Of a DNA stretch of 64,000 nt, positions 1 through 64,000 are shown piece after piece. Below the pieces are notes generated by a model. It saw only the letters and a list, made by a program, of their open reading frames with translations, searched no databases and was not told the origin of the DNA. Origin of the DNA: Eledone cirrhosa (lineage: Eukaryota). The stretch is taken from the NCBI GenBank assembly GCA_964016885.1, contig OZ024744.1:129704001-129768000 (forward strand), in the 5' to 3' direction. A program made the translations under genes and the position numbers. The stretch's first letter is position 1. The number at the start of each line of letters is the position of its first letter.

Positions 1-2990
1 GGGGTTAAGTTAATTTGTGGTTAAGTTAAGTTGGGGTTAAGTTAAGTTGGGGTTAAATTCAGTCGGGGTTAAGTTAAGTCGGGGTTAAGTTACGTTGGGG
101 TTAAGTTAAGTTGGGGTTAAGTTAAGTTGGGGTTGAGTTAAGTTGGGGTTAAGTTAAGTTGGGGTTAAAATAAGTTGGGGTTAAGTTAAGTTGGGGTTGA
201 GTTAAGTTGGGGTTGAGTGAAGTTGGGGTTAAGTTACGTTGGGGTTAAATTAAGTTGGGGTTAAGTTAAGTTGGGGGTAAGATAAGTTGGGGTTAGTTAA
301 GTTGCGGTTAAGTTAAGTTGGGGTTAAGTTAAGTTGGGGTTAAGTTAAGTTGGGGTTAAGTTAAGTTGGGGTTAATTTAAGTTGGGGTTAAGTTAAGTTG
401 GGGTTAATTTAAGTTGGGGTTAATTTAAGTTGGGGTTAAGTTAAGTTGGGGTTAAGTTAAGTTGGGGTAAAGTTAAGTTGGGGGTAAGTTAAGTTGGGGT
501 TAAGTTAAGTTGGGGTTAAGTTGGGGTTAAGTTAAGTTAGGGTTAACTTAAGTTGGGGTTGTGTTAAGTGGTGGTTATGTTAAGTGGTGGTTATGTTAAG
601 TTGGGGTTAAGTTAAATTGGGGTTAAGTTAAGTTGCGGTTAAGTTAAGTTGGGGTTAAGTTAAGTTGGGGTTAAGTTAATTAGGGTTAAGTTAAGTTGGG
701 GTTAAGTTAAGTTGGGGTTAAGTTAATTTGTTGTTAAGTTAAGTTGGGGTTAAGTTAAGTTGGGGTTAAGTTAAGTTGGGGATAAGTTAAGTTGGGGATA
801 AGTTAAGTTGGGGTTAATTAAGTTGGGTTTATTTAAGTTGGGGTTAAGTTAAGTTGGGGTTAAGTTAAGTTGGGGTTAAGTTAAGTTGGTTAGTTAAGTT
901 GAGTTTAAGTTAAGTTGGGGTTAATTTAAGTTGGGGTTAAGTTAAGTTGGGGTTAAGTTAAGTTGGGGTTAAGTTAAGTTGGGGTTAAGTTAAGTTGGGG
1001 TTCAGTTAAGTTGGGGTTAAGTTAAGTTGGGGTTAAGTTTGGGTAAAATTAAGTTGGGGTTAAGTTAAGTTGGGGTTAAGTTAAGTTGGGGTTAAGTTAA
1101 GTTGCGGTTAAGTTAAGTTGAGGTTAAGTTAAGTTGGAGTTAAGTTAAGTTGGGGTTAAGTTAAGTTGGGGCTAAGTTAAGTTGGGGCTAAGTTAAGTTG
1201 GGGCTAAGTTAAGTTGGGGTTAAGTTAACTTTGGGTTAAGTTAAGTTGGGTTTGAGTTAAGTTGGGGTTAATTAAGTTGGGGTTAAGTTAAGTTGGGGTT
1301 AAGTTAAGTTGGGGGTAAGTTAAGTTGGGGTTAAGTTAAGTTGGGGTTAAGTTAAGTTGGGGTTAAGTTAAGTTAGGCTTAACTTAAGTTGGGGTTAAGT
1401 TAAGTTGGGGGTGAGTTAAGTTGGGGGTAAGTTAAGTTGGGGTTAAGTTAAGTTGGGGGTAAGTTAATTTGGGGTTGAGTTAAGTTGGGGTTAAGTTAAG
1501 TGGTGGTTATGTTAAGTTGGGGTTAAGTTAAGTTGGGGTTAATTTAAATTGGGGTTAATTTAACTTTGTTGTTAAGTTAAGTTGGGGTTAATTTAAGTTG
1601 GGGTTAAGTTAAGTTGGGGTTGAGTTAAGTTGGGGTTGAGTGAAGTTGGGGTTAAGTTAAGTTGGGGTTAAATTAAGTTGGGGTTAAGTTAAGTTGGGGT
1701 TAATTTAAGTTGGGGTTAAGTTAAGTTGGGGTTAAGTTAATTTGTGGTTAAGTTAAGTTGGGGTTAAGTTAAGTTGGGGTTAAATTCAGTCGGGGTTAAG
1801 TTAAGTCGGGGTTAAGTTACGTTGGGGTTAAGTTAAGTTGGGGTTAAGTTAAGTTGGGGTTGAGTTAAGTTGGGGTTAAGTTAAGTTGGTGTTAAAATAA
1901 GTTGGGGTTAAGTTAAGTTGGGGTTGAGTTAAGTTGGGGTTGAGTGAAGTTGGGGTTAAGTTACGTTGGGGTTAAATTAAGTTGGGGTTAAGTTAAGTTG
2001 GGGGTAAGTTAAGTTGGGGTTAGTTAAGTTGCGGTTAAGTTAAGTTGGGGTTAAGTTAAGTTGGGGTTAAGTTAAGTTGGGGTTAAGTTAAGTTGGAGTT
2101 AATTTAAGTTGGGGTTAAGTTAAGTTGGGGTTAAGTTAAGTTGGGGTAAAGTTAAGTTGGGGGTAAGTTAAGTTGGGGTTAAGTTAAGTTGGGGTTAAGT
2201 TGGGGTTAAGTTAAGTTAGGGTTAACTTAAGTTGGGGTTGTGTTAAGTGGTGGTTATGTTAAGTGGTGGTTATGTTAAGTTGGGGTTAAGTTAAATTGGG
2301 GTTAAGTTAAGTTGCGGTTAATTTAAGTTGGGGTTAAGTTAAGTTGGGGTTAAGTTAATTAGGGTTAAGTTAAGTTGGGGTTAAGTTAAGTTGGGGTTAA
2401 GTTAATTTGTTGTTAAGTTAAGTTGGGGTTAAGTTAAGTTGGGGTTAAGTTAAGTTGGGGATAAGTTAAGTTGGGGATAAGTTAAGTTGGGGTTAATTAA
2501 GTTGGGTTTATTTAAGTTGGGGTTAAGTTAAGTTGGGGTTAAGTTAAGTTGGGGTTAAGTTAAGTTGGTTAGTTAAGTTGAGTTTAAGTTAAGTTGGGGT
2601 TAATTTAAGTTGGGGTTAAGTTAAGTTGGGGTTAAGTTAAGTTGGGGTTAAGTTAAGTTGGGGTTAAGTTAAGTTGGGGTTCAGTTAAGTTGGGGTTAAG
2701 TTAAGTTGGGGTTAAGTTGGGGTAAAATTAAGTTGGGGTTAAGTTAAGTTGGGGTTAAGTTAAGTTGGGGTTAAGTTAAGTTGCGGTTAAGTTAAGTTGA
2801 GGTTAAGTTAAGTTGGAGTTAAGTTAAGTTGGGGTTAAGTTAAGTTGGGGCTAAGTTAAGTTGGGGCTAAGTTAAGTTGGGGCTAAGTTAAGTTGGGGTT
2901 AAGTTAACTTTGGGTTAAGTTAAGTTGGGTTTGAGTTAAGTTGGGGTTAATTAAGTTGGGGTTAAGTTAAGTTGGGGTTAAGTTAAGTTG
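1..2990 (+). repeat. 1,727-bp tandem duplication (first copy cut by the window edge; second copy from ~1,311)
   Basis: AAATTCAGTC C60/C1787 (offset 1,727); GGGATAAG A782/A2461 (offset 1,679 after a 48-bp deletion near 2,100). Confidence 0.88.
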
Positions 2991-4509
2991 GGGTTAAGTT
3001 AAGTTGGGGTTAAGTTAAGTTGCGGTTAAGTTAAGTTGAGGTTAAGTTAAGTTGGGGTTAAGTTAAGTTGGGGCTAAGTTAAGTTGGAGCTAAGTTAAGT
3101 TGGGGCTAAGTTAAGTTGGGGTTAAGTTAAGTTGGGGTTAAGTTAAGGTGGGGTTAAGTTAAGTTGGGGTCAACTTAAGTTGGGGTTAAGTTAAGTTGGG
3201 GTTAACTTAAGTTGGGGTTAAATTAAGTTGGGGTTAAGTTAAGTTGGGGTTAAGTTAAGTTGGGGTTAAGTTAAGTTGGGGGTCAGTTAAGTTGGTGGTA
3301 AGTTAAGTTGGGGGTAAGTTAAGATGGGGTAAAGTTAAGTTGGGGTTAATTTAATTTGGGGTTAAGTTAAGTTAGGGTTAAGTTAAGTTGGGGTTGAGTT
3401 AAGTTGGGGTTAAGTTAAGTTGGGGTTATGTTAAGTGGGGGTTAAGTTAAGTTGGGGTTAAGTTAAGTTGGGGTTCAATTAAGTTGCGGATAATTTAAGT
3501 TGGGGTTAAGTTAAGTTGGGGTTAAGTTAAGTTGGGGTTAAGTTAAGTTGGGGTTAAATTAAGTTGGGGTTAAATTAAGTTGGGGTTAAGTTAAGTTGGG
3601 GTTATGTTAAGTTGGTGTTAAGTTAAGTTGGGGTTAAGTTAAGTTGGGGTTAAGTTAGGTTGGTGTTAATTTAAGTTGGGGGTAAGTTAAGTTGGGGGTA
3701 AGTTAAGTTGGTGTTAAGTTAAGTTGGGGTTAAGTTAAGTTGGGGTTAAGTTAAGTTGGGTTTAAGTTAAGTTGGGGCTAAGTTAAGTTGGGGTTAAGTA
3801 AAGTTAGGGCTAAGTTAAGTTGGGGTTAAGTTAAGTTGGGGTTAATTTAAGTTGGGGTTACATTAAGTTGAGGTTAAGTTAAGTTGTGGTTAAGTTAAGT
3901 TAGGGTTAATTTAAGTTAGGGTTATGTTAAGTTGGGGTTAAGTTAAGTTGGGGTTAAGTTAGGTTGGTGTTAAGTTAAGTTGGGGTTAAGTTAATTTGTG
4001 GTTAAGTTAAGTTGGGGTTAAGTTAAGTTGGGGTTAAGTTAAGTTGGGGTTAAAATAAGTTGGGGTTAAGTTAAGTTGGGGTTGAGTTAAGTTGGGGTTG
4101 AGTTAATTTGGGGTTAAGTTAAGTTGGGGTTAACTTAAGTTGGGTTTAATTTAAGTTGAGGTTAATTTAAGTTGGGGTTAAATTAAGTTGGGGTTAAGTT
4201 AAGTTGGGGGTAAGATAAGTTGCGGTTAGTTAAGTTGCGGTTAAGTTAAGTTGGGGTAAAGTTAAGTTGGGGTTAAGTTAAGTTGGGGTTAAGTTAAGTT
4301 GGGGTTAAGTTAAGTTCGGGTTAATTTAAGTTGGGGTTAAGTTAAGTTGGGGTTAATTTAAGTTGGGGTTAATTTAAGTTGGGGTCAAGTTAAGTTGGGG
4401 TTAAGTTAAGTTGGGGTAAAGTTAAGTTGGGGTTAAGTTAAGTTGGGGTTAAGTTAAGTTGGGGTTAAGTTGGGGTTAAGTTAAGTTAGGGTTAACTTAA
4501 GTTGGGGTT
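2240..4509 (+). repeat. One representative unit of the underlying ~2.3-kb (about 142-monomer) cycle of variant modules
   Basis: Distance between successive GTGTTAAGTGGTGG landmarks is 2,270 bp. An independent pair, TTCAGTCGG C23798/C26075, gives 2,277 bp. The same order of variant modules recurs across the window with deletions and partial repeats. Confidence 0.65.
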
Positions 4510-7500
4510 GTGTTAAGTGGTGGTTATGTTAAGTGGTGGTTATGTTAAGTTGGGGTTAAGTTAAGTTGTGGTTAAGTTAAATTGGGGTTAAGTTAAGTTG
4601 CGGTTAATTTAAGTTGGGGTTAAGTTAAGTTGGGGTTAAGTTAATTAGGGTTAAGTTAAGTTGGGGTTAAGTTAAGTTGGGGTTAAGTTAAGTTGGGGTT
4701 AAGTTAAGTCGGGGTTAAGTTGGGGTTAAGTTAAGTTAGGGTTAACTTAAGTTGGGGTTGTGTTAAGTGGTGGTTATGTTAAGTGGTGGTTATGTTAAGT
4801 TGGGGTTAAGTTAAGTTGTGGTTAAGTTAAATTGGGGTTAAGTTAAGTTGCGGTTAATTTAAGTTGGGGTTAAGTTAAGTTGGGGTTAAGTTAATTAGGC
4901 TTAAGTTAAGTTGGGGTTAAGTTAAGTTGGGGTTAAGTTAAGTTGGGGTTAAGTTAAGTCGGGGTTAATTTAAGTTGGGGTTAAGTTAAGTTGAGGTTAA
5001 AGTTAAGTAGGGGTTAAATTATGTTGGGGTTAAGTTAAGTTGGGGATAAGTTAAGTTGGGGATAAGTTAAGTTGGGGTTAATTAAGTTGGGTTTAAGTTA
5101 ACTTGGGGTTAAGTTAAGTTGGGGTTAAGTTAAGTTGGGGTTAAGTTAAGTTGGTTAGTTAAGTTGAGTTTAAGTTAAGTTGGGCTTAATTTAAGTTGGG
5201 GTTAAGTTAAGTTGGGGTTAAGTTAAGTTGGGGTTAAGTTAAGTTGGGGTTAAGTTAAGATGGGGTTCAGTTAAGTTGGGGTTAATTTAAGTTGGGGTTA
5301 AGTTGGGGTAAAGTTAAGTTGGGGTTAAGTTAAGTTGGGGTTAAGTTAAGTTGGGGTTAAGTTAAGTTGGGGTTAAGTTAAGTTGCGGTTAAGTTAAGTT
5401 GAGGTTAAGTTAAGTTGGGGTTAAGTTAAGTTGGGGTTAAGTTAAGTTGGGGCTAAGTTAAGTTGGGGCTAAGTTAAGTTGGGGCTAAGTTAAGTTGGGG
5501 TTAAGTTAACTTTGGGTTAAGTTAAGTTGGGTTTGAGTTAAGTTGGGGTTAATTAAGTTGGGGTTAAGTTAAGTTGGGGTTAAGTTAAGTTGGGGTTAAG
5601 TTAAGTTGGGGTTAAGTTAAGTTGCGGTTAAGTTAAGTTGATGTTAAGTTAAGTTGGGGTTAAGTTAAGTTGGGGTTAAGTTAAGTTGGGGCTAAGTTAA
5701 GTTGGGGCTAAGTTAAGTTGGGGCTAAGTTAAGTTGGGGTTAAGTTAAGGTGGGGTTCAGTTAAGTTGGGGTCAACTTAAGTTGGGGTTAAGTTAAGTTG
5801 GGGTTAAGTTAAGTTGGAGTTAAGTTTAGTTGGGGTTAAGTTAAGTTGGGGTTACGTTAAGTTGGGGGTAAGTTAAGTTGGTGGTAAGTTAAGTTGGGGG
5901 TAAGTTAAGATGGGGTTAAGTTAAGTTGGGGTTAATTTAAGTTGGGGTTAAGTTAAGTTGGGGTTAAGTTAAGTTGGGGTTAAGTTAAGTTGGGGTTAAG
6001 TTAAGTTGGGGTTAAATTAACTTGGGGTTAAATTAAGTTGGGGTTCAGTTAAGTTGGGGTTATGTTAAGTTGGTGTTAAGTTAAGTTGGGGTTAAGTTAA
6101 GTTGGGGTTAAGTTAAGTTGGGGTTAAGTTAAGTTGGGGTTAATTTAAGTTGGGGTTACATTAAGTTGATGTTAAGTTAAGTTGGGGTTAAGTTAAGTTG
6201 GGGTTAAGTTAAGTTGGGGTTAAATTAAGTTGGGGTTAAATTAAGTTGGGGTTAAGTTAAGTTGGGGTTAAGTTAGGTTGGTGTTAAGTTAAGTTGGGGT
6301 TAAGTTAATTTGTGGTTAAGTTAAGTTGGGGTTAAGTTAAGTTGGGGTTAAGTTCAGTCGGGGTTAAGTTAAGTCGGGGTTAAGTTAAGTTGGGGTTAAA
6401 TTAAGTTGCGGTTAAGTTAAGTTGGGGTTACGTTAAGTTGGGGTTAAGTTAATTAGGGTTAAGTTAAGTTGGGGTTAAGTTAAGTTGGGGTTAAGTTAAG
6501 TTGGGGTTAAGTTAAGTTGGGTTTAAGTTAAGTTGGGGCTAAGTTAAGTTAGGGCTAAGTTAAGTTGGGGTTAAGTTAAGTTGGGGTTAATTTAAGTTGG
6601 GGTTACATTAAGTTGAGGTTAAGTTAAGTTGTGGTTAAGTTAAGTTAGGGTTAATTTAAGTTAGGGTTATGTTAAGTTGGAGTTAAGTTAAGTTGGGGTT
6701 AAGTTAGGTTGGTGTTAAGTTAAGTTGGGGTTAAGTTAATTTGTGGTTAAGTTAAGTTGGGGTTAAGTTAAGTTGGGGTTAAGTTCAGTCGGGGTTAATT
6801 TAAGTCGGGGTTAAGTTAAGTTGGGGTTAAGTTAAGTTGGGGTTAAGTTAAGTTGGGGTTGAGTTAAGTTGGGGTTAAGTTAAGGTGGGGTTAAAATAAG
6901 TTGGGGTTAAGTTAAGTTGGGGTTGAGTTAAGTTGGGGTTGAGTTAATTTGGGGTTAAGTTAAGTTGGGGTTAACTTAAGTTGGGTTTAATTTAAGTTGG
7001 GGTTAATTTAAGTTGGGGTTAAATTAAGTTGGGGTTAAATTAAGTTGGGGTTAAGTTAAGTTGGGGGTAAGATAAGTTGGGGTTAGTTAAGTTGCGGTTA
7101 AGTTAAGTTGGGGTTAAGTTAAGTTGGGGTTAATTTAAGTTGGGGTTAATTTAAGTTGGGGTTAAGTTAAGTTGGGGTTAATTTAAGTTGGGGTTAATTT
7201 AAGTTGGGGTTAAGTTAAGTTGGGGTTAAGTTAAGTTGGGGTAAAGTTAAGTTGGGGTTAAGTTAAGTTGGGGTTAAGTTAAGTTGGGGTTAAGTTGGGG
7301 TTAAGTTAAGTTAGGGTTAACTTAAGTTGGGGTTGTGTTAAGTGGTGGTTATGTTAAGTGGTGGTTATGTTAAGTTGGGGTTAAGTTAAGTTGGGGTTAA
7401 GTTAAATTGGGGTTAAGTTAAGTCGCGGTTAAGTTAAGTTGGGGTTAAGTTAAGTTGGGGTTAAGTTAATTAGGGTTAAGTTAAGTTGGGGTTAAGTTAA

Positions 7501-10500
7501 GTTGGGGTTAAGTTAAGTTGGGGTTAAGTTAAGTTGAGGTTAAAGTTAAGTAGGGGTTAAATTATGTTGGGGTTAAGTTAAGTTGGGGTTAAGTTAAGTT
7601 GGGGTTAAGTTAAGTTGGGGATAAGTTAAGTTGGGGATAAGTTAAGTTGGGGTTAATTAAGTTGGGTTTAAGTTAAGTTGGGGTTAAGTTAAGTTGGGGT
7701 TAAGTTAAGTTGGGGTTAAGTTAAGTCGGTTAGTTAAGTTGAGTTTAAGTTAAGTTGGGCTTAATTTAAGTTGGGGTTAAGTTAAGTTGGGGTTAAGTTA
7801 AGTTGGGGTTAAGTTAAGTTGGGGTTAAGTTAAGTTGGGGTTCAGTCAAGTTGGGGTTAAGTTAAGTTGGGGTTAAGTTGGGGTAAAATTAAGTTGGGGT
7901 TAAGTTAAGTTGGGGTTAAGTTAAGTTGCGGTTAAGTTAAGTTGAGGTTAAATTAAGTTGGGGTTAAGTTAAGTTGGGGTTAATTTAAGTTGGGGCTAAG
8001 TTAAGTTGGGGCTAAGTTAAGTTGGGGCTAAGTTAAGTTGGGGTTAAGTTAACTTTGGGTTAAGTTAAGTTGGGTTTGAGTTAAGTTGGGGTTAATTAAG
8101 TTGGGGTTAAGTTAAGTTGGGGTTAAGTTAAGTTGGGGTTAAGTTAAGTTGGTGTTAAGTTAAGTTGCGGTTAAGTTAAGTTGATGTTAAGTTAAGTTGG
8201 GGTTAAGTTAAGTTGGGGTTAAGTTAAGTTGGGGCTAAGTTAAGTTGGGGCTAAGTTAAGTTGGGGCTAAGTTAAGTTGGGGTTAAGTTAAGGTGGGGTT
8301 AAGTTAAGTTGGGGTTAATTTAATTTGGGGTTAAGTTAAGTTAGGGTTAAGTTAAGTTGGGGTTATGTTAAGTTGGGGTTAAGTTAAGTTGGGGTTAAGT
8401 TAAGTTGGGGTTCAATTAAGTTGCGGTTAATTTAAGTTGGGTTTAAGTTAAGTTGGGGTTCAGTTAAGTTGGGGTTATGTTAAGTTGGTGTTAAGTTAAG
8501 TTGGGGTTAAGTTAAGTTGGGGTTAAGTTAAGTTGGGGTTAAGTTAGGTTGGTGTTAAGTTAAGTTGGCGGTAAGTTAAGTTGGGGGTAAGTTAAGTTGG
8601 TGTTAAGTTATGTTGGGGTTAAGTTAAGTTGGGGTTAAGTTAAGTTGGGTTTAAGTTAAGTTGGGGCTAAGTTAAGTTAGGGCTAAGTTAAGTTGGGGTT
8701 AAGTAAAGTTAGGGCTAAGTTAAGTTGGGGTTAAGTTAAGTTGGGGTTAATTTAAGTTGGGGTTACATTAAGTTGAGGTTAAGTTAAGTTGGGGTTAAGT
8801 TAAGTTGGGTTTAAGTTAAGTTGGGGCTAAGTTAAGTTAGGGCTAAGTTAAGTTGGGGCTGAGTTAAGTTGGGGTTAAGTTAAGTTGGGGTTGAGTTAAG
8901 TTGGGGTTAAGTTAAGTTGGGGTTAAGTTAAGTTGGGGTTAAGTTAAGTTGGGGCTGAGTTAAGTTGGGGTTACGTTAAGTTGGGGTTAAGGTAAGTTGG
9001 GGTTAAGTTAAGTTCGGGTTAAGTTAAGTTGGTGTTAAGTTAAGTTGGGGCTGAGTTAAGTTGGGGCTAAGTTAAGTTGGGTCTAAGTTAAGTTGGGGTT
9101 AAGTTAAGTTGGGGTTAAGTTAAGTTGGTGTTAAATTAAGTTGGGGTTAAGTTAAGTTGGTGTTAAGTTAAGTTGGGGTTAAGTTAAGTTGGGGTTAATT
9201 AAGTTGGGGTTAAGTTAAGTTGGGGTTAAGTTAATTGGGGTTAAATTAGGTTAGGGTTGAGTTAAGTTGGGGTTAAGTTAAGTTGGGGTTATATTAAGTT
9301 GGGGTTAAGTTAAGTTGGGGTTAAGTAAAGTTGGGGTACAGTTAAGTTGCGGTTAAGTTAAGTTGGGGTTAAGTTAAGTTAGGCTTAACTTAAGTTGGGG
9401 TTAAGTTAAGTTGGGGTGAGTTAAGTTGGGGGTAAGTTAAGTTGGGGTTAAGTTAAGTTGGGGTTAAGTTGGGGTTAAGTTAATTTAGGGTTAAGTTAAG
9501 TTGGGGTTGAGTTAAGTTGGGGTTAAGTTAAGTGGTGGTTATGTTAAGTTGGGGTTAAATTAAGTTGGGGTTAATTTAAATTGGGGTTAATTTAACTTTG
9601 TGGTTAAGTTAAGTTGGGGTTAATTTAAGTTGGGGTTAAGTTAAGTTGGGGTTAATTTAATTTGTGGTTAAGTTAAGTTGGGGTTAAGTTAAGTTGGGCT
9701 TGAGTTAAGCTGGGGTTAAGTTAAGTTGGGGTTAAAATAAGTTGGGGTTAAGTTAAGTTGGGGTTGAGTTAAGTTGGGGTTGAGTTAATTCGGGGTTAAG
9801 TTAAGTTGGGGTTAACTTAAGTTGGGTTTAATTTAAGTTGGGGTTAAGTTAAGTTGGGGTTATAATTAAGTTGGGGTTAAGTTAAGTTGGGGGTAAGATA
9901 AGTTGGGGTTAGTTAAGTTGCGGTTAAGTTAAGTTGGGGTTAAGTTAAGTTGGGGTTAAGTTAAGTTGGGGTTAAGTTAAGTTGGGGTTAAATTAAGTTG
10001 GGGTTAATTTAAGTTGGGGTAAAGTTAAGTTGGGGGTAAGTTAAGTTGGGGTTAAGTTAAGTTGGGGTTAAGTTGGGGTTAAGTTAAGTTAGGGTTAACT
10101 TAAGTTGGGGTTGTGTTAAGTGGTGGTTATGTTAAGTGGTGGTTATGTTAAGTTGGGGTTAAGTTAAGTTGGGGTTAAGTTAAATTGGGGTTAAGTTAAG
10201 TTGCGGTTAAGTTAAGTTGGGGTTAAGTTAAGTTGGGGTTAAGTTAATTAGGGTTAAGTTAAGTTGGGGTTAAGTTAAGTTGGGGTTAAGTTAAGTTGGG
10301 GTTAAGTTAATTTGTGGTTAAGTTAAGTTGGGGTTAAGTTAAGTTGGGGTTAAGTTAAGTTGGGGATAAGTTAAGTTGAGGATAAGTTAAGTTGGGGTTA
10401 ATTAAGTTGGCTTTAAGTTAAGTTGGGGTTAAGTTAAGTTGGGGTTAAGTTAAGTTGGGGTTAAGTTAAGTTGGTTAGTTAAGTTGAGTTTAAGTTAAGT

Positions 10501-13500
10501 TGGGGTTAATTTAAGTTGGGGTTAAGTTAAGTTGGGGTTAAGTTAAGTTTGGGTTGAGTTAAGTTGGGGTTCAGTTAAGTTGGGGTTAAGTTAAGTTGGG
10601 GTTAAGTTGGGGTAAAATTAAGTTGGGGTTAAGTTAAGTTGCGGTTAAGTTAAGTTGAGGTTAAGTTAAGTTGGGGTTAAGTTAAGTTGGGGTTAAGTTA
10701 AGTTGGGGCTAAGTTAAGTTGGAGCTAAGTTAAGTTGGGGCTAAGTTAAGTTGGGGTTAAGTTAAGTTGGGGTTAAGTTAAGGTGGGGTTAAGTTAAATT
10801 GGGGTCAACTTAAGTTGGGGTTAATTTAAGTTGGGGTTAACTTAAGTTGGGGTTAAGTTAAGTTGGGGTTAAGTTAAGTTGGGGTTAAGTTAAGTTGGGG
10901 TTACGTTAAGTTGGGGGTAAGTTAAGTTGGTGGTAAGTTAAGTTGGGGGTAAGTTAAGATGGGGTTAAGTTAAGTTGGGGTTAATTTAATTTGGGTTTAA
11001 GTTAAGTTAGGGTTAAGTTAAGTTGGGGTTGAGTTAAGTTGGGGTTAAGTTAAGTTGGGGTTATGTTAAGTTGGGGTTAAGTTAAGTTGGGGGTCAGTTA
11101 AGTTGGTGGTAAGTTAAGTTGGGGGTAAGTTAAGATGGGGTAAAGTTAAGTTGGGGTTAATTTAATTTGGGGTTAAGTTAAGTTAGGGTTAAGTTAAGTT
11201 GGGGTTGAGTTAAGTTGGGGTTAAGTTAAGTTGGGGTTATGTTAAGTGGGGGTTAAGTTAAGTTGGGGTTAAGTTAAGTTGGGGTTCAATTAAGTTGCGG
11301 ATAATTTAAGTTGGGGTTAAGTTAAGTTGGGGTTAAGTTAAGTTGGGGTTAAGTTAAGTTGGGGTTAAATTAAGTTGGGGTTAAATTAAGTTGGGGTTAA
11401 GTTAAGTTGGGGTTATGTTAAGTTGGTGTTAAGTTAAGTTGGGGTTAAGTTAAGTTGGGGTTAAGTTAGGTTGGTGTTAATTTAAGTTGGGGGTAAGTTA
11501 AGTTGGGGGTAAGTTAAGTTGGTGTTAAGTTAAGTTGGGGTTAAGTTAAGTTGGGGTTAAGTTAAGTTGGGTTTAAGTTAAGTTGGGGCTAAGTTAAGTT
11601 GGGGTTAAGTAAAGTTAGGGCTAAGTTAAGTTGGGGTTAAGTTAAGTTGGGGTTAATTTAAGTTGGGGTTACATTAAGTTGAGGTTAAGTTAAGTTGTGG
11701 TTAAGTTAAGTTAGGGTTAATTTAAGTTAGGGTTATGTTAAGTTGGGGTTAAGTTAAGTTGGGGTTAAGTTAGGTTGGTGTTAAGTTAAGTTGGGGTTAA
11801 GTTAATTTGTGGTTAAGTTAAGTTGGGGTTAAGTTAAGTTGGGGTTAAGTTAAGTTGGGGTTAAAATAAGTTGGGGTTAAGTTAAGTTGGGGTTGAGTTA
11901 AGTTGGGGTTGAGTTAATTTGGGGTTAAGTTAAGTTGGGGTTAACTTAAGTTGGGTTTAATTTAAGTTGAGGTTAATTTAAGTTGGGGTTAAATTAAGTT
12001 GGGGTTAAGTTAAGTTGGGGGTAAGATAAGTTGCGGTTAGTTAAGTTGCGGTTAAGTTAAGTTGGGGTAAAGTTAAGTTGGGGTTAAGTTAAGTTGGGGT
12101 TAAGTTAAGTTGGGGTTAAGTTAAGTTCGGGTTAATTTAAGTTGGGGTTAAGTTAAGTTGGGGTTAATTTAAGTTGGGGTTAATTTAAGTTGGGGTCAAG
12201 TTAAGTTGGGGTTAAGTTAAGTTGGGGTAAAGTTAAGTTGGGGTTAAGTTAAGTTGGGGTTAAGTTAAGTTGGGGTTAAGTTGGGGTTAAGTTAAGTTAG
12301 GGTTAACTTAAGTTGGGGTTGTGTTAAGTGGTGGTTATGTTAAGTGGTGGTTATGTTAAGTTGGGGTTAAGTTAAGTTGTGGTTAAGTTAAATTGGGGTT
12401 AAGTTAAGTTGCGGTTAATTTAAGTTGGGGTTAAGTTAAGTTGGGGTTAAGTTAATTAGGGTTAAGTTAAGTTGGGGTTAAGTTAAGTTGGGGTTAAGTT
12501 AAGTTGGGGTTAAGTTAAGTCGGGGTTAAGTTGGGGTTAAGTTAAGTTAGGGTTAACTTAAGTTGGGGTTGTGTTAAGTGGTGGTTATGTTAAGTGGTGG
12601 TTATGTTAAGTTGGGGTTAAGTTAAGTTGTGGTTAAGTTAAATTGGGGTTAAGTTAAGTTGCGGTTAATTTAAGTTGGGGTTAAGTTAAGTTGGGGTTAA
12701 GTTAATTAGGCTTAAGTTAAGTTGGGGTTAAGTTAAGTTGGGGTTAAGTTAAGTTGGGGTTAAGTTAAGTCGGGGTTAATTTAAGTTGGGGTTAAGTTAA
12801 GTTGAGGTTAAAGTTAAGTAGGGGTTAAATTATGTTGGGGTTAAGTTAAGTTGGGGATAAGTTAAGTTGGGGATAAGTTAAGTTGGGGTTAATTAAGTTG
12901 GGTTTAAGTTAACTTGGGGTTAAGTTAAGTTGGGGTTAAGTTAAGTTGGGGTTAAGTTAAGTTGGTTAGTTAAGTTGAGTTTAAGTTAAGTTGGGCTTAA
13001 TTTAAGTTGGGGTTAAGTTAAGTTGGGGTTAAGTTAAGTTGGGGTTAAGTTAAGTTGGGGTTAAGTTAAGATGGGGTTCAGTTAAGTTGGGGTTAATTTA
13101 AGTTGGGGTTAAGTTGGGGTAAAGTTAAGTTGGGGTTAAGTTAAGTTGGGGTTAAGTTAAGTTGGGGTTAAGTTAAGTTGGGGTTAAGTTAAGTTGCGGT
13201 TAAGTTAAGTTGAGGTTAAGTTAAGTTGGGGTTAAGTTAAGTTGGGGTTAAGTTAAGTTGGGGCTAAGTTAAGTTGGGGCTAAGTTAAGTTGGGGCTAAG
13301 TTAAGTTGGGGTTAAGTTAACTTTGGGTTAAGTTAAGTTGGGTTTGAGTTAAGTTGGGGTTAATTAAGTTGGGGTTAAGTTAAGTTGGGGTTAAGTTAAG
13401 TTGGGGTTAAGTTAAGTTGGGGTTAAGTTAAGTTGCGGTTAAGTTAAGTTGATGTTAAGTTAAGTTGGGGTTAAGTTAAGTTGGGGTTAAGTTAAGTTGG

Positions 13501-16500
13501 GGCTAAGTTAAGTTGGGGCTAAGTTAAGTTGGGGCTAAGTTAAGTTGGGGTTAAGTTAAGGTGGGGTTCAGTTAAGTTGGGGTCAACTTAAGTTGGGGTT
13601 AAGTTAAGTTGGGGTTAAGTTAAGTTGGAGTTAAGTTTAGTTGGGGTTAAGTTAAGTTGGGGTTACGTTAAGTTGGGGGTAAGTTAAGTTGGTGGTAAGT
13701 TAAGTTGGGGGTAAGTTAAGATGGGGTTAAGTTAAGTTGGGGTTAATTTAAGTTGGGGTTAAGTTAAGTTGGGGTTAAGTTAAGTTGGGGTTAAGTTAAG
13801 TTGGGGTTAAGTTAAGTTGGGGTTAAATTAACTTGGGGTTAAATTAAGTTGGGGTTCAGTTAAGTTGGGGTTATGTTAAGTTGGTGTTAAGTTAAGTTGG
13901 GGTTAAGTTAAGTTGGGGTTAAGTTAAGTTGGGGTTAAGTTAAGTTGGGGTTAATTTAAGTTGGGGTTACATTAAGTTGATGTTAAGTTAAGTTGGGGTT
14001 AAGTTAAGTTGGGGTTAAGTTAAGTTGGGGTTAAATTAAGTTGGGGTTAAATTAAGTTGGGGTTAAGTTAAGTTGGGGTTAAGTTAGGTTGGTGTTAAGT
14101 TAAGTTGGGGTTAAGTTAATTTGTGGTTAAGTTAAGTTGGGGTTAAGTTAAGTTGGGGTTAAGTTCAGTCGGGGTTAAGTTAAGTCGGGGTTAAGTTAAG
14201 TTGGGGTTAAATTAAGTTGCGGTTAAGTTAAGTTGGGGTTACGTTAAGTTGGGGTTAAGTTAATTAGGGTTAAGTTAAGTTGGGGTTAAGTTAAGTTGGG
14301 GTTAAGTTAAGTTGGGGTTAAGTTAAGTTGGGTTTAAGTTAAGTTGGGGCTAAGTTAAGTTAGGGCTAAGTTAAGTTGGGGTTAAGTTAAGTTGGGGTTA
14401 ATTTAAGTTGGGGTTACATTAAGTTGAGGTTAAGTTAAGTTGTGGTTAAGTTAAGTTAGGGTTAATTTAAGTTAGGGTTATGTTAAGTTGGAGTTAAGTT
14501 AAGTTGGGGTTAAGTTAGGTTGGTGTTAAGTTAAGTTGGGGTTAAGTTAATTTGTGGTTAAGTTAAGTTGGGGTTAAGTTAAGTTGGGGTTAAGTTCAGT
14601 CGGGGTTAATTTAAGTCGGGGTTAAGTTAAGTTGGGGTTAAGTTAAGTTGGGGTTAAGTTAAGTTGGGGTTGAGTTAAGTTGGGGTTAAGTTAAGGTGGG
14701 GTTAAAATAAGTTGGGGTTAAGTTAAGTTGGGGTTGAGTTAAGTTGGGGTTGAGTTAATTTGGGGTTAAGTTAAGTTGGGGTTAACTTAAGTTGGGTTTA
14801 ATTTAAGTTGGGGTTAATTTAAGTTGGGGTTAAATTAAGTTGGGGTTAAATTAAGTTGGGGTTAAGTTAAGTTGGGGGTAAGATAAGTTGGGGTTAGTTA
14901 AGTTGCGGTTAAGTTAAGTTGGGGTTAAGTTAAGTTGGGGTTAATTTAAGTTGGGGTTAATTTAAGTTGGGGTTAAGTTAAGTTGGGGTTAATTTAAGTT
15001 GGGGTTAATTTAAGTTGGGGTTAAGTTAAGTTGGGGTTAAGTTAAGTTGGGGTAAAGTTAAGTTGGGGTTAAGTTAAGTTGGGGTTAAGTTAAGTTGGGG
15101 TTAAGTTGGGGTTAAGTTAAGTTAGGGTTAACTTAAGTTGGGGTTGTGTTAAGTGGTGGTTATGTTAAGTGGTGGTTATGTTAAGTTGGGGTTAAGTTAA
15201 GTTGGGGTTAAGTTAAATTGGGGTTAAGTTAAGTCGCGGTTAAGTTAAGTTGGGGTTAAGTTAAGTTGGGGTTAAGTTAATTAGGGTTAAGTTAAGTTGG
15301 GGTTAAGTTAAGTTGGGGTTAAGTTAAGTTGGGGTTAAGTTAAGTTGGGGTTAAGTTAAGTTGGGGTTAAGATAAGTTGGGGTTAAGTTAAGTCGGGGTT
15401 AAGTTAAGTTAGGGTTAAGTTAAGTTGGGGTTAATTTAAGTTGGGGTTAAGTTAAGTTGGGGTTAAGTTAAGTTGGGGTTAAGTTAAGTTGAGGTTAAAG
15501 TTAAGTAGGGGTTAAATTATGTTGGGGTTAAGTTAAGTTGGGGTTAAGTTAAGTTGGGGTTAAGTTAAGTTGGGGATAAGTTAAGTTGGGGATAAGTTAA
15601 GTTGGGGTTAATTAAGTTGGGTTTAAGTTAAGTTGGGGTTAAGTTAAGTTGGGGTTAAGTTAAGTTGGGGTTAAGTTAAGTCGGTTAGTTAAGTTGAGTT
15701 TAAGTTAAGTTGGGCTTAATTTAAGTTGGGGTTAAGTTAAGTTGGGGTTAAGTTAAGTTGGGGTTAAGTTAAGTTGGGGTTAAGTTAAGTTGGGGTTCAG
15801 TCAAGTTGGGGTTAAGTTAAGTTGGGGTTAAGTTGGGGTAAAATTAAGTTGGGGTTAAGTTAAGTTGGGGTTAAGTTAAGTTGCGGTTAAGTTAAGTTGA
15901 GGTTAAATTAAGTTGGGGTTAAGTTAAGTTGGGGTTAATTTAAGTTGGGGCTAAGTTAAGTTGGGGCTAAGTTAAGTTGGGGCTAAGTTAAGTTGGGGTT
16001 AAGTTAACTTTGGGTTAAGTTAAGTTGGGTTTGAGTTAAGTTGGGGTTAATTAAGTTGGGGTTAAGTTAAGTTGGGGTTAAGTTAAGTTGGGGTTAAGTT
16101 AAGTTGGTGTTAAGTTAAGTTGCGGTTAAGTTAAGTTGATGTTAAGTTAAGTTGGGGTTAAGTTAAGTTGGGGTTAAGTTAAGTTGGGGCTAAGTTAAGT
16201 TGGGGCTAAGTTAAGTTGGGGCTAAGTTAAGTTGGGGTTAAGTTAAGGTGGGGTTAAGTTAAGTTGGGGTTAATTTAATTTGGGGTTAAGTTAAGTTAGG
16301 GTTAAGTTAAGTTGGGGTTATGTTAAGTTGGGGTTAAGTTAAGTTGGGGTTAAGTTAAGTTGGGGTTCAATTAAGTTGCGGTTAATTTAAGTTGGGTTTA
16401 AGTTAAGTTGGGGTTCAGTTAAGTTGGGGTTATGTTAAGTTGGTGTTAAGTTAAGTTGGGGTTAAGTTAAGTTGGGGTTAAGTTAAGTTGGGGTTAAGTT

Positions 16501-19049
16501 AGGTTGGTGTTAAGTTAAGTTGGCGGTAAGTTAAGTTGGGGGTAAGTTAAGTTGGTGTTAAGTTATGTTGGGGTTAAGTTAAGTTGGGGTTAAGTTAAGT
16601 TGGGTTTAAGTTAAGTTGGGGCTAAGTTAAGTTAGGGCTAAGTTAAGTTGGGGTTAAGTAAAGTTAGGGCTAAGTTAAGTTGGGGTTAAGTTAAGTTGGG
16701 GTTAATTTAAGTTGGGGTTACATTAAGTTGAGGTTAAGTTAAGTTGGGGTTAAGTTAAGTTGGGTTTAAGTTAAGTTGGGGCTAAGTTAAGTTAGGGCTA
16801 AGTTAAGTTGGGGCTGAGTTAAGTTGGGGTTAAGTTAAGTTGGGGTTGAGTTAAGTTGGGGTTAAGTTAAGTTGGGGTTAAGTTAAGTTGGGGTTAAGTT
16901 AAGTTGGGGCTGAGTTAAGTTGGGGTTACGTTAAGTTGGGGTTAAGGTAAGTTGGGGTTAAGTTAAGTTCGGGTTAAGTTAAGTTGGTGTTAAGTTAAGT
17001 TGGGGCTGAGTTAAGTTGGGGCTAAGTTAAGTTGGGTCTAAGTTAAGTTGGGGTTAAGTTAAGTTGGGGTTAAGTTAAGTTGGTGTTAAATTAAGTTGGG
17101 GTTAAGTTAAGTTGGTGTTAAGTTAAGTTGGGGTTAAGTTAAGTTGGGGTTAATTAAGTTGGGGTTAAGTTAAGTTGGGGTTAAGTTAATTGGGGTTAAA
17201 TTAGGTTAGGGTTGAGTTAAGTTGGGGTTAAGTTAAGTTGGGGTTATATTAAGTTGGGGTTAAGTTAAGTTGGGGTTAAGTAAAGTTGGGGTACAGTTAA
17301 GTTGCGGTTAAGTTAAGTTGGGGTTAAGTTAAGTTAGGCTTAACTTAAGTTGGGGTTAAGTTAAGTTGGGGTGAGTTAAGTTGGGGGTAAGTTAAGTTGG
17401 GGTTAAGTTAAGTTGGGGTTAAGTTGGGGTTAAGTTAATTTAGGGTTAAGTTAAGTTGGGGTTGAGTTAAGTTGGGGTTAAGTTAAGTGGTGGTTATGTT
17501 AAGTTGGGGTTAAATTAAGTTGGGGTTAATTTAAATTGGGGTTAATTTAACTTTGTGGTTAAGTTAAGTTGGGGTTAATTTAAGTTGGGGTTAAGTTAAG
17601 TTGGGGTTAATTTAATTTGTGGTTAAGTTAAGTTGGGGTTAAGTTAAGTTGGGCTTGAGTTAAGCTGGGGTTAAGTTAAGTTGGGGTTAAAATAAGTTGG
17701 GGTTAAGTTAAGTTGGGGTTGAGTTAAGTTGGGGTTGAGTTAATTCGGGGTTAAGTTAAGTTGGGGTTAACTTAAGTTGGGTTTAATTTAAGTTGGGGTT
17801 AAGTTAAGTTGGGGTTATAATTAAGTTGGGGTTAAGTTAAGTTGGGGGTAAGATAAGTTGGGGTTAGTTAAGTTGCGGTTAAGTTAAGTTGGGGTTAAGT
17901 TAAGTTGGGGTTAAGTTAAGTTGGGGTTAAGTTAAGTTGGGGTTAAATTAAGTTGGGGTTAATTTAAGTTGGGGTAAAGTTAAGTTGGGGGTAAGTTAAG
18001 TTGGGGTTAAGTTAAGTTGGGGTTAAGTTGGGGTTAAGTTAAGTTAGGGTTAACTTAAGTTGGGGTTGTGTTAAGTGGTGGTTATGTTAAGTGGTGGTTA
18101 TGTTAAGTTGGGGTTAAGTTAAGTTGGGGTTAAGTTAAATTGGGGTTAAGTTAAGTTGCGGTTAAGTTAAGTTGGGGTTAAGTTAAGTTGGGGTTAAGTT
18201 AATTAGGGTTAAGTTAAGTTGGGGTTAAGTTAAGTTGGGGTTAAGTTAAGTTGGGGTTAAGTTAATTTGTGGTTAAGTTAAGTTGGGGTTAAGTTAAGTT
18301 GGGGTTAAGTTAAGTTGGGGATAAGTTAAGTTGAGGATAAGTTAAGTTGGGGTTAATTAAGTTGGCTTTAAGTTAAGTTGGGGTTAAGTTAAGTTGGGGT
18401 TAAGTTAAGTTGGGGTTAAGTTAAGTTGGTTAGTTAAGTTGAGTTTAAGTTAAGTTGGGGTTAATTTAAGTTGGGGTTAAGTTAAGTTGGGGTTAAGTTA
18501 AGTTTGGGTTGAGTTAAGTTGGGGTTCAGTTAAGTTGGGGTTAAGTTAAGTTGGGGTTAAGTTGGGGTAAAATTAAGTTGGGGTTAAGTTAAGTTGCGGT
18601 TAAGTTAAGTTGAGGTTAAGTTAAGTTGGGGTTAAGTTAAGTTGGGGTTAAGTTAAGTTGGGGCTAAGTTAAGTTGGAGCTAAGTTAAGTTGGGGCTAAG
18701 TTAAGTTGGGGTTAAGTTAAGTTGGGGTTAAGTTAAGGTGGGGTTAAGTTAAATTGGGGTCAACTTAAGTTGGGGTTAATTTAAGTTGGGGTTAACTTAA
18801 GTTGGGGTTAAGTTAAGTTGGGGTTAAGTTAAGTTGGGGTTAAGTTAAGTTGGGGTTACGTTAAGTTGGGGGTAAGTTAAGTTGGTGGTAAGTTAAGTTG
18901 GGGGTAAGTTAAGATGGGGTTAAGTTAAGTTGGGGTTAATTTAATTTGGGTTTAAGTTAAGTTAGGGTTAAGTTAAGTTGGGGTTGAGTTAAGTTGGGGT
19001 TAAGTTAAGTTGGGGTTATGTTAAGTTGGGGTTAAGTTAAGTTGGGGTT
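3284..19049 (+). repeat. Tandem duplication of ~7.8-8.0 kb (about 3,284-11,094 and 11,095-19,049); recurs at about 40,621-56,386
   Basis: GGGGGTCAG C3284/C11095 and CGCG 7424/15235 give offset 7,811. GAGGTTAAAGTTAAGTAGGGG A7537/A15492, GGGTCTAAG 9083/17038 and GTAC 9336/17291 give offset 7,955 after a 144-bp indel. Confidence 0.92.
4470..4970 (+). repeat. 250-bp tandem duplication (fourteen 16-mers + one 11-mer + one 15-mer); also at about 12,280, 34,995, 41,810 and 49,620
   Basis: GTGTTAAGTGGTGGTTATG landmark pairs lie at 4510/4760, 12321/12571, 35034/35284, 41847/42097 and 49658/49908, each 250 apart. Confidence 0.9.
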
Positions 19050-22000
19050 AAGTTAAGTTGGGGCTCAATTAAGTTGCGGTTAATTTAAGTTGGGGTTAAG
19101 TTAAGTTGGGGTTAAGTTAAGTTGGGGTTAAGTTAAGTTGGGGTTAAATTAAGTTGGGGTTAAATTAAGTTGGGGTTAAGTTAAGTTGGGGTTATGTTAA
19201 GTTGGTGTTAAGTTAAGTTGGGGTTAAGTTAAGTTGGGGTTAAGTTAGGTTGGTGTTAATTTAAGTTGGGGTTAAGTTAAGTTGGGGTTAAGTTAAGTTG
19301 GTTAGTTAAGTTGAGTTTAAGTTAAGTTGGGGTTAATTTAAGTTGGGGTTAAGTTAAGTTGGGGTTAAGTTAAGTTGGGGTTAAGTTAAGTTGGGGTTCA
19401 GTTAAGTTGGGGTTAAGTTAAGTTGGGGTTAAGTTAAGTTGCGGTTAAGTTAAGTTGCCGTTAAGTTAAGTTGAGGTTAAGTTAAGTTGGGGTTAAGTTA
19501 AGTTGGGGTTAAGTTAAGTTGGGGCTAAGTTAAGTTGGGGCTAAGTTAAGTTGGGGCTAAGTTAAGTTGGGGTTAAGTTAACTTTGGGTTAAGTTAAGTT
19601 GGGTTTGAGTTAAGTTGGGGTTAATTAAGTTGGGGTTAAGTTAAGTTGGGGTTAAGTTAAGTTGGGGTTAAGTTGGGGTTAAGTTAAGTTGCGGTTAAGT
19701 TAAGTTGATGTTAAGTTAAGTTGGGGTTAAGTTAAGTTGGGGTTAAGTTAAGTTGGGGCTAGGTTAAGTTGGGGTTAATTTAAGTTGGGGTTAAGTTAAG
19801 GTGGGGTTAAGTTAAGTTGGGGTCAACTTAAGTTGGGGTTAAGTTAAGTTGGGGTTAACTTAAGTTGGGGTTAAGTTAAGTTGGGGTTAAGTTAAGTTGG
19901 GGTTACGTTAAGTTGGGGGTAAGTCAAGTTGGTGGTAAGTTAAGTTGGGGGTAAGTTAAGATGGGGTTAAGTTAAGTTGGGGTTAATTTAATTTGGGGTT
20001 AAGTTAAGTTAGGGTTAAGTTAAGTTGGGGTTGAGTTAAGTTGGGGTTAAGTTAAGTTGGGGTTATGTTAAGTTGGGGTTAAGTTAAGTTGGGGTTAAGT
20101 TAAGTTGGGGTTCAATTAAGTTGCGGATAATTTAAGTTGGGGTTAAGTTAAGTTGGGGTTAAGTTAAGTTGGGGTTAAGTTAAGTTGGGGTTAAATTAAG
20201 TTGGGGTTAAATTGAGTTGGGGTTAAGTTAATTTGGGGTTATGTTAAGTTGGTGTTAAGTTAAGTTGGGGTTAAGTTAAGTTGGGGTTAAGTTAGGTTGG
20301 TGTTAATTTAAGTTGGGGGTAAGTTAAGTTGGGGGTAAGTTAAGTTGGTGTTAAGTTAAGTTGGGGTTAAGTTAAGTTGGGGTTAAGTTAAGTTGGGTTT
20401 AAGTTAAGTTGGGGCTAAGTTAAGTTAGGGCTAAGTTAAGTTGGGGTTAAGTAAAGTTAGGGCTAAGTTAAGTTGGGGTTAAGTTAAGTTGGGGTTAATT
20501 TAAGTTGGGGTTACATTAAGTTGATGTTAAGTTAAGTTGGGGTTAAGTTAAGTTGGGGTTAAGTTAAGTTGGGGTTAAATTAAGTTGGGGTTAAATTAAG
20601 TTGGGGTTAAGTTAAGTTGGGGTTAAGTTAGGTTGGTGTTAAGTTAAGTTGGGGTTAAGTTAATTTGTGGTTAAGTTAAGTTGGGGTTAAGTTAAGTTGG
20701 GGTTAAGTTCAGTCGGGGTTAAGTTAAGTCGGGGTTAAGTTAAGTTGGGGTTAAGTTAAGTTGCGGTTAAGTTAAGTTGGGGTTAAGTTAAGTTGGGGTT
20801 AAGTTAATTAGGGTTAAGTTCAGTTGGGGTTAAGTTAAGTTGGGGTTAAGTTAAGTTAAGTTAAGTTGGGTTTAAGTTAAGTTGGGGCTAAGTTAAGTTA
20901 GGGCTAAGTTAAGTTGGGGTTAAGTTAAGTTGGGGTTAAGTTAAGTTGGGGTTAAGTTAATTTGTGGTTAAGTTAAGTTGGGGTTAAGTTAAGTTGGGGT
21001 TAAGTTAAGTTGGGGATAAGTTAAGTTGAGGATAAGTTAAGTTGGGGTTAATTAAGTTGGCTTTAAGTTAAGTTGGGGTTAAGTTAAGTTGGGGTTAAGT
21101 TAAGTTGGGGTTAAGTTAAGTTGGTTAGTTAAGTTGAGTTTAAGTTAAGTTGGGGTTAATTTAAGTTGGGGTTAAGTTAAGTTGGGGTTAAGTTAAGTTT
21201 GGGTTAAGTTAAGTTGGGGTTCAGTTAAGTTGGGGTTAAGTTAAGTTGGGGTTAAGTTGGGGTAAAATTAAGTTGGGGTTAAGTTAAGTTGCGGTTAAGT
21301 TAAGTTGAGGTTAAGTTAAGTTGGGGTTAAGTTAAGTTGGGGTTAAGTTAAGTTGGGGCTAAGTTAAGTTGGAGCTAAGTTAAGTTGGGGCTAAGTTAAG
21401 TTGGGGTTAAGTTAAGTTGGGGTTAAGTTAAGGTGGGGTTAAGTTAAATTGGGGTCAACTTAAGTTGGGGTTAATTTAAGTTGGGGTTAACTTAAGTTGG
21501 GGTTAAGTTAAGTTGGGGTTAAGTTAAGTTGGGGTTAAGTTAAGTTGGGGTTACGTTAAGTTGGGGGTAAGTTAAGTTGGTGGTAAGTTAAGTTGGGGGT
21601 AAGTTAAGATGGGGTTAAGTTAAGTTGGGGTTAATTTAATTTGGGTTTAAGTTAAGTTAGGGTTAAGTTAAGTTGGGGTTGAGTTAAGTTGGGGTTAAGT
21701 TAAGTTGGGGTTATGTTAAGTTGGGGTTAAGTTAAGTTGGGGTTAAGTTAAGTTGGGGCTCAATTAAGTTGCGGTTAATTTAAGTTGGGGTTAAGTTAAG
21801 TTGGGGTTAAGTTAAGTTGGGGTTAAGTTAAGTTGGGGTTAAATTAAGTTGGGGTTAAATTAAGTTGGGGTTAAGTTAAGTTGGGGTTATGTTAAGTTGG
21901 TGTTAAGTTAAGTTGGGGTTAAGTTAAGTTGGGGTTAAGTTAGGTTGGTGTTAATTTAAGTTGGGGTTAAGTTAAGTTGGGGTTAAGTTAAGTTGGTTAG

Positions 22001-23580
22001 TTAAGTTGAGTTTAAGTTAAGTTGGGGTTAATTTAAGTTGGGGTTAAGTTAAGTTGGGGTTCAGTTAAGTTGGGGTTAAGTTAAGTTGGGGTTAAGTTAA
22101 GTTGCGGTTAAGTTAAGTTGCCGTTAAGTTAAGTTGAGGTTAAGTTAAGTTGGGGTTAAGTTAAGTTGGGGTTAAGTTAAGTTGGGGCTAAGTTAAGTTG
22201 GGGCTAAGTTAAGTTGGGGCTAAATTAAGTTGGGGTTAAGTTAACTTTGGGTTAAGTTAAGTTGGGTTTGAGTTAAGTTGGGGTTAATTAAGTTGGGGTT
22301 AAGTTAAGTTGGGGTTAAGTTAAGTTGGGGTTAAGTTGGGGTTAAGTTAAGTTGCGGTTAAGTTAAGTTGATGTTAAGTTAAGTTGGGGTTAAGTTAAGT
22401 TGGGGTTAAGTTAAGTTGGGGCTAGGTTAAGTTGGGGTTAATTTAAGTTGGGGTTAAGTTAAGGTGGGGTTAAGTTAAGTTGGGGTCAACTTAAGTTGGG
22501 GTTAAGTTAAGTTGGGGTTAACTTAAGTTGGGGTTAAGTTAAGTTGGGGTTAAGTTAAGTTGGGGTTAAGTTAAGTTGGGGTTACGTTAAGTTGGGGGTA
22601 AGTCAAGTTGGTGGTAAGTTAAGTTGGGGGTAAGTTAAGATGGGGTTAAGTTAAGTTGGGGTTAATTTAATTTGGGGTTAAGTTAAGTTAGGGTTAAGTT
22701 AAGTTGGGGTTGAGTTAAGTTGGGGTTAAGTTAAGTTGGGGTTATGTTAAGTTGGGGTTAAGTTAAGTTGGGGTTAAGTTAAGTTGGGGTTCAATTAAGT
22801 TGCGGATAATTTAAGTTGGGGTTAAGTTAAGTTGGGGTTAAGTTAAGTTGGGGTTAAGTTAAGTTGGGGTTAAATTAAGTTGGGGTTAAATTGAGTTGGG
22901 GTTAAGTTAAGTTGGGGTTATGTTAAGTTGGTGTTAAGTTAAGTTGGGGTTAAGTTAAGTTGGGGTTAAGTTAGGTTGGTGTTAATTTAAGTTGGGGGTA
23001 AGTTAAGTTGGGGGTAAGTTAAGTTGGTGTTAAGTTAAGTTGGGGTTAAGTTAAGTTGGGGTTAAGTTAAGTTGGGTTTAAGTTAAGTTGGGGCTAAGTT
23101 AAGTTAGGGCTAAGTTAAGTTGGGGTTAAGTAAAGTTAGGGCTAAGTTAAGTTGGGGTTAAGTTAAGTTGGGGTTAATTTAAGTTGGGGTTACATTAAGT
23201 TGATGTTAAGTTAAGTTGGGGTTAAGTTAAGTTGGGGTTAAGTTAAGTTGGGGTTAAATTAAGTTGGGGTTAAATTAAGTTGGGGTTAAGTTAAGTTGGG
23301 GTTAAGTTAGGTTGGTGTTAAGTTAAGTTGGGGTTAAGTTAATTTGTGGTTAAGTTAAGTTGGGGTTAAGTTAAGTTGGGGTTAAGTTCAGTCGGGGTTA
23401 AGTTAAGTCGGGGTTAAGTTAAGTTGGGGTTAAGTTAAGTTGCGGTTAAGTTAAGTTGGGGTTAAGTTAAGTTGGGGTTAAGTTAATTAGGGTTAAGTTC
23501 AGTTGGGGTTAAGTTAAGTTGGGGTTAAGTTAAGTTAAGTTAAGTTGGGGCTAAGTTAAGTTAGGGCTAAGTTAAGTTGG
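18220..23580 (+). repeat. Tandem duplication of ~2.7 kb (about 18,220-20,915 and 20,915-23,580); recurs at about 55,560-60,950
   Basis: GAGGATAAG A18334/A21029 and GCTCAATT C19064/C21759 give offset 2,695; TGCCG C19458/C22121 gives 2,663. Both copies share GGCTAGG, AGTCAAG, AAATTGAG and the (AAGTT)4 unit. Confidence 0.9.
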
Positions 23581-26500
23581 GGTTAAGTTAAGTTGGGGTT
23601 AATTTAAGTTGGGGTTACATTAAGTTGAGGTTAAGTTAAGTTGTGGTTAAGTTAAGTTAGGGTTAATTTAAGTTAGGGTTATGTTAAGTTGGGGTTAAGT
23701 TAAGTTGGGGTTAAGTTAGGTTGGTGTTAAGTTAAGTTGGGGTTAAGTTAATTTGTGGTTAAGTTAAGTTGGGGTTAAGTTAAGTTGGGGTTAAGTTCAG
23801 TCGGGGTTAAGTTAAGTCGGGGTTAAGTTAAGTTGGGGTTAAGTTAAGTTGGGGTTAAGTTAAGTTGGGGTTGAGTTAAGTTGGGGTTAAGTTAAGGTGG
23901 GGTTAAAATAAGTTGGGGTTAAGTTAAGTTGGGGTTGAGTTAAGTTGGGGTTGAGTTAATTTGGGGTTAAGTTAAGTTGGGGTTAACTTAAGTTGGGTTT
24001 AATTTAAGTTGGGGTTAATTTAAGTTGGGGTTAAATTAAGTTGGGGTTAAGTTAAGTTGGGGGTAAGATAAGTTGGGGTTAGTTAAGTTGCGGTTAAGTT
24101 AAGTTGGGGTTAAGTTAAGTTGGGGTTAATTTAAGTTGGGGTTAATTTAAGTTGGGGTTAAGTTAAGTTGGGGTTAATTTAAGTTGGGGTTAATTTAAGT
24201 TGGGGTTAAGTTAAGTTGGGGTTAAGTTAAGTTGGGGTAAAGTTAAGTTGGGGTTAAGTTAAGTTGGGGTTAAGTTAAGTTGGGGTTAAGTTGGGGTTAA
24301 GTTAAGTTAGGGTTAACTTACGTTGGGGTTGTGTTAAGTGGTGGTTATGTTAAGTGGTGGTTATGTTAAGTTGGGGTTAAGTTAAGTTGGGGTTAAGTTA
24401 AATTGGGGTTAAGTTAAGTTGCGGTTAAGTTAAGTTGGGGTTAAGTTAAGTTGGGGTTAAGTTAATTAGGGTTAAGTTAAGTTGGGGTTAAGTTAAGTTG
24501 GGGTTAAGTTAAGTTGGGGTTAAGTTAAGTTGGGGTTAAGTTAAGTCGGGGTTAAGTTAAGTTATGGTTAAGTTAAGTTGGGGTTAATTTCAGTTGGGGT
24601 TAAGTTAAGTTGGGGTTAAGTTAAGTTGGGGTTAAGTTAAGTTGAGGTTAAAGTTAAGTAGGGGTTAAATTATGTTGGGGTTAAGTTAAGTTGGGGTTAA
24701 GTTGAGTTGGGGTTAAGTTAAGTTGGGGATAAGTTAAGTTGGGGATAAGTTAAGTTGGGGTTAATTAAGTTGGGTTTAAGTTAAGTTGGGGTTAAGTTAA
24801 GTTGGGGTTAAGTTAAGTTGGGGTTAAGTTAAGTTGGTTAGTTAAGTTGAGTTTAAGTTAAGTTGGGCTTAATTTAAGTTGGGGTTAAGTTAAGTTGGGG
24901 TTAAGTTAAGTTGGGGTTAAGTTAAGTTGGGGTTCAGTCAAGTTAAGTTGGGGTTAAGTTGGGGTAAAATTAAGTTAGGGTTAAGTTAAGTTGGGGTTAA
25001 GTTAAGTTGGGGTTAAGTTAAGTTGGGGTTAAGTTAAGTTGCGGTTAAGTTAAGTTGAGGTTAAATTAAGTTGGGGTTAAGTTAAGTTGGGGTTAATTTA
25101 AGTTGGGGCTAAGTTAAGTTGGGGCTAAGTTAAGTTGGGGCTAAGTTAAGTAGGGGTTAAGTTAACTTTGGGTTAAGTTATGTTGGGTTTGAGTTAAGTT
25201 GGGGTTAATTAAGTTGGGGTTAAGTTAAGTTGGGGTTAAGTTAAGTTGGGGTTAAGTTAAGTTGGTGTTAAGTTAAGTTGCGGTTAAGTTAAGTTGATGT
25301 TAAGTTAAGTTGGGGTTAAGTTAAGTTGGGGTTAAGTTAAGTTGGGGCTAAGTTAAGTTGGGGCTAAGTTAAGTTGGGGCTAAGTTAAGTTGGGGTTAAG
25401 TTAAGGTGGGGTTAAGTTAAGTTGGGGTCAACTTAAGTTGGGGTTAAGTTAAGTTGGGGTTAAGTTAAGTTGGGGTTAAGTTAAGTTGGGGTTACGTTAA
25501 GTTGGGGGTAAGTTAAGTTGGTGGTAAGTTAAGTTGGGGGTAAGTTAAGATGGGGTTAAGTTAAGTTGGGGTTAATTTAATTCGGGGTTAAGTTAAGTTA
25601 GGGTTAAGTTAAGTTGGGGTTATGTTAAGTTGGGGTTAAGTTAAGTTGGGGTTAAGTTAAGTTGGGGTTCAATTAAGTTGCGGTTAATTTAAGTTGGGTT
25701 TAAGTTAAGTTGGGGTTAAGTTAAGTTGGGGTTATGTTAAGTTGGTGTTAAGTTAAGTTGGGGTTAAGTTAAGTTGGGGTTAAGTTAAGTTGGGTTTAAG
25801 TTAAGTTGGGTTTAAGTTAAGTTGGGGCTAAGTTAAGTTAGGGCTAAGTTAAGTTGGGGTTAAGTTAAGTTGGGGTTAATTTAAGTTGGGGTTACATTAA
25901 GTTGAGGTTAAGTTAAGTTGTGGTTAAGTTAAGTTAGGGTTAATTTAAGTTAGGGTTATGTTAAGTTGGGGTTAAGTTAAGTTGGGGTTAAGTTAGGTTG
26001 GTGTTAAGTTAAGTTGGGGTTAAGTTAATTTGTGGTTAAGTTAAGTTGGGGTTAAGTTAAGTTGGGGTTAAGTTCAGTCGGGGTTAAGTTAAGTCGGGGT
26101 TAAGTTAAGTTGGGGTTAAGTTAAGTTGGGGTTAAGTTAAGTTGGGGTTGAGTTAAGTTGGGGTTAAGTTAAGGTGGGGTTAAAATAAGTTGGGGTTAAG
26201 TTAAGTTGGGGTTGAGTTAAGTTGGGGTTGAGTTAATTTGGGGTTAAGTTAAGTTGGGGTTAACTTAAGTTGGGTTTAATTTAAGTTGGGGTTAATTTAA
26301 GTTGGGGTTAAATTAAGTTGGGGTTAAGTTAAGTTGGGGGTAAGATAAGTTGGGGTTAGTTAAGTTGCGGTTAAGTTAAGTTGGGGTTAAGTTAAGTTGG
26401 GGTTAATTTAAGTTGGGGTTAATTTAAGTTGGGGTTAAGTTAAGTTGGGGTTAATTTAAGTTGGGGTTAATTTAAGTTGGGGTTAAGTTAAGTTGGGGTT

Positions 26501-29400
26501 AAGTTAAGTTGGGGTAAAGTTAAGTTGGGGTTAAGTTAAGTTAGGGTTAAGTTAAGTTGGGGTTATGTTAAGTTGGGGTTAAGTTAAGTTGGGGTTAAGT
26601 TAAGTTGGGGTTCAATTAAGTTGCGGTTAATTTAAGTTGGGTTTAAGTTAAGTTGGGGTTAAGTTAAGTTGGGGTTATGTTAAGTTGGTGTTAAGTTAAG
26701 TTGGGGTTAAGTTAAGCTGGGGTTAAGTTAAGTTGGGTTTAAGTTAAGTTGGGGCTAAGTTAAGTTAGGGCTAAGTTAAGTTGGGGTTAAGTAAAGTTAG
26801 GGCTAAGTTAAGTTGGGGTTAAGTTAAGTTGGGGTTAATTTAAGTTGGGGTTACATTAAGTTGAGGTTAAGTTAAGTTGGGGTTAAGTTAAGTTGGGTTT
26901 AAGTTAAGTTGGGGCTAAGTTAAGTTAGGGCTAAGTTAAGTTGGGGCTGAGTTAAGTTGGGGTTAAGTTAAGTTGGGGTTGAGTTAAGTTGGGGTTAAGT
27001 TAAGTTGGGGTTAAGTTAAGTTGGGGCTGAGTTAAGTTGGGGTTACGTTAAGTTGGGGTTAAGGTAAGTTGGGGTTAAGTTAAGTTCGGGTTAAGTTAAG
27101 TTGGTGTTAAGTTAAGTTGGGGCTGAGTTAAGTTGGGGCTAAGTTAAGTTGGGTCTAAGTTAAGTTGGGGTTAAGTTAAGTTGGGGTTAAGTTAAGTTGG
27201 TGTTAAATTAAGTTGGGGTTAAGTTAAGTTGGTGTTAAGTTAAGTTGGGGTTAAGTTAAGTTGGGGTTAATTAAGTTGGGGTTAAGTTAAGTTGGGGTTA
27301 AGTTAATTGGGGTTAAATTAAGTTAGGGTTGAGTTAAGTTGGGGTTAAGTTAAGTTGGGGTTATATTAAGTTGGGGTTAAGTTAAGTTGGGGTTAAGTAA
27401 AGTTGTGGTTCAGTTAAGTTGCGGTTAAGTTAAGTTGGGGTTAAGTTAAGTTAGGCTTAACTTAAGTTGGGGTTAAGTTAAGTTGGGGGTGAGTTAAGTT
27501 GGGGGTAAGTTAAGTTGGGGTTAAGTTAAGTTGGGGTTAAGTTGGGGTTAAGTTAATTTAGGGTTAAGTTAAGTTGGGGTTGAGTTAAGTTGGGGTTAAG
27601 TTAAGTGGTGGTTATGTTAAGTTGGGGTTAAGTTAAGTTGGGGTTAATTTAAATTGGGGTTAATTTAACTTTGTGGTTAAGTTAAGTTGGGGTTAATTTA
27701 AGTTGGGGTTAAGTTAAGTTGGGGTTAATTTAATTTGTGGTTAAGTTAAGTTGGGGTTAAGTTAAGTTGGGGTTGAGTTAAGCTGGGGTTAAGTTAAGTT
27801 GGGGTTAAAATAAGTTGGGGTTAAGTTAAGTTGGGGTTGAGTTAAGTTGGGGTTGAGTTAATTCGGGGTTAAGTTAAGTTGGGGTTAACTTAAGTTGGGT
27901 TTAATTTAAGTTGGGGTTAAGTTAAGTTGGGGTTATAATTAAGTTGGGGTTAAGTTAAGTTGGGGGTAAGATAAGTTGGGGTTAGTTAAGTTGCGGTTAA
28001 GTTAAGTTGGGGTTAAGTTAAGTTGGGGTTAAGTTAAGTTGGGGTTAAGTTAAGTTGGGGTTAATTTAAGTTGGGGTTAATTTAAGTTGGGGTAAAGTTA
28101 AGTTGGGGGTAAGTTAAGTTGGGGTTAAGTTAAGTTGGGGTTAAGTTGGGGTTAAGTTAGGGTTAACTTAAGTTGGGGTTGTGTTAAGTGGTGGTTATGT
28201 TAAGTGGTGGTTATGTTAAGTTGGGGTTAAGTTAAGTTGGGGTTAAGTTAAATTGGGGTTAAGTTAAGTTGCGGTTAAGTTAAGTTGGGGTTAAGTTAAG
28301 TTGGGGTTAAGTTAATTAGGTTTAAGTTAAGTTGGGGTTAAGTTAAGTTGGGGTTAAGTTAAGTTGGGGTTAAGTTAATTTGTGGTTAAGTTAAGTTGGG
28401 GTTAAGTTAAGTTGGGGTTAAGTTAAGTTGGGGATAAGTTAAGTTGAGGATAAGTTAAGTTGGGGTTAATTAAGTTGGCTTTAAGTTAAGTTGGGGTTAA
28501 GTTAAGTTGGGGTTAAGTTAAGTTGGGGTTAAGTTAAGTTGGTTAGTTAAGTTGAGTTTAAGTTAAGTTGGGGTTAATTTAAGTTGGGGTTAAGTTAAGT
28601 TGGGGTTAAGTTAAGTTGGGGTTAAGTTAAGTTGGGGTTCAGTTAAGTTGGGGTTAAGTTAAGTTGGGGTTAAGTTGGGGTAAACTTAAGTTGGGGTTAA
28701 GTTAAGTTGCGGGTAAGTTAAGTTGAGGTTAAGTTAAGTTGGGGTTAAGTTAAGTTGGGGTTAAGTTAAGTTGGGGCTAAGTTAAGTTGGAGCTAAGTTA
28801 AGTTGGGGCTAAGTTAAGTTGGGGTTAAGTTAAGTTGGGGTTAAGTTAAGGTGGGGTTAAGTTAAGTTGGGGTCAACTTAAGTTGGGGTTAATTTAAGTT
28901 GGGGTTAACTTAAGTTGGGGTTAAGTTAAGTTGGGGTTAAGTTAAGTTGGGGTTAAGTTAAGTTGGGGTTACGTTAAGTTGGGGGTAAGTTAAGTTGGTG
29001 GTAAGTTAAGTTGGGGGTAAGTTAAGATGGGGTTAAGTTAAGTTGGGGTTAATTTAATTTGGGGTTAAGTTAAGTTAGGGTTAAGTTAAGTTGGGGTTGA
29101 GTTAAGTTGGGGTTAAGTTAAGTTGGGGTTATGTTAAGTTGGGGTTAAGTTAAGTTGGGGTTAAGTTAAGTTGGGGTTCAATTAAGTTGCGGTTAATTTA
29201 AGTTGGGGTTAAGTTAAGTTGGGGTTAAGTTAAGTTGGGGTTAAGTTAAGTTGGGGTTAAATTAAGTTGGGGTTAAATTAAGTTGGGGTTAAGTTAAGTT
29301 GGGGTTATGTTAAGTTGGTGTTAAGTTAAGTTGGGGTTAAGTTAAGTTGTGGTTAAGTTAGGTTGGTGTTAATTTAAGTTGGGGGTAAGTTAAGTTGGGG
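23530..29400 (+). repeat. Older, more diverged paralog of the ~14,330-19,250 (and ~6,520-11,090) block, with an internal rearrangement
   Basis: Shares TTCAGTCAAG, GGGTCTAAG (C27155), AAGCTGGGG, TTATAATT, GAGGATAAG and GGCTTT in the same order. It has private variants (TTATGG ~24,563, TGTGGTTCAG ~27,405 in place of GGGTACAG, TAAACTT ~28,681). Confidence 0.75.
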
Positions 29401-29464
29401 GTAAGTTAAGTTGGTGTTAAGTTAAGTTGGGGTTAAGTTAAGTTGGGGTTAAGTTAAGTTGGGG

Positions 29465-30110
29465 TTAAGTTAGGGTCGAGTTAAGTTGGGGTTAAGTTAA
29501 GTGGGGGTTATATTAAGTTGGGGTCAAGTTAAGTTGGGGTTAAGTTAAGTTGGGGTTCATTTAAGTTGCGGTTAAGTTAAGTTGGTGTTAAGTTAAGTTG
29601 GGGTTAAGTTAAGTTGGGGTTAAATTAAGTTGGGGTTAAGTTAAGTTGGGGTTAAGTGAAGTTGGGGTTAAGTTAAGTTGCGGTTAAGTTAAGTTGGGGT
29701 TAAGTTAAGTTGGGGTTAAATTAAGTTGGGGTTAAGTTAAGTTGGGGTTAAGTTAAGTTGGGATAAAGTTAAGTTGGTGTTAAGTTAAGTTGAGGTTAAG
29801 TTTACTTGGGGTTAAGTTGCGGTTAAGTTAAGTTGGGGTTGAGTTAAGTTGGTGTTGAGTTAAGTTGGGGTTAATTTAAGTTGGGGTTAATTTAAGTTGG
29901 GGTTAAGCTAGTTTGGGGTTAAGTTAAATCGAGGTTAAGTTAAGTTGGGCTTAAGTTAAGTTGGGGTTAATTTAAGTTGGGGTTAAGTTAAGTTGGGTTT
30001 AAGTTAAGTTGGGGTTAAGTTAAGTTGGGGTTAAGTTAAGTTGGGGTTACATTAAGGTGGGGTTAAGTTAAGTTGGGGTTAAGTTAAGTTGGGCGTTAAG
30101 TTAATTTGGG
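29465..30110 (+). repeat. Patch of satellite monomers with private variants (second copy about 36,225-36,875)
   Basis: GGGTCGAG, GTTCATTT, GGGATAAAG, GTTTACTT, AAGCTAGTTT, AAATCGAGG and GGGCGTT were seen only here and in the +6,760/6,765 copy. Confidence 0.8.
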
Positions 30111-30155
30111 GTTAAGTTAAGTTAGGGTTAAGTTAAGTTGGGGTTGAGTTAAGTT

Positions 30156-33100
30156 GGGGGTAAGTTAAGTTGGGGTTAAGTTAAGTTGGGGTTAAGTTAA
30201 GTTGGGGTTAAGTTAAGTTAGGCTTAACTTAAGTTGGGGTTAAGTTAAGTTGGGGGTGAGTTAAGTTGGGGGTAAGTTAAGTTGGGGTTAAGTTAAGTTG
30301 GGGGTAAGTTAATTTGGGGTTGAGTTAAGTTGGGGTTAAGTTAAGTGGTGGTTATGTTAAGTTGGGGTTAAGTTAAGTTGGGGTTAATTTAAATTGGGGT
30401 TAATTTAACTTTGTTGTTAAGTTAAGTTGGGGTTAATTTAAGTTGGGGTTAAGTTAAGTTGGGGTTGAGTTAAGTTAGGGTTGAGTGAAGTTGGGGTTAA
30501 GTTAAGTTGGGGTTAAATTAAGTTGGGGTTAAGTTAAGTTGGGGTTAATTTAAGTTGGGGTTAAGTTAAGTTGGGGTTAAGTTAATTTGTGGTTAAGTTA
30601 AGTTGGGGTTAAGTTAAGTTGGGGTTAAATTCAGTCGGGGTTAAGTTAAGTCGGGGTTAAGTTACGTTGGGGTTAAGTTAAGTTGGGGTTAAGTTAAGTT
30701 GGGGTTGAGTTAAGTTGGGGTTAAGTTAAGTTGGGGTTAAAATAAGTTGGGGTTAAGTTAAGTTGGGGTTGAGTTAAGTTGGGGTTGAGTGAAGTTGGGG
30801 TTAAGTTACGTTGGGGTTAAATTAAGTTGGGGTTAAGTTAAGTTGGGGGTAAGATAAGTTGGGGTTAGTTAAGTTGCGGTTAAGTTAAGTTGGGGTTAAG
30901 TTAAGTTGGGGTTAAGTTAAGTTGGGGTTAAGTTAAGTTGGGGTTAATTTAAGTTGGGGTTAAGTTAAGTTGGGGTTAATTTAAGTTGGGGTTAATTTAA
31001 GTTGGGGTTAAGTTAAGTTGGGGTTAAGTTAAGTTGGGGTAAAGTTAAGTTGGGGGTAAGTTAAGTTGGGGTTAAGTTAAGTTGGGGTTAAGTTGGGGTT
31101 AAGTTAAGTTAGGGTTAACTTAAGTTGGGGTTGTGTTAAGTGGTGGTTATGTTAAGTGGTGGTTATGTTAAGTTGGGGTTAAGTTAAATTGGGGTTAAGT
31201 TAAGTTGCGGTTAAGTTAAGTTGGGGTTAAGTTAAGTTGGGGTTAAGTTAATTAGGGTTAAGTTAAGTTGGGGTTAAGTTAAGTTGGGGTTAAGTTAATT
31301 TGTTGTTAAGTTAAGTTGGGGTTAAGTTAAGTTGGGGTTAAGTTAAGTTGGGGATAAGTTAAGTTGGGGATAAGTTAAGTTGGGGTTAATTAAGTTGGGT
31401 TTATTTAAGTTGGGGTTAAGTTAAGTTGGGGTTAAGTTAAGTTGGGGTTAAGTTAAGTTGGTTAGTTAAGTTGAGTTTAAGTTAAGTTGGGGTTAATTTA
31501 AGTTGGGGTTAAGTTAAGTTGGGGTTAAGTTAAGTTGGGGTTAAGTTAAGTTGGGGTTAAGTTAAGTTGGGGTTCAGTTAAGTTGGGGTTAAGTTAAGTT
31601 GGGGTTAAGTTGGGGTAAAATTAAGTTGGGGTTAAGTTAAGTTGGGGTTAAGTTAAGTTGGGGTTAAGTTAAGTTGCGGTTAAGTTAAGTTGAGGTTAAG
31701 TTAAGTTGGAGTTAAGTTAAGTTGGGGTTAAGTTAAGTTGGGGCTAAGTTAAGTTGGGGCTAAGTTAAGTTGGGGCTAAGTTAAGTTGGGGTTAAGTTAA
31801 CTTTGGGTTAAGTTAAGTTGGGTTTGAGTTAAGTTGGGGTTAATTAAGTTGGGGTTAAGTTAAGTTGGGGTTAAGTTAAGTTGGGGGTAAGTTAAGTTGG
31901 GGTTAAGTTAAGTTGGGGTTAAGTTAAGTTGGGGTTAAGTTAAGTTAGGCTTAACTTAAGTTGGGGTTAAGTTAAGTTGGGGGTGAGTTAAGTTGGGGGT
32001 AAGTTAAGTTGGGGTTAAGTTAAGTTGGGGGTAAGTTAATTTGGGGTTGAGTTAAGTTGGGGTTAAGTTAAGTGGTGGTTATGTTAAGTTGGGGTTAAGT
32101 TAAGTTGGGGTTAATTTAAATTGGGGTTAATTTAACTTTGTTGTTAAGTTAAGTTGGGGTTAATTTAAGTTGGGGTTAAGTTAAGTTGGGGTTGAGTTAA
32201 GTTGGGGTTGAGTGAAGTTGGGGTTAAGTTAAGTTGGGGTTAAATTAAGTTGGGGTTAAGTTAAGTTGGGGTTAATTTAAGTTGGGGTTAAGTTAAGTTG
32301 GGGTTAAGTTAATTTGTGGTTAAGTTAAGTTGGGGTTAAGTTAAGTTGGGGTTAAATTCAGTCGGGGTTAAGTTAAGTCGGGGTTAAGTTACGTTGGGGT
32401 TAAGTTAAGTTGGGGTTAAGTTAAGTTGGGGTTGAGTTAAGTTGGGGTTAAGTTAAGTTGGGGTTAAAATAAGTTGGGGTTAAGTTAAGTTGGGGTTGAG
32501 TTAAGTTGGGGTTGAGTGAAGTTGGGGTTAAGTTACGTTGGGGTTAAATTAAGTTGGGGTTAAGTTAAGTTGGGGGTAAGTTAAGTTGGGGTTAGTTAAG
32601 TTGCGGTTAAGTTAAGTTGGGGTTAAGTTAAGTTGGGGTTAAGTTAAGTTGGGGTTAAGTTAAGTTGGAGTTAATTTAAGTTGGGGTTAAGTTAAGTTGG
32701 GGTTAAGTTAAGTTGGGGTAAAGTTAAGTTGGGGGTAAGTTAAGTTGGGGTTAAGTTAAGTTGGGGTTAAGTTGGGGTTAAGTTAAGTTAGGGTTAACTT
32801 AAGTTGGGGTTGTGTTAAGTGGTGGTTATGTTAAGTGGTGGTTATGTTAAGTTGGGGTTAAGTTAAATTGGGGTTAAGTTAAGTTGCGGTTAATTTAAGT
32901 TGGGGTTAAGTTAAGTTGGGGTTAAGTTAATTAGGGTTAAGTTAAGTTGGGGTTAAGTTAAGTTGGGGTTAAGTTAATTTGTTGTTAAGTTAAGTTGGGG
33001 TTAAGTTAAGTTGGGGTTAAGTTAAGTTGGGGATAAGTTAAGTTGGGGATAAGTTAAGTTGGGGTTAATTAAGTTGGGTTTATTTAAGTTGGGGTTAAGT

Positions 33101-33560
33101 TAAGTTGGGGTTAAGTTAAGTTGGGGTTAAGTTAAGTTGGTTAGTTAAGTTGAGTTTAAGTTAAGTTGGGGTTAATTTAAGTTGGGGTTAAGTTAAGTTG
33201 GGGTTAAGTTAAGTTGGGGTTAAGTTAAGTTGGGGTTAAGTTAAGTTGGGGTTCAGTTAAGTTGGGGTTAAGTTAAGTTGGGGTTAAGTTGGGGTAAAAT
33301 TAAGTTGGGGTTAAGTTAAGTTGGGGTTAAGTTAAGTTGGGGTTAAGTTAAGTTGCGGTTAAGTTAAGTTGAGGTTAAGTTAAGTTGGAGTTAAGTTAAG
33401 TTGGGGTTAAGTTAAGTTGGGGCTAAGTTAAGTTGGGGCTAAGTTAAGTTGGGGCTAAGTTAAGTTGGGGTAAAGTTAACTTTGGGTTAAGTTAAGTTGG
33501 GTTTGAGTTAAGTTGGGGTTAATTAAGTTGGGGTTAAGTTAAGTTGGGGTTAAGTTAAGT
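30156..33560 (+). repeat. 1,727-bp tandem duplication (30,156-31,882 and 31,883 to about 33,560); recurs at about 36,921-40,330
   Basis: TAGGCTTAAC C30223/C31950 and C36988/C38715, and AAATTCAGTC C30632/C32359, all give offset 1,727. Confidence 0.9.
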
Positions 33561-36500
33561 TGGGGTTAAGTTAAGTTGCGGTTAAGTTAAGTTGAGGTTA
33601 AGTTAAGTTGGGGTTAAGTTAAGTTGGGGCTAAGTTAAGTTGGAGCTAAGTTAAGTTGGGGCTAAGTTAAGTTGGGGTTAAGTTAAGTTGGGGTTAAGTT
33701 AAGGTGGGGTTAAGTTAAGTTGGGGTCAACTTAAGTTGGGGTTAACTTAAGTTGGGGTTAAATTAAGTTGGGGTTAAGTTAAGTTGGGGTTAAGTTAAGT
33801 TGGGGTTAAGTTAAGTTGGGGGTCAGTTAAGTTGGTGGTAAGTTAAGTTGGGGGTAAGTTAAGATGGGGTAAAGTTAAGTTGGGGTTAATTTAATTTGGG
33901 GTTAAGTTAAGTTAGGGTTAAGTTAAGTTGGGGTTGAGTTAAGTTGGGGTTAAGTTAAGTTGGGGTTATGTTAAGTGGGGGTTAAGTTAAGTTGGGGTTA
34001 AGTTAAGTTGGGGTTCAATTAAGTTGCGGATAATTTAAGTTGGGGTTAAGTTAAGTTGGGGTTAAGTTAAGTTGGGGTTAAGTTAAGTTGGGGTTAAATT
34101 AAGTTGGGGTTAAATTAAGTTGGGGTTAAGTTAAGTTGGGGTTATGTTAAGTTGGTGTTAAGTTAAGTTGGGGTTAAGTTAAGTTGGGGTTAAGTTAGGT
34201 TGGTGTTAATTTAAGTTGGGGGTAAGTTAAGTTGGGGGTAAGTTAAGTTGGTGTTAAGTTAAGTTGGGGTTAAGTTAAGTTGGGGTTAAGTTAAGTTGGG
34301 TTTAAGTTAAGTTGGGGCTAAGTTAAGTTAGGGCTAAGTTAAGTTGGGGTTAAGTAAAGTTAGGGCTAAGTTAAGTTGGGGTTAAGTTAAGTTGGGGTTA
34401 ATTTAAGTTGGGGTTACATTAAGTTGAGGTTAAGTTAAGTTGTGGTTAAGTTAAGTTAGGGTTAATTTAAGTTAGGGTTATGTTAAGTTGGGGTTAAGTT
34501 AAGTTGGGGTTAAGTTAGGTTGGTGTTAAGTTAAGTTGGGGTTAAGTTAATTTGTGGTTAAGTTAAGTTGGGGTTAAGTTAAGTTGGGGTTAAGTTAAGT
34601 TGGGGTTAAAATAAGTTGGGGTTAAGTTAAGTTGGGGTTGAGTTAAGTTGGGGTTGAGTTAATTTGGGGTTAAGTTAAGTTGGGGTTAACTTAAGTTGGG
34701 TTTAATTTAAGTTGAGGTTAATTTAAGTTGGGGTTAAATTAAGTTGGGGTTAAGTTAAGTTGGGGGTAAGATAAGTTGCGGTTAGTTAAGTTGTGGTTAA
34801 GTTAAGTTGGGGTAAAGTTAAGTTGGGGTTAAGTTAAGTTGGGGTTAAGTTAAGTTGGGGTTAAGTTAAGTTCGGGTTAATTTAAGTTGGGGTTAAGTTA
34901 AGTTGGGGTTAATTTAAGTTGGGGTTAATTTAAGTTGGGGTCAAGTTAAGTTGGGGTTAAGTTAAGTTGGGGTAAAGTTAAGTTGGGGTTAAGTTGGGGT
35001 TAAGTTAAGTTAGGGTTAACTTAAGTTGGGGTTGTGTTAAGTGGTGGTTATGTTAAGTGGTGGTTATGTTAAGTTGGGGTTAAGTTAAGTTGTGGTTAAG
35101 TTAAATTGGGGTTAAGTTAAGTTGCGGTTAATTTAAGTTGGGGTTAAGTTAAGTTGGGGTTAAGTTAATTAGGGTTAAGTTAAGTTGGGCTTAAGTTAAG
35201 TTGGGGTTAAGTTAAGTTGGGGTTAAGTTAAGTCGGGGTTAAGTTGGGGTTAAGTTAAGTTAGGGTTAACTTAAGTTGGGGTTGTGTTAAGTGGTGGTTA
35301 TGTTAAGTGGTGGTTATGTTAAGTTGGGGTTAAGTTAAGTTGTGGTTAAGTTAAATTGGGGTTAAGTTAAGTTGCGGTTAATTTAAGTTGGGGTTAAGTT
35401 AAGTTGGGGTTAAGTTAATTAGGGTTAAGTTAAGTTGGGGTTAAGTTAAGTTGGGGTTAAGTTAAGTTGGGGTTAAGTTAAGTCGGGGTTAATTTAAGTT
35501 GGGGTTAAGTTAAGTTGAGGTTAAAGTTAAGTAGGGGTTAAATTATGTTGGGGTTAAGTTAAGTTGGGGATAAGTTAAGTTGGGGATAAGTTAAGTTGGG
35601 GTTAATTAAGTTGGGTTTAAGTTAACTTGGGGTTAAGTTAAGTTGGGGTCAACTTAAGTTGGGGTTAATTTAAGTTGGGGTTAACTTAAGTTGGGGTTAA
35701 GTTAAGTTGGGGTTAAGTTAAGTTGGGGTTAAGTTAAGTTGGGGTTACGTTAAGTTGGGGGTAAGTTAAGTTGGTGGTAAGTTAAGTTGGGGGTAAGTTA
35801 AGATGGGGTTAAGTTAAGTTGGGGTTAATTTAATTTGGGGTTAAGTTAAGTTAGGGTTAAGTTAAGTTGGGGTTGAGTTAAGTTGGGGTTAAGTTAAGTT
35901 GGGGTTATGTTAAGTTGGGGTTAAGTTAAGTTGGGGTTCAATTAAGTTGCGGTTAATTTAAGTTGGGGTTAAGTTAAGTTGGGGTTAAGTTAAGTTGGGG
36001 TTAAGTTAAGTTGGGGTTAAATTAAGTTGGGGTTAAATTAAGTTGGGGTTAAGTTAAGTTGGGGTTATGTTAAGTTGGTGTTAAGTTAAGTTGGGGTTAA
36101 GTTAAGTTGTGGTTAAGTTAGGTTGGTGTTAATTTAAGTTGGGGGTAAGTTAAGTTGGGGGTAAGTTAAGTTGGTGTTAAGTTAAGTTGGGGTTAAGTTA
36201 AGTTGGGGTTAAGTTAAGTTGGGGTTAAGTTAGGGTCGAGTTAAGTTGGGGTTAAGTTAAGTGGGGGTTATATTAAGTTGGGGTCAAGTTAAGTTGGGGT
36301 TAAGTTAAGTTGGGGTTCATTTAAGTTGCGGTTAAGTTAAGTTGGTGTTAAGTTAAGTTGGGGTTAAGTTAAGTTGGGGTTAAATTAAGTTGGGGTTAAG
36401 TTAAGTTGGGGTTAAGTGAAGTTGGGGTTAAGTTAAGTTGCGGTTAAGTTAAGTTGGGGTTAAGTTAAGTTGGGGTTAAATTAAGTTGGGGTTAAGTTAA

Positions 36501-37337
36501 GTTGGGGTTAAGTTAAGTTGGGATAAAGTTAAGTTGGTGTTAAGTTAAGTTGAGGTTAAGTTTACTTGGGGTTAAGTTAAGTTGCGGTTAAGTTAAGTTG
36601 GGGTTGAGTTAAGTTGGTGTTGAGTTAAGTTGGGGTTAATTTAAGTTGGGGTTAATTTAAGTTGGGGTTAAGCTAGTTTGGGGTTAAGTTAAATCGAGGT
36701 TAAGTTAAGTTGGGCTTAAGTTAAGTTGGGGTTAATTTAAGTTGGGGTTAAGTTAAGTTGGGTTTAAGTTAAGTTGGGGTTAAGTTAAGTTGGGGTTAAG
36801 TTAAGTTGGGGTTACATTAAGGTGGGGTTAAGTTAAGTTGGGGTTAAGTTAAGTTGGGCGTTAAGTTAATTTGGGGTTAAGTTAAGTTAGGGTTAAGTTA
36901 AGTTGGGGTTGAGTTAAGTTGGGGGTAAGTTAAGTTGGGGTTAAGTTAAGTTGGGGTTAAGTTAAGTTGGGGTTAAGTTAAGTTAGGCTTAACTTAAGTT
37001 GGGGTTAAGTTAAGTTGGGGGTGAGTTAAGTTGGGGGTAAGTTAAGTTGGGGTTAAGTTAAGTTGGGGGTAAGTTAATTTGGGGTTGAGTTAAGTTGGGG
37101 TTAAGTTAAGTGGTGGTTATGTTAAGTTGGGGTTAAGTTAAGTTGGGGTTAATTTAAATTGGGGTTAATTTAACTTTGTTGTTAAGTTAAGTTGGGGTTA
37201 ATTTAAGTTGGGGTTAAGTTAAGTTGGGGTTGAGTTAAGTTAGGGTTGAGTGAAGTTGGGGTTAAGTTAAGTTGGGGTTAAATTAAGTTGGGGTTAAGTT
37301 AAGTTGGGGTTAATTTAAGTTGGGGTTAAGTTAAGTT

Positions 37338-40300
37338 GGGGTTAAGTTAATTTGTGGTTAAGTTAAGTTGGGGTTAAGTTAAGTTGGGGTTAAATTCAGT
37401 CGGGGTTAAGTTAAGTCGGGGTTAAGTTACGTTGGGGTTAAGTTAAGTTGGGGTTAAGTTAAGTTGGGGTTGAGTTAAGTTGGGGTTAAGTTAAGTTGGG
37501 GTTAAAATAAGTTGGGGTTAAGTTAAGTTGGGGTTGAGTTAAGTTGGGGTTGAGTGAAGTTGGGGTTAAGTTACGTTGGGGTTAAATTAAGTTGGGGTTA
37601 AGTTAAGTTGGGGGTAAGATAAGTTGGGGTTAGTTAAGTTGCGGTTAAGTTAAGTTGGGGTTAAGTTAAGTTGGGGTTAAGTTAAGTTGGGGTTAAGTTA
37701 AGTTGGGGTTAATTTAAGTTGGGGTTAAGTTAAGTTGGGGTTAATTTAAGTTGGGGTTAATTTAAGTTGGGGTTAAGTTAAGTTGGGGTTAAGTTAAGTT
37801 GGGGTAAAGTTAAGTTGGGGGTAAGTTAAGTTGGGGTTAAGTTAAGTTGGGGTTAAGTTGGGGTTAAGTTAAGTTAGGGTTAACTTAAGTTGGGGTTGTG
37901 TTAAGTGGTGGTTATGTTAAGTGGTGGTTATGTTAAGTTGGGGTTAAGTTAAATTGGGGTTAAGTTAAGTTGCGGTTAAGTTAAGTTGGGGTTAAGTTAA
38001 GTTGGGGTTAAGTTAATTAGGGTTAAGTTAAGTTGGGGTTAAGTTAAGTTGGGGTTAAGTTAATTTGTTGTTAAGTTAAGTTGGGGTTAAGTTAAGTTGG
38101 GGTTAAGTTAAGTTGGGGATAAGTTAAGTTGGGGATAAGTTAAGTTGGGGTTAATTAAGTTGGGTTTATTTAAGTTGGGGTTAAGTTAAGTTGGGGTTAA
38201 GTTAAGTTGGGGTTAAGTTAAGTTGGTTAGTTAAGTTGAGTTTAAGTTAAGTTGGGGTTAATTTAAGTTGGGGTTAAGTTAAGTTGGGGTTAAGTTAAGT
38301 TGGGGTTAAGTTAAGTTGGGGTTAAGTTAAGTTGGGGTTCAGTTAAGTTGGGGTTAAGTTAAGTTGGGGTTAAGTTTGGGTAAAATTAAGTTGGGGTTAA
38401 GTTAAGTTGGGGTTAAGTTAAGTTGGGGTTAAGTTAAGTTGCGGTTAAGTTAAGTTGAGGTTAAGTTAAGTTGGAGTTAAGTTAAGTTGGGGTTAAGTTA
38501 AGTTGGGGCTAAGTTAAGTTGGGGCTAAGTTAAGTTGGGGCTAAGTTAAGTTGGGGTTAAGTTAACTTTGGGTTAAGTTAAGTTGGGTTTGAGTTAAGTT
38601 GGGGTTAATTAAGTTGGGGTTAAGTTAAGTTGGGGTTAAGTTAAGTTGGGGGTAAGTTAAGTTGGGGTTAAGTTAAGTTGGGGTTAAGTTAAGTTGGGGT
38701 TAAGTTAAGTTAGGCTTAACTTAAGTTGGGGTTAAGTTAAGTTGGGGGTGAGTTAAGTTGGGGGTAAGTTAAGTTGGGGTTAAGTTAAGTTGGGGGTAAG
38801 TTAATTTGGGGTTGAGTTAAGTTGGGGTTAAGTTAAGTGGTGGTTATGTTAAGTTGGGGTTAAGTTAAGTTGGGGTTAATTTAAATTGGGGTTAATTTAA
38901 CTTTGTTGTTAAGTTAAGTTGGGGTTAATTTAAGTTGGGGTTAAGTTAAGTTGGGGTTGAGTTAAGTTGGGGTTGAGTGAAGTTGGGGTTAAGTTAAGTT
39001 GGGGTTAAATTAAGTTGGGGTTAAGTTAAGTTGGGGTTAATTTAAGTTGGGGTTAAGTTAAGTTGGGGTTAAGTTAATTTGTGGTTAAGTTAAGTTGGGG
39101 TTAAGTTAAGTTGGGGTTAAATTCAGTCGGGGTTAAGTTAAGTCGGGGTTAAGTTACGTTGGGGTTAAGTTAAGTTGGGGTTAAGTTAAGTTGGGGTTGA
39201 GTTAAGTTGGGGTTAAGTTAAGTTGGTGTTAAAATAAGTTGGGGTTAAGTTAAGTTGGGGTTGAGTTAAGTTGGGGTTGAGTGAAGTTGGGGTTAAGTTA
39301 CGTTGGGGTTAAATTAAGTTGGGGTTAAGTTAAGTTGGGGGTAAGTTAAGTTGGGGTTAGTTAAGTTGCGGTTAAGTTAAGTTGGGGTTAAGTTAAGTTG
39401 GGGTTAAGTTAAGTTGGGGTTAAGTTAAGTTGGAGTTAATTTAAGTTGGGGTTAAGTTAAGTTGGGGTTAAGTTAAGTTGGGGTAAAGTTAAGTTGGGGG
39501 TAAGTTAAGTTGGGGTTAAGTTAAGTTGGGGTTAAGTTGGGGTTAAGTTAAGTTAGGGTTAACTTAAGTTGGGGTTGTGTTAAGTGGTGGTTATGTTAAG
39601 TGGTGGTTATGTTAAGTTGGGGTTAAGTTAAATTGGGGTTAAGTTAAGTTGCGGTTAATTTAAGTTGGGGTTAAGTTAAGTTGGGGTTAAGTTAATTAGG
39701 GTTAAGTTAAGTTGGGGTTAAGTTAAGTTGGGGTTAAGTTAATTTGTTGTTAAGTTAAGTTGGGGTTAAGTTAAGTTGGGGTTAAGTTAAGTTGGGGATA
39801 AGTTAAGTTGGGGATAAGTTAAGTTGGGGTTAATTAAGTTGGGTTTATTTAAGTTGGGGTTAAGTTAAGTTGGGGTTAAGTTAAGTTGGGGTTAAGTTAA
39901 GTTGGTTAGTTAAGTTGAGTTTAAGTTAAGTTGGGGTTAATTTAAGTTGGGGTTAAGTTAAGTTGGGGTTAAGTTAAGTTGGGGTTAAGTTAAGTTGGGG
40001 TTAAGTTAAGTTGGGGTTCAGTTAAGTTGGGGTTAAGTTAAGTTGGGGTTAAGTTGGGGTAAAATTAAGTTGGGGTTAAGTTAAGTTGGGGTTAAGTTAA
40101 GTTGGGGTTAAGTTAAGTTGCGGTTAAGTTAAGTTGAGGTTAAGTTAAGTTGGAGTTAAGTTAAGTTGGGGTTAAGTTAAGTTGGGGCTAAGTTAAGTTG
40201 GGGCTAAGTTAAGTTGGGGCTAAGTTAAGTTGGGGTTAAGTTAACTTTGGGTTAAGTTAAGTTGGGTTTGAGTTAAGTTGGGGTTAATTAAGTTGGGGTT

Positions 40301-43300
40301 AAGTTAAGTTGGGGTTAAGTTAAGTTGGGGTTAAGTTAAGTTGGGGTTAAGTTAAGTTGCGGTTAAGTTAAGTTGAGGTTAAGTTAAGTTGGGGTTAAGT
40401 TAAGTTGGGGCTAAGTTAAGTTGGAGCTAAGTTAAGTTGGGGCTAAGTTAAGTTGGGGTTAAGTTAAGTTGGGGTTAAGTTAAGGTGGGGTTAAGTTAAG
40501 TTGGGGTCAACTTAAGTTGGGGTTAAGTTAAGTTGGGGTTAACTTAAGTTGGGGTTAAATTAAGTTGGGGTTAAGTTAAGTTGGGGTTAAGTTAAGTTGG
40601 GGTTAAGTTAAGTTGGGGGTCAGTTAAGTTGGTGGTAAGTTAAGTTGGGGGTAAGTTAAGATGGGGTAAAGTTAAGTTGGGGTTAATTTAATTTGGGGTT
40701 AAGTTAAGTTAGGGTTAAGTTAAGTTGGGGTTGAGTTAAGTTGGGGTTAAGTTAAGTTGGGGTTATGTTAAGTGGGGGTTAAGTTAAGTTGGGGTTAAGT
40801 TAAGTTGGGGTTCAATTAAGTTGCGGATAATTTAAGTTGGGGTTAAGTTAAGTTGGGGTTAAGTTAAGTTGGGGTTAAGTTAAGTTGGGGTTAAATTAAG
40901 TTGGGGTTAAATTAAGTTGGGGTTAAGTTAAGTTGGGGTTATGTTAAGTTGGTGTTAAGTTAAGTTGGGGTTAAGTTAAGTTGGGGTTAAGTTAGGTTGG
41001 TGTTAATTTAAGTTGGGGGTAAGTTAAGTTGGGGGTAAGTTAAGTTGGTGTTAAGTTAAGTTGGGGTTAAGTTAAGTTGGGGTTAAGTTAAGTTGGGTTT
41101 AAGTTAAGTTGGGGCTAAGTTAAGTTGGGGTTAAGTAAAGTTAGGGCTAAGTTAAGTTGGGGTTAAGTTAAGTTGGGGTTAATTTAAGTTGGGGTTACAT
41201 TAAGTTGAGGTTAAGTTAAGTTGTGGTTAAGTTAAGTTAGGGTTAATTTAAGTTAGGGTTATGTTAAGTTGGGGTTAAGTTAAGTTGGGGTTAAGTTAGG
41301 TTGGTGTTAAGTTAAGTTGGGGTTAAGTTAATTTGTGGTTAAGTTAAGTTGGGGTTAAGTTAAGTTGGGGTTAAGTTAAGTTGGGGTTAAAATAAGTTGG
41401 GGTTAAGTTAAGTTGGGGTTGAGTTAAGTTGGGGTTGAGTTAATTTGGGGTTAAGTTAAGTTGGGGTTAACTTAAGTTGGGTTTAATTTAAGTTGAGGTT
41501 AATTTAAGTTGGGGTTAAATTAAGTTGGGGTTAAGTTAAGTTGGGGGTAAGATAAGTTGCGGTTAGTTAAGTTGCGGTTAAGTTAAGTTGGGGTAAAGTT
41601 AAGTTGGGGTTAAGTTAAGTTGGGGTTAAGTTAAGTTGGGGTTAAGTTAAGTTCGGGTTAATTTAAGTTGGGGTTAAGTTAAGTTGGGGTTAATTTAAGT
41701 TGGGGTTAATTTAAGTTGGGGTCAAGTTAAGTTGGGGTTAAGTTAAGTTGGGGTAAAGTTAAGTTGGGGTTAAGTTAAGTTGGGGTTAAGTTAAGTTGGG
41801 GTTAAGTTGGGGTTAAGTTAAGTTAGGGTTAACTTAAGTTGGGGTTGTGTTAAGTGGTGGTTATGTTAAGTGGTGGTTATGTTAAGTTGGGGTTAAGTTA
41901 AGTTGTGGTTAAGTTAAATTGGGGTTAAGTTAAGTTGCGGTTAATTTAAGTTGGGGTTAAGTTAAGTTGGGGTTAAGTTAATTAGGGTTAAGTTAAGTTG
42001 GGGTTAAGTTAAGTTGGGGTTAAGTTAAGTTGGGGTTAAGTTAAGTCGGGGTTAAGTTGGGGTTAAGTTAAGTTAGGGTTAACTTAAGTTGGGGTTGTGT
42101 TAAGTGGTGGTTATGTTAAGTGGTGGTTATGTTAAGTTGGGGTTAAGTTAAGTTGTGGTTAAGTTAAATTGGGGTTAAGTTAAGTTGCGGTTAATTTAAG
42201 TTGGGGTTAAGTTAAGTTGGGGTTAAGTTAATTAGGCTTAAGTTAAGTTGGGGTTAAGTTAAGTTGGGGTTAAGTTAAGTTGGGGTTAAGTTAAGTCGGG
42301 GTTAATTTAAGTTGGGGTTAAGTTAAGTTGAGGTTAAAGTTAAGTAGGGGTTAAATTATGTTGGGGTTAAGTTAAGTTGGGGATAAGTTAAGTTGGGGAT
42401 AAGTTAAGTTGGGGTTAATTAAGTTGGGTTTAAGTTAACTTGGGGTTAAGTTAAGTTGGGGTTAAGTTAAGTTGGGGTTAAGTTAAGTTGGTTAGTTAAG
42501 TTGAGTTTAAGTTAAGTTGGGCTTAATTTAAGTTGGGGTTAAGTTAAGTTGGGGTTAAGTTAAGTTGGGGTTAAGTTAAGTTGGGGTTAAGTTAAGATGG
42601 GGTTCAGTTAAGTTGGGGTTAATTTAAGTTGGGGTTAAGTTGGGGTAAAGTTAAGTTGGGGTTAAGTTAAGTTGGGGTTAAGTTAAGTTGGGGTTAAGTT
42701 AAGTTGGGGTTAAGTTAAGTTGCGGTTAAGTTAAGTTGAGGTTAAGTTAAGTTGGGGTTAAGTTAAGTTGGGGTTAAGTTAAGTTGGGGCTAAGTTAAGT
42801 TGGGGCTAAGTTAAGTTGGGGCTAAGTTAAGTTGGGGTTAAGTTAACTTTGGGTTAAGTTAAGTTGGGTTTGAGTTAAGTTGGGGTTAATTAAGTTGGGG
42901 TTAAGTTAAGTTGGGGTTAAGTTAAGTTGGGGTTAAGTTAAGTTGGGGTTAAGTTAAGTTGCGGTTAAGTTAAGTTGATGTTAAGTTAAGTTGGGGTTAA
43001 GTTAAGTTGGGGTTAAGTTAAGTTGGGGCTAAGTTAAGTTGGGGCTAAGTTAAGTTGGGGCTAAGTTAAGTTGGGGTTAAGTTAAGGTGGGGTTCAGTTA
43101 AGTTGGGGTCAACTTAAGTTGGGGTTAAGTTAAGTTGGGGTTAAGTTAAGTTGGAGTTAAGTTTAGTTGGGGTTAAGTTAAGTTGGGGTTACGTTAAGTT
43201 GGGGGTAAGTTAAGTTGGTGGTAAGTTAAGTTGGGGGTAAGTTAAGATGGGGTTAAGTTAAGTTGGGGTTAATTTAAGTTGGGGTTAAGTTAAGTTGGGG

Positions 43301-46300
43301 TTAAGTTAAGTTGGGGTTAAGTTAAGTTGGGGTTAAGTTAAGTTGGGGTTAAATTAACTTGGGGTTAAATTAAGTTGGGGTTCAGTTAAGTTGGGGTTAT
43401 GTTAAGTTGGTGTTAAGTTAAGTTGGGGTTAAGTTAAGTTGGGGTTAAGTTAAGTTGGGGTTAAGTTAAGTTGGGGTTAATTTAAGTTGGGGTTACATTA
43501 AGTTGATGTTAAGTTAAGTTGGGGTTAAGTTAAGTTGGGGTTAAGTTAAGTTGGGGTTAAATTAAGTTGGGGTTAAATTAAGTTGGGGTTAAGTTAAGTT
43601 GGGGTTAAGTTAGGTTGGTGTTAAGTTAAGTTGGGGTTAAGTTAATTTGTGGTTAAGTTAAGTTGGGGTTAAGTTAAGTTGGGGTTAAGTTCAGTCGGGG
43701 TTAAGTTAAGTCGGGGTTAAGTTAAGTTGGGGTTAAATTAAGTTGCGGTTAAGTTAAGTTGGGGTTACGTTAAGTTGGGGTTAAGTTAATTAGGGTTAAG
43801 TTAAGTTGGGGTTAAGTTAAGTTGGGGTTAAGTTAAGTTGGGGTTAAGTTAAGTTGGGTTTAAGTTAAGTTGGGGCTAAGTTAAGTTAGGGCTAAGTTAA
43901 GTTGGGGTTAAGTTAAGTTGGGGTTAATTTAAGTTGGGGTTACATTAAGTTGAGGTTAAGTTAAGTTGTGGTTAAGTTAAGTTAGGGTTAATTTAAGTTA
44001 GGGTTATGTTAAGTTGGAGTTAAGTTAAGTTGGGGTTAAGTTAGGTTGGTGTTAAGTTAAGTTGGGGTTAAGTTAATTTGTGGTTAAGTTAAGTTGGGGT
44101 TAAGTTAAGTTGGGGTTAAGTTCAGTCGGGGTTAATTTAAGTCGGGGTTAAGTTAAGTTGGGGTTAAGTTAAGTTGGGGTTAAGTTAAGTTGGGGTTGAG
44201 TTAAGTTGGGGTTAAGTTAAGGTGGGGTTAAAATAAGTTGGGGTTAAGTTAAGTTGGGGTTGAGTTAAGTTGGGGTTGAGTTAATTTGGGGTTAAGTTAA
44301 GTTGGGGTTAACTTAAGTTGGGTTTAATTTAAGTTGGGGTTAATTTAAGTTGGGGTTAAATTAAGTTGGGGTTAAATTAAGTTGGGGTTAAGTTAAGTTG
44401 GGGGTAAGATAAGTTGGGGTTAGTTAAGTTGCGGTTAAGTTAAGTTGGGGTTAAGTTAAGTTGGGGTTAATTTAAGTTGGGGTTAATTTAAGTTGGGGTT
44501 AAGTTAAGTTGGGGTTAATTTAAGTTGGGGTTAATTTAAGTTGGGGTTAAGTTAAGTTGGGGTTAAGTTAAGTTGGGGTAAAGTTAAGTTGGGGTTAAGT
44601 TAAGTTGGGGTTAAGTTAAGTTGGGGTTAAGTTGGGGTTAAGTTAAGTTAGGGTTAACTTAAGTTGGGGTTGTGTTAAGTGGTGGTTATGTTAAGTGGTG
44701 GTTATGTTAAGTTGGGGTTAAGTTAAGTTGGGGTTAAGTTAAATTGGGGTTAAGTTAAGTCGCGGTTAAGTTAAGTTGGGGTTAAGTTAAGTTGGGGTTA
44801 AGTTAATTAGGGTTAAGTTAAGTTGGGGTTAAGTTAAGTTGGGGTTAAGTTAAGTTGGGGTTAAGTTAAGTTGAGGTTAAAGTTAAGTAGGGGTTAAATT
44901 ATGTTGGGGTTAAGTTAAGTTGGGGTTAAGTTAAGTTGGGGTTAAGTTAAGTTGGGGATAAGTTAAGTTGGGGATAAGTTAAGTTGGGGTTAATTAAGTT
45001 GGGTTTAAGTTAAGTTGGGGTTAAGTTAAGTTGGGGTTAAGTTAAGTTGGGGTTAAGTTAAGTCGGTTAGTTAAGTTGAGTTTAAGTTAAGTTGGGCTTA
45101 ATTTAAGTTGGGGTTAAGTTAAGTTGGGGTTAAGTTAAGTTGGGGTTAAGTTAAGTTGGGGTTAAGTTAAGTTGGGGTTCAGTCAAGTTGGGGTTAAGTT
45201 AAGTTGGGGTTAAGTTGGGGTAAAATTAAGTTGGGGTTAAGTTAAGTTGGGGTTAAGTTAAGTTGCGGTTAAGTTAAGTTGAGGTTAAATTAAGTTGGGG
45301 TTAAGTTAAGTTGGGGTTAATTTAAGTTGGGGCTAAGTTAAGTTGGGGCTAAGTTAAGTTGGGGCTAAGTTAAGTTGGGGTTAAGTTAACTTTGGGTTAA
45401 GTTAAGTTGGGTTTGAGTTAAGTTGGGGTTAATTAAGTTGGGGTTAAGTTAAGTTGGGGTTAAGTTAAGTTGGGGTTAAGTTAAGTTGGTGTTAAGTTAA
45501 GTTGCGGTTAAGTTAAGTTGATGTTAAGTTAAGTTGGGGTTAAGTTAAGTTGGGGTTAAGTTAAGTTGGGGCTAAGTTAAGTTGGGGCTAAGTTAAGTTG
45601 GGGCTAAGTTAAGTTGGGGTTAAGTTAAGGTGGGGTTAAGTTAAGTTGGGGTTAATTTAATTTGGGGTTAAGTTAAGTTAGGGTTAAGTTAAGTTGGGGT
45701 TATGTTAAGTTGGGGTTAAGTTAAGTTGGGGTTAAGTTAAGTTGGGGTTCAATTAAGTTGCGGTTAATTTAAGTTGGGTTTAAGTTAAGTTGGGGTTCAG
45801 TTAAGTTGGGGTTATGTTAAGTTGGTGTTAAGTTAAGTTGGGGTTAAGTTAAGTTGGGGTTAAGTTAAGTTGGGGTTAAGTTAGGTTGGTGTTAAGTTAA
45901 GTTGGCGGTAAGTTAAGTTGGGGGTAAGTTAAGTTGGTGTTAAGTTATGTTGGGGTTAAGTTAAGTTGGGGTTAAGTTAAGTTGGGTTTAAGTTAAGTTG
46001 GGGCTAAGTTAAGTTAGGGCTAAGTTAAGTTGGGGTTAAGTAAAGTTAGGGCTAAGTTAAGTTGGGGTTAAGTTAAGTTGGGGTTAATTTAAGTTGGGGT
46101 TACATTAAGTTGAGGTTAAGTTAAGTTGGGGTTAAGTTAAGTTGGGTTTAAGTTAAGTTGGGGCTAAGTTAAGTTAGGGCTAAGTTAAGTTGGGGCTGAG
46201 TTAAGTTGGGGTTAAGTTAAGTTGGGGTTGAGTTAAGTTGGGGTTAAGTTAAGTTGGGGTTAAGTTAAGTTGGGGTTAAGTTAAGTTGGGGCTGAGTTAA

Positions 46301-49300
46301 GTTGGGGTTACGTTAAGTTGGGGTTAAGGTAAGTTGGGGTTAAGTTAAGTTCGGGTTAAGTTAAGTTGGTGTTAAGTTAAGTTGGGGCTGAGTTAAGTTG
46401 GGGCTAAGTTAAGTTGGGTCTAAGTTAAGTTGGGGTTAAGTTAAGTTGGGGTTAAGTTAAGTTGGTGTTAAATTAAGTTGGGGTTAAGTTAAGTTGGTGT
46501 TAAGTTAAGTTGGGGTTAAGTTAAGTTGGGGTTAATTAAGTTGGGGTTAAGTTAAGTTGGGGTTAAGTTAATTGGGGTTAAATTAGGTTAGGGTTGAGTT
46601 AAGTTGGGGTTAAGTTAAGTTGGGGTTATATTAAGTTGGGGTTAAGTTAAGTTGGGGTTAAGTAAAGTTGGGGTACAGTTAAGTTGCGGTTAAGTTAAGT
46701 TGGGGTTAAGTTAAGTTAGGCTTAACTTAAGTTGGGGTTAAGTTAAGTTGGGGTGAGTTAAGTTGGGGGTAAGTTAAGTTGGGGTTAAGTTAAGTTGGGG
46801 TTAAGTTGGGGTTAAGTTAATTTAGGGTTAAGTTAAGTTGGGGTTGAGTTAAGTTGGGGTTAAGTTAAGTGGTGGTTATGTTAAGTTGGGGTTAAATTAA
46901 GTTGGGGTTAATTTAAATTGGGGTTAATTTAACTTTGTGGTTAAGTTAAGTTGGGGTTAATTTAAGTTGGGGTTAAGTTAAGTTGGGGTTAATTTAATTT
47001 GTGGTTAAGTTAAGTTGGGGTTAAGTTAAGTTGGGCTTGAGTTAAGCTGGGGTTAAGTTAAGTTGGGGTTAAAATAAGTTGGGGTTAAGTTAAGTTGGGG
47101 TTGAGTTAAGTTGGGGTTGAGTTAATTCGGGGTTAAGTTAAGTTGGGGTTAACTTAAGTTGGGTTTAATTTAAGTTGGGGTTAAGTTAAGTTGGGGTTAT
47201 AATTAAGTTGGGGTTAAGTTAAGTTGGGGGTAAGATAAGTTGGGGTTAGTTAAGTTGCGGTTAAGTTAAGTTGGGGTTAAGTTAAGTTGGGGTTAAGTTA
47301 AGTTGGGGTTAAGTTAAGTTGGGGTTAAATTAAGTTGGGGTTAATTTAAGTTGGGGTAAAGTTAAGTTGGGGGTAAGTTAAGTTGGGGTTAAGTTAAGTT
47401 GGGGTTAAGTTGGGGTTAAGTTAAGTTAGGGTTAACTTAAGTTGGGGTTGTGTTAAGTGGTGGTTATGTTAAGTGGTGGTTATGTTAAGTTGGGGTTAAG
47501 TTAAGTTGGGGTTAAGTTAAATTGGGGTTAAGTTAAGTTGCGGTTAAGTTAAGTTGGGGTTAAGTTAAGTTGGGGTTAAGTTAATTAGGGTTAAGTTAAG
47601 TTGGGGTTAAGTTAAGTTGGGGTTAAGTTAAGTTGGGGTTAAGTTAATTTGTGGTTAAGTTAAGTTGGGGTTAAGTTAAGTTGGGGTTAAGTTAAGTTGG
47701 GGATAAGTTAAGTTGAGGATAAGTTAAGTTGGGGTTAATTAAGTTGGCTTTAAGTTAAGTTGGGGTTAAGTTAAGTTGGGGTTAAGTTAAGTTGGGGTTA
47801 AGTTAAGTTGGTTAGTTAAGTTGAGTTTAAGTTAAGTTGGGGTTAATTTAAGTTGGGGTTAAGTTAAGTTGGGGTTAAGTTAAGTTTGGGTTGAGTTAAG
47901 TTGGGGTTCAGTTAAGTTGGGGTTAAGTTAAGTTGGGGTTAAGTTGGGGTAAAATTAAGTTGGGGTTAAGTTAAGTTGCGGTTAAGTTAAGTTGAGGTTA
48001 AGTTAAGTTGGGGTTAAGTTAAGTTGGGGTTAAGTTAAGTTGGGGCTAAGTTAAGTTGGAGCTAAGTTAAGTTGGGGCTAAGTTAAGTTGGGGTTAAGTT
48101 AAGTTGGGGTTAAGTTAAGGTGGGGTTAAGTTAAATTGGGGTCAACTTAAGTTGGGGTTAATTTAAGTTGGGGTTAACTTAAGTTGGGGTTAAGTTAAGT
48201 TGGGGTTAAGTTAAGTTGGGGTTAAGTTAAGTTGGGGTTACGTTAAGTTGGGGGTAAGTTAAGTTGGTGGTAAGTTAAGTTGGGGGTAAGTTAAGATGGG
48301 GTTAAGTTAAGTTGGGGTTAATTTAATTTGGGTTTAAGTTAAGTTAGGGTTAAGTTAAGTTGGGGTTGAGTTAAGTTGGGGTTAAGTTAAGTTGGGGTTA
48401 TGTTAAGTTGGGGTTAAGTTAAGTTGGGGGTCAGTTAAGTTGGTGGTAAGTTAAGTTGGGGGTAAGTTAAGATGGGGTAAAGTTAAGTTGGGGTTAATTT
48501 AATTTGGGGTTAAGTTAAGTTAGGGTTAAGTTAAGTTGGGGTTGAGTTAAGTTGGGGTTAAGTTAAGTTGGGGTTATGTTAAGTGGGGGTTAAGTTAAGT
48601 TGGGGTTAAGTTAAGTTGGGGTTCAATTAAGTTGCGGATAATTTAAGTTGGGGTTAAGTTAAGTTGGGGTTAAGTTAAGTTGGGGTTAAGTTAAGTTGGG
48701 GTTAAATTAAGTTGGGGTTAAATTAAGTTGGGGTTAAGTTAAGTTGGGGTTATGTTAAGTTGGTGTTAAGTTAAGTTGGGGTTAAGTTAAGTTGGGGTTA
48801 AGTTAGGTTGGTGTTAATTTAAGTTGGGGGTAAGTTAAGTTGGGGGTAAGTTAAGTTGGTGTTAAGTTAAGTTGGGGTTAAGTTAAGTTGGGGTTAAGTT
48901 AAGTTGGGTTTAAGTTAAGTTGGGGCTAAGTTAAGTTGGGGTTAAGTAAAGTTAGGGCTAAGTTAAGTTGGGGTTAAGTTAAGTTGGGGTTAATTTAAGT
49001 TGGGGTTACATTAAGTTGAGGTTAAGTTAAGTTGTGGTTAAGTTAAGTTAGGGTTAATTTAAGTTAGGGTTATGTTAAGTTGGGGTTAAGTTAAGTTGGG
49101 GTTAAGTTAGGTTGGTGTTAAGTTAAGTTGGGGTTAAGTTAATTTGTGGTTAAGTTAAGTTGGGGTTAAGTTAAGTTGGGGTTAAGTTAAGTTGGGGTTA
49201 AAATAAGTTGGGGTTAAGTTAAGTTGGGGTTGAGTTAAGTTGGGGTTGAGTTAATTTGGGGTTAAGTTAAGTTGGGGTTAACTTAAGTTGGGTTTAATTT

Positions 49301-52300
49301 AAGTTGAGGTTAATTTAAGTTGGGGTTAAATTAAGTTGGGGTTAAGTTAAGTTGGGGGTAAGATAAGTTGCGGTTAGTTAAGTTGCGGTTAAGTTAAGTT
49401 GGGGTAAAGTTAAGTTGGGGTTAAGTTAAGTTGGGGTTAAGTTAAGTTGGGGTTAAGTTAAGTTCGGGTTAATTTAAGTTGGGGTTAAGTTAAGTTGGGG
49501 TTAATTTAAGTTGGGGTTAATTTAAGTTGGGGTCAAGTTAAGTTGGGGTTAAGTTAAGTTGGGGTAAAGTTAAGTTGGGGTTAAGTTAAGTTGGGGTTAA
49601 GTTAAGTTGGGGTTAAGTTGGGGTTAAGTTAAGTTAGGGTTAACTTAAGTTGGGGTTGTGTTAAGTGGTGGTTATGTTAAGTGGTGGTTATGTTAAGTTG
49701 GGGTTAAGTTAAGTTGTGGTTAAGTTAAATTGGGGTTAAGTTAAGTTGCGGTTAATTTAAGTTGGGGTTAAGTTAAGTTGGGGTTAAGTTAATTAGGGTT
49801 AAGTTAAGTTGGGGTTAAGTTAAGTTGGGGTTAAGTTAAGTTGGGGTTAAGTTAAGTCGGGGTTAAGTTGGGGTTAAGTTAAGTTAGGGTTAACTTAAGT
49901 TGGGGTTGTGTTAAGTGGTGGTTATGTTAAGTGGTGGTTATGTTAAGTTGGGGTTAAGTTAAGTTGTGGTTAAGTTAAATTGGGGTTAAGTTAAGTTGCG
50001 GTTAATTTAAGTTGGGGTTAAGTTAAGTTGGGGTTAAGTTAATTAGGCTTAAGTTAAGTTGGGGTTAAGTTAAGTTGGGGTTAAGTTAAGTTGGGGTTAA
50101 GTTAAGTCGGGGTTAATTTAAGTTGGGGTTAAGTTAAGTTGAGGTTAAAGTTAAGTAGGGGTTAAATTATGTTGGGGTTAAGTTAAGTTGGGGATAAGTT
50201 AAGTTGGGGATAAGTTAAGTTGGGGTTAATTAAGTTGGGTTTAAGTTAACTTGGGGTTAAGTTAAGTTGGGGTTAAGTTAAGTTGGGGTTAAGTTAAGTT
50301 GGTTAGTTAAGTTGAGTTTAAGTTAAGTTGGGCTTAATTTAAGTTGGGGTTAAGTTAAGTTGGGGTTAAGTTAAGTTGGGGTTAAGTTAAGTTGGGGTTA
50401 AGTTAAGATGGGGTTCAGTTAAGTTGGGGTTAATTTAAGTTGGGGTTAAGTTGGGGTAAAGTTAAGTTGGGGTTAAGTTAAGTTGGGGTTAAGTTAAGTT
50501 GGGGTTAAGTTAAGTTGGGGTTAAGTTAAGTTGCGGTTAAGTTAAGTTGAGGTTAAGTTAAGTTGGGGTTAAGTTAAGTTGGGGTTAAGTTAAGTTGGGG
50601 CTAAGTTAAGTTGGGGCTAAGTTAAGTTGGGGCTAAGTTAAGTTGGGGTTAAGTTAACTTTGGGTTAAGTTAAGTTGGGTTTGAGTTAAGTTGGGGTTAA
50701 TTAAGTTGGGGTTAAGTTAAGTTGGGGTTAAGTTAAGTTGGGGTTAAGTTAAGTTGGGGTTAAGTTAAGTTGCGGTTAAGTTAAGTTGATGTTAAGTTAA
50801 GTTGGGGTTAAGTTAAGTTGGGGTTAAGTTAAGTTGGGGCTAAGTTAAGTTGGGGCTAAGTTAAGTTGGGGCTAAGTTAAGTTGGGGTTAAGTTAAGGTG
50901 GGGTTCAGTTAAGTTGGGGTCAACTTAAGTTGGGGTTAAGTTAAGTTGGGGTTAAGTTAAGTTGGAGTTAAGTTTAGTTGGGGTTAAGTTAAGTTGGGGT
51001 TACGTTAAGTTGGGGGTAAGTTAAGTTGGTGGTAAGTTAAGTTGGGGGTAAGTTAAGATGGGGTTAAGTTAAGTTGGGGTTAATTTAAGTTGGGGTTAAG
51101 TTAAGTTGGGGTTAAGTTAAGTTGGGGTTAAGTTAAGTTGGGGTTAAGTTAAGTTGGGGTTAAATTAACTTGGGGTTAAATTAAGTTGGGGTTCAGTTAA
51201 GTTGGGGTTATGTTAAGTTGGTGTTAAGTTAAGTTGGGGTTAAGTTAAGTTGGGGTTAAGTTAAGTTGGGGTTAAGTTAAGTTGGGGTTAATTTAAGTTG
51301 GGGTTACATTAAGTTGATGTTAAGTTAAGTTGGGGTTAAGTTAAGTTGGGGTTAAGTTAAGTTGGGGTTAAATTAAGTTGGGGTTAAATTAAGTTGGGGT
51401 TAAGTTAAGTTGGGGTTAAGTTAGGTTGGTGTTAAGTTAAGTTGGGGTTAAGTTAATTTGTGGTTAAGTTAAGTTGGGGTTAAGTTAAGTTGGGGTTAAG
51501 TTCAGTCGGGGTTAAGTTAAGTCGGGGTTAAGTTAAGTTGGGGTTAAATTAAGTTGCGGTTAAGTTAAGTTGGGGTTACGTTAAGTTGGGGTTAAGTTAA
51601 TTAGGGTTAAGTTAAGTTGGGGTTAAGTTAAGTTGGGGTTAAGTTAAGTTGGGGTTAAGTTAAGTTGGGTTTAAGTTAAGTTGGGGCTAAGTTAAGTTAG
51701 GGCTAAGTTAAGTTGGGGTTAAGTTAAGTTGGGGTTAATTTAAGTTGGGGTTACATTAAGTTGAGGTTAAGTTAAGTTGTGGTTAAGTTAAGTTAGGGTT
51801 AATTTAAGTTAGGGTTATGTTAAGTTGGAGTTAAGTTAAGTTGGGGTTAAGTTAGGTTGGTGTTAAGTTAAGTTGGGGTTAAGTTAATTTGTGGTTAAGT
51901 TAAGTTGGGGTTAAGTTAAGTTGGGGTTAAGTTCAGTCGGGGTTAATTTAAGTCGGGGTTAAGTTAAGTTGGGGTTAAGTTAAGTTGGGGTTAAGTTAAG
52001 TTGGGGTTGAGTTAAGTTGGGGTTAAGTTAAGGTGGGGTTAAAATAAGTTGGGGTTAAGTTAAGTTGGGGTTGAGTTAAGTTGGGGTTGAGTTAATTTGG
52101 GGTTAAGTTAAGTTGGGGTTAACTTAAGTTGGGTTTAATTTAAGTTGGGGTTAATTTAAGTTGGGGTTAAATTAAGTTGGGGTTAAATTAAGTTGGGGTT
52201 AAGTTAAGTTGGGGGTAAGATAAGTTGGGGTTAGTTAAGTTGCGGTTAAGTTAAGTTGGGGTTAAGTTAAGTTGGGGTTAATTTAAGTTGGGGTTAATTT

Positions 52301-55300
52301 AAGTTGGGGTTAAGTTAAGTTGGGGTTAATTTAAGTTGGGGTTAATTTAAGTTGGGGTTAAGTTAAGTTGGGGTTAAGTTAAGTTGGGGTAAAGTTAAGT
52401 TGGGGTTAAGTTAAGTTGGGGTTAAGTTAAGTTGGGGTTAAGTTGGGGTTAAGTTAAGTTAGGGTTAACTTAAGTTGGGGTTGTGTTAAGTGGTGGTTAT
52501 GTTAAGTGGTGGTTATGTTAAGTTGGGGTTAAGTTAAGTTGGGGTTAAGTTAAATTGGGGTTAAGTTAAGTCGCGGTTAAGTTAAGTTGGGGTTAAGTTA
52601 AGTTGGGGTTAAGTTAATTAGGGTTAAGTTAAGTTGGGGTTAAGTTAAGTTGGGGTTAAGTTAAGTTGGGGTTAAGTTAAGTTGGGGTTAAGTTAAGTTG
52701 GGGTTAAGATAAGTTGGGGTTAAGTTAAGTCGGGGTTAAGTTAAGTTAGGGTTAAGTTAAGTTGGGGTTAATTTAAGTTGGGGTTAAGTTAAGTTGGGGT
52801 TAAGTTAAGTTGGGGTTAAGTTAAGTTGAGGTTAAAGTTAAGTAGGGGTTAAATTATGTTGGGGTTAAGTTAAGTTGGGGTTAAGTTAAGTTGGGGTTAA
52901 GTTAAGTTGGGGATAAGTTAAGTTGGGGATAAGTTAAGTTGGGGTTAATTAAGTTGGGTTTAAGTTAAGTTGGGGTTAAGTTAAGTTGGGGTTAAGTTAA
53001 GTTGGGGTTAAGTTAAGTCGGTTAGTTAAGTTGAGTTTAAGTTAAGTTGGGCTTAATTTAAGTTGGGGTTAAGTTAAGTTGGGGTTAAGTTAAGTTGGGG
53101 TTAAGTTAAGTTGGGGTTAAGTTAAGTTGGGGTTCAGTCAAGTTGGGGTTAAGTTAAGTTGGGGTTAAGTTGGGGTAAAATTAAGTTGGGGTTAAGTTAA
53201 GTTGGGGTTAAGTTAAGTTGCGGTTAAGTTAAGTTGAGGTTAAATTAAGTTGGGGTTAAGTTAAGTTGGGGTTAATTTAAGTTGGGGCTAAGTTAAGTTG
53301 GGGCTAAGTTAAGTTGGGGCTAAGTTAAGTTGGGGTTAAGTTAACTTTGGGTTAAGTTAAGTTGGGTTTGAGTTAAGTTGGGGTTAATTAAGTTGGGGTT
53401 AAGTTAAGTTGGGGTTAAGTTAAGTTGGGGTTAAGTTAAGTTGGTGTTAAGTTAAGTTGCGGTTAAGTTAAGTTGATGTTAAGTTAAGTTGGGGTTAAGT
53501 TAAGTTGGGGTTAAGTTAAGTTGGGGCTAAGTTAAGTTGGGGCTAAGTTAAGTTGGGGCTAAGTTAAGTTGGGGTTAAGTTAAGGTGGGGTTAAGTTAAG
53601 TTGGGGTTAATTTAATTTGGGGTTAAGTTAAGTTAGGGTTAAGTTAAGTTGGGGTTATGTTAAGTTGGGGTTAAGTTAAGTTGGGGTTAAGTTAAGTTGG
53701 GGTTCAATTAAGTTGCGGTTAATTTAAGTTGGGTTTAAGTTAAGTTGGGGTTCAGTTAAGTTGGGGTTATGTTAAGTTGGTGTTAAGTTAAGTTGGGGTT
53801 AAGTTAAGTTGGGGTTAAGTTAAGTTGGGGTTAAGTTAGGTTGGTGTTAAGTTAAGTTGGCGGTAAGTTAAGTTGGGGGTAAGTTAAGTTGGTGTTAAGT
53901 TATGTTGGGGTTAAGTTAAGTTGGGGTTAAGTTAAGTTGGGTTTAAGTTAAGTTGGGGCTAAGTTAAGTTAGGGCTAAGTTAAGTTGGGGTTAAGTAAAG
54001 TTAGGGCTAAGTTAAGTTGGGGTTAAGTTAAGTTGGGGTTAATTTAAGTTGGGGTTACATTAAGTTGAGGTTAAGTTAAGTTGGGGTTAAGTTAAGTTGG
54101 GTTTAAGTTAAGTTGGGGCTAAGTTAAGTTAGGGCTAAGTTAAGTTGGGGCTGAGTTAAGTTGGGGTTAAGTTAAGTTGGGGTTGAGTTAAGTTGGGGTT
54201 AAGTTAAGTTGGGGTTAAGTTAAGTTGGGGTTAAGTTAAGTTGGGGCTGAGTTAAGTTGGGGTTACGTTAAGTTGGGGTTAAGGTAAGTTGGGGTTAAGT
54301 TAAGTTCGGGTTAAGTTAAGTTGGTGTTAAGTTAAGTTGGGGCTGAGTTAAGTTGGGGCTAAGTTAAGTTGGGTCTAAGTTAAGTTGGGGTTAAGTTAAG
54401 TTGGGGTTAAGTTAAGTTGGTGTTAAATTAAGTTGGGGTTAAGTTAAGTTGGTGTTAAGTTAAGTTGGGGTTAAGTTAAGTTGGGGTTAATTAAGTTGGG
54501 GTTAAGTTAAGTTGGGGTTAAGTTAATTGGGGTTAAATTAGGTTAGGGTTGAGTTAAGTTGGGGTTAAGTTAAGTTGGGGTTATATTAAGTTGGGGTTAA
54601 GTTAAGTTGGGGTTAAGTAAAGTTGGGGTACAGTTAAGTTGCGGTTAAGTTAAGTTGGGGTTAAGTTAAGTTAGGCTTAACTTAAGTTGGGGTTAAGTTA
54701 AGTTGGGGTGAGTTAAGTTGGGGGTAAGTTAAGTTGGGGTTAAGTTAAGTTGGGGTTAAGTTGGGGTTAAGTTAATTTAGGGTTAAGTTAAGTTGGGGTT
54801 GAGTTAAGTTGGGGTTAAGTTAAGTGGTGGTTATGTTAAGTTGGGGTTAAATTAAGTTGGGGTTAATTTAAATTGGGGTTAATTTAACTTTGTGGTTAAG
54901 TTAAGTTGGGGTTAATTTAAGTTGGGGTTAAGTTAAGTTGGGGTTAATTTAATTTGTGGTTAAGTTAAGTTGGGGTTAAGTTAAGTTGGGCTTGAGTTAA
55001 GCTGGGGTTAAGTTAAGTTGGGGTTAAAATAAGTTGGGGTTAAGTTAAGTTGGGGTTGAGTTAAGTTGGGGTTGAGTTAATTCGGGGTTAAGTTAAGTTG
55101 GGGTTAACTTAAGTTGGGTTTAATTTAAGTTGGGGTTAAGTTAAGTTGGGGTTATAATTAAGTTGGGGTTAAGTTAAGTTGGGGGTAAGATAAGTTGGGG
55201 TTAGTTAAGTTGCGGTTAAGTTAAGTTGGGGTTAAGTTAAGTTGGGGTTAAGTTAAGTTGGGGTTAAGTTAAGTTGGGGTTAAATTAAGTTGGGGTTAAT

Positions 55301-58300
55301 TTAAGTTGGGGTAAAGTTAAGTTGGGGGTAAGTTAAGTTGGGGTTAAGTTAAGTTGGGGTTAAGTTGGGGTTAAGTTAAGTTAGGGTTAACTTAAGTTGG
55401 GGTTGTGTTAAGTGGTGGTTATGTTAAGTGGTGGTTATGTTAAGTTGGGGTTAAGTTAAGTTGGGGTTAAGTTAAATTGGGGTTAAGTTAAGTTGCGGTT
55501 AAGTTAAGTTGGGGTTAAGTTAAGTTGGGGTTAAGTTAATTAGGGTTAAGTTAAGTTGGGGTTAAGTTAAGTTGGGGTTAAGTTAAGTTGGGGTTAAGTT
55601 AATTTGTGGTTAAGTTAAGTTGGGGTTAAGTTAAGTTGGGGTTAAGTTAAGTTGGGGATAAGTTAAGTTGAGGATAAGTTAAGTTGGGGTTAATTAAGTT
55701 GGCTTTAAGTTAAGTTGGGGTTAAGTTAAGTTGGGGTTAAGTTAAGTTGGGGTTAAGTTAAGTTGGTTAGTTAAGTTGAGTTTAAGTTAAGTTGGGGTTA
55801 ATTTAAGTTGGGGTTAAGTTAAGTTGGGGTTAAGTTAAGTTTGGGTTGAGTTAAGTTGGGGTTCAGTTAAGTTGGGGTTAAGTTAAGTTGGGGTTAAGTT
55901 GGGGTAAAATTAAGTTGGGGTTAAGTTAAGTTGCGGTTAAGTTAAGTTGAGGTTAAGTTAAGTTGGGGTTAAGTTAAGTTGGGGTTAAGTTAAGTTGGGG
56001 CTAAGTTAAGTTGGAGCTAAGTTAAGTTGGGGCTAAGTTAAGTTGGGGTTAAGTTAAGTTGGGGTTAAGTTAAGGTGGGGTTAAGTTAAATTGGGGTCAA
56101 CTTAAGTTGGGGTTAATTTAAGTTGGGGTTAACTTAAGTTGGGGTTAAGTTAAGTTGGGGTTAAGTTAAGTTGGGGTTAAGTTAAGTTGGGGTTACGTTA
56201 AGTTGGGGGTAAGTTAAGTTGGTGGTAAGTTAAGTTGGGGGTAAGTTAAGATGGGGTTAAGTTAAGTTGGGGTTAATTTAATTTGGGTTTAAGTTAAGTT
56301 AGGGTTAAGTTAAGTTGGGGTTGAGTTAAGTTGGGGTTAAGTTAAGTTGGGGTTATGTTAAGTTGGGGTTAAGTTAAGTTGGGGTTAAGTTAAGTTGGGG
56401 CTCAATTAAGTTGCGGTTAATTTAAGTTGGGGTTAAGTTAAGTTGGGGTTAAGTTAAGTTGGGGTTAAGTTAAGTTGGGGTTAAATTAAGTTGGGGTTAA
56501 ATTAAGTTGGGGTTAAGTTAAGTTGGGGTTATGTTAAGTTGGTGTTAAGTTAAGTTGGGGTTAAGTTAAGTTGGGGTTAAGTTAGGTTGGTGTTAATTTA
56601 AGTTGGGGTTAAGTTAAGTTGGGGTTAAGTTAAGTTGGTTAGTTAAGTTGAGTTTAAGTTAAGTTGGGGTTAATTTAAGTTGGGGTTAAGTTAAGTTGGG
56701 GTTAAGTTAAGTTGGGGTTAAGTTAAGTTGGGGTTCAGTTAAGTTGGGGTTAAGTTAAGTTGGGGTTAAGTTAAGTTGCGGTTAAGTTAAGTTGCCGTTA
56801 AGTTAAGTTGAGGTTAAGTTAAGTTGGGGTTAAGTTAAGTTGGGGTTAAGTTAAGTTGGGGCTAAGTTAAGTTGGGGCTAAGTTAAGTTGGGGCTAAGTT
56901 AAGTTGGGGTTAAGTTAACTTTGGGTTAAGTTAAGTTGGGTTTGAGTTAAGTTGGGGTTAATTAAGTTGGGGTTAAGTTAAGTTGGGGTTAAGTTAAGTT
57001 GGGGTTAAGTTGGGGTTAAGTTAAGTTGCGGTTAAGTTAAGTTGATGTTAAGTTAAGTTGGGGTTAAGTTAAGTTGGGGTTAAGTTAAGTTGGGGCTAGG
57101 TTAAGTTGGGGTTAATTTAAGTTGGGGTTAAGTTAAGGTGGGGTTAAGTTAAGTTGGGGTCAACTTAAGTTGGGGTTAAGTTAAGTTGGGGTTAACTTAA
57201 GTTGGGGTTAAGTTAAGTTGGGGTTAAGTTAAGTTGGGGTTACGTTAAGTTGGGGGTAAGTCAAGTTGGTGGTAAGTTAAGTTGGGGGTAAGTTAAGATG
57301 GGGTTAAGTTAAGTTGGGGTTAATTTAATTTGGGGTTAAGTTAAGTTAGGGTTAAGTTAAGTTGGGGTTGAGTTAAGTTGGGGTTAAGTTAAGTTGGGGT
57401 TATGTTAAGTTGGGGTTAAGTTAAGTTGGGGTTAAGTTAAGTTGGGGTTCAATTAAGTTGCGGATAATTTAAGTTGGGGTTAAGTTAAGTTGGGGTTAAG
57501 TTAAGTTGGGGTTAAGTTAAGTTGGGGTTAAATTAAGTTGGGGTTAAATTGAGTTGGGGTTAAGTTAATTTGGGGTTATGTTAAGTTGGTGTTAAGTTAA
57601 GTTGGGGTTAAGTTAAGTTGGGGTTAAGTTAGGTTGGTGTTAATTTAAGTTGGGGGTAAGTTAAGTTGGGGGTAAGTTAAGTTGGTGTTAAGTTAAGTTG
57701 GGGTTAAGTTAAGTTGGGGTTAAGTTAAGTTGGGTTTAAGTTAAGTTGGGGCTAAGTTAAGTTAGGGCTAAGTTAAGTTGGGGTTAAGTAAAGTTAGGGC
57801 TAAGTTAAGTTGGGGTTAAGTTAAGTTGGGGTTAATTTAAGTTGGGGTTACATTAAGTTGATGTTAAGTTAAGTTGGGGTTAAGTTAAGTTGGGGTTAAG
57901 TTAAGTTGGGGTTAAATTAAGTTGGGGTTAAATTAAGTTGGGGTTAAGTTAAGTTGGGGTTAAGTTAGGTTGGTGTTAAGTTAAGTTGGGGTTAAGTTAA
58001 TTTGTGGTTAAGTTAAGTTGGGGTTAAGTTAAGTTGGGGTTAAGTTCAGTCGGGGTTAAGTTAAGTCGGGGTTAAGTTAAGTTGGGGTTAAGTTAAGTTG
58101 CGGTTAAGTTAAGTTGGGGTTAAGTTAAGTTGGGGTTAAGTTAATTAGGGTTAAGTTCAGTTGGGGTTAAGTTAAGTTGGGGTTAAGTTAAGTTAAGTTA
58201 AGTTGGGTTTAAGTTAAGTTGGGGCTAAGTTAAGTTAGGGCTAAGTTAAGTTGGGGTTAAGTTAAGTTGGGGTTAAGTTAAGTTGGGGTTAAGTTAATTT

Positions 58301-61300
58301 GTGGTTAAGTTAAGTTGGGGTTAAGTTAAGTTGGGGTTAAGTTAAGTTGGGGATAAGTTAAGTTGAGGATAAGTTAAGTTGGGGTTAATTAAGTTGGCTT
58401 TAAGTTAAGTTGGGGTTAAGTTAAGTTGGGGTTAAGTTAAGTTGGGGTTAAGTTAAGTTGGTTAGTTAAGTTGAGTTTAAGTTAAGTTGGGGTTAATTTA
58501 AGTTGGGGTTAAGTTAAGTTGGGGTTAAGTTAAGTTTGGGTTAAGTTAAGTTGGGGTTCAGTTAAGTTGGGGTTAAGTTAAGTTGGGGTTAAGTTGGGGT
58601 AAAATTAAGTTGGGGTTAAGTTAAGTTGCGGTTAAGTTAAGTTGAGGTTAAGTTAAGTTGGGGTTAAGTTAAGTTGGGGTTAAGTTAAGTTGGGGCTAAG
58701 TTAAGTTGGAGCTAAGTTAAGTTGGGGCTAAGTTAAGTTGGGGTTAAGTTAAGTTGGGGTTAAGTTAAGGTGGGGTTAAGTTAAATTGGGGTCAACTTAA
58801 GTTGGGGTTAATTTAAGTTGGGGTTAACTTAAGTTGGGGTTAAGTTAAGTTGGGGTTAAGTTAAGTTGGGGTTAAGTTAAGTTGGGGTTACGTTAAGTTG
58901 GGGGTAAGTTAAGTTGGTGGTAAGTTAAGTTGGGGGTAAGTTAAGATGGGGTTAAGTTAAGTTGGGGTTAATTTAATTTGGGTTTAAGTTAAGTTAGGGT
59001 TAAGTTAAGTTGGGGTTGAGTTAAGTTGGGGTTAAGTTAAGTTGGGGTTATGTTAAGTTGGGGTTAAGTTAAGTTGGGGTTAAGTTAAGTTGGGGCTCAA
59101 TTAAGTTGCGGTTAATTTAAGTTGGGGTTAAGTTAAGTTGGGGTTAAGTTAAGTTGGGGTTAAGTTAAGTTGGGGTTAAATTAAGTTGGGGTTAAATTAA
59201 GTTGGGGTTAAGTTAAGTTGGGGTTATGTTAAGTTGGTGTTAAGTTAAGTTGGGGTTAAGTTAAGTTGGGGTTAAGTTAGGTTGGTGTTAATTTAAGTTG
59301 GGGTTAAGTTAAGTTGGGGTTAAGTTAAGTTGGTTAGTTAAGTTGAGTTTAAGTTAAGTTGGGGTTAATTTAAGTTGGGGTTAAGTTAAGTTGGGGTTAA
59401 GTTAAGTTGGGGTTAAGTTAAGTTGGGGTTCAGTTAAGTTGGGGTTAAGTTAAGTTGGGGTTAAGTTAAGTTGCGGTTAAGTTAAGTTGCCGTTAAGTTA
59501 AGTTGAGGTTAAGTTAAGTTGGGGTTAAGTTAAGTTGGGGTTAAGTTAAGTTGGGGCTAAGTTAAGTTGGGGCTAAGTTAAGTTGGGGCTAAATTAAGTT
59601 GGGGTTAAGTTAACTTTGGGTTAAGTTAAGTTGGGTTTGAGTTAAGTTGGGGTTAATTAAGTTGGGGTTAAGTTAAGTTGGGGTTAAGTTAAGTTGGGGT
59701 TAAGTTGGGGTTAAGTTAAGTTGCGGTTAAGTTAAGTTGATGTTAAGTTAAGTTGGGGTTAAGTTAAGTTGGGGTTAAGTTAAGTTGGGGCTAGGTTAAG
59801 TTGGGGTTAATTTAAGTTGGGGTTAAGTTAAGGTGGGGTTAAGTTAAGTTGGGGTCAACTTAAGTTGGGGTTAAGTTAAGTTGGGGTTAACTTAAGTTGG
59901 GGTTAAGTTAAGTTGGGGTTAAGTTAAGTTGGGGTTAAGTTAAGTTGGGGTTACGTTAAGTTGGGGGTAAGTCAAGTTGGTGGTAAGTTAAGTTGGGGGT
60001 AAGTTAAGATGGGGTTAAGTTAAGTTGGGGTTAATTTAATTTGGGGTTAAGTTAAGTTAGGGTTAAGTTAAGTTGGGGTTGAGTTAAGTTGGGGTTAAGT
60101 TAAGTTGGGGTTATGTTAAGTTGGGGTTAAGTTAAGTTGGGGTTAAGTTAAGTTGGGGTTCAATTAAGTTGCGGATAATTTAAGTTGGGGTTAAGTTAAG
60201 TTGGGGTTAAGTTAAGTTGGGGTTAAGTTAAGTTGGGGTTAAATTAAGTTGGGGTTAAATTGAGTTGGGGTTAAGTTAAGTTGGGGTTATGTTAAGTTGG
60301 TGTTAAGTTAAGTTGGGGTTAAGTTAAGTTGGGGTTAAGTTAGGTTGGTGTTAATTTAAGTTGGGGGTAAGTTAAGTTGGGGGTAAGTTAAGTTGGTGTT
60401 AAGTTAAGTTGGGGTTAAGTTAAGTTGGGGTTAAGTTAAGTTGGGTTTAAGTTAAGTTGGGGCTAAGTTAAGTTAGGGCTAAGTTAAGTTGGGGTTAAGT
60501 AAAGTTAGGGCTAAGTTAAGTTGGGGTTAAGTTAAGTTGGGGTTAATTTAAGTTGGGGTTACATTAAGTTGATGTTAAGTTAAGTTGGGGTTAAGTTAAG
60601 TTGGGGTTAAGTTAAGTTGGGGTTAAATTAAGTTGGGGTTAAATTAAGTTGGGGTTAAGTTAAGTTGGGGTTAAGTTAGGTTGGTGTTAAGTTAAGTTGG
60701 GGTTAAGTTAATTTGTGGTTAAGTTAAGTTGGGGTTAAGTTAAGTTGGGGTTAAGTTCAGTCGGGGTTAAGTTAAGTCGGGGTTAAGTTAAGTTGGGGTT
60801 AAGTTAAGTTGCGGTTAAGTTAAGTTGGGGTTAAGTTAAGTTGGGGTTAAGTTAATTAGGGTTAAGTTCAGTTGGGGTTAAGTTAAGTTGGGGTTAAGTT
60901 AAGTTAAGTTAAGTTGGGGCTAAGTTAAGTTAGGGCTAAGTTAAGTTGGGGTTAAGTTAAGTTGGGGTTAATTTAAGTTGGGGTTACATTAAGTTGAGGT
61001 TAAGTTAAGTTGTGGTTAAGTTAAGTTAGGGTTAATTTAAGTTAGGGTTATGTTAAGTTGGGGTTAAGTTAAGTTGGGGTTAAGTTAGGTTGGTGTTAAG
61101 TTAAGTTGGGGTTAAGTTAATTTGTGGTTAAGTTAAGTTGGGGTTAAGTTAAGTTGGGGTTAAGTTCAGTCGGGGTTAAGTTAAGTCGGGGTTAAGTTAA
61201 GTTGGGGTTAAGTTAAGTTGGGGTTAAGTTAAGTTGGGGTTGAGTTAAGTTGGGGTTAAGTTAAGGTGGGGTTAAAATAAGTTGGGGTTAAGTTAAGTTG

Positions 61301-64000
61301 GGGTTGAGTTAAGTTGGGGTTGAGTTAATTTGGGGTTAAGTTAAGTTGGGGTTAACTTAAGTTGGGTTTAATTTAAGTTGGGGTTAATTTAAGTTGGGGT
61401 TAAATTAAGTTGGGGTTAAGTTAAGTTGGGGGTAAGATAAGTTGGGGTTAGTTAAGTTGCGGTTAAGTTAAGTTGGGGTTAAGTTAAGTTGGGGTTAATT
61501 TAAGTTGGGGTTAATTTAAGTTGGGGTTAAGTTAAGTTGGGGTTAATTTAAGTTGGGGTTAATTTAAGTTGGGGTTAAGTTAAGTTGGGGTTAAGTTAAG
61601 TTGGGGTAAAGTTAAGTTGGGGTTAAGTTAAGTTGGGGTTAAGTTAAGTTGGGGTTAAGTTGGGGTTAAGTTAAGTTAGGGTTAACTTAAGTTGGGGTTG
61701 TGTTAAGTGGTGGTTATGTTAAGTGGTGGTTATGTTAAGTTGGGGTTAAGTTAAGTTGGGGTTAAGTTAAATTGGGGTTAAGTTAAGTTGCGGTTAAGTT
61801 AAGTTGGGGTTAAGTTAAGTTGGGGTTAAGTTAATTAGGGTTAAGTTAAGTTGGGGTTAAGTTAAGTTGGGGTTAAGTTAAGTTGGGGTTAAGTTAAGTT
61901 GGGGTTAAGTTAAGTCGGGGTTAAGTTAAGTTATGGTTAAGTTAAGTTGGGGTTAATTTCAGTTGGGGTTAAGTTAAGTTGGGGTTAAGTTAAGTTGGGG
62001 TTAAGTTAAGTTGAGGTTAAAGTTAAGTAGGGGTTAAATTATGTTGGGGTTAAGTTAAGTTGGGGTTAAGTTGAGTTGGGGTTAAGTTAAGTTGGGGATA
62101 AGTTAAGTTGGGGATAAGTTAAGTTGGGGTTAATTAAGTTGGGTTTAAGTTAAGTTGGGGTTAAGTTAAGTTGGGGTTAAGTTAAGTTGGGGTTAAGTTA
62201 AGTTGGTTAGTTAAGTTGAGTTTAAGTTAAGTTGGGCTTAATTTAAGTTGGGGTTAAGTTAAGTTGGGGTTAAGTTAAGTTGGGGTTAAGTTAAGTTGGG
62301 GTTCAGTCAAGTTAAGTTGGGGTTAAGTTGGGGTAAAATTAAGTTAGGGTTAAGTTAAGTTGGGGTTAAGTTAAGTTGGGGTTAAGTTAAGTTGGGGTTA
62401 AGTTAAGTTGCGGTTAAGTTAAGTTGAGGTTAAATTAAGTTGGGGTTAAGTTAAGTTGGGGTTAATTTAAGTTGGGGCTAAGTTAAGTTGGGGCTAAGTT
62501 AAGTTGGGGCTAAGTTAAGTAGGGGTTAAGTTAACTTTGGGTTAAGTTATGTTGGGTTTGAGTTAAGTTGGGGTTAATTAAGTTGGGGTTAAGTTAAGTT
62601 GGGGTTAAGTTAAGTTGGGGTTAAGTTAAGTTGGTGTTAAGTTAAGTTGCGGTTAAGTTAAGTTGATGTTAAGTTAAGTTGGGGTTAAGTTAAGTTGGGG
62701 TTAAGTTAAGTTGGGGCTAAGTTAAGTTGGGGCTAAGTTAAGTTGGGGCTAAGTTAAGTTGGGGTTAAGTTAAGGTGGGGTTAAGTTAAGTTGGGGTCAA
62801 CTTAAGTTGGGGTTAAGTTAAGTTGGGGTTAAGTTAAGTTGGGGTTAAGTTAAGTTGGGGTTACGTTAAGTTGGGGGTAAGTTAAGTTGGTGGTAAGTTA
62901 AGTTGGGGGTAAGTTAAGATGGGGTTAAGTTAAGTTGGGGTTAATTTAATTCGGGGTTAAGTTAAGTTAGGGTTAAGTTAAGTTGGGGTTATGTTAAGTT
63001 GGGGTTAAGTTAAGTTGGGGTTAAGTTAAGTTGGGGTTCAATTAAGTTGCGGTTAATTTAAGTTGGGTTTAAGTTAAGTTGGGGTTAAGTTAAGTTGGGG
63101 TTATGTTAAGTTGGTGTTAAGTTAAGTTGGGGTTAAGTTAAGTTGGGGTTAAGTTAAGTTGGGTTTAAGTTAAGTTGGGTTTAAGTTAAGTTGGGGCTAA
63201 GTTAAGTTAGGGCTAAGTTAAGTTGGGGTTAAGTTAAGTTGGGGTTAATTTAAGTTGGGGTTACATTAAGTTGAGGTTAAGTTAAGTTGTGGTTAAGTTA
63301 AGTTAGGGTTAATTTAAGTTAGGGTTATGTTAAGTTGGGGTTAAGTTAAGTTGGGGTTAAGTTAGGTTGGTGTTAAGTTAAGTTGGGGTTAAGTTAATTT
63401 GTGGTTAAGTTAAGTTGGGGTTAAGTTAAGTTGGGGTTAAGTTCAGTCGGGGTTAAGTTAAGTCGGGGTTAAGTTAAGTTGGGGTTAAGTTAAGTTGGGG
63501 TTAAGTTAAGTTGGGGTTGAGTTAAGTTGGGGTTAAGTTAAGGTGGGGTTAAAATAAGTTGGGGTTAAGTTAAGTTGGGGTTGAGTTAAGTTGGGGTTGA
63601 GTTAATTTGGGGTTAAGTTAAGTTGGGGTTAACTTAAGTTGGGTTTAATTTAAGTTGGGGTTAATTTAAGTTGGGGTTAAATTAAGTTGGGGTTAAGTTA
63701 AGTTGGGGGTAAGATAAGTTGGGGTTAGTTAAGTTGCGGTTAAGTTAAGTTGGGGTTAAGTTAAGTTGGGGTTAATTTAAGTTGGGGTTAATTTAAGTTG
63801 GGGTTAAGTTAAGTTGGGGTTAATTTAAGTTGGGGTTAATTTAAGTTGGGGTTAAGTTAAGTTGGGGTTAAGTTAAGTTGGGGTAAAGTTAAGTTGGGGT
63901 TAAGTTAAGTTAGGGTTAAGTTAAGTTGGGGTTATGTTAAGTTGGGGTTAAGTTAAGTTGGGGTTAAGTTAAGTTGGGGTTCAATTAAGTTGCGGTTAAT
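37338..64000 (+). repeat. 37-kb super-repeat, copy 2 (partial; equals 1-26,631)
   Basis: Same marker order as copy 1. The offset is 37,337 up to ~22,040 and 37,369 afterwards (TGCCG C22121/C59490; AACTT C24317/C61686). The window end TCAATTAAGTTGCGGTTAAT matches sequence ending at 26,631. Confidence 0.95.

What the first reader, a model, noticed from the sequence alone, without database searches (positions are those of the whole stretch)
1..64000. Near-perfect 37,337-bp super-repeat hidden inside a 16-bp satellite
Seen: ten marker pairs across 1-21,800 recur at exactly +37,337, and later ones at +37,369. Over about 26.6 kb of overlap I noticed only one 32-bp indel and one substitution, though the comparison was by eye and not exhaustive. 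The unit holds about 2,330 monomers, a very large higher-order period for so short a monomer. Inference: a very recent large copying event such as unequal exchange, break-induced replication or rolling-circle copying of a 37-kb circle. An assembly artefact (two haplotypes or overlapping reads laid in tandem) is a real alternative.
Basis: partly seen in the sequence, partly recalled or inferred. Interest (0 to 1): 0.75.

Follow-up and report, generated by a model that had tools for sequence, protein, structure and literature searches.

The report
One young 37-kb satellite duplication
A 37,000-base stretch of a 16-base satellite is present twice in a row with only four differences, and it is the longest of 81 young duplications found in a fifth of an 8-million-base array, so it is likely one ordinary recent copying slip rather than a giant repeating unit, though an assembly error is not excluded.

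Summary
Window 1-22,061 equals 37,338-59,398 with no mismatch; then come one 32-bp indel and one substitution. But this is not a higher-order period. There are only two copies, also genome-wide, differing by three substitutions and one indel over 37.3 kb. The array spans about 8.3 Mb of contig C28. In 1.664 Mb of it, with no gaps, I found 81 distinct young tandem duplications of 1.5-37 kb. This is the longest (next 19.2, 17.3, 16.6 kb) but only the 15th youngest. Its seam lies in a 2,191-bp tract identical in three places, inside 12.8 kb of older homology. It most likely arose by out-of-register homologous repair between older paralogous blocks, about 17,000 generations ago on a borrowed mutation rate. 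Known parallels: Arabidopsis centromere duplications and human DXZ1 macro-repeats. The scan has noted similar one-off duplications in other satellites of this genome (e1-9909488, e1-10309920). Ordinary satellite turnover; low interest.

The parts
1..64000 (+). 16-bp satellite (GGGGTTAAGTTAAGTT)n, part of an array of about 8.3 Mb on G000:C28 (starts between 126.90 and 127.00 Mb, ends between 135.20 and 135.50 Mb of 136.5 Mb)
1..35908 (+). Copy 1 of the 37,337-bp duplication (begins 1,429 bp before the window, at -1,428)
35909..64000 (+). Copy 2 (37,369 bp; ends beyond the window at 73,277)
1..22061 (+). Tract identical letter for letter to 37,338-59,398 (23,490 bp with its upstream part)
22033..22061 (+). 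Site of the 32-bp (two-monomer) indel; the shorter form in copy 1 is the private one (1 occurrence against 12 with 40-bp flanks)
24321..24321 (+). Substitution private to copy 1 (C; copy 2 has A at 61,690); single occurrence in the whole assembly
33472..33472 (+). Substitution private to copy 1 (A; T at 70,841)
34794..34794 (+). Substitution private to copy 1 (T; C at 72,163)
35909..38376 (+). Seam between the copies. 35,909-38,099 (2,191 bp) is identical at -1,428, 35,909 and 73,278; the switch from downstream-type to upstream-type letters lies before 38,377
1040..1890 (+). Two marker letters (T at 1,040 and 1,890) shared only with 38,377 and 39,227; they predate the duplication and fix the side of the seam
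3254..19047 (+). Older inner tandem duplication, period 7,811/7,955 bp (one 144-bp indel); source of the 7,955-bp GTAC spacing; copied to 40,591-56,384
18210..23549 (+). Older inner tandem duplication, period about 2,695 bp; copied to 55,547-60,918
28852..35649 (+). First half of an older 6,776-bp tandem duplication whose second half supplied the downstream homology tract for the 37-kb event

Best explanation
The 37.3-kb repeat is a two-copy tandem duplication inside an 8-Mb 16-bp satellite, likely made once and recently by out-of-register homologous DNA repair between two older, nearly identical blocks that lay 37.3 kb apart. Shown: two copies, four differences, a seam inside a 2,191-bp three-way identical tract, and nested older duplications of 7.8, 6.8 and 2.7 kb. 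Inferred: earlier duplications of about 20 kb and 6.8 kb created the paired tracts. A broken or stalled strand from the downstream tract then paired with the upstream tract and the interval was copied again. I lean 55:45 to a replication restart of the break-induced type over unequal crossing-over; the sequence cannot separate the two. The four differences are inferred to be mutations that came at or after copying. The block has no sign of a function of its own; it is one step in the array's constant turnover.
For: Two copies only. 85 tandem chains, 81 distinct, of 1.5-37 kb in 1.664 Mb without any N. A power-law fit to the 47 periods of 4 kb or more expects 0.84 events of this size. 62 of 81 have blunt seams (overlap within 300 bp); such joins are new sequence that an overlap-based assembler is unlikely to invent (inference), so the process is real in this array. 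The chance that an in-register pair 20-60 kb apart shares 2 kb exactly is 4.3e-6, so this seam was guided by homology. Differences between copies look biological: 62 of 90 pure indels are multiples of 16 bp, private substitutions split 44:39 between left and right copies, and their spectrum matches that of variants shared by two copies (chi-square p = 0.89). Letters that diagnose the seam (34,794 and 38,377) are only 3,584 bp apart, well within one long read (inference on the assembly method). Precedent: 10.1101/2025.06.02.657473, 10.1101/2021.07.12.452052, PMC8997354.
Against: No read support could be obtained. It is twice the next-largest event, and a log-normal fit expects only 0.04 events of this size. 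Unlike most others, its seam has the long exact overlap that also permits an assembler misjoin. All four private differences lie in copy 1 and in its last 37%, after 23.5 kb of perfect identity; each pattern alone is not significant (two-sided 0.125 for 4:0, by arithmetic; P = 0.095 for the largest gap, 0.019 if the first gap is singled out). Two random haplotypes could differ by three or fewer substitutions with probability 0.04-0.30 at diversities reported for two other octopus species. False duplications inside satellite arrays are documented (PMC12991106).
Confidence: 0.73

Rival explanations
1. Assembly artefact: two slightly different haplotypes were joined head to tail through the 2.2-2.5-kb exact overlap, so one real copy is written twice.
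For: The seam sits in exactly such an overlap. A 23.5-kb perfectly identical tract may exceed read length. Low diversity on octopus Z chromosomes (2.9e-4 to 1.3e-3, PMC13669787) would allow haplotypes this alike with probability 0.08-0.30. False duplications of about 500 kb inside HOR arrays are reported (PMC12991106).
Against: No N gap in 1.064 Mb around it, so it is not a scaffolding join of two contigs. No extra copy on another contig. A misjoin would need the assembler to prefer a 2.5-kb overlap to much longer ones and to pass twice through a shared tract (inference). Equally perfect blunt duplications of 16.6, 17.3 and 14.1 kb lie in the same array. If C28 is the Z, as earlier notes say, and the animal had one Z, no second haplotype exists; neither point was tested here.
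Confidence: 0.15
2. A true, still-amplifying 37-kb higher-order repeat with three or more copies, collapsed to two in the assembly.
For: Identical copies longer than the reads can be collapsed (established assembly behaviour, recalled). The 23.5-kb identical tract would hide extra turns of the loop.
Against: Only two copies are assembled. Every other large offset in the sampled array is a one-off or has at most a few copies, the most being about 4.4 copies of 6.1 kb. No stable period runs along the array.
Confidence: 0.06
3. A 37-kb circle was excised and copied by rolling-circle replication or reinserted.
For: Excision between the two homologous tracts and reinsertion into the sister chromatid would give the same product (inference).
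Against: Rolling-circle copying predicts three or more copies or an insertion elsewhere. There are two copies, in place, with collinear flanks.
Confidence: 0.06

Closest known systems
Repeat-preserving tandem duplications in Arabidopsis CEN178 centromeres (10.1101/2025.06.02.657473; passages and section 5 read)
   Same: Adjacent head-to-tail copies that keep the monomer register; attributed to homology-directed repair, with features of break-induced replication; enough to build homogeneous blocks in simulation.
   Different: There the 35 wild-type insertions add 1-31 units (mean 1,870 bp) of a 178-bp monomer and were seen as new mutations. Here the monomer is 16 bp, the event is 37 kb, it uses 2.2 kb of perfect homology, and it is read from one assembly.
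Large recent tandem duplications ('macro-repeats') in human alpha-satellite, e.g. DXZ1 (10.1101/2021.07.12.452052; passages read)
   Same: One-off, recent, nested duplications inside a megabase satellite array.
   Different: Those span hundreds of kilobases of a fixed higher-order unit and are known to be polymorphic among people. This array has no fixed higher-order unit, and polymorphism is untested.
Nested tandem repeats of human HSat2/HSat3 (same paper, passages)
   Same: Kilobase-scale structure laid over a very short, diverged monomer.
   Different: Nested tandem repeats are described as longer repeat units with a detectable periodicity. The 37-kb offset occurs once, and offsets change every few tens of kb here.
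False duplications in assembled satellite arrays (HMM-Flagger, PMC12991106; passages read)
   Same: Near-identical adjacent copies inside a satellite, recognisable only from read depth.
   Different: No gap or second contig here; private differences have the array's natural mutation spectrum.

Membership tests
Higher-order repeat (alpha-satellite type) | Multi-monomer unit much more alike between copies than monomers are to each other | tested here: met
   4 differences in 37.3 kb against 88.5% identity at offset 16
Higher-order repeat (alpha-satellite type) | Unit repeated many times in tandem | tested here: not met
   Private marker found twice in the whole assembly; the diagonal ends on both sides. 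Collapse in assembly is not excluded.
Nested tandem repeat (HSat2/3 type) | Kilobase-scale repetition over a short diverged monomer | tested here: met
   Offsets of 1.5-37 kb over a 16-bp monomer
Nested tandem repeat (HSat2/3 type) | A period that persists along the array | tested here: not met
   81 distinct duplications with changing periods in 1.664 Mb; only about a fifth of the array examined
Repeat-preserving tandem duplication in a satellite array | Copy adjacent to its source, same orientation, monomer register kept at the seam | tested here: met
   no break in the 16-bp repeat across the window
Repeat-preserving tandem duplication in a satellite array | Seam at homologous sequence | tested here: met
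   2,191-bp three-way identical tract; chance level 4.3e-6
Repeat-preserving tandem duplication in a satellite array | Present on real molecules and absent from an ancestral or other haplotype | not testable with these tools
Repeat-preserving tandem duplication in a satellite array | Dependence on homology-directed repair | not testable with these tools
   Shown in Arabidopsis with rtel1 lines; needs genetics
Assembly false duplication | Half read depth over both copies | not testable with these tools
Assembly false duplication | Gap or contig join at the seam | tested here: not met
   No N in 1.064 Mb around the window
Assembly false duplication | Exact overlap at the seam long enough to allow a misjoin | tested here: met
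   2,191-2,468 bp
Rolling-circle amplification | Three or more head-to-tail copies or insertion at a distant site | tested here: not met

The most novel reading that the evidence does not exclude
The new copy was born mutated: one error-prone, break-induced replication event wrote all four changes into the 14 kb next to the seam, and the array's young duplications together keep a fossil record of mutagenic repair in an animal satellite. All four private changes are in copy 1 near the seam. Across the array private substitutions tend to sit on one copy of a pair (p = 0.011 over all 19 pairs with two or more). The signal weakens to p = 0.03-0.25 once nested events are counted once, and there is no pile-up at seams.
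Probability: 0.1. Interest if true: 0.55.

Novelty: new member of a known kind. Interest (0 to 1): 0.17.

Why it matters
As a single object it matters little: large one-off duplications in satellites are known from plants and humans. Its value is as a clean example. A 16-bp satellite with no fixed higher-order unit turns over by kilobase duplications so fast that copies with at most 0.5 differences per kb account for 14.9% of the sampled array (37 events, 248 kb of 1.664 Mb). The array also gives a ready test set for two open points: whether long jumps need long perfect homology while short ones need only the monomer, and whether the newly made copy carries more mutations. I found no paper with this monomer.

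Tried and rejected
Fixed 37-kb period: rejected, two copies only. Third copy on an unplaced contig: none for two private markers. Flank diversity as a yardstick for haplotype divergence: two flanking 3-kb samples proved to be dispersed repeats and were not used. Left or right bias of mutations over all duplications: none (44:39). One-sided mutation load within pairs: seven subsets gave p = 0.0007-0.20; after counting nested events once, 14 tests gave p = 0.03-0.25, and mean distance from the seam was 0.46 of the unit for 104 events; suggestive only, with post hoc thresholds. Long homology as a rule for large events: medians are alike (4,854 bp for 19 long-overlap, 4,281 bp for 62 blunt), and blunt events reach 19.2 kb. 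G-quadruplex stalling as a cause: mean G4Hunter score 0.98, 30% of 25-nt windows at 1.2 or more; possible, not shown. Telomere origin of the monomer: it contains one GGGTTA and abuts a (CCCTAA)n block on C3, but in opposite strand sense; unresolved. Earlier-findings searches near the window, by words and by sequence gave nothing relevant.

Full report
Observation. The window is one unbroken array of GGGGTTAAGTTAAGTT, 4,030.5 copies. A scan of all offsets up to 50,000 puts 37,337 first. Positions 1-22,061 equal 37,338-59,398 exactly; after a 32-bp indel the offset is 37,369, with one mismatch at 24,321/61,690. The four GTAC sites are as stated. Neighbouring monomers are 88.5% alike, so this is not chance.

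Setting. The window is G000:C28:129,704,001-129,768,000 in a 3.0-Gb assembly. Sparse 3-kb samples put the array between 126.9-127.0 Mb and 135.2-135.5 Mb of the 136.5-Mb contig, about 8.3 Mb. A perfect four-monomer word occurs 8,413 times in the assembly. At 815-1,635 per Mb in my samples, this array would hold most of them. A second array starts on C3 at 184.77 Mb, directly after a (CCCTAA)n block. Earlier AI notes call the genome an octopus and C28 the likely Z chromosome. I did not test either label.

Anatomy. With 100 kb on each side, the exact match runs from -1,428 to 22,061 (23,490 bp), and the near-exact diagonal ends at 41,126/78,495. Copy 1 is -1,428 to 35,908; copy 2 is 35,909 to 73,277. 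They differ by one indel and three substitutions (24,321, 33,472, 34,794), and in all four the private form is in copy 1. A marker private to the unit occurs twice in the whole assembly, and the 24,321 allele once. So there are two copies and no period. The match is longer than the period because the start of the unit has an older paralogue at 73,278. The first 2,191 bp are identical in all three places, and homology continues for 12.8 kb with 17 listed differences. The middle tract carries upstream-type letters from 38,377 on and a downstream-type flank before 35,909, so the seam lies in 35,909-38,376. A fifth difference (38,100/75,469, private to the downstream tract) may predate or follow the event. 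Inside the unit are older duplications of 7,811/7,955 bp and 2,695 bp, and half of a 6,776-bp one. Offsets of 64-75 kb and 20.8 kb point to a still older duplication of about 20 kb (inference).

Is it exceptional? I catalogued tandem duplications in three gap-free stretches: 1.064 Mb around the window, 0.4 Mb at 128.0 Mb and 0.2 Mb at 134.1 Mb, together 1.664 of about 8.3 Mb. The method chains exact matches of 256 bp or more, seeded at 800 bp, with period 1,500 bp or more, so only young events are seen. It gave 85 chains, 81 after dropping 4 exact nested copies. The largest are 37.3, 19.2, 17.3, 16.6, 15.7, 14.1, 13.3 and 12.3 kb. A power law fitted to the 47 periods of 4 kb or more expects 0.84 events of 37 kb; a log-normal fit expects 0.04. 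It is therefore the far tail, unusual under one model and expected under the other. It is not the youngest: 14 of 81 have fewer differences per kb, among them a 16.6-kb pair with none. Events with at most 0.5 differences per kb number 37 and add 14.9% of the sampled sequence.

Mechanism. 62 of 81 events have blunt seams, where only monomer-level similarity was available; 19, including this one, have long overlaps. In the array with one copy removed, in-register pairs 20-60 kb apart share 2 kb exactly at a rate of 4.3e-6, so this seam was chosen by homology. Out-of-register restart of a broken fork behind the break, or unequal exchange, both give this product (PMC8997354, passages). In Arabidopsis mutation-accumulation lines all 56 large centromeric indels kept the repeat register, and homology-directed repair with features of break-induced replication was implicated (10.1101/2025.06.02.657473, passages). 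I lean slightly to the restart model because of the many blunt events and the one-sided differences; this is inference. With three substitutions and a rate of 2.4e-9 per generation borrowed from other octopuses (PMC13669787, passages) the age is about 16,700 generations (95% range 3,450-48,900). It would be ten times less if satellites mutate ten times faster, as reported in Arabidopsis.

Are the differences real mutations? Over all 81 pairs, 62 of 90 pure indels are multiples of 16 bp and 9 are single bases. Private substitutions split 44:39 between left and right copies, with 90 further substitutions not polarised. The private spectrum (G>T 19 of 83) matches that of variants shared by exactly two copies (G>T 30 of 102; chi-square p = 0.89). 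This fits mutation better than consensus error.

Artefact. The seam's 2.2-2.5-kb exact overlap is also what an assembler would need for a false join, and a join of two haplotypes would look the same as an exchange between homologues. Diversity does not rule it out: at values from two other octopus species, two haplotypes differ by three or fewer substitutions in 37 kb with probability 0.04-0.30. False duplications inside satellite arrays are documented (PMC12991106, passages). Against it: no gap in 1.064 Mb, no spare copy elsewhere, diagnostic letters only 3,584 bp apart, and blunt duplications of similar perfection nearby. Octopus females have one Z (PMC10925132, abstract and outline); if C28 is the Z of such an animal, no second haplotype exists, but this is untested.

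The boldest reading. All four differences are in copy 1, within 14 kb of the seam, as an error-prone newly made strand would give. Across pairs with two or more private substitutions the split is more one-sided than chance (p = 0.011, 19 pairs), but p = 0.12 without one 15.7-kb pair. After counting nested events once, p is 0.03-0.25 over 14 overlapping tests, and there is no pile-up near seams. I give it 10%.

Comparison with what is known. It works like the repeat-preserving duplications of Arabidopsis centromeres and the large recent duplications in human DXZ1, which reach hundreds of kilobases (10.1101/2021.07.12.452052, passages). It is not a higher-order repeat or a nested tandem repeat, since it is not repeated along the array. 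A full-text search for the monomer found 0 papers. A search for an 11-letter part and three cephalopod-satellite phrases found 9 papers, all on unrelated subjects by their listings, and none for the phrases. Searches were seen as search listings only, apart from the six papers named above. No supplements were read; the library lacks most subscription journals, so the satellite may be described elsewhere.

Verdict. Real in the assembly, most likely real in the animal, and ordinary: the longest of many young duplications in a large simple satellite. New member of a known kind; interest 0.17.

Noticed in passing
G000:C28 129,419,400-129,453,000 (window-relative -284,600 to -251,000) and 129,588,000-129,599,600; L029, L045: An AT-rich repeat of 1.4-2.8 kb interrupts the satellite; six copies recur at 6.1-6.8-kb spacing, carried along by tandem duplications that include a 12,505-bp exact match.
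   Followed up: partly
G000:C28 from about 130,247,600; L033-L036, L119-L120, L127, L132: Short (about 200-bp) inverted satellite segments begin at the quasi-palindrome GGGGTTAACCCC, which suggests fold-back template switching; they recur every 1-4 kb. A larger inverted block lies at 133.0 Mb (L128).
   Followed up: partly
L138 (G000:C3:184,760,001-184,770,000): A degenerate (CCCTAA)n block of more than 9 kb, near the middle of the 379-Mb contig C3, joins the same 16-bp satellite directly and in opposite strand sense; possible fusion scar or interstitial telomeric array.
   Followed up: no
G000:C28 129,915,681-129,948,883; 134,186,000; 130,102,223: Blunt tandem duplications of 16,610 bp (no difference), 17,314 bp (one) and 14,108 bp (one), all younger than the 37-kb event.
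   Followed up: yes
all sampled array: Substitutions are led by G>T on the G-rich strand (19 of 83 private, 30 of 102 shared), which would fit oxidative damage to guanine; not normalised for base content.
   Followed up: no
L137, L039 (last 200 kb of C28): Repeats near the contig end look noisy, with many single-base indels, and there is no TTAGGG telomere at either end of C28 in the 3-kb samples; local assembly quality may be lower there than in the window.
   Followed up: no
L123, L125 (126.65 and 126.90 Mb): Sequence left of the array is dispersed repeat; L123 has a 97% full-length paralogue on C5.
   Followed up: partly
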